Source: Sphyrna mokarran (Eukaryota). From it: DNA of 64,000 nucleotides. Position numbers and translations under genes: made by a program. Every line of letters starts with the position of its first letter. The first letter of the stretch is position 1. Positions 1-64,000 of the stretch are shown here, piece by piece. The notes beneath the pieces are model-generated. The model was not told the DNA's origin and did no database searches. It was given only the letters and a program-made list of their open reading frames with translations. The DNA lies in the NCBI GenBank assembly GCA_024679065.1, contig JAGIQG010000040.1:5890001-5954000 (forward strand), written 5' to 3'.

Positions 1-424
1 TGAAATCCTTTAAAAATCGTCTCAAATCATTTGGAAAACACATAAATTGTCAACACTGTCCTCCTCTGTCCCTAACAGGCCCATCACCCATGGCATGTCC
101 CAATAACTCCAGTGCCGCAGCATTCCTGAGTTCTGCATCATCCTGCATCCCACTACGATGCCCAGGATCCTAACCACTCTACACTCTTTCCATCGCCTCT
201 GGCACCCCATGTCATTACTGCTTCACCCTTTTTTCTGCTCACCCTGTTTTTATTTCATTTATGATTCCTTCCATTGGGTCGCAAATGTTCCCATTTGTTC
301 TATCAGCTTGAGTACTTTAATAAATTTCAGTGTACAGTAGCACATCTCAATAACTACTCAATCAAATGGTCATTTTGCCAGCAGCATGATGTATGATTGC
401 ATTATTTATTTCCCTTTCTCACAG

Positions 425-1311
425 TGAACTTAGTCACCATTGTGATCCTCATTCGCAAAAACTGTGGTCTCTCCAGATGTGTCACTCGTTACCTGGTGGC
501 CATGTCATTGTCGGATCTGCTGGTTATTATCCTTGACCTGATATTGAGACACATTCCAATTGTTTTTAATGAATTGTTTCATTTCCTGAGATTGATCCCC
601 GTGTGTAATATCCACGCTGTCCTGCTTTATGCAGCCACTGATTGTTCTGTCTGGTTCACCGTCACTTTCACCTTTGATCGATTTGTGGCCATTTGTTGCC
701 AGAAGCTGAAAAATAAATATTGCAGCGAGAAAGTGGCATCTGTGGTTCTGGGAACAGTGACTGCACTGAGCTGTTTAAAGAATATTTTCTGGTATTTTAT
801 GGTAACACATCAGTATGTATTGATGAACGACCCTTGGTTTTGTAATTATTCATTTGATGTCCTGTTTTCTCCAGTCTGGGGAGCAATTGTGTTCCTCCAT
901 TACATTCTAACACCATGTATTCCATTTGTTCTGATTCTTCTTCTCAATTTTCTCACTGTCAGATACATTTTACTGACGAGCAGAGCCCGCAGAAGGCTCC
1001 GGGCTCACTGCAGTGGTGAGAATGCCAGAGACCCAGAAATGGAAAGTCGAAGGAACTCCATCATTTTACTGTTTGTTATTTCAGCCAATTTCATCCTGTT
1101 ATGGTCAACGATAATGATCGATACTTTATCTTTCCAGATATTTTGGTTAGGTTCTCCATCTCTATACAGTGCGGTTTTTGTTCGAGAATTGGGATTCATG
1201 TTGCAACTCATGAGCTGCAGCACAAACACTTTTATTTATGCGGTCACCCAGACTAAGTTCAGGGAGCAGCTGAAGAATGTGATGAAGTACCCATTTACTC
1301 AAAGTCATTAA
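425..1311 (+). CDS. GPR139/GPR142-like class A GPCR, copy 1, coding exon 2 (exon 1 lies upstream of the window)
   Basis: Pyrimidine tract and AG at 423-424, phase 1. The ORF covers TM1(part)-TM7 with LVAMSLSD (TM2), TFDRFVAIC (DRY-like), ECL2 Cys (DPWFC) and NTFIY (NPxxY-like). Stop TAA at 1309-1311. Confidence 0.9.
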
Positions 1312-1399
1312 GAGAAAGACTGAGTCACTCAGAGTTTCCAGATTTCTCTTTTGTTTACATTTCCTGAAAAGGGAGGTACAAACACGACAGGATCCCCAT

Positions 1400-2540
1400 A
1401 GATTCATCAAGTTGTATAGTGCAGAAAAGGTTCTTCAGTCCATCAAATTTGCACCCACAATAACTATCACTCAAACCGCATTACTTGCATGCTCATGCAC
1501 TTGTCCCATATCCTTGAATGTTATAATATTTCAAATTCTCATCCACATACTTGTTAAAATTTATAAGGTTTCCACCTCAATTACTTTTGCAGGCAGTGCA
1601 TTCCAGATTCTCACTATTTGCTAAGACTTTTTTCAAATCCTCTCTGAATGTCCTGCCGCTACCTCAAATGCTACACCTCCTTGTGATTGATCCTTGACCA
1701 AAAGGAATATCTGATTCCCATTCAGCCTGTCCATAGCCCTCATAATCTTATACACCTCAATCATGTCTCCTCAGCCACTTCTGTGCCTATCTAAGCCTCT
1801 TCAGTCTCCTTTATAGCTCAAATGTTCTATTCTAGGCAGAAGTGTTGCGAATATCCTCTGTATCAGCGGAATCACATCCTTCCTTCTGTGAGATGACCTG
1901 ATCCATACGCAGTACTCCTGCTGTGGCTTAACCAGTGTTCTGTACAGCTCCAACATTATCCTTGTTCTTCTACTCAATGCCACAACTGTCAAAAACAACT
2001 GTCTATATGCACTCCTAAACATGATATTCACCTGCTCTGCTGCCTTCAAGGATTTATGAGTATTTACCCCAAGAACCGTCTGTTCCCCTGAGTTTCCTCG
2101 TGTCCTGCATGCGTTAAATACTCCCTTGTCTTGTTATTTCTCCCAAAGTGCATCAAGTCGCACTTAGTAGGATTAAATGCCGCCTGCCACTGCTTTGTCA
2201 TCTGACCAATTTATCTCTACCTTTCTGACAACTACAGCCTTTTTCTTTACCTTTAACCACCCTACCAACCTTGCTTAGCATTCCTCTACATTTCATCCTA
2301 GAATTGATATAGATAATAAATAGGAAGTGTCCCTGCACTAATCTTTCTGATATGCCACTAGACACTGGTTTCCAGCCACTCAAACAGCCTTCTATGATGA
2401 TACTTTGTTCATAATTACGAAGCCAGTTTTGGATCTGCATTGCAAAGTTCCCCCGAATTCTATGTGTTTCATTTCTATCAATCAGTTCTCCCATGTCGGT
2501 CCTTGTCAAAAGCTTTGCTAAAATCCATACATCAATTGGA
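1400..2540 (-). mobile_element. Old CR1 LINE 3' fragment, duplicated along with the GPCR unit
   Basis: Degraded RT C-terminal peptides (LYRTLVKP..EYC; QNWL..Q..IIEG). A homologous copy lies at ~12890-13480 and ~15545-16100. Confidence 0.75.
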
Positions 2541-2929
2541 CCCTCCTATTGAATAGATCAACTATCCAAGATCCAATTACCTTGCTCTGACTTGACAGCA
2601 GTACAATAAGAACGATATAATTTCCTCTCCGATTCACCCTTTCAGCTGCCCATTATCCCACTACTTCACTCTGATTGGATAGCAATCATCCAAATATCAC
2701 CCTCTTGGTAAATGGTTCTACAATTCCCACAGTACACTGCTGGGGGTGGCCTGAAGAATTGAGATTTCAGAGAGGGCATGAGGTAAGCGAAGAAAGGTGA
2801 GGTCACAAACGGCACCTACATAACTATCTGGATTAAGAGTTAAGTGTTGCATTGTCAATTTGAAGTCAAATGGAACAGGAAATTGAAGGGGAAACAGGAA
2901 AATCATTAGGCTCCAGAATCAGCCTCAAC

Positions 2930-3262
2930 GAGAGAGAGAAAGGGAGAGATAAATCGCAAAAAAAACAATAGGATCAGATACCAAGAGAGAGAAAGAAAAA
3001 TAAGGGGAGAGAGTGAGGTAGGGTGAGAGGGGCAGAGCGAGAAAGGGAGGAAGTGACGACAGGGAGAGCCGCAGAGAGGCAGAAAGGGGGCAGAGAAGGG
3101 CAAAGGCATAAAGAAAAAGAGGGCAGAGAGAACAGGGGCATAAAGGGAGAAACAGAAGAGATAGTATGGAAAGTAGACACAGGGAAGAGAAAGAGAGGCA
3201 GAGAGGTGGGGGAAGGTGGAGCGGGCGAAAGTTAGTGAGGGAGAGAGAGATGGAGAGAAGGC
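2930..3262 (+). repeat. GA-rich polypurine low-complexity tract
   Basis: Almost pure A/G on the + strand. A longer paralogous tract lies at ~16490-17060. Confidence 0.8.
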
Positions 3263-3440
3263 CACGATAATAAGGAATAATGCTAGAATTATATACAGTA
3301 ATATTTCAACTTTACAAATAAAGTATGTTTATTATTTTAAAAATGGAAGGAGACAACAATAGCTGAGAATGCAGAGCCAAATATCCCCAGGAATAGCGTC
3401 AGGATCCCCCTTTGAACATCGAACACCTCCCTGTGCTTAC

Positions 3441-4215
3441 TGATGTACCCAAACAGCCCATCTGAAATGGCGTTTCGTAAAGCACTTTGGGGCAATTGGG
3501 CAAGAAAGCAAACTGACAGACTGCAGTTTAAAGACAGAGACAAACAGACTGCAACCCTGACGAGTAAATAAACAGGATATGGGTCATCTCCAGATGAAAG
3601 AGACTTTCTGGTCACACTGAGTTGTGTACCAGACAAAAGGGCACCGTGACTCCTTATTTAGGAGAGAGGTATGTGACCTATGTGTCTCCAGCCCCTAAAG
3701 GCATGGCCGTTGGGGACACACACAGAGATCGGTGTGTTAGTACCTGATTGGACTCTTATCGATCAGGGGATCAAATCCTGATCAATTGATTGGCAATGGC
3801 CAAAAAAGTGCGTGAAAGCAAACGGGGTATAAAGGGTACTGCTCAACCAGGAATATTTCTCTCTGTCTGACCCCACGAACGAGCTACAATAATGATGAAA
3901 AAACCCAGCAAGAGGAGAGCCTCCACACCCGACAAGTAAGGAAGAAGACCAGAGCCAGAACAGACCAAAGGACCAGACTACGCAAATGACTACAAGACCA
4001 GCGCGCAGATAAAGGCCAATATCTGCTTGGGTACTTGCCAGTCACACAAAGTTAAGTCAAGGTCGTCGAATTGGACTTAAATTTCAGTATTTTCTGTAAG
4101 GTAACTTATTGTTGGTCGGGTGGGTGATTATTGATTTTGTGGGTTTAAATAAAAACTGGTTGTATAACAAGACGTCTACTCATAGTTATTTGTCCACCGT
4201 ATAGGGGTTAAAACA
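3441..4215 (+). mobile_element. Possible solo LTR
   Basis: Begins TG where homology to GPCR unit 2 stops and ends ..AAAACA. It has an internal TATAAA (~3828) and AATAAA (~4148). No target-site duplication found. Confidence 0.4.
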
Positions 4216-4639
4216 CACAGTGCGGGAGGCAACACTGAAAAAGTAATTGACCACACTTTCCATGTTATCGTGGAGCAGGTGCAGGTTGGGGTAAAATCTT
4301 TGAAAGAGTCAAAATGGAGGAGAATTCTCCATAATCCCTGGTGGTTAAAAGTGTGAAAGGAATTTATGGGGTTAAAGAAGACCATATCCAAAGTTTCGTG
4401 CTATCACCTGCATTTAACTGGTGTTAACAAGTTGTCCCGAAATTAGTCGTTCCTCAATCTGGTTATGGTTCCTTTATTGTGGAGTCCAATAAGCGTAGAC
4501 AAAGGTCATAGGTAGAAGAGGGCACTCACAGTGTTAAAATGAGTGGCGCGGGCTTGTTGGGCTGAAGGGCCTGTTTCCTGTGCTGCGTTGTTCCCTGGCG
4601 ACAACAATGATAATGATTGTCGAGGGCTTCAATTTTCCA

Positions 4640-5180
4640 TATGTACTGACCAGCAACAATCAGTCCTGGTCCCTCCATGCTGATGCGATAGTTTGGAAAG
4701 CTCACCAGTGTCTCCACTTTCTCGGGGAGCTGAAAAATTCAAGTTGTCCACTGCAACCCTCACCAGTTTTTTTCACGCACCACAGAGACCAATCTTTCTG
4801 AATTTATCGCAGTTTGGTATGGCTCCTGCTCTGACCACGATTGGACGAGGTTTTGAACGTAACTGAGTCCATAACACAAACCAGCCTCTCATGCATTGGT
4901 TCCGTCTACACTTCCCACTGCCTCAGAAAAGCACCCAGCATAATCAAGTTCCCCATGTATCCCAGACATCTCCTGTTCCAACTTCTTCCATCGGGGGAAA
5001 AAATGCAAAAGTCTGAAAACACGTACCAAAAGATTCAAGAACACCTTCTTCCCTGTTTGCATCAGACATTTGAATGGCCCTATCTCACATTAAACTGTAA
5101 CAGGATATTCTGCACTCTCTCCTTTTCATTTCCTTCTCTTTCACCACAAACGCTATGTTTGACCGTATTGCACAAAAAAC
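4640..5180 (+). mobile_element. Rex1/Babar-type LINE 3' fragment
   Basis: Similar to the 3' parts of the copies at 19150-20700 and 49960-51240 (KAHQ.L.FL peptide, shared 3' UTR). Confidence 0.6.
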
Positions 5181-5859
5181 GCTGCTTTAACATTGGAAGC
5201 GGGGCACTACTTGTGGGCTACGTTTACCCAAATGTTCATGAGAAATTAATTTAGCCCACAAAGGGAGTCTCTGAGGTGGCAGGCTTCTTTTTTTAAGTCA
5301 AAGCCAACCTATAGAGTCAGCGATCTTCATCTGGTTTACCTTTTTCGGAGAAAGTGTAACCATCAACTTTTTTCCTGAAGTTGGCCCTGCCCACCGGGCC
5401 TCACTTAGGGCACTAATGTCAATATTGAAATGCCTGAGCTCTCAGCCAATGATAGCATTACACCATTACGGTCTGTCCCTGTTGAGATTCTCCACGAAGG
5501 CTCTGACATTCCAGAGCCAAAATTGCGTTTGCTTTTTGCAAAAAAAAAACTTTATTTGTTAAATATCTGGTCGAACATTACAAGCGTCTTGAAGTGGCCA
5601 CAAAGTGCAGGAATGTACAGTTTCTCTACATATATCGTGTTGCATTCTGCGGTGATGCAATGCAGTCAAAAAAAAACATTGCAGACATTGCAAAATGGTC
5701 GTTATCAGTGATAAAAAGATCCTTCTGTTCTTTACACTCGGCTCTAAATGATGGTGGCGGCCTCTGAGTCCACTTTTCACCCCTTCCGCAAGGTGGCTAC
5801 TTCTGTCTCTTCTATTATTAGATGTTTCTCGTGCCGAGATTTCTTCATTTGTAAAATAC

Positions 5860-6200
5860 ATTGAAAAACATGCTGAACAAAATGGCATTCACACAAAGTA
5901 CACAAATATTCAAGTGGTCTGCACAGACCGAGTTGCATTCTGAGATGCTTCAATCCAAATGTGATACATGTAATATGAGCCGTGTGCATTCGCTGTGGAT
6001 CATAATGCCCGAGTTGATCTATAACATTCCTTATCTTTCTATTCACAATGGCCGAAAGGTCTTCCACAGCAACCTTCCCATTTTGTGCATATGTGATGGA
6101 TGTCCCTTGCTTTACCGCATCCCTCAGCAAGTAATCCTGGCTTCTGGAATGTGTCAGTCTGCAACATGCGATCAGGGGCAACATTTGACACTGAGAAACC
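5860..6200 (-). mobile_element. L1/Tx1-like ORF2 C-terminal remnant
   Basis: Peptide CCRLTHSRSQDYLLRDAVKQG resembles the C-terminus of vertebrate Tx1-type ORF2. Confidence 0.45.
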
Positions 6201-6630
6201 ACTTTTCACCAGCTCAATTCACATTGATTGATCTATTGTTTTATGGTTTATCCATTTCTCCTTTCTTTGCAACTGTCTTATGCCGTGGCACCACTCCCAT
6301 TTCCAAGGAGTTTTGAAAGATTGTAATCAGCATATCGACTAATTCCACCTTCCCTGTCCTCAGTCAACCTCATACATCCCACAGATACGAGTAAATGTTT
6401 GACTTGATTTGGATGCAAAATGTTTTGGATTGAAACGAGTTAACTGAACTTGTTTGTTCAGTGAGTGTAATAAGTGTTAGCCTCCATGGATCCCAACTGT
6501 GTCACTGGAGGTTTTCTCACTGCTATTAATAAGGGATTCTTTTCAATGCAGCACAAACTCAGGAACTCATAGCTCGGGTGAGAGGGGGAGAAGACACTAG
6601 CTTCTGAGAATAGATTATAATGTTAGAAGA

Positions 6631-6847
6631 ATGGCGCAGACTCTAAGCTTACGCAATTTGAATATTACAACTGTGGATCAGAATCTGAGAGCAATAGACT
6701 GGAATTTTCTAACAGATGATGGAGATTATTTCTTGAACATCGTTAAGTCCATTGACGTTCAGAGACCATGGGATTACCAGATCGACGATATATTGAAAAG
6801 CATTCAAGAGGGATATTATCCTGTCCTTGCTATTGTTGGCGTCCCTG
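6631..6847 (+). CDS. GPR139-like GPCR copy 2, coding exon 1 (N-terminus and start of TM1)
   Basis: ATG at 6631, then MAQTLSLRNLNITT...YYPVLAIVGVP, with N-glycosylation sequon NIT. Donor G|GTAAGT at 6847/6848. The exon is 217 nt (phase 1), matching the exon 2 acceptor phase. An AT-rich TATA-like element sits at ~6523-6532. Confidence 0.85.
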
Positions 6848-8499
6848 GTAAGTTCTTCCATCCAGCTATTTATTCCATAAACTGTGATGAACTGAATTAT
6901 TTTTCTGGTTATTTACGCCCTTGAATAAAATGAATTCGATTTCTTCAGCTCCAGTCGCTCATTCCATTCCGAATCCCGTGACACCACGCCGCTCTCTGGT
7001 TGCCAGCAGAGGCCATTCAGAACCTAACATTTCCGTTTGACCTTGGCTGGATTTTCAATGTCATATTCTCTCCATCCCAAGTCCTGTCTGCAACCATCTC
7101 GATAATATCAAACATGCCCACTCCTGCCTCAGTCCAGCACATCCATTGAATAATTCCTCATCTCCGTGCGAATATTCTCATTCTTGGTTTCACTGCTGCA
7201 ACTAGTTCCCAATCCATTCATCAGATTCCTGCAAGTCCTCTCCCTTCAGGATTTGTCCAATCCCCTGTTTGCAATGAATTCCGCTCTCCCACCTGTCTGT
7301 AATATTCACATCCACATGGTCAAATTTGCCAGCTTAAAAAAGCTCAGAAGTAATAGAATGATGTGGGAAGTTCTTTTATTTACTTCCCGCTCTCCCTGGT
7401 GTGGTATCCATGTTGGAGGAGATGTTTTAACAGCTCTGACACGTCTTTGTAACTTTGTCTGTGCCAGTCCACTAGACGCCTGTGTTCGTCACTCTCAGTC
7501 GGTCATGATTAAGCAACGCGAGGGATCTCCCCTCCAATGTTATTCTTTAAATATATTTTCATTGAATTTTGGCATTTTTATGAATAATACAACACACCCT
7601 CAAACCTGAGATCCAGCACAGCTTGGGGTTTTCCCCATATATAAACATGGAAAAGGACAGGAAGAAGACAATGCAATTAATTCAGTACGTTCCGTATGCG
7701 CAGCTCCTCCACATAGACAAAAGAAAGCAAGAACAGACAAGTAACAGTATGGGTAAAAGAGGGGAAACTCAGCAGCCACCGCGTGTACTACCTACAAGAT
7801 GCATTGCAGCAATTCACTAAAGATCTTTTCACAGTGCCTTTCAATCCCATGACCACTCCCACCTAGAAGCACAAGGTCAGACTGATTTGAAACGTTAACT
7901 CAGTTTCACTCTGCACAGATGCTGCAAGAGCTCCTGGGTTTCTCCTAAATGTTTTCTTTTCGTTCCAAATTTTCAGCATCCGCACTGCTATTTTTTAGTT
8001 TCGAGCTGCCCAGCGATCGGGAGACTGGCAGTGTGGGCTACTTCACACGAGGTGATATCAGCACTGACAGATCGATGCACGTGCACTGGCCTACTCAGTG
8101 TTATGCTGGCGGCCCTCTGGTGGGAATACTGATTTCAGCGTGAAGGGCTCTCTGCACTGCACAGATTGTGGGCGGTTCAATTTAAAACTCCCACTGAAAA
8201 CACCAGCAGGATTCGCTCCATTTTTTTTCAGTGAATTTGACGCTTAGAATTTTTTTTTGAACAATAACCCCGTGATCTTCTCTATTCTGCATTTCCAATA
8301 ATTTAAATGCACGTTAATTTTCTGGAAATCATCTTTTCTTATGTGTATGTCTGCGGGTTTCAGGATGAAGTGATTGTTTCATTTTCCACGTTTTGTAGTA
8401 AATAAGTATATATCCTATGAAAGACTGTTTTTGACAGTTCTCAGAAATCACTCCCCTAGAGGGTTTAAGAACTTCTCTCATCGTGCATCTTGTTCAATG

Positions 8500-11480
8500 A
8501 ATAAATCAAAGAACAAAGAACAAAAAAAAAACTACGGCATCGTAATATCTCCTTTGGGCCTCCAAGCCTGTACCGACCATGTTGCCCGACTGAACTAAAA
8601 CATCCTACCCTTCCAGGGCGATATTCCTCCATTCCCATCCGATTCGTGTATGTTTCAAGACGCCCCATAAAAGCCGCTATCATACTTGTTTCCATTATTT
8701 CCCCGGCAACGAGTTCCAAGCTCCCATCACCTTCTCCGTAGAAAACGTGCCTCATACTTTCCGTTAAGCCTTGCCCCTAGAATCTTATACCTATGCCCCG
8801 TAATAATTGTCTCTTCCATACTGGGATAAAGCTTCTGACTATCCACTCTGTCCATGCCTCTCATATCTTGTAGACATGTTTCAGGTCACCCCTCAACTTC
8901 TGTCGTTTCAGTGAGTTTCTCCAAAATCTTTTCATTCTCTCCATACCAGACAACTTCCTGGTAAATCTCCTCTGTACCAACTCAAAAATCTCCACAGCCT
9001 TTTGGTAGTATGGCGACCGGAATTGAACACTATTCCAAGTGCGGTCTAATGAAAGTTCTATAAAACTCAATGCCCCGGCCAATGAAGGCAAGCATGCCGT
9101 ATGCCTTCTTGATTATTTTTTGTGCTTGCATTGCCACTTTCAGCGACCTGTGTACTTGTACACATAGATGCCTCTACCTATCAATACTATGAAGGGTTCT
9201 GCCATTTACAGTATGTTTCCTATCTAAATTAGACCTGCCAAAATGCATTGCCTCACATTTCTCTGAGTTCAACTCTGTCTGCCATCTCTCTGCCCAAGTC
9301 TCCAACCAATGTATATCCTGCTGTATCATGTGATGGTTCCCATCACTACCTGAATATCTACCAATCTTTGTGTCATCTGCAAACTTACTAATCAAACCAA
9401 TTAAATTTTCCTCCAAATCATTTACATATAATACAAACAGCAAAAGTCCTAGCGCTGATGCTTTGGATGCAGAACTGGCTCGGTCACAGAAGACAGAGGG
9501 TAGCAGTGAAGGACGCATTTCTGAACAGGGGGCTGTGACAGATGGCGTTTCTCAAGGATCGCTAAAAAGACCATTTATTTCCATGCCGGAGTAAAGCCTC
9601 TGCAATAATTTCCCGAGCATTGACACAAGGCTCATAGGCCTGCAATTATCTGGATTATTCTTGCTACCTTTCTCAATGAAAGGAAAAACATTAGCCATTC
9701 TCCAATCCTCTGGGATCTCCTCGCAGCCAGTGAGGATGCAAAGATTTCCGTCATGGCCCCAGCAATTTTCTTCCTTGCCTCTCAGTATTCAGACCGATTA
9801 GGCCCTGGGAACTTAGCTGCCTCAGTGCTTATCAACAACACCAATACTTTCACCTTTTTAATCTCAAAATAACTCAAACTATATGCACACCCTTTCCCAG
9901 ACTCATCATCCATCAAGCCATTTCTCTTTGGTAAATGCTGATGCAAAGTACCCATTTAATACCTCAGAATTTCCTCTGGCTCCACACATAGATTCCCTCC
10001 CCTACCCTTGAGGGGGCCGACCATTTCCATTTCTACCCTCTTGCTCTTCATATATGTATAAAAAACCTGGGATTTTTCTTAATCCTTTTGGCCAATGATT
10101 TGCTGTGATCCTTTTTAGCCCTCTTTATTCCTTGCTTAAGTTTCTTTCTACTTTCCTTGTACTCCATACTTTCTTCATTTGTTCCCAGGCTCCTATCGTG
10201 GACAAATTCTTGCTTTTTCTCTTTGACTACGCTCACAATATCTCTGGTTATCCAAAGTTACCAAAATTTGCTATTCTTATCATTCATCCTTTGAGGGACA
10301 TGCCAGTCCTGATCCCTGTCAACTTACATTTGAAAGCCTCCCACATGCCAGGGATTGATTTGCTCTCAAATATCTGGCTCCAATTGAAATTTTTCAGTTC
10401 CAGCCCAATATTGTTGTAATTAGCCTTCTCCTAATTTAACATCTCAACTTGAGGACTACACTGATCTTGATCCATCAGTACCTGAAAGCGTAATGAATTG
10501 TCGTCACTATTCTCGAACTGCTCTCCGACTGAAACATCAACTACTTGCCTGGGCTTATTCTCCAATACAAGATCCAGTACGGCTCCTTCAGTAGTTCAGC
10601 TAACTACATACGTTTTAAGAAAACATCTTGAATGCTCCTTACAAACCCTGTCTCAACCATAACCTTAGCACTAAATGAATACTCATCGATATAGGGTGTG
10701 TTAAAATCTCCCACCACAACAAACGTATTAGTTTTACACCTTGTCAAAATCTACCTCCATATTTGTTACTCTATTTCCCGCTGGCTGTTGAGCGCCCCTA
10801 TAGCAAACATGAACATTGTGATTGCACCCTTCCTATCCCTGAGCCCTATCCATATTGCCTCGCTGTACGAGACTCTGAGTGTCATCCCGCCGTACAGCTG
10901 TAAGCTTCTCCTTTACCTGTTACACTCCTCGCATTGAAACAAACGCACTTCAATCTACCAGACTCTCATTCATTAGCAACCACATTCTACCTCTCTTTCT
11001 CTCAGTCTTAGTGGCCTACTCTCTGGTTCCCGTTCAGTTAATTCACTTTGCTTTTGTTCCCACTCCTCTCCAAACTAGTTTAAATCTTCCCGTGTGACAC
11101 GAGCGAACCTCCCAGTCAGAATAATTATATCCTTCTGGTTTAGATGTACTCCATCCTACTTGATCCTAATGGTCTGGATATATGCAACTCCACATCTTAC
11201 GGCAGCTGTTCAGCCACTTGTTGAGTTGTGATATCTTCCTATTTTCAGTCCCACTGGCATGTGGTACAGAGGGTAAGCCTGAGACTATAACGCGAGAGGT
11301 ACTGTTTTAACTTACTACTGAACACCCTAAACTGCTGCTGCCTCTGTCTACCTATGTCATCAGCACAAATATGTACTTCAGAAATTGGTGTTCACTTTCT
11401 CCCTTCAGAATTCTTTCTGTCCATTCACAGCCATGCTCGACCCTGGCACTGGGGAGGCAACATACCATGCAGATGTATCT
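8500..11480 (-). mobile_element. Degraded long CR1 LINE in the GPCR copy 2 intron
   Basis: Broken APE and RT peptides (LLFVLYVNDL..ISKFADDTK; VQRRFTR; KRIKKNPRFF), with the CR1 tail near 8500. Confidence 0.85.
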
Positions 11481-11908
11481 TTCATGTACAAATCAAAATA
11501 ATTTAACATTGTTTTAAACCGTTTGGAAAATGCATAAATTGCCAATATCTTTCCTCTGACCCAACAGGCCTCTCATCAGTGGCTCCTTCCAATAACACCT
11601 ATGCCCCATCACTCCTGAGTTCTACATCATGCCTGCATCCCACCACAATCACCAGGATCCCCTGTCACCCTAGATGCTCTCCATCACCTCTGGCTCACTG
11701 TGTTGTTGCAGCCTCACATTTTTCTGCACACCCTGAGTTTGATACAATTCCTTACATTGTGTCACAGACTTTCCCATTGTTGTGTCAGGTCTGATTATTT
11801 TAATACATTACAGTATGCAGTAGTACGTCTCAATAACTCCTCAGTCAAAGTGTTCATTTTGGCAAACGCATGATGTGTGATTCCATTGTTTATTTCCCTT
11901 CCTCACAG

Positions 11909-12795
11909 TGAACTTAGTCACCATTGTGATCCTCATTCGCAAAAACTGTGGTCTCTCCAGATGTGTCACTCGTTACCTGGTGGCCATGTCATTGGCAGAT
12001 TTACTGGTTATTGTCCTCGACCTGATATTGAGACACATTCCGATTGTTTTTGATGAATTGTTTCAGTTCCTGAAATTGATCCCCATGTGTAATATCCACG
12101 CTGTCCTGCTTTATGCAGCCACTGACTGTTCTGCCTGGTTCACCGTCACTTTCACCTTTGATCGATTTGTGGCCATTTGTTGCCAGAAGCTGAAAAATAA
12201 ATATTGCAGTGAAAAAGTAGCATCTGTGGTTCTAGGAACAGTGACTGCACTGAGCTGTTCAAAGAATATTTTCTGGTATTTTATGGTAACACGTCAGTAT
12301 GCATTGATTAACGACCCTTGGTTTTGTACTTACTCATTTGATGTCATGTTTTCTCCAGTCTGGGGAGCAATTGTGTTCCTCCATTACATTCTAACCCCAT
12401 GTATCTCATTTGTTCTGATTCTGCTGCTCAATGTTTTCACCGTCAGATACATTTTAGTGATGAGCAGAGCCCGCAGGAGACTCCGGGCTCACTGCAATGG
12501 TGAGAGTGTCAGAGACCCAGAAATGGAAAATCGAAGGAACTCCATCATTTTACTGTTTGTTATTTCAGCCAATTTCATCCTGTTATGGTCAACGATAATG
12601 ATCGATACTTTATCTTTCCAGATATTCTGGTTAGGGTATCCATCTCTACACACTGCGTTTTTTGTTCAAGAATTGGGATTCATGTTGCAGCTCCTGAGTG
12701 GCTGCACAAACACTTTTATTTATGCGGTCACACAGACTAAGTTCAGGCAGCAGTTGAAGAATATGATGAAATATCCATTTACTCAAAGTCATTAA
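11909..12795 (+). CDS. GPR139-like GPCR copy 2, coding exon 2 (spliced protein 367 aa)
   Basis: AG at 11907-11908; G+TG rebuilds the Val of GVP-VNLVT. Same 7TM motifs as copy 1, and the ORF is uninterrupted. Confidence 0.92.
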
Positions 12796-13527
12796 GGGAA
12801 ACTGAGAGTTTCCAGATTTTTGTTTTCATTTCCTTTTACATTTCTTGAAAAGAGAGGGTTCAAACACAACATGATCTCCATCGATTCATAGAGTTGCACA
12901 GTGCAGAAAAGGTTCTTCTGTCCATCAAGTCTGCACTCACAATAAGTGCCACTCAAGTCACATTGCGTATATGTTCTAGCACTTGTCTCATATCCTTGAA
13001 TGTTATGATGTTTCAAGTTCTCATCCAGATACTTTTTAAAGGTTGCAATGTTTTCCACCTCCATTACCTCCATTCCATCGCAGGCAGGGCATTCCAGATA
13101 CTCATCATCCACTGAGTATTTTTTTTACAAATCTCCTCTGAATCCCCTGCCCCGTTCCCAAAAACTATGTCCCTTTGTGATTGATCTCAACCAAGGGGAA
13201 TAACTACTTCCAATTCAACATGTCCATAGCACTCATAATCTTACGTACCTCAAACATTTTGTTTGGCCACCTCTGTCCCAGAACAAAATAACAATCTAAA
13301 TCTATCTAGTCTCCCTTTATTGCTCAAATGTTTCATTCTAGGCGAACTCTTAGTGAATATCCTCTTTACTAGTGGAATCATATCCTTCCTACAGTGAGGT
13401 GGCCAGAACTGTACGCAGTATGCCAGCTGTGACCTAACCAGTGTTCTGTGCAAATCCAACGTTACCTACTTGATTTTCTACCTTATGAACTATGAATTAA
13501 TGAATCACCTTATGAACTAATAAATCA

Positions 13528-15010
13528 CCGGGGCCTAATGACGTTTATCCCAGGCTGCTTAGGGAGGTGCAAGGTGAAATTGCTGGGCCTCTGACACAAA
13601 TCTTTGTCTCTTCCTTGGACACAGGTGAGGTCCCAGAGGACTGGAGAACAGCTAATATTGTACCGTTGTTTAAAAAGGGTAGTAGGGATAACCCTGGAAA
13701 TTATACGCCACTGAGTTTGGCGTCAATGGTAGGGAAGCTGTTGGAGGGGATTCTTAGAGATAGGATGTATAGGCACTTAGAGCGTTGCGATCTGATTAGG
13801 GATATGCAGCATGGATTTGTTAAGGGGAGGTCATGCCTTACGAATCTGGTAGAAATTTTTGAGGAGGTGACGAAAACGGTGGACGAAGGCCGAGCCATTG
13901 ATGTTGTCTATATGCATTTTATTAAGGCGTTTGACAAAATCCCTCATGGGAGGTTAGTTGAGAAGGTCAAGGCTAATGGGATACAAGGACAGGTAGCTAG
14001 ATGGATAAGTAACTGGCTTGGTAATAGGAGACAGAGAGTAATAGTGGAAGGATGTTTCTGTAGCTGGAGATCAGTCACCAGTGGTGTGCCACAGGGCTCG
14101 TTACTAGGACCTCTTCTATTTGTAATATATGTAAATGACTCGGAAGAGGGAGTAAGTGGAGTGATCAGCAAGTTTGCAGACGATACAAAGATGGCTAGAC
14201 TTGCGGATAGTGAGGAGCATTGTCAGGCGATGCAGCAGGACATAGATAGTCTGGTAGCTTGTGCAGATAGATGGCACATGGAATTCAATCCTGATAAATG
14301 TGAGGTGATGCATTTCGGGAGAAAGAATGTAGTGGGGAGGTATATGATAAAGGGTAGACCTATTAAGAGTATTGAAACGCAGAGGGACCTTGGGGTGCAT
14401 GTGAACAAGTCTCTGAAGGTGACAGAGCAAGTGGAGAAGGTTGTGAAGAAAGCATATAGTATGCTAGCCTTTATAGGAAGGGGTATAGAGTAGAGGAGCT
14501 GGCCTTTAATGTTGCAGTTGTATAAACTCTGGTTAGACCTCATTTGGAATACTGCATCCAATTCTGGTCACCTTACTACTGGAAAGACGTGGAGACTCTG
14601 GAGAGAGTGCAGAGGAGGTTTACCAGGATGCTGCCTGGTATGGAAGGTCTGAGTTACGAGGAGAGATTAGGCAAATTGGGACTGTTTTCCTTAGAAAGAC
14701 GTAGACTTAGAGGTGATCTGATAGAGGTGTACAAGATTATGAAGGGGATTGATAAAGTAAACACGGTTAAGCTTTTCCCTAGGATGGACTCAAATAGCAC
14801 GTGGGGTCACGGGCTTAGAGTGAGGGGGATAAGGTATAATTTGGATACTAGAGGGAGTTTTCTCACACGGGGGGTGGTGGGGGTATAGAATGCGCTGCCA
14901 AGTAAAGTGGTGGAGGTAGGTACTCTGGAGTAATTTAAGAAATACTTAGATGGGCACATGAACAGAATGGGAATGGAGGGGTACAGAAAACTGATTTAAA
15001 CTAGGGATCA
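13528..15010 (+). mobile_element. 5'-truncated CR1 LINE (RT domain), present only in GPCR unit 2
   Basis: RT ORFs 13567-14493 and 14544-14888 (QHGFVKGRSC, GVPQGS, FADDTK). It interrupts the older CR1 shared with unit 1. Confidence 0.92.
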
Positions 15011-15210
15011 TGAGCCTTTGGAGTCCCTGGGAAGTGTGTAAATAGATGATATTGATGTACTTGTTTTTATCCTACAGGTGCTTTGGTCCACCTTGTTGTC
15101 TAACGAGGGGCATACACGCGATGGGTCGTGAGAGGGCTGCTCTTGGATATTTTTCGAGAGTATCCTAGTGCTTCACGTCGTTAGTGTACGCTTGACCTGG
15201 ACCATTTGAT

Positions 15211-15537
15211 GGGCAACACGACAGCTCAGTGACTATCGCTGTGCTGTGCAGATACATGGATTTGGGCCTGTGTCTGTGGGAGTTTGCGCATTCTCCCCGT
15301 GCTTGCGTTGGTTTTCTCCGGGTGCTCCGGTTTCCTTCCACATCCCAAAGATGTGCTCTGAGGGTAATTGGCAAAACAAATTCTCCCTAAATTGTCTCAA
15401 ATTTGATTTTTATTGCATAGATCTATAAACATAGACAGGGATCACGGGTAGAGGTGGGAACATCGGGGTGGCGGCGCGGGCTTGTTGGGCCGAAGGGCCT
15501 GTTTCCCGAGCTGTTTTGTCCTTTGTTCTTTGTTCTT
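15211..15537 (+). mobile_element. V-SINE (HE1-like) with CR1-derived tail
   Basis: tRNA-like head, V-domain core (GGAGTTTGCGCATTCTCCCCGTG...CTCCGGTTTCC) and tail GAAGGGCCTGTT...(TTTGTTC)n. Confidence 0.8.
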
Positions 15538-16489
15538 GATGTTTATGCCACAATTGCTAAAAAAGTGTCCATATGAGTTCCTCAATACCATACTCATCTG
15601 ATCTGCTGCCTTCCAAGTAACTGTGAATAATTAACCGAAAAATCCCTCTGTTCTTCTGAGCCTCCTTGTGTCTTGCTATTACTAAATTCTCCCTTCTCTT
15701 GTTAATTCTTCTATTATCTAGCAATTATCAGCGTTAAATGACATCTGCCACTGTCTGCCATTTGGCGAACCCATCTACATTGTCCTGACAACTACAACCA
15801 TTTTTCTTTATTCTTAACCACCCGACCAACATTGGTTATCATTCTACATTATCATCCTATCATTTGCATAGATAACAGACAACAAGTGTCCCTTCACTGA
15901 TCTTTGTGGTACGCCACTAGACCTGACTTCCGGCCATTCAAGCAACCTTCTATGATGATATTTTGTTCACAATTACAAAGGCGTGTTTTGGATCTGCATT
16001 GAAAGGTTTCCCTAAATTCTAAGTGTTTCATCTTTGTCAATCAGTTCTCCCATGTGGGTCCTTATCAAAAGCTTTGCTAAAATCCATATAAATTACGTCA
16101 GTTGGACACTTCCATTGGCTAGGTAAACTGTCCGATATCCAACTACCTTGCTCTGACTTAACAGCAAAACAATAATATCACCTCATCGATTCACCCTTCC
16201 AAATGCCCATTCTCCTGCTGTTTTACGCTGATTGGACAGCAATCATTCAAACATCACTCTCTTGCAAAGTGGTTCTTCAATTCCGACAGTGCACCGGTGG
16301 AAAAGGCCTGAAAAATTGAGGTCACATTGAGGGCATGAGGTAACCAAAAGGAAGTGAGGTCACAGAGGCCACGTACATAAACACCTGGGGTTAAGAGTTA
16401 AATGTCGTATTGTCAATTTGGAGTCAAAATGGGATCGGGGATTGAAGAGGAACAGAAGTGTTATTAAGCTCCAGAATCAGTCTCAGCGA

Positions 16490-17060
16490 GAGGGAGGGAA
16501 GGAGAGATATCTAGAACGCAAATGAAACATCAGGATCAGACACCCAGAGAGAGATAAAGAAGGGGAGAGAGTGAGGTAGATCGAGACGTGCAGTGCGAAA
16601 GAAGTGTGAGGTAGGACAGAGAGGGTTGCAGGGAGCGAGAAAGGGGGCAGAGAAGGAAGCAAATAGGATTGCTATTTGAGGATGCAGTGAGAGAAAGAGG
16701 GCGCAGAGAGTGAGGAGACAGAGAGAGGGGGGCAGAGGGAGAGTGAGCAGAGAGACAGAGAAAGAGACAGATGCACTGACAGCGTGGGACAGTTAGAGAG
16801 GTAGAAGGAGAAGGTGGGGCAGTGAAACCAATGGAGCAGACAGCATGTAGAATGAGAGTGACAGAGAGAGAGGGGTTGAGAGAGATAATGGCACATGGAA
16901 AGAAGGGACAGAGAAACCATAGACATAAGGAGAGAAGTGGCAGAGGTAGTGGGAAAAAATAGATGCAGAGAAGAGAGAGACAGAAAGATAGCAGAGCGTA
17001 GGAGAAGGGAGCGAACTTTAGTGTGTGAGAGAAGTGGAAACAAAGCCGCGAAAATGGAGA
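16490..17060 (+). repeat. GA-rich polypurine tract (paralogue of 2930-3262)
   Basis: Purine-rich low-complexity sequence with the same flanks as in unit 1. Confidence 0.75.
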
Positions 17061-17314
17061 ATAATGCTGGTAATATATGCAGCAATATTTCAACTTCACA
17101 AATGAACTAAGTTTAGTATTTTAAAAACGGACAGAGACAACCCAAATAGTTGAGAATGCACAGCCAAACACTGACAGGAATGGCTGCAGGGTGTTTGTGT
17201 GAACATTGAACACCTCCCTGTGCTTATTGAAAAAAATAATTGTCAAACTATACAAAGACTGAATGCCATCCATGGTATTGACAAAATAACATGATACGTT
17301 GGATGTTAATTTCA

Positions 17315-18770
17315 TAGAAAACATAGAACATAGAAAAACTATAGTACAAACAGCCTATCATTTGCGCCGATCATATCACTACCTACTAGGCTTACCTATA
17401 ACTCTCAATCCTATTAAGTCCAATGTACTCATCCAGAAGTCTCTTAAAAGACCTTATCGAATTTGCCTCCAACACCACCAATGGCAGCCGATTCCACTCA
17501 CCCACCACCTTCTGAGTGAAAAACTTATCCCTGATATGTCCTTTATACCTACTCCCCAGCACCTTAAATCTGTTTCCTCTCATAACAACCATTTCAGACC
17601 TGGGAAAAAGCCTCTGAGAATCCATCCAATCAATACATCTCAACATCTTATACACCTCTATCAGGTCACCTTTCATCCTTCATCTCTCAAGAGAGGAAAG
17701 ACCTAGCTCCCTCAATCTATCCTCATAAGGCATGCCACCCAATCCAGGCCACATCCTCGTAAATTTTCTCTGCAATAGTTTCCATATCCCTCTTGTAATG
17801 AGGCGACCAGAACTGAGCACAGGACTCCAAGTGCTGTCTGACTAGAGTCTTAGAAAGCTGCAGCATTATCTCCCGACTCCTAAACTCAGTCCCTCGATCG
17901 ATGAAGGCCAGTACGCCTTCTTAACCATATCCTCTACTTGCGAGGCCAAATTAAGAGTCCTATGGACCCAGACCTCAAGACCCTACTGATCCTCTACACT
18001 GCTAAGAGTCTTACTTTTGATATTGTACCCCTTCATCCCATTTGGCCTGTCAAAATGGACCACCATACAGTTATATGGGTTGAAGTCCATCTGCCACTTC
18101 TCTGCTCAGTTTTACATCCTATCTTTGTCACGCTGCAACTTCTGACATCCCTCCAAACTATCCACAACACCAGCAACCTTCATGTTGTCGGCAAATTTAC
18201 CAACCCATCCTTCCACTTCCTCATCCACGTCATATATGAAAAATCACAAACAGCAAGGATCCAAGAATAGGTCCCTGGGAAACTCCACTGGTGACCTCCA
18301 AGCGGAAAAAACTCCATCTACAACCATTCTCTGCCTTCTGCAGACAAACCAGTTCTGGATCCACAAAACAACGTCTCCTTGGATCCCATGCAACTTCACT
18401 TCCTCAATAAGTCTTGCATGGGGGACCTTATCGAACTTCTTGCCGAAGTCCATATAAACCACATCTGCCGCTCTTCCTTTGTCAATGTGTTTAGTCGCAT
18501 TTTCAAAAATCTCAACCAGACTCGATCTGCCTTTGACAAAGCCGTGCTGACTAGTCTTGATCATACTATGCTTCTCTAAATGTTCATAAATCCTGTTTCT
18601 CGGGATTGTTTCCATCAACTTGCCAACCACTGAGGTTAGACTCACCAGTCGATAATTTCCCTTTCTTGAGTATAGGAAGCACATCCGCAACTCTCTAAAT
18701 CTCCGGAACCTCTCCTGTCTACATTGATGACGCAAAGATCATCGCCAGAGGCTCTGCAAACTCTTCTGTA
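17315..18770 (-). mobile_element. CR1 LINE 3' portion (degraded RT)
   Basis: NYRLVSLTSVVGK, QHGFVKGRS, GDLIEVYKML; (TTCTATG)-like tail at ~17315-17335. Confidence 0.88.
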
Positions 18771-19149
18771 TCTGAACCGTCACAGCTGGAAGGAGAGTCA
18801 GCGAAAAATGTTCTGTAGAGTTTCAGTGAATGTAGAATTGTGAAGGGGAAGGGTAAATGTAACACAGTGTAAGATGCAGTGCTTAGTTAATATTCAACAA
18901 TAAACATGAATTATTGTTCTTTTCCTCTCTGAGTTTAATGGTATGTTTCCGCTCGCATTCCAACCGGGAATCTTTCGTTAGGTAACTGAGGTAATCACTA
19001 CATTACAAAACCGATGCGTTTCCCCCACCCTAGAATGGGTGAACATGTAATTGAGGCCGTCTTTGCAGGTGTTGAAGCACCTTTCTCGAAGTTCAACTCA
19101 CGGAGATGATGAGCTCAGATGGGGTACCCAAATGAGCACTCAGATCATG

Positions 19150-20700
19150 TTGACAGGGATATTCGCAGACAACTTCAATCTCTCTTTACAGCGATTTGAA
19201 GTCCCTACCTGCTTCAAGAAGACAACCATCATTCCAGTACCAAAGAAAAACCAAGCAGCGCGCCTTCTTGATAATCATTCAGTGGCTCTGACATCCATCA
19301 TTATGAAGTGCTTTGAAAGGCTAGTCATGGCGTAAATCAATTGCAACCTCCCAGACTGTCTGGTTCCTCTAAAGTTCCTCTACCGCGGCAACAGGTCCTC
19401 AGTAGACACCATCCCCCTGGTCCTGGACTCAACCCTGTAACACTGGGGTAACAAAGGTACCTATGTCAGAATCCTATTCATTGACAAAAGCTCAGCCCTC
19501 AACACTATGATTCCCAAGTAAATCATCTCCAAACTCCGTGGCCTGGGCATCGTCTTTTCCCTCTGCGAACTTCCAAATCAGCAAAATGCAATCTGTAAGG
19601 ATAGGCAACAGCACCTCCTCCATGTTCATCCTCAACACCGATACCTGACAGGGTTGCGTTCTCGGCCCCCGACTACACTTCTTATAGACCTATGACTGTG
19701 TGACCAAATTCCCTTCCAATTAGTTTTTCCACTTTGCTGACGACACCACCGCAGTGGATTTGATCTCAGGCAATTATGAGACAGAGTACAGGAATGAGAT
19801 AAAGATTCTGGTGAACTGGTGTGGCGATAATAATCTCTCTCTCAATGTCAATAAAACGAAGGAGATTGTCATCGACTTCAAGAAGCATAGAGGAGAACAT
19901 GCCCCTGCCTACATCAAACGGGACGAAGTAGAAAGGATCGAGTACTTCATTTGGTTTTGCTTTCCAGATCACCAACAACCTGTCCTGGTTCCCTCATGCT
20001 GACATTATACTTAAGACAGCCCACCAACGACTTCACTGTCTCAGAAATGTTAGAACATTTGGCATGTCAGTTACGACTCTCACCAACTTTTATAGATACA
20101 CCACGGAGATTATTCTCTCTAGTTGTATCACAGCTTGGTATGGCTCCTGTTCTGCCAAAGATCACAAGAAACTACAAAGGGTCGAGAACGTAGTACAGTC
20201 CATCAGGTTGATTGGTGTAACAAATTATGCCTAAATTATCTCTCCAATCTGGTTTCCAATGTGGATTTCCATAAACATAAACAAGGGTCATGGGTACAAG
20301 TGGGAACAGTTAAAACGGCGGCGCGCGCTCGTTGGGCCAAGGGCCTGTTTCCCTTGCTATGTTGTTCTTTGTTCTTTAAACCAGCCTCCTATCCATTGAC
20401 TCTGTCTATACTTGCCGCTGCCTCGGCAAAGTAATCAGAATAATTAAGGATCCTACGCATCTTCCGTCGGGAAAAAAAATACAGATTCTGAGGTCACATA
20501 CCAACCGGCTCAAAGAACAGCTTCTTCCCTGCTGCCATTTAAATGGACCTCCCTCGCACAAAGTTCATCTTTCTCGACACCTTAGCTATGACTGTAACAC
20601 TAGATTGTGCACTCGTCCCTATCTTTCTCTATGTCTGATACGCCTTTTCTGTACAGCCCAAGCAACAATACGTCTCACTACATACCAATACATGTGACAA
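19150..20700 (+). mobile_element. Rex1/Babar-type LINE fragment with a nested SINE 3' piece (~20210-20378)
   Basis: PTCFKKTTIIPVPKK..VALTSIIMKCFERLV and WCGDNNLSLNVNKTKEIVIDF peptides. Confidence 0.8.
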
Positions 20701-21263
20701 AAACATATCAAATCATATCTACCCGAGGTGCTGCTTCCCTAGATAAGATACTTAACCTTCATCTAGATCGAGCGCTCTGATGCAAAGTTAAAATATGCCA
20801 TGGTCGCTATTTTAGAATGAAAAATGAACATTCTCCCCCACGTTTCTGAGCCAAAGTGTATAACTCACTTATCATAGTTGAAACACGAGGTTTTTTTTTG
20901 TATCTTTACCTCAAAGAAGTCTTGCCCTGGACACAACTTGTCTTGGCTAGGAGAGTTATTGGAATGGTATTTTTGATCACGAACTTCTCCAAATAATGGT
21001 CAGCTCACGCAGGGTGAAACTGATAGCAATTCTGCCTCACTCTGGGCCACTGGGGAAGAAGACCTCACAAATGTCCCCGAAATAAAACATTTAAAAAATA
21101 ATTTTACCGATCTTGCCCAGTTAAGTATTTATGGCAGTTTCCTAGTTTCCTTTGGTGGCGGTAATGTTGGAACGGCATTGTTCCATTCAAGTTGATGTTA
21201 AGAAACTCCACCTGTGAGTTACAGTCTGTGTGTCACTATCTTGTCACTAAAAATAATACAATG

Positions 21264-21281
21264 TCACCATCTGCTGGTGGC
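21264..21281 (-). promoter_or_regulatory. Candidate CTCF motif (reverse orientation)
   Basis: Minus strand reads GCCACCAGCAGATGGTGA, close to the core CCASYAGRKGGCRS. Motif match only. Confidence 0.4.
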
Positions 21282-22558
21282 TTTCATTTACTACAAGCGC
21301 TGCCCGTTGTGTGTCACAGAGAAATTCAGTCAGTCGCCGGCTGGACCTGTCGGATCCAAGTGGACCTGGGAGCCAGTTGCTAAAGTATGAATATTGAACA
21401 ACATTGCCAGGGATGGAAATTTGCAGCAGGAAGTCTGACAGCGCATTTGCCCTTTTGTCACCATCTACCCTCTGCGAAATTTGTTCCCCATTACCTATGG
21501 GAGATATAGTTTGGAAATTGCAGTTTGGGATTAATGTATACCACTTAGTGTATTTATCACATGTTAACTCCATCCAAACTTGTAGTAGGTGAAGGTGCTG
21601 TCTTTTGATGTATCAAGTTATTTGGAAATTAAATTGATCATGATATCTGGGCGACATAATATTAGTGGGCAAAAAAACCTGACAGATTAATGTTTTTCAA
21701 TTTTTTATTGAAATCAATCTCCGTTTGCGTTAATCCGTGCAAAATAAATGATTTTAGTAAAAGCATTTTGCCACCTCGAACAAGGAATTACAGAATTCTG
21801 CCGAATAACACACGCTTCATTTCAGATAACTATAAAGAATGGATAAATGTTATCCTTGTTTTAATTCTTGATAGTTAATTCTATTTATCCAATATGACGC
21901 CATAAAGAATGAATGAAACGTATTCACATCAGCATGAAACTTTGCAGAGTGCAACTGTTGTTGTGCTGCAAGCAGAGAGAAAATATTTTGCCCCATTCCT
22001 CCCTAAACTAAGCATTTTGTTCCAACCGTTACATTTTCAAACTTACCTGTGAAATGTGGAAATATTTTTGCTACTATTAACAGAGTTTTTTTATGGGGAA
22101 TTTTTGAAATGAGATTCTCAGACAAGTTAGATTTTCTAATCTCTGTATTTTCATGGCACTTCGAAAAGAAGGGCAGGACGATAGAGACAGAGACCAGAAG
22201 AAAGAGGGTGGAACCCTGAAGATGTCAGCAAGAGAAAGAGAAACAATCAGACTAAATAATTCTCTCTGACTCTCATTTATCGGTGCGCCACTTCGAATAG
22301 TACAGACAGACTGCCCTGAAAAGCAACCTCGGTTTCTGAGTAATGAAGCTAGTTCCTGATCTGGGTTACACTTTATATTAGTTTGAAAGAATCGACATAT
22401 CGAGGATAACCTATATTTTCTGCCGAACTCGAAAGGAATATTCTCCTTGTTCCGCACTGATTGTAATGTTCTTGCTGTGTATTGAGTCTCTGTGCAGTCA
22501 GTGTATTATTATTGTGTTTAATTTCTGATTTTTGGAGCACTCTGGATTTGTGTTACAG

Positions 22559-22846
22559 GAGATAATAGCGATGATTCGTTGTCCCAGGCTCCTTCTGAAT
22601 TAACAATTTAGGAAGGATAGGGCACAATACCGGACTGTGGTTAGTCAACAACCTATCGTGAACCAACCCTGTCCTGGTACACCCAGATCCTTCATACTCA
22701 ATAAGAATGCAGAGCAGATATTTATCTCAAGAGTTACTAGATTTTCTACTGTTTGCACAAAGGAAACAAAACTGCTCTTTTAAGTAATTTTCTCTCTGAC
22801 AACGCTCTGACACCACTGCTGATCGAGCGATTCCCGAACAAAACCC
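22559..22846 (+). pseudogene. TCR alpha/delta-type V pseudogene
   Basis: Acceptor TTACAG|GA, then GDNSDDSLSQAPSELTI*EG*GTIPDCG*STTYREPTLSWYTQ. Later RFST..SDTTA and a nonamer-like ACAAAACCC. Multiple stops and deletions. Confidence 0.65.
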
Positions 22847-22868
22847 CAGACTGGGAGTTCCAGTAAGC

Positions 22869-22885
22869 TGCCACCAGAGGGCGCT
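22869..22885 (+). promoter_or_regulatory. Candidate CTCF-binding site (consensus match)
   Basis: TGCCACCAGAGGGCGCT contains CCACCAGAGGGCGC, a full match to the CTCF core. Confidence 0.6.
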
Positions 22886-23329
22886 CTCACACCGATAAAC
22901 AAATTCACTCTCCACTGAGAGAATCACACGTGCCTTCCTTAAACATCAGGGCAGAAAACAACCTCAACAGTAGGAAAGGAACATTTGACGAATTATATTA
23001 CTTTATGTCAACGCAGTTGAGCTCGCTGATCTTCTTATATCTGAACTCTTTTGTTTAACGATTGTCTTTTGATCCAGTTTCCGTGCCTGTCAAGTATTCA
23101 ATTTTGCTGTTTCAGAGAAAGTGCATACACAATGAGGACATTTCACACGGAAGTGACTGTGACCTTTAAAATATGATGTGGAGAAACAGGTCATATACAG
23201 ACAAAAACTCAATTTACCAAGATAATTGTTGGGATGCGATCTTCACATGTAATCAAATCTTAAAGGTACAGAGAGTGTGAGTGGAGAGAGGGCCAAGCCC
23301 AAGTTAAAGAAATGTGTATTGTCTCCAGC

Positions 23330-23620
23330 CAGGAGAGTTAGTGAGATTTTCCAAGCCCAGGAAAGTCGTGGGGGTTACAGCTAGTGTGACATGAACCCAA
23401 GATGCTGGTTGAGTCCTTATGTGTGCGGAATTTGGCTATTAGTTTCTGCTCAGCGATTCTACGTTGTCGTGTGTCGTGAAGACTACCTTGGAGAACGGTT
23501 ACCCAAATTTCAGAAGCTGAATGCCCGTGACTGCTGAAGTATTCCTTGACAGAAAGGGAACACTCCTGCCTGGTGACTGTCGAGCGGTGTTCCTTCGTTG
23601 TAGCGTCTGAATGATCTCCT
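23330..23620 (-). mobile_element. Penelope-like (GIY-YIG region) fragment
   Basis: Degraded sequence resembling the C-terminal endonuclease region of chondrichthyan Penelope-like elements. Recognised from memory only. Confidence 0.4.
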
Positions 23621-24058
23621 CGCTGGTGTTGAGAAACTTCTTACTACCTTTAGAATAGATATTGAGAATAGAATCCCCCCAATGATCAGTAAACCTCAGA
23701 ACGTTCCCTTAATGCTGGAAGGTTTGTGTTACTATGAGTAACCCAGAATTTGCAGCTACTAATTAACAGAGCAGTGTTTCATTCCTGTAACATCATTTGG
23801 AACAGTGCACCCGTTCCCCTATCGAGATGCTGAATGAGCCCAGCTCGAACTGTTTTCTTTCAATATCAGCCAGCTCACTACTGAGAGATCTCACAGACTC
23901 ATAGAGACATAATGTCTAACTTAGCAGGAAACTGGAAATACTTGGATTGATCCCAGGTTAATGAGACCTCTTGTGTGGCTGACAGTCACATTGCGGTTGT
24001 ATTTGCCCACGATGTCGTGCAACCCGCAGCAAACAGGGGTTCAACTATATTTAAATGC

Positions 24059-24097
24059 CGTCCTTGTACAATAGTCAGACTGCTTTCCGTCACTGTG
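24059..24097 (-). other. 23-RSS of the 24 kb V pseudogene
   Basis: CACAGTG + 23 nt + ACAAGGACG (degenerate nonamer). Confidence 0.7.
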
Positions 24098-24685
24098 AGC
24101 CCCAGCGATAGCAGAGCAACACAGGGCAGCATCAATCAGCTACATACCCGAGGTAAACAAATTGATGAATATGCTCGGTGCCCGAAATTCTCCAAAGAAA
24201 CGGATATGTCTTCACCAAATATCGAGTTTTCCCTCAATATAAACACGGGCTGTGTACCTGGATATTGCCGGTATCACTATAAATTGTACAAAGAACAAAG
24301 AACAAAACAGCGTGGGGAACAGGCCCTTCGGCCCAACGATCCCGCGCCGCCACCTCGATGTTCCCACTTTTACACGCGATCCCTGTCCATGTTTATAGAT
24401 CTATGGATTAAAAACCAAATTTGAGACAATTTAGGGAGAATTTGTTTTGCCAATTAGCCTAAGAGCACATCTTTGGGGTGTAGGAGGAAAACGGAGCTCC
24501 CGGAGAAAACCCACGCAAGCACGGGGAGAATGCGCAAACTCCCACTGACACAGGCCCAAATCCATGTATCTGCACATTGTACTTGCTCATTGCAGCATGA
24601 TAAGCATAATTTAAAGTCTGTGTTTCTCCTTCCGTATTTAATTCTGAGGGCAGCGACTGAGTAATAGATTCTCCATGACTCAGAT
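24098..24685 (-). pseudogene. TCR V pseudogene split by a SINE
   Basis: DLSHGESITQSLPSELNTEGETQTLNY...YN [SINE] L**YRQYPGTQPVFILRENS...IDAA. Same family as the 46.6-46.9 kb V. A leader remnant lies at ~24794-24843. Confidence 0.8.
24290..24575 (-). mobile_element. V-SINE (HE1-like), 5'-truncated, with 7-bp TSD ATTGTAC
   Basis: Closely matches 15245-15537. ATTGTAC at 24283-24289 and 24576-24582. Confidence 0.85.
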
Positions 24686-25328
24686 CTTAAAAAATTGTCC
24701 GAACGGAGACAGATCTAACAGACTGAATACGCAAAATTCAGCTTTAAACTATGTTTATATAATGAAAGTAAATATGAAATGTGTTTGGTTCACAATTCCC
24801 CGTTAGGAATATTCCTCAAACAACCCAAATGCCGCATTGTCATTCTGCATCGGGGGGAATTGGATATTTGAAGACAAAATTTCCAAAATTCATCCTGTGT
24901 ATTTTGCCGCCTGCCGTGTCTCGGGAGGTTCTCACTGCATTTCCCTGTGTCCGGGGTGGTGCTGTGGGGTTAGTAGTTGGTGAGCTGGCTGCCAATGAAT
25001 GAATTCACCCTGAGCTGGGTTCAGCCAGTGTTCTGATCGGACGAAATGGTTTCCTAGGTAGACACGTGAGAAGACATTTGTAACCGGAAACATGGGGTTG
25101 CCGATGGGGTTTATTTATTCCAGCGTCAATTCTCTACCTCAGATTCCGGTAGAATCGATATCCGTGAGCGAGTCTCAGCTTCTTTCATCAGCTCGACAGA
25201 GGGACGCCTCAGTTGCAACTGGAGCGCGTTTGTGAATCCTCATTATTTCTTGTGATTATATCCACATCCCAGTTCGACGCTGAACTCCCTGGACAATTGC
25301 TTCAGCAGAAGTTCATGTGATCTGTAAA

Positions 25329-26533
25329 ATGCTCCGAATTTACAGACTCCCTTTGCTGTTTTTCACTCTGACCTGCACTGGGGTGACTGGAGCAGATGAG
25401 GTGAAGCAGCTCCCTCGGTGGAAAGTTGTGAGTGAAGGGGAAAACGTACCCATGAACTGTACCTCGACCACTGCTTTTAACATCTTGTATTAGAACATAG
25501 AACACTACAGCACAGAACAGGCCCTTCGGCCTTCGAGGTTGCGCCGACCAATATAAAAAGCAATGCCCCTCCAAACTAAACCATTCCCTTCTCTTCCACA
25601 TACTTATCAACTAACCTCTTAAACGCCACCAAACTTGGCGCATCTACAACTGCCGCAGGCAGGGCATTCCACTCCCGAACCACCCTTTGGGTAAAGAACC
25701 TACCTCTGATATCCGTCCTATAACTATCACACCTTAATTTAAAGCTGTGTCCCCTCGTGCTAGCTTTCTCCATCCTAGGAAAAAGTCTATCACTGTCCAC
25801 CCTATCTAAACCTCTAATCATCTTATATGCTTCAATAAGATCCCCTCTTAGCCGCCTCCTTTCAAACGAAAACAACCTCAAATCCTTCAACCTCTCTTCA
25901 TAGGACCTGCCCTCCATACCAGGCAACATCCTGGTAAACCTCCTCTGTACCCTCTCCAATGCCTCCACATCTTTCTTATAATGTGGGGACCAGACTGCAC
26001 ACAATACTCCAAGTGCAGCCGCACTAGAGTTTTGTACAGTTGCAACATGACGTTGCGGCTCCGAAATTCAATCCCCCTACCAATAAAAGCTAAGACTCCA
26101 TATGCCTTCTTAACAACCTTCTTGACTTGACTGCCTACTTTCAGGGATCTATGCACATACACACGAAGATCCCTCTGTTCATCAAGACTACTAAGAATCC
26201 TACCATTAGCCCTATACTCTACACATTTATTATTTCTGCTGTAGTGCATTACCTCACACTTTTCCACATTAAACTCCATTTGCCACCTCTCGGCCCAGCT
26301 CTGCAACTTGTCTAAGTCCCTCTGCAAACTATGACACCCCTCTTCACTATCTAAAAACAGAGTATTGGTACAGACAGTCCCCGAATCAGCCACCGCAGTA
26401 TCTGGTGATGGCCACAAGAGAATCCGATCAAAGCGAGAGGATCACTGCCTCAATCGGCGGAGGCAAGTTCAGCGCCCTGACTGTGAGAGATGCCGGAGTT
26501 ACAGACACTGCCACCTATCTCTGTGCCGTGAGG
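25329..26533 (+). pseudogene. TCR alpha/delta-type V with an intronless leader, disrupted only by a CR1 insertion
   Basis: Joining 25329-25491 to 26367-26533 gives the open frame MLRIYRLPLLFFTLTCTGVTG-ADEVKQLPRWKVVSEGENVPMNCTSTTAFNILYWYRQSPNQPPQYLVM...DTATYLCAVR. Confidence 0.9.
25492..26361 (-). mobile_element. Young 5'-truncated CR1 with 5-bp TSD GTATT
   Basis: Near-identical to the reverse complement of ~36430-37295. GTATT at 25487-25491 and 26362-26366, with a few unmatched bases at the 5' junction. Confidence 0.92.
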
Positions 26534-26572
26534 CACAAAGTGACAAACACAGGGAGGTCCCATACAAAAACC
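26534..26572 (+). other. 23-RSS
   Basis: CACAAAG + 23 nt + ACAAAAACC (consensus nonamer). Confidence 0.85.
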
Positions 26573-28141
26573 TGCCCCGACTGCGAGAGACACCCTGGAG
26601 TATCAGTAAAGTGGTGGAATTATAAAAAAGGTTCATTAACAAATGAAATGAGAGCAATGCAAAATAAAATATAGAATCTACTGATTAATATCCCGTCAGA
26701 AATGAAGATTGATGAAAACGGAGATGGAGAAGGGAGAAGGGACACAGAAGCCGGAATAAGTGAGCAGCAATTGGAATTAGAGAAGTTCACTCTTCGTGGA
26801 GAAGTGGACAGAAAATGAGGAAACTATTGAAAAAGAAGTGGAAGAGACTGAAAAAAACAGAGAGATAGATTAAAGGCCAGAGTAAATAAAGAAAAACTTT
26901 AGCAAAGTAGATTGTGATTTTTCTTTAACATTACAAATATTTACTAGTTATTTAAATTTTCTGAAACGTGTCACCGAAAGGCCAGCAATTGGAAATCGCC
27001 CTATTGGTAAATTTCGGCTTTGCTCATGATCCTGATAGCGTATTTTCATATTCATTTCATTGCAGTGTTAATGCAATCAAAGAACAAAGAACAAATCTTT
27101 TTTGTAACGCCGATAAAGAAAGATTTAAGCCAAAAAAACGGAGAACAAACTGTGGATGGCATTAAATGGATACAGAATCCGAGGTTTCTGAACAAAGAAA
27201 CAGGTTTCAGAACACAAGGGGGCACATGTAAGCCTGCACACACAATTGTTGAGAACACAGTTCAAACACATGGATCCGTTGAGTAACTCTTCATACCTTC
27301 AGCATTAATCTCAGTGATAGTGTTTCAGAGAGACTGGGAAAGATGGTGAAGGAATGAGAGAGCACTATACTCAGCGGAGAATTGAGCAAATGCGGGTATT
27401 TTCTATGGAATAGCAATTCTGTTCAGAAGCGATTGTCAGACTTGTACCCAATGAAGGCAGGTTTGGAAAAGGTTGAAAAGGAGCAGAGACAATCGGCTAG
27501 TCCCTCAATGCGTGACTGGATGGCGGTATTTCTCAATTTCTTTATGCACTGAAGACAGCGATTAGCACACTATTAGAGAATGCGATGGCTCATGCCAAGT
27601 TGTAATGTGGACAAACCATAAGTAATTTTCAGCGGTAAGTGGATAAATACTTGACCAGCAAATAGAAATTTTATGAATATGAGATACATTGAATGCAAGT
27701 GCCGATAAAGAATAACTGGATAACCCATCAACAGAGACAGTACGTGAGCAAGAGCCGAATGGTCTCTGTTAGTGCTATAACAATTTACTATTCCAAGATT
27801 ATGAACGGCTCTTTTCAATTAGAAAGACGCCAGAGCACAATTCTTGCAAAACAATTTACTTTGTTGATACAGTGAGGAAGGAGTTGTTCGGAAGCAGTGA
27901 CAGTTCAAGTGGTTTCCGGTTTGAGAAACAGCCAATTGCTGAGTGGCACCGTGAGAAACGTCAGATACCGATATCCCATAATTGTCCAATCGGTGACAGT
28001 GTGGCCCTTCGGTCTCACATCGAAGGCGAGAATATAAAGCTCTCGCCTCTCCCTCCCCGCCATTCACAGTCTGGGCCTCGGCTGCAAGTCCCAGTTTTGA
28101 AAGTTGATCCTGATTGATGCTGTTGTGCACCTTTATCAATC

Positions 28142-28202
28142 ATGAAGAGAAATCCCCGCAAAGAGCTATTTCCAATTGGAGCTCTGATGCTGCTCATATT
28201 GT
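28142..28202 (+). CDS. Leader exon of the 28 kb TCR V
   Basis: MKRNPRKELFPIGALMLLIL, phase-1 donor T|GTGAGT, 84-nt intron. Confidence 0.8.
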
Positions 28203-28286
28203 GTGAGTTTATTGATTTACCCAGACGGATTATTTTAACAATCTCTTCATACCGTATAGTTAATGACTGATTTTTTCTGTTCACAG

Positions 28287-28568
28287 CCGTTCGGTGTGAC
28301 GATCAGAGCTCCCATTCTCAGCAGATCGTGTCTCGGGAAGGGGAGCGGGTTGAACTCAAGTGTCGGCTCTCTGTCCCTACAGGCGATACAGTAGCCTGGT
28401 ACAGACAAACACTGAGAGGACCTCCGACATTTATCGCTTCCATTTACCAGGGGAATGTGACTGAAGGACGTTACACACTGTCTTTTGACCGAGTAAAGAA
28501 TTCCTACACCATTTCTATAGATGAGGCGACGGCCCTGCTCTCTGGGATGTATCTCTGTGCGAAGCAGA
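28287..28568 (+). CDS. TCR alpha/delta-type V exon, intact but divergent
   Basis: Acceptor TTCACAG, then SVRCDDQSSHSQQIVSREGERVELKC...VAWYRQ...GRYTLS...SGMYLCAKQ. Both canonical Cys and the Trp are present. Confidence 0.85.
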
Positions 28569-28607
28569 CACAGTGAGACAAAGAGCGGATCCCCCTGTAC
28601 ATTATTC
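28569..28607 (+). other. 23-RSS (weak nonamer)
   Basis: CACAGTG + 23 nt + ACATTATTC. Confidence 0.7.
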
Positions 28608-29043
28608 TGTTCACTACCCTGTCTCCGCTGCACTTTTAAACTTTCTGCAAACGAGAAATGTCGTTGATATTCTTCAATGTTACTTTCCCATCTTTAATGT
28701 ACTATCTAAATATATAGTTCTAACATCCCAAAGCTGCAATTAAAGATGCAGAGTATCGAAGCATATTAAGTTAAAAAGAATTGTTTCATTGTCGCGCAAA
28801 CAAATTAAAGAAACAGGCAGAAAAATCTGCCTGTCAAATATCTAGAAAAATATTCCATAAAAAGATAAATCAACAAGGATAAAGGTAAGAAGACAGATTG
28901 ATAAGAGGTAGAAATGTTCAGAGTCATATGCAGCAGATAGCTGAATAGACTGTTAGTTAACTTGCTTTTGTCAGTATGCGTAAGAACTTTATTTAATTAT
29001 TCCTGAATGTATCTTTATATTAATTATGTTCTTGTTTTCATAG

Positions 29044-29324
29044 CTATATCTTGTCACTGGAAGAAATTTCAGATGTCGATGTATTGGGTAAATCAAGGAC
29101 AGACCATCTCTCTTCATCACAATATTACTGTTACTGGGAATGAGGTTGTATTTTGGTACCGGCAATTCACCGATCAAGTTCTAGAGTATCTCGTTTCCAC
29201 ATTCAGAACTGAAACAGCTGAGGGAAGGTTTAGAGTATCTGTGGACAGTGAGAAAGGATCCACCAGTCTCACTATTAACACTGCTGAACTGTTTGATGCT
29301 GCGGTGTATTACAGTGCAGTGAGA
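29044..29324 (+). pseudogene. TCR V ORF lacking both canonical cysteines (probable pseudogene or ORF)
   Basis: Acceptor ..TTTTCATAG, then QGQTISLHHN...VFWYRQ...EGRFRVSVDSEKGSTSLTI...DAAVYYSAVR. The frame is open from ATG 29007. The upstream leader-like stretch contains a stop. Confidence 0.8.
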
Positions 29325-29363
29325 CACAGTGAAACAAAGAGGTGCAAATCCTGTACAATGACT
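29325..29363 (+). other. 23-RSS
   Basis: CACAGTG + 23 nt + ACAATGACT. Confidence 0.75.
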
Positions 29364-29720
29364 CACTCGACATGGGGACTGTGGAGCCAAACATCCCATG
29401 GCGTTTAGAAGACAGCATGTTTCAAGCAATATCGATAGAAAATATTCTTCATCTGAGTTATATGATGGAATTAAAATATATTTTATTTTTTCTAATAATA
29501 GAACTTGCAGAAAACCCACAGTAGAAATATACAAATTACTCTTTGACTTCTCAAAAACTGAGACAAATGATCTTGTATCAATATCAAGCAGCAAATGGAG
29601 AAAAATGAAAACAATAACAATGATATCAGATATAAAAGTAGTAACATCGAAGTAATAAAACCCACAATACACTGCCGCAATGCAAATCCAGCGATATCAT
29701 GTTACAATATCCGAGAATAA

Positions 29721-29830
29721 CGGAGAGGATCATTGCTTCACTGATGACGTCCTCTTTCGCTAAACCTTGTAGATCCGGCAGTTCCCCCTGTCACAGGTGA
29801 CAGCTGGAGTTACAGGAAATATCTGTGCGC
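29721..29830 (+). pseudogene. Short remnant of a V related to the 25-26 kb V
   Basis: GAGAGGATCATTGCTTCA and GCTGGAGTTACAG..TATCTGTGC resemble FR3 of the V at ~26433-26526. Confidence 0.4.
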
Positions 29831-31298
29831 CTCCACACCACAAGCCGCAGTGTATTTACAGCAAGAGCTTGTAAGTGAATTACGGAAGATCCGGCACAGA
29901 AGGTCTTTTGGACAAGAAATTTTGGGTTTGAAACAGCTTTGCGGCCTTTTGGCGACTGAGGTGTGTTCTTCACCTGGTCACCAAATGTTGAACATTAGGC
30001 TCTCAATTCTTCCGATATACCTAATGACAGCTGGTGAGAAGAGGAGAGTTTCCTGGTCACACATACTGCAGGAAGCAGTGAAAGCCACTGCAGTAATTTG
30101 CCTGGCATAATCGTGGAGTAATCGAATGGAAGTCTCTGGTCTCCTAGCGCCGTGTTAGAACTTGATTCTGGAGGTTGGGGGGGGAGGGGGAACTTAGGGA
30201 GGGGGACTTAGAGAGTGAACGATATAGAGCAGTGTATTCTAATGTCACTGGGCAGTCTGAATAAGATGTTTAGAACAATATGGATCGTCAATATGGCTCC
30301 TCAATATAACAGAAAGAGAAAGAGCGAGGATGGGCGAAAAGAGAGAGAGAAAGGTGTCTATTCAAATTTGTGACAAAGTTCAATGTAACCGGCACATATT
30401 AAGATTCCCCAATCCCTTTACTCCAGGGTCAGAATGACGAGAATTTCTGATTGAGAATTAAACATTCCCACTGCCACCTGTAGTGATAAAGTTTGTAACA
30501 TCACCACAACTACACTGGAAATGATGTTCCTTAGGTTCGCAAGTCCCATTTGACCTCTGGAGTCTGTGAAAGGCACTATATCAGTAAGAGTACGTTTTGT
30601 TTTTTCGAGGGATAGCTTTTGTAAAGCTTGCGTTCATTGTCTTTCTGATTCCACGGGGACCGATAATGTTTATTTTTAATTTCATTTTCATTATTTCAAT
30701 TTGTTTTCCCCAGATTGGGTTAACGAGTTGTCACTATGGACTGGGACTTCCCGGATTCCGTCTCCAGCCCCTTCAGAGATTCTTTCCCCTCCAGGGGACA
30801 CCGGAAGTCTATCCGGAACAATACTCCGGGAGCTTACCGAGGAGACAGGGCAGTGCTTAGAAACGCTGCACCGTCACAGATGTCAGCCTCTCGATGACCT
30901 GTTAAATCTGGGGTACCGTCTTCCCTCTCAGGTGGAGGTGCTGCATGGTCACTGTTTCCAAAAAGAGCAAGAGGAACATCCTGTTCGGTATCTGTTCACC
31001 AATCACAATGACTGACACAGATAGGGCACTACAATATTACTGAATGAAATAATATCATTATAAGTCCAAAAATAGCTGCTGTGTTTATTACGTAAAACAC
31101 TTTGGGACATTAAAATTTACAAATATTCTCATATTCATTCTGTTAAGTGTCCCGGTGTTTCAATTTTTTAATATATTTGTCATTCATAAAGATATTCTCA
31201 GTAAAAATGAGAAATCACCTCGATTTCAGGTTCCATTTCAGACTCAGTCTGATCACAATGTTTGCTTCACGCTCTGTTATGTTGAGTGAGACTCTGAG

Positions 31299-31337
31299 AG
31301 TTTTTGCACAGGTTCAGCCCAGCTCTGTGTCTCTGTG
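31299..31337 (-). other. 23-RSS
   Basis: CACAGAG + 23 nt + GCAAAAACT. Confidence 0.85.
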
Positions 31338-31647
31338 GGTCTCAGTGCGCAGTAATACACCCCGGAGTCTGTCAGCTCTGTTTTAGACACTTTCAGCGGG
31401 ACGGTGCGGGTTGTTTCGTTGAGCTCCGCTGAAAAACGGCTCCCTGGGGATGTCTCTGTGTTGTCGCTGTATCTGTTTCTCCTCAGCAGAAACTCCATGA
31501 ACCCGCTGGAATGCTGACGGTACCAGAATAAATAAGGATTGTTAGTACTACTTGTAGCTGTGTAATTACAGAGTAACTGAACAACATCTCCTTCAGTGAC
31601 GGTGACTGCAGCCGGTGTCTGTGAAACGGAATCTCCTCCACAGTGTC
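31338..31647 (-). CDS. TCR alpha/delta V exon, intact; leader exon not resolved
   Basis: Acceptor CCTTACAG, then GHCGGDSVSQTPAAVTVTEGDVVQLLCNYT...PYLFWYRQ...RFSAEL...DSGVYYCALRP. Confidence 0.92.
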
Positions 31648-33401
31648 CTGTAAGGACGCAAAGAAATATTAAACTAAACAATACGATTTTACTCTGCTCC
31701 CCAAACCCCACCCGAACCCCATACCCGCACGCCTCATTCCCAGAATCTGCCGTAATCTTGAACAATAATCTCAGAAAGAAATCACAAAGCGCAACAAAAC
31801 ATATTTCACAGTTCAGCCGTTGGGAAAGAGGAGGTGTTTGTTTAAATAAAACTCCCACCATAAACATTCTGTTCTTTCTAAAGAGATCAGTTCCTCGCCT
31901 TCAGTCCCTATAACTGGAACAGCTCTCGGTCTGTCTGTTTGAAGCGTGGTGTTTGCCAAAGTCATTCACCGGTATCAGAGGAGCTTCAATCTGAGCCGAA
32001 CTCATTCTCTCTCATTCCTTGAGGGAAATGCGCCTAATCCCAACATACTCTGGTGTTGAGACCAGCGAAATCCTGATATTTTTTCCATGTTGTGATTAAT
32101 CCATTCCCTGATCACCCACCCCTTCCCCTTGAAATGAACGAACAGCCTGACAGGATATATTATGGGGTAATGATGTACAACACAGAATTGAACAACTTGC
32201 GAACCTACCGGTTAACAGAGCTGTCGCTATGATGAATAAATGCAGAGCAATAGGAGTCATGTTTGCAGAGAGCTGGAAGCGGATTTACCAGAATGGGTTG
32301 AAACTGAAGATATTTAGTCAAGGGTTGGGGAGAGATCGAGCTATATCCGGGTCCACGTTGATTGGTTCACTGCTGAAAACGTCATCAGATAACATCCAAT
32401 GGGCTTCAAGCTCCTTTGATCTCCAATTCAAGTAATGAACTCAAAGTTCCTTCATCTCCAATTCGTCCTCTTGACGGAGGGACCAAAGCAACAAAGTGAA
32501 TTTGATCATCCCACGATAGGGGATTACTTTCCTCTTCAGCCGTCATTTCAGGCAATGCGCGGTCCCCTGAGTCTTCATGGCTGTTTTTCGATATGGAGAA
32601 TGACGATATTCATCCTGACAGCAACATAACAGATTGTTATCAATCGTGTTTGGGGTAGCAGCTATGGTGAGGGGGAGGATGAATGTTTAGTTGAAACATC
32701 TACTTCATAACATGTAAATAGAATAATGAACGGGCTGAGATATTTCCATTTGATGTCCTCTCACTTTGTAACGTTGTAGACTATGAAATCCTCTCTCAGA
32801 CATGGAAACACATCTTGCCTCCCCACTCAACTACTGATCTAATCAGTGCCAAACAGGGAAAAGCGGCAAAAATCAATATCTCCAATAAAATCTCAAATAA
32901 AACAGCGCAGGTGAGACGGGCCAGAGTGAAAACAGCACAGGAAAGCTGTGGATGGGGCTACCACATGCAATGTGGTGACAGCTAGGATTTATCTGCAAGG
33001 AAGTCGTCACTAGGAGGCTGCCGGTAGTTGTAGTTTTTAAGCTATATAAGTACTAACCTCTGGGTATCGGCCTCATTGTTCCATTGGAGCAGCACGGAGA
33101 GGCAGCGATTTGGGAGAGCGAGAAGTTCGATTGTTAAGTAGTTTTTTAACTTTTCTCTTTGTTTAAAACAGCGAGCGGGAGTAGTTTTTGCCGTTTTTTA
33201 TTTAAACTAACTTGTAACCGGAAGTCGTCACTAGGGGCTGCCGGTAGTTGTAGTTTTTCTCTCTGACTCTATAAATTGGTCCAGAGAGGTAGCCCGATAC
33301 TCTACACAGGTAGAGTATCCCACCCTCCACCCTCCTCTAACCTAATAATAAAAGTGTGTGAGAAGTTTTTTTTTTCTCTCCTGGAAATTAAAGTATCAGG
33401 G

Positions 33402-34325
33402 ATGGCAGTGCAGGCAGTACGTTGCACCTCCTGCAGTATGTATGAGGTGAGGGACACCAGTAGTGTTCCTGCTGATTATACCTGCAGGAAGTGTGCACAT
33501 TTGCAGCTCCTTGAGGATCGTGTTAAGGAGCTGGAGCTGGAATTAGAGGAACTCAGGGTAATTCGAGAGGTTGAGGAGGATATAGGCAGGAGTAACAAAG
33601 AGATTGTAACTCCTATAAGTGATAATTGGGTAACTATTAGGAGGAGGGGTAAGAAGCAATCGGGGAGACAATCCCCTGGGGCTGTTCCCCTCCAAAATAA
33701 ATTTTCTGTCTTGGAGGCTACAGTTGAGGAAGAATCAACTGGAGCTGACCAAAGGGAGCAGGTCTCTGGGGGTGAGCCTGCTGAGAATGCTCAGGTGGGT
33801 GGGGGGAATAAGAGATTAGGCCTAGTTATAGGAGACTCCATAGTTAGAGGGACAGATAGGAGGATAAATAGTAATAAACGGGACTCATGGCTGGTGTGTT
33901 GCCTCCCAGGGGCTGGGGTCCAGGATGTTGCAGATCGGGTTTTTAAGATTCTTAAGGGTGAGGGGAGTCAGCCCCAAGTCATAGTTCATGTGGGGACACA
34001 TGATGTAGGTAGGACAAGGGAAGGGGATATTAAACAGAAATTTATGGAGTTAGGGTGGAAGCTTAGGTCCATAACAGGCAGAGTGGTTATCTCTGGACTC
34101 TTGCCTGTGCCAAGGGATAGTTTAGAGATGAACAGAGAAAGGGATAGTTTGAACTCATGGCTGCGTGGATGGTGCAGGAGGGAGGGGTTCAGGTTCCTTA
34201 ACAATTGGGACTCATTCTGGGATAGGTGGGACCTCTTCAAGAGAGATGGTCTACACCTGAACCAGAGGGGGACTAATATCTTGGGGGGAAAATTTGCTAA
34301 GGCTATGATGGGGGCTTTAAACTGA
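33402..34325 (+). CDS. CR1 ORF1p (Zn finger, leucine zipper, SGNH esterase)
   Basis: CTSC...CRKC, LEDRVKELELELEEL, GDSIVR, HVGTHD, DGLHL. Confidence 0.9.
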   Translation: MAVQAVRCTSCSMYEVRDTSSVPADYTCRKCAHLQLLEDRVKELELELEELRVIREVEEDIGRSNKEIVTPISDNWVTIRRRGKKQSGRQSPGAVPLQNKFSVLEATVEEESTGADQREQVSGGEPAENAQVGGGNKRLGLVIGDSIVRGTDRRINSNKRDSWLVCCLPGAGVQDVADRVFKILKGEGSQPQVIVHVGTHDVGRTREGDIKQKFMELGWKLRSITGRVVISGLLPVPRDSLEMNRERDSLNSWLRGWCRREGFRFLNNWDSFWDRWDLFKRDGLHLNQRGTNILGGKFAKAMMGALN

Positions 34326-34427
34326 TTCGGGGGGGGGGGTGGGATCCTAAGTAGTTGGGGTGCTGAGAGGGATGAGAGTAAGGGGGTTATAGAAGAGAGT
34401 TGTAAAACACAGCGGCGTACGGGTGGG

Positions 34428-64000: not shown

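What the first reader, a model, noticed from the sequence alone, without database searches (positions are those of the whole stretch)
425..22900. Tandem orphan GPR139-like receptor array directly abutting a TCR alpha/delta V cluster
Seen: two paralogous two-exon 7TM genes, ~11.5 kb apart, end ~10 kb from the first V segment. Known: mammalian GPR139 is a single-copy aromatic amino-acid sensor, and mammalian TRA/TRD is flanked at its V end by olfactory-receptor arrays. Inference: an expanded GPR139-like family may form an uncharacterised chemosensory or immune receptor repertoire occupying an analogous position.
Basis: partly seen in the sequence, partly recalled or inferred. Interest (0 to 1): 0.7.

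Follow-up and report, generated by a model that had tools for sequence, protein, structure and literature searches.

The report
Orphan receptors inside shark T-cell locus
Two intact genes of a very large, little-studied family of shark cell-surface receptors sit in the middle of the T-cell receptor gene array and were copied together with its variable segments, likely as passengers that sense chemicals in other cells rather than as part of T-cell recognition.

Summary
The genes are real (352 and 367 aa, intact, 89% alike), but they do not flank the V cluster: they lie inside a 1.09-Mb TCR alpha/delta V array (132 intact V segments, 41 beyond the receptors), about 0.5 Mb upstream of D-J-C delta. 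Thirteen copies of one receptor clade sit there in islands; a 25-kb receptor-plus-V unit occurs five times (about 90-98% identical), which makes a mis-join unlikely and shows co-duplication. Copies are under purifying selection (dN/dS about 0.4). They are not GPR139 (about 20% identity; 4 of 6 pocket residues differ) but belong to a related elasmobranch expansion with at least 443 copies in this genome, on many contigs. The catshark sister cluster probably lies on the IgH chromosome. Best reading: functional sensor genes hitch-hiking in a duplication-prone immune chromosome, like olfactory genes in mammalian TRA/TRD; tissue and ligand are unknown. Ten paper searches found no description of the expansion. 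This scan noted the family, and its mixing with TCR V segments, before on other DNA.

The parts
425..1311 (+). Gene A exon 2 (TM1 to stop) of an orphan class A GPCR; exon 1 is outside the window at C994:5880473-5880644
   Evidence: spliced frame 352 aa without internal stop
6631..6847 (+). Gene B exon 1 (N-terminus to start of TM1, one N-glycosylation sequon)
   Evidence: a contig of run X1 bridges this exon to exon 2
6848..11908 (+). Gene B intron, GT..AG, 5,061 bp
11909..12795 (+). Gene B exon 2 (TM1 to stop); whole protein 367 aa
   Evidence: AlphaFold model with seven helices, pLDDT 80.8
6560..31680 (+). Duplicated unit: gene B plus downstream DNA plus a four-V cassette, present five times in C994:5.55-5.92 Mb
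22573..22850 (+).
   Evidence: stops and frameshift
25395..26530 (+). TCR V segment split by a LINE 3' fragment (25491-26353)
28298..28561 (+). TCR V exon, open, RSS with 4 nonamer mismatches
29067..29321 (+). TCR V exon, open but Ser in place of the second conserved Cys
31343..31633 (-). TCR V exon with 23-bp RSS; most named PDB matches are TCR alpha chains
43054..43320 (-). TCR V exon with leader and 23-bp RSS
46589..46874 (-). Frameshifted TCR V pseudogene
52568..52855 (-). TCR V exon with 23-bp RSS (1 mismatch)
60049..60315 (-). TCR V exon with leader and perfect 23-bp RSS

Best explanation
The two genes are intact members of a shark-expanded family of orphan class A GPCRs, related to but separate from GPR139, that lie inside the TCR alpha/delta V array and were multiplied by the same block duplications as the V segments; they likely work as ligand-diversified chemical sensors in cells other than T cells, and their place in the locus is likely hitch-hiking. 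Steps shown: gene structure, embedding, one local clade, co-duplication with a V cassette, purifying selection, variable pocket residues, no RSS at the receptor genes. Steps inferred: an ancestral copy or pair settled in the V array of a chromosome already dense in this family; unequal crossing-over and inversions copied receptor-plus-V blocks; selection kept most copies open (11 of 13). Predicted: when a V beyond them joins J (24 minus-strand V by deletion, 17 plus-strand V by inversion), the receptor genes are excised or flipped on that allele, as happens to olfactory genes inside mammalian TRA/TRD. Ligand and tissue are untested.
For: Embedding: 162 V hits from 5.196 to 6.284 Mb, 132 intact with a 22-24 bp RSS; 13 local plus 2 other-lineage receptor exons inside; D-J-C delta at 5.36-5.38 Mb; J-alpha array and C TM exon at 4.38-4.45 Mb. 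Co-duplication: unit U3 matches the window at 96-99% from exon 1 to the V cassette; U4 91-97%; U1 and U2 88-99%. One origin: the 11 open local copies form one clade, SH-aLRT 100 (quick tree). Selection: 71 synonymous vs 98 replacement changes, ratio per site 0.40, p 8e-9; five disjoint pairs 0.37; pairwise values mostly 0.2-0.5. Position not special: 80 distinct copies found along C994 from 2.5 to 12.3 Mb, up to 18 per Mb at 10-11 Mb from incomplete lists, against 15 per 1.09 Mb in the V array; 252 places on 42 contigs; 443 exact motif matches, control 0; 2,449 first-look candidates. Sensor-type variation: entropy 3.2, 2.9, 2.7 bits at 6x51, 3x32, 7x38 against 0.57-0.66 on the inner halves of TM3 and TM6 in 40 family rows. 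Precedent: OR10G2 and OR4E2 lie between human TRAV genes (PMC4574546, passages).
Against: The family also clusters near other immune loci: copies 0.25-0.64 Mb from a TCR-beta-like C exon on C738, 18 of 119 hits on C1548 among MHC-II-like and IgL-like C1 exons, 13 such genes on the sawfish MHC chromosome (PMC10751288 supplement); an immune role would explain this better than chance. No tissue data were obtained. Loops and outer helix ends vary in most GPCR families, so pocket variation alone does not prove a sensory repertoire; no region showed dN/dS above 1 (extracellular half 0.66). Some local copies flank assembly gaps (U3/U4 around 5,803,883) and may be haplotype duplicates. No tree with GPR139 or GPR142 itself could be built.
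Confidence: 0.55

Rival explanations
1. The family is a leukocyte sensor repertoire (peptide, metabolite or microbial ligands) kept beside antigen-receptor and MHC loci for shared regulation or co-evolution.
For: 33 of 119 hits to an outgroup query fall on C994, 0.44% of the genome; copies lie near TCR-beta-like, MHC-II-like and IgL-like exons; 13 on sawfish chr34; the catshark sister cluster is probably on the IgH chromosome; catshark OR genes are mostly expressed outside the nose, some in spleen (PMC11979771, passages).
Against: Large arrays on C960, C1005, C894, C849 and C971 have no C1-set hit among the 150 listed; the IgL contig C772 has no motif match in the listed part; tandem arrays are not independent events; V(D)J deletion would remove these genes from many T-cell alleles.
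Confidence: 0.3
2. The window genes occupy the V-end flank of the locus, the position held by olfactory-receptor arrays in mammals.
For: A V-like piece follows gene B after 9.8 kb; three stop-bearing copies of another lineage lie just past the last V at 6.306-6.329 Mb.
Against: 62 intact V segments lie on one side and 41 on the other; the family covers the whole contig.
Confidence: 0.04
3. The copies are neutral debris dragged along by V duplications.
For: 2 of 13 local exon-2 copies are frameshifted and one exon 1 is orphaned; neighbouring V segments are often broken.
Against: dN/dS about 0.4 with p below 1e-6; 11 of 13 open; a spliced-form contig of a close relative exists in one run.
Confidence: 0.05
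4. The receptor-to-V junction is an assembly mis-join.
For: Six short N gaps lie in the 1.18 Mb mapped, some between near-identical blocks; no reads of this genome could be laid.
Against: No gap in the window; the same junction is found in four other copies at 88-99% identity, in both orientations.
Confidence: 0.03

Closest known systems
Human GPR139 (and GPR142), class A orphans activated by L-Trp/L-Phe; PDB 7VUG, 9M42
   Same: Best PDB match of the family profile (98 bits against 77.6 for the next); two-exon gene (PMC7318219 passage); H5x43 and W6x48 kept; databases give the name automatically.
   Different: 19-20% identity in structure alignment and not set apart from TRHR or NTSR1 by Foldseek, against 70% between human and zebrafish GPR139; E3x32, F3x33, R6x51 and N7x38 are L, Y, I and F in gene B; hundreds of copies instead of one.
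GPR210A/B (Rinne et al. 2019, PMC6504862) and 'Orphan 139-like' (table row, PMC5207463)
   Same: Non-mammalian relatives of GPR139/142; coelacanth, teleost and salamander proteins at 28-33% identity came up.
   Different: This genome has its own single-copy orthologue of the coelacanth gene (C805, 63%) and a second single gene (C1104), apart from the expansion; Rinne's text has no shark mention. That P0241 equals GPR210A or B was not verified.
Olfactory receptor genes inside mammalian TRA/TRD (OR10G2, OR4E2; Olfr1507-1509)
   Same: Non-rearranging 7TM genes between TCR V segments (PMC4574546).
   Different: There 2-3 genes at the far 5' end; here 15 copies in the middle of the array, repeatedly co-duplicated with V cassettes, and from a non-olfactory family.
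Vertebrate chemoreceptor repertoires (OR, TAAR, V1R/ORA, V2R)
   Same: Tandem birth-and-death arrays, variable outer pocket, conserved signalling face.
   Different: No sequence membership (only Pfam 7tm_1); olfactory expression untested; sharks are described as having small repertoires and few GPCRs (PMC11979771, PMC8455134, passages).

Membership tests
GPR139 orthologues | High identity to human GPR139 (70% for zebrafish) | tested here: not met
   phmmer E 1.1e-4, 25 bits; 19-20% identity; benchmark
GPR139 orthologues | L-Trp/L-Phe pocket F3x33, H5x43, W6x48, N7x38, R6x51, E3x32 | tested here: not met
   2 of 6 kept in gene B (H, W); Y, F, I, L at the others
GPR139 orthologues | Single copy | tested here: not met
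   443 exact motif matches; 133 of 133 scored hits at 67% identity or more
GPR139/142/210 clade in the wide sense | GPR139 is the nearest characterised receptor | tested here: met
   top PDB hit of the 43-row profile, E 5e-27; with gene B alone a prolactin-releasing peptide receptor scored slightly higher
GPR139/142/210 clade in the wide sense | Monophyly with GPR139/GPR142 in a tree | not testable with these tools
   no stored GPR139 or GPR142 sequence; tree lacks them
Class A GPCR | Seven helices, D/E-R-Y/F motif, TM3-ECL2 cysteines | tested here: met
   Pfam 7tm_1; model; R3x50 invariant, D 39 of 40, C60 and C139 conserved
TCR alpha/delta locus | V with 23-bp RSS, D with 12/23 RSS, J with 12-bp RSS and FGxG, C with charged TM | tested here: met
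   naming of the C exons as delta or alpha rests on D presence, J-array size and recalled TM motifs (PDB search of the C exon gave only generic C1 hits; Pfam DUF1968 found nothing)
RAG-rearranging gene segments | RSS flanking the gene | tested here: not met
   RSS scan of the window found none at the receptor exons; one weak site at 4222
Olfactory/chemosensory repertoire | Sparse expression in sensory neurons | not testable with these tools
   no tissue-labelled run was listed; catshark supplement unreadable
Olfactory/chemosensory repertoire | Large tandem family with variable ligand side | tested here: met

The most novel reading that the evidence does not exclude
Sharks and rays carry a hidden repertoire of hundreds to thousands of orphan receptors used by immune cells, and because one clade sits between V segments, V(D)J recombination deletes or inverts them clone by clone, so that T-cell clones differ in their GPCR content as well as in their TCR.
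Probability: 0.08. Interest if true: 0.9.

Novelty: new variant of a known kind. Interest (0 to 1): 0.55.

Why it matters
Cartilaginous fishes are described in print as poor in GPCRs and olfactory receptors (PMC8455134, PMC11979771, passages). A family with at least 443 copies in one genome, hidden under the automatic name GPR139, would overturn that and give a testable candidate for a missing chemosensory or immune-sensing repertoire. This locus adds that such genes can live, stay functional and multiply inside an active TCR V array, which bears on how antigen-receptor loci tolerate passengers and on the old association of 7TM arrays with TCR and MHC regions.

Tried and rejected
RNA search: no RNA holder listed; seven small-share runs of other organisms, kind only guessed. 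Laying showed many diverged family contigs but gives no tissue or level. Homologue searches with a V exon gave only three hypothetical bamboo shark proteins, so synteny could not be tested that way. Pfam DUF1968 found no TCR-alpha C. A J-with-RSS gapped pattern found nothing; a simpler J pattern worked. PDB search with the V at 60 kb gave non-diagnostic antibody fragments. The careful tree did not finish; the quick tree is used, with a long-branch warning at the root. Newt and axolotl TCR papers do not mention the salamander relative (passages). Shark TCR-delta locus papers (Deiss 2019, Ott 2021, Ohta 2019) were not held, so a mention there cannot be excluded. Upstream regions of A- and B-type copies align well but I did not test them against a neutral rate and make no promoter claim. 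Mis-join, neutral-debris and V-end-flank readings were rejected as above.
Full report
Observation. The window (no N) is C994:5,890,001-5,954,000 of a 2.77-Gb genome; the homologues are elasmobranch proteins, so the animal is shark-like. Two 7tm_1 exons lie at 425-1311 and 11909-12795, 89% identical and 11,484 bp apart. Gene B has exon 1 at 6631-6847 and a GT-AG intron; spliced it gives 367 aa without a stop. Gene A's exon 1 is outside the window and gives 352 aa. The 'first V' at 22,573 is a decayed pseudogene, the next V is split by a LINE fragment, and the first V segments with good RSS are at 31, 43, 52 and 60 kb.

The locus. I mapped 1.184 Mb (5.17-6.354 Mb) with a V profile built from the window's V exons: 162 V hits from 5.196 to 6.284 Mb, 132 of them open, near full length and followed by a 22-24 bp RSS with at most 3 mismatches, 65 on the plus and 67 on the minus strand. 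A D segment with 12/23 RSS, J segments with 12-bp RSS, a C exon, a connecting peptide and a charged TM exon lie at 5.36-5.38 Mb on the minus strand: TCR delta by the presence of D and by recalled motifs. A dense J array (43 distinct J in the 50 kb read, 4.384-4.410 Mb; pattern hits to 4.449 Mb) with a TM exon at 4.379 Mb is TCR alpha. Most named PDB matches of the V at 31.3 kb are TCR alpha chains. The contig also carries many IgH constant clusters.

Co-duplication. The array holds 13 exon-2 copies of the window's subfamily (11 open, 2 frameshifted) in islands between 5.56 and 6.00 Mb, plus 2 copies of another lineage; three stop-bearing copies of a third lineage follow the last V. The block from gene B exon 1 to the fourth downstream V (window 6.6-31.7 kb) exists five times. 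One copy matches at 96-99% in every part, including 9,648 of the 9,705 bases between 12.8 and 22.5 kb; a second at 91-97% (it begins at a gap and lacks exon 1); two more at 88-99% with about 60% of the 13-22 kb stretch aligned. This answers the mis-join test and shows that receptor and V cassette were copied together. An earlier scan note on another genome found no jointly copied unit; here there is one. In a quick IQ-TREE tree of 79 rows (11 local copies, 18 of 120 homologues, 42 near-full-length representatives, 6 bony-vertebrate and 2 unnamed outgroup proteins; fragments left out) the local copies form one clade (SH-aLRT 100), sister to catshark P0003 (99). Two blocks flank assembly gaps and may be haplotype copies, so copy numbers may be slightly high.

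Function is kept. Among the 11 open copies there are at least 71 synonymous and 98 replacement changes on 197 and 685 sites (ratio 0.40, p 8e-9); five disjoint pairs give 0.37; the extracellular half gives 0.66, the rest 0.26 (pairwise table). In run X1 (another organism, RNA only guessed, tissue not on record) one 429-base contig of depth 21 carries 225 bases from the exact start of exon 2 and a 50-base match in exon 1; its length fits the spliced form, though the letters between were not shown and an intronless DNA copy is not excluded (one run of the four laid in that call).

The family. A search of the genome gave 2,449 first-look candidates, all 133 scored at 67% identity or more; an 11-codon motif has 443 exact matches and its reversed control none; two searches give 252 distinct places on 42 contigs, 80 on C994. 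[quoted passage not shown] The name is automatic. GPR139 is the nearest solved relative of the profile, but identity is about 20% and four of six pocket residues named in PMC7318219 (passage) differ. Across 40 family rows positions 6x51, 3x32 and 7x38 are among the most variable while the inner helix halves are conserved; the salamander, coelacanth and teleost single genes keep a basic residue at 6x51 (numbering by alignment, segment limits set by me). The genome has separate single-copy relatives on C805 and C1104, so the expansion is a lineage of its own within the wider GPR139/GPR210 group (PMC6504862 and PMC5207463, passages).

Is the position special? Density inside the V array (15 per 1.09 Mb, full census) is no higher than at 9-12 Mb of the same contig (10, 18 and 7 per Mb from incomplete lists), and all 13 local copies trace to one origin. 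That favours hitch-hiking on a small, duplication-prone immune chromosome. Against this, the family recurs near other immune loci: three copies 0.25-0.64 Mb from a TCR-beta-like C exon, 18 of 119 outgroup-query hits on the contig with MHC-II-like and IgL-like exons (labels from recalled motifs), and 13 rows on sawfish chr34 in the supplement of PMC10751288, whose main text never mentions them. Other large arrays have no listed C1-set neighbour. The catshark sister cluster (XP_038630088-102) is on a 133,841,611-bp record; the same supplement puts catshark IgHM at chr17:110.4-133.54 Mb and gives chr16 as 145 Mb, so chr17 is the likely record. That is an inference, and catshark TCR alpha/delta is on an unplaced scaffold there, so embedding in the catshark V array is not shown.

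Mechanism. Shown: intact two-exon receptors, no RSS of their own, embedded and co-duplicated, under purifying selection. Inferred: ligand-diversified sensors acting outside T cells. Predicted from orientation: joining any of the 24 distal minus-strand V to the minus-strand J clusters deletes genes A and B from that allele, and the 17 plus-strand V invert them. The mammalian precedent is 2-3 olfactory genes among the first TRAV segments (PMC4574546, passages).

Print status. Ten searches (listings and abstract starts seen) found no paper on the shark expansion or its place in the TCR locus. The whale shark paper notes a paucity of GPCRs in cartilaginous fishes and the catshark paper small olfactory repertoires (passages); the elephant shark paper notes Ig-TCR linkage only (passages). 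Three shark TCR-locus papers were not held and the catshark supplement was unreadable, so a mention there is possible. This scan's earlier notes report the family in at least five genomes and its mixing with TCR V segments in other windows; they are leads, not support.

Verdict. A real and partly mis-described feature: not a flank but an embedded, co-duplicated, functional clade of a large undescribed receptor family. The family is the surprise; the TCR position is most likely incidental. New variant of a known kind; interest 0.55.

Noticed in passing
C994:3.07-3.11, 3.85-3.87, 4.38-4.45 and 5.36-5.38 Mb (L113-L119, L108-L112, L067-L070): Two TCR-alpha J-C sets and two TCR-delta J-C sets on one contig, with diverged sequences; the delta sets are on opposite strands.
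   Followed up: partly
C994:5,468,000-5,480,300 (L078-L079): An IgM-type V-J-C cluster sits inside the TCR V array, and an IgH-like V with 23-bp RSS lies at 5,389,103 just upstream of D-delta.
   Followed up: partly
C994:5.22-5.285 Mb and 6.205-6.266 Mb: Two blocks encode identical V and receptor proteins and both end at N gaps: a very recent duplicate or an assembly copy. A 24-kb 99% inverted repeat flanks the gap at 6,124,734.
   Followed up: no
window 33267-37205 (+): Apparently full-length LINE with an esterase-domain ORF1 and an open 960-aa endonuclease-RT frame inside the V array.
   Followed up: no
window 25491-26353: LINE 3' fragment, 94% like the full-length copy at 36430-37293, inserted into a V exon; the same insertion is in unit U3 but not in U1, U2 or U4, which dates the duplications.
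   Followed up: partly
C994:5,561,962-5,565,689 (L048): Receptor copy with an exon 1 98.6% identical to gene B but an exon 2 of the divergent local subgroup: a mosaic, suggesting gene conversion or recombination in the intron.
   Followed up: partly
C994 V array 5.196-6.284 Mb: Intact V segments are split evenly between strands (65 plus, 67 minus), so about half would rearrange by inversion.
   Followed up: no
L098 (C738:57.906 Mb) and L099 (C949:12.70 Mb): Two diverged TCR-beta-like constant exons on different contigs (label from recalled motifs).
   Followed up: no
L104-L105 (C446:25.48-25.50 Mb): An unsplit VJ exon followed by several C1 exons, like a non-rearranging antibody-type gene.
   Followed up: no
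P0247, P0273, P0276: Single salamander genes share the ICL3 motif of the shark family and group with it rather than with the coelacanth/teleost gene (support 93, long branch), hinting that the ancestor of the expansion survives in amphibians.
   Followed up: partly
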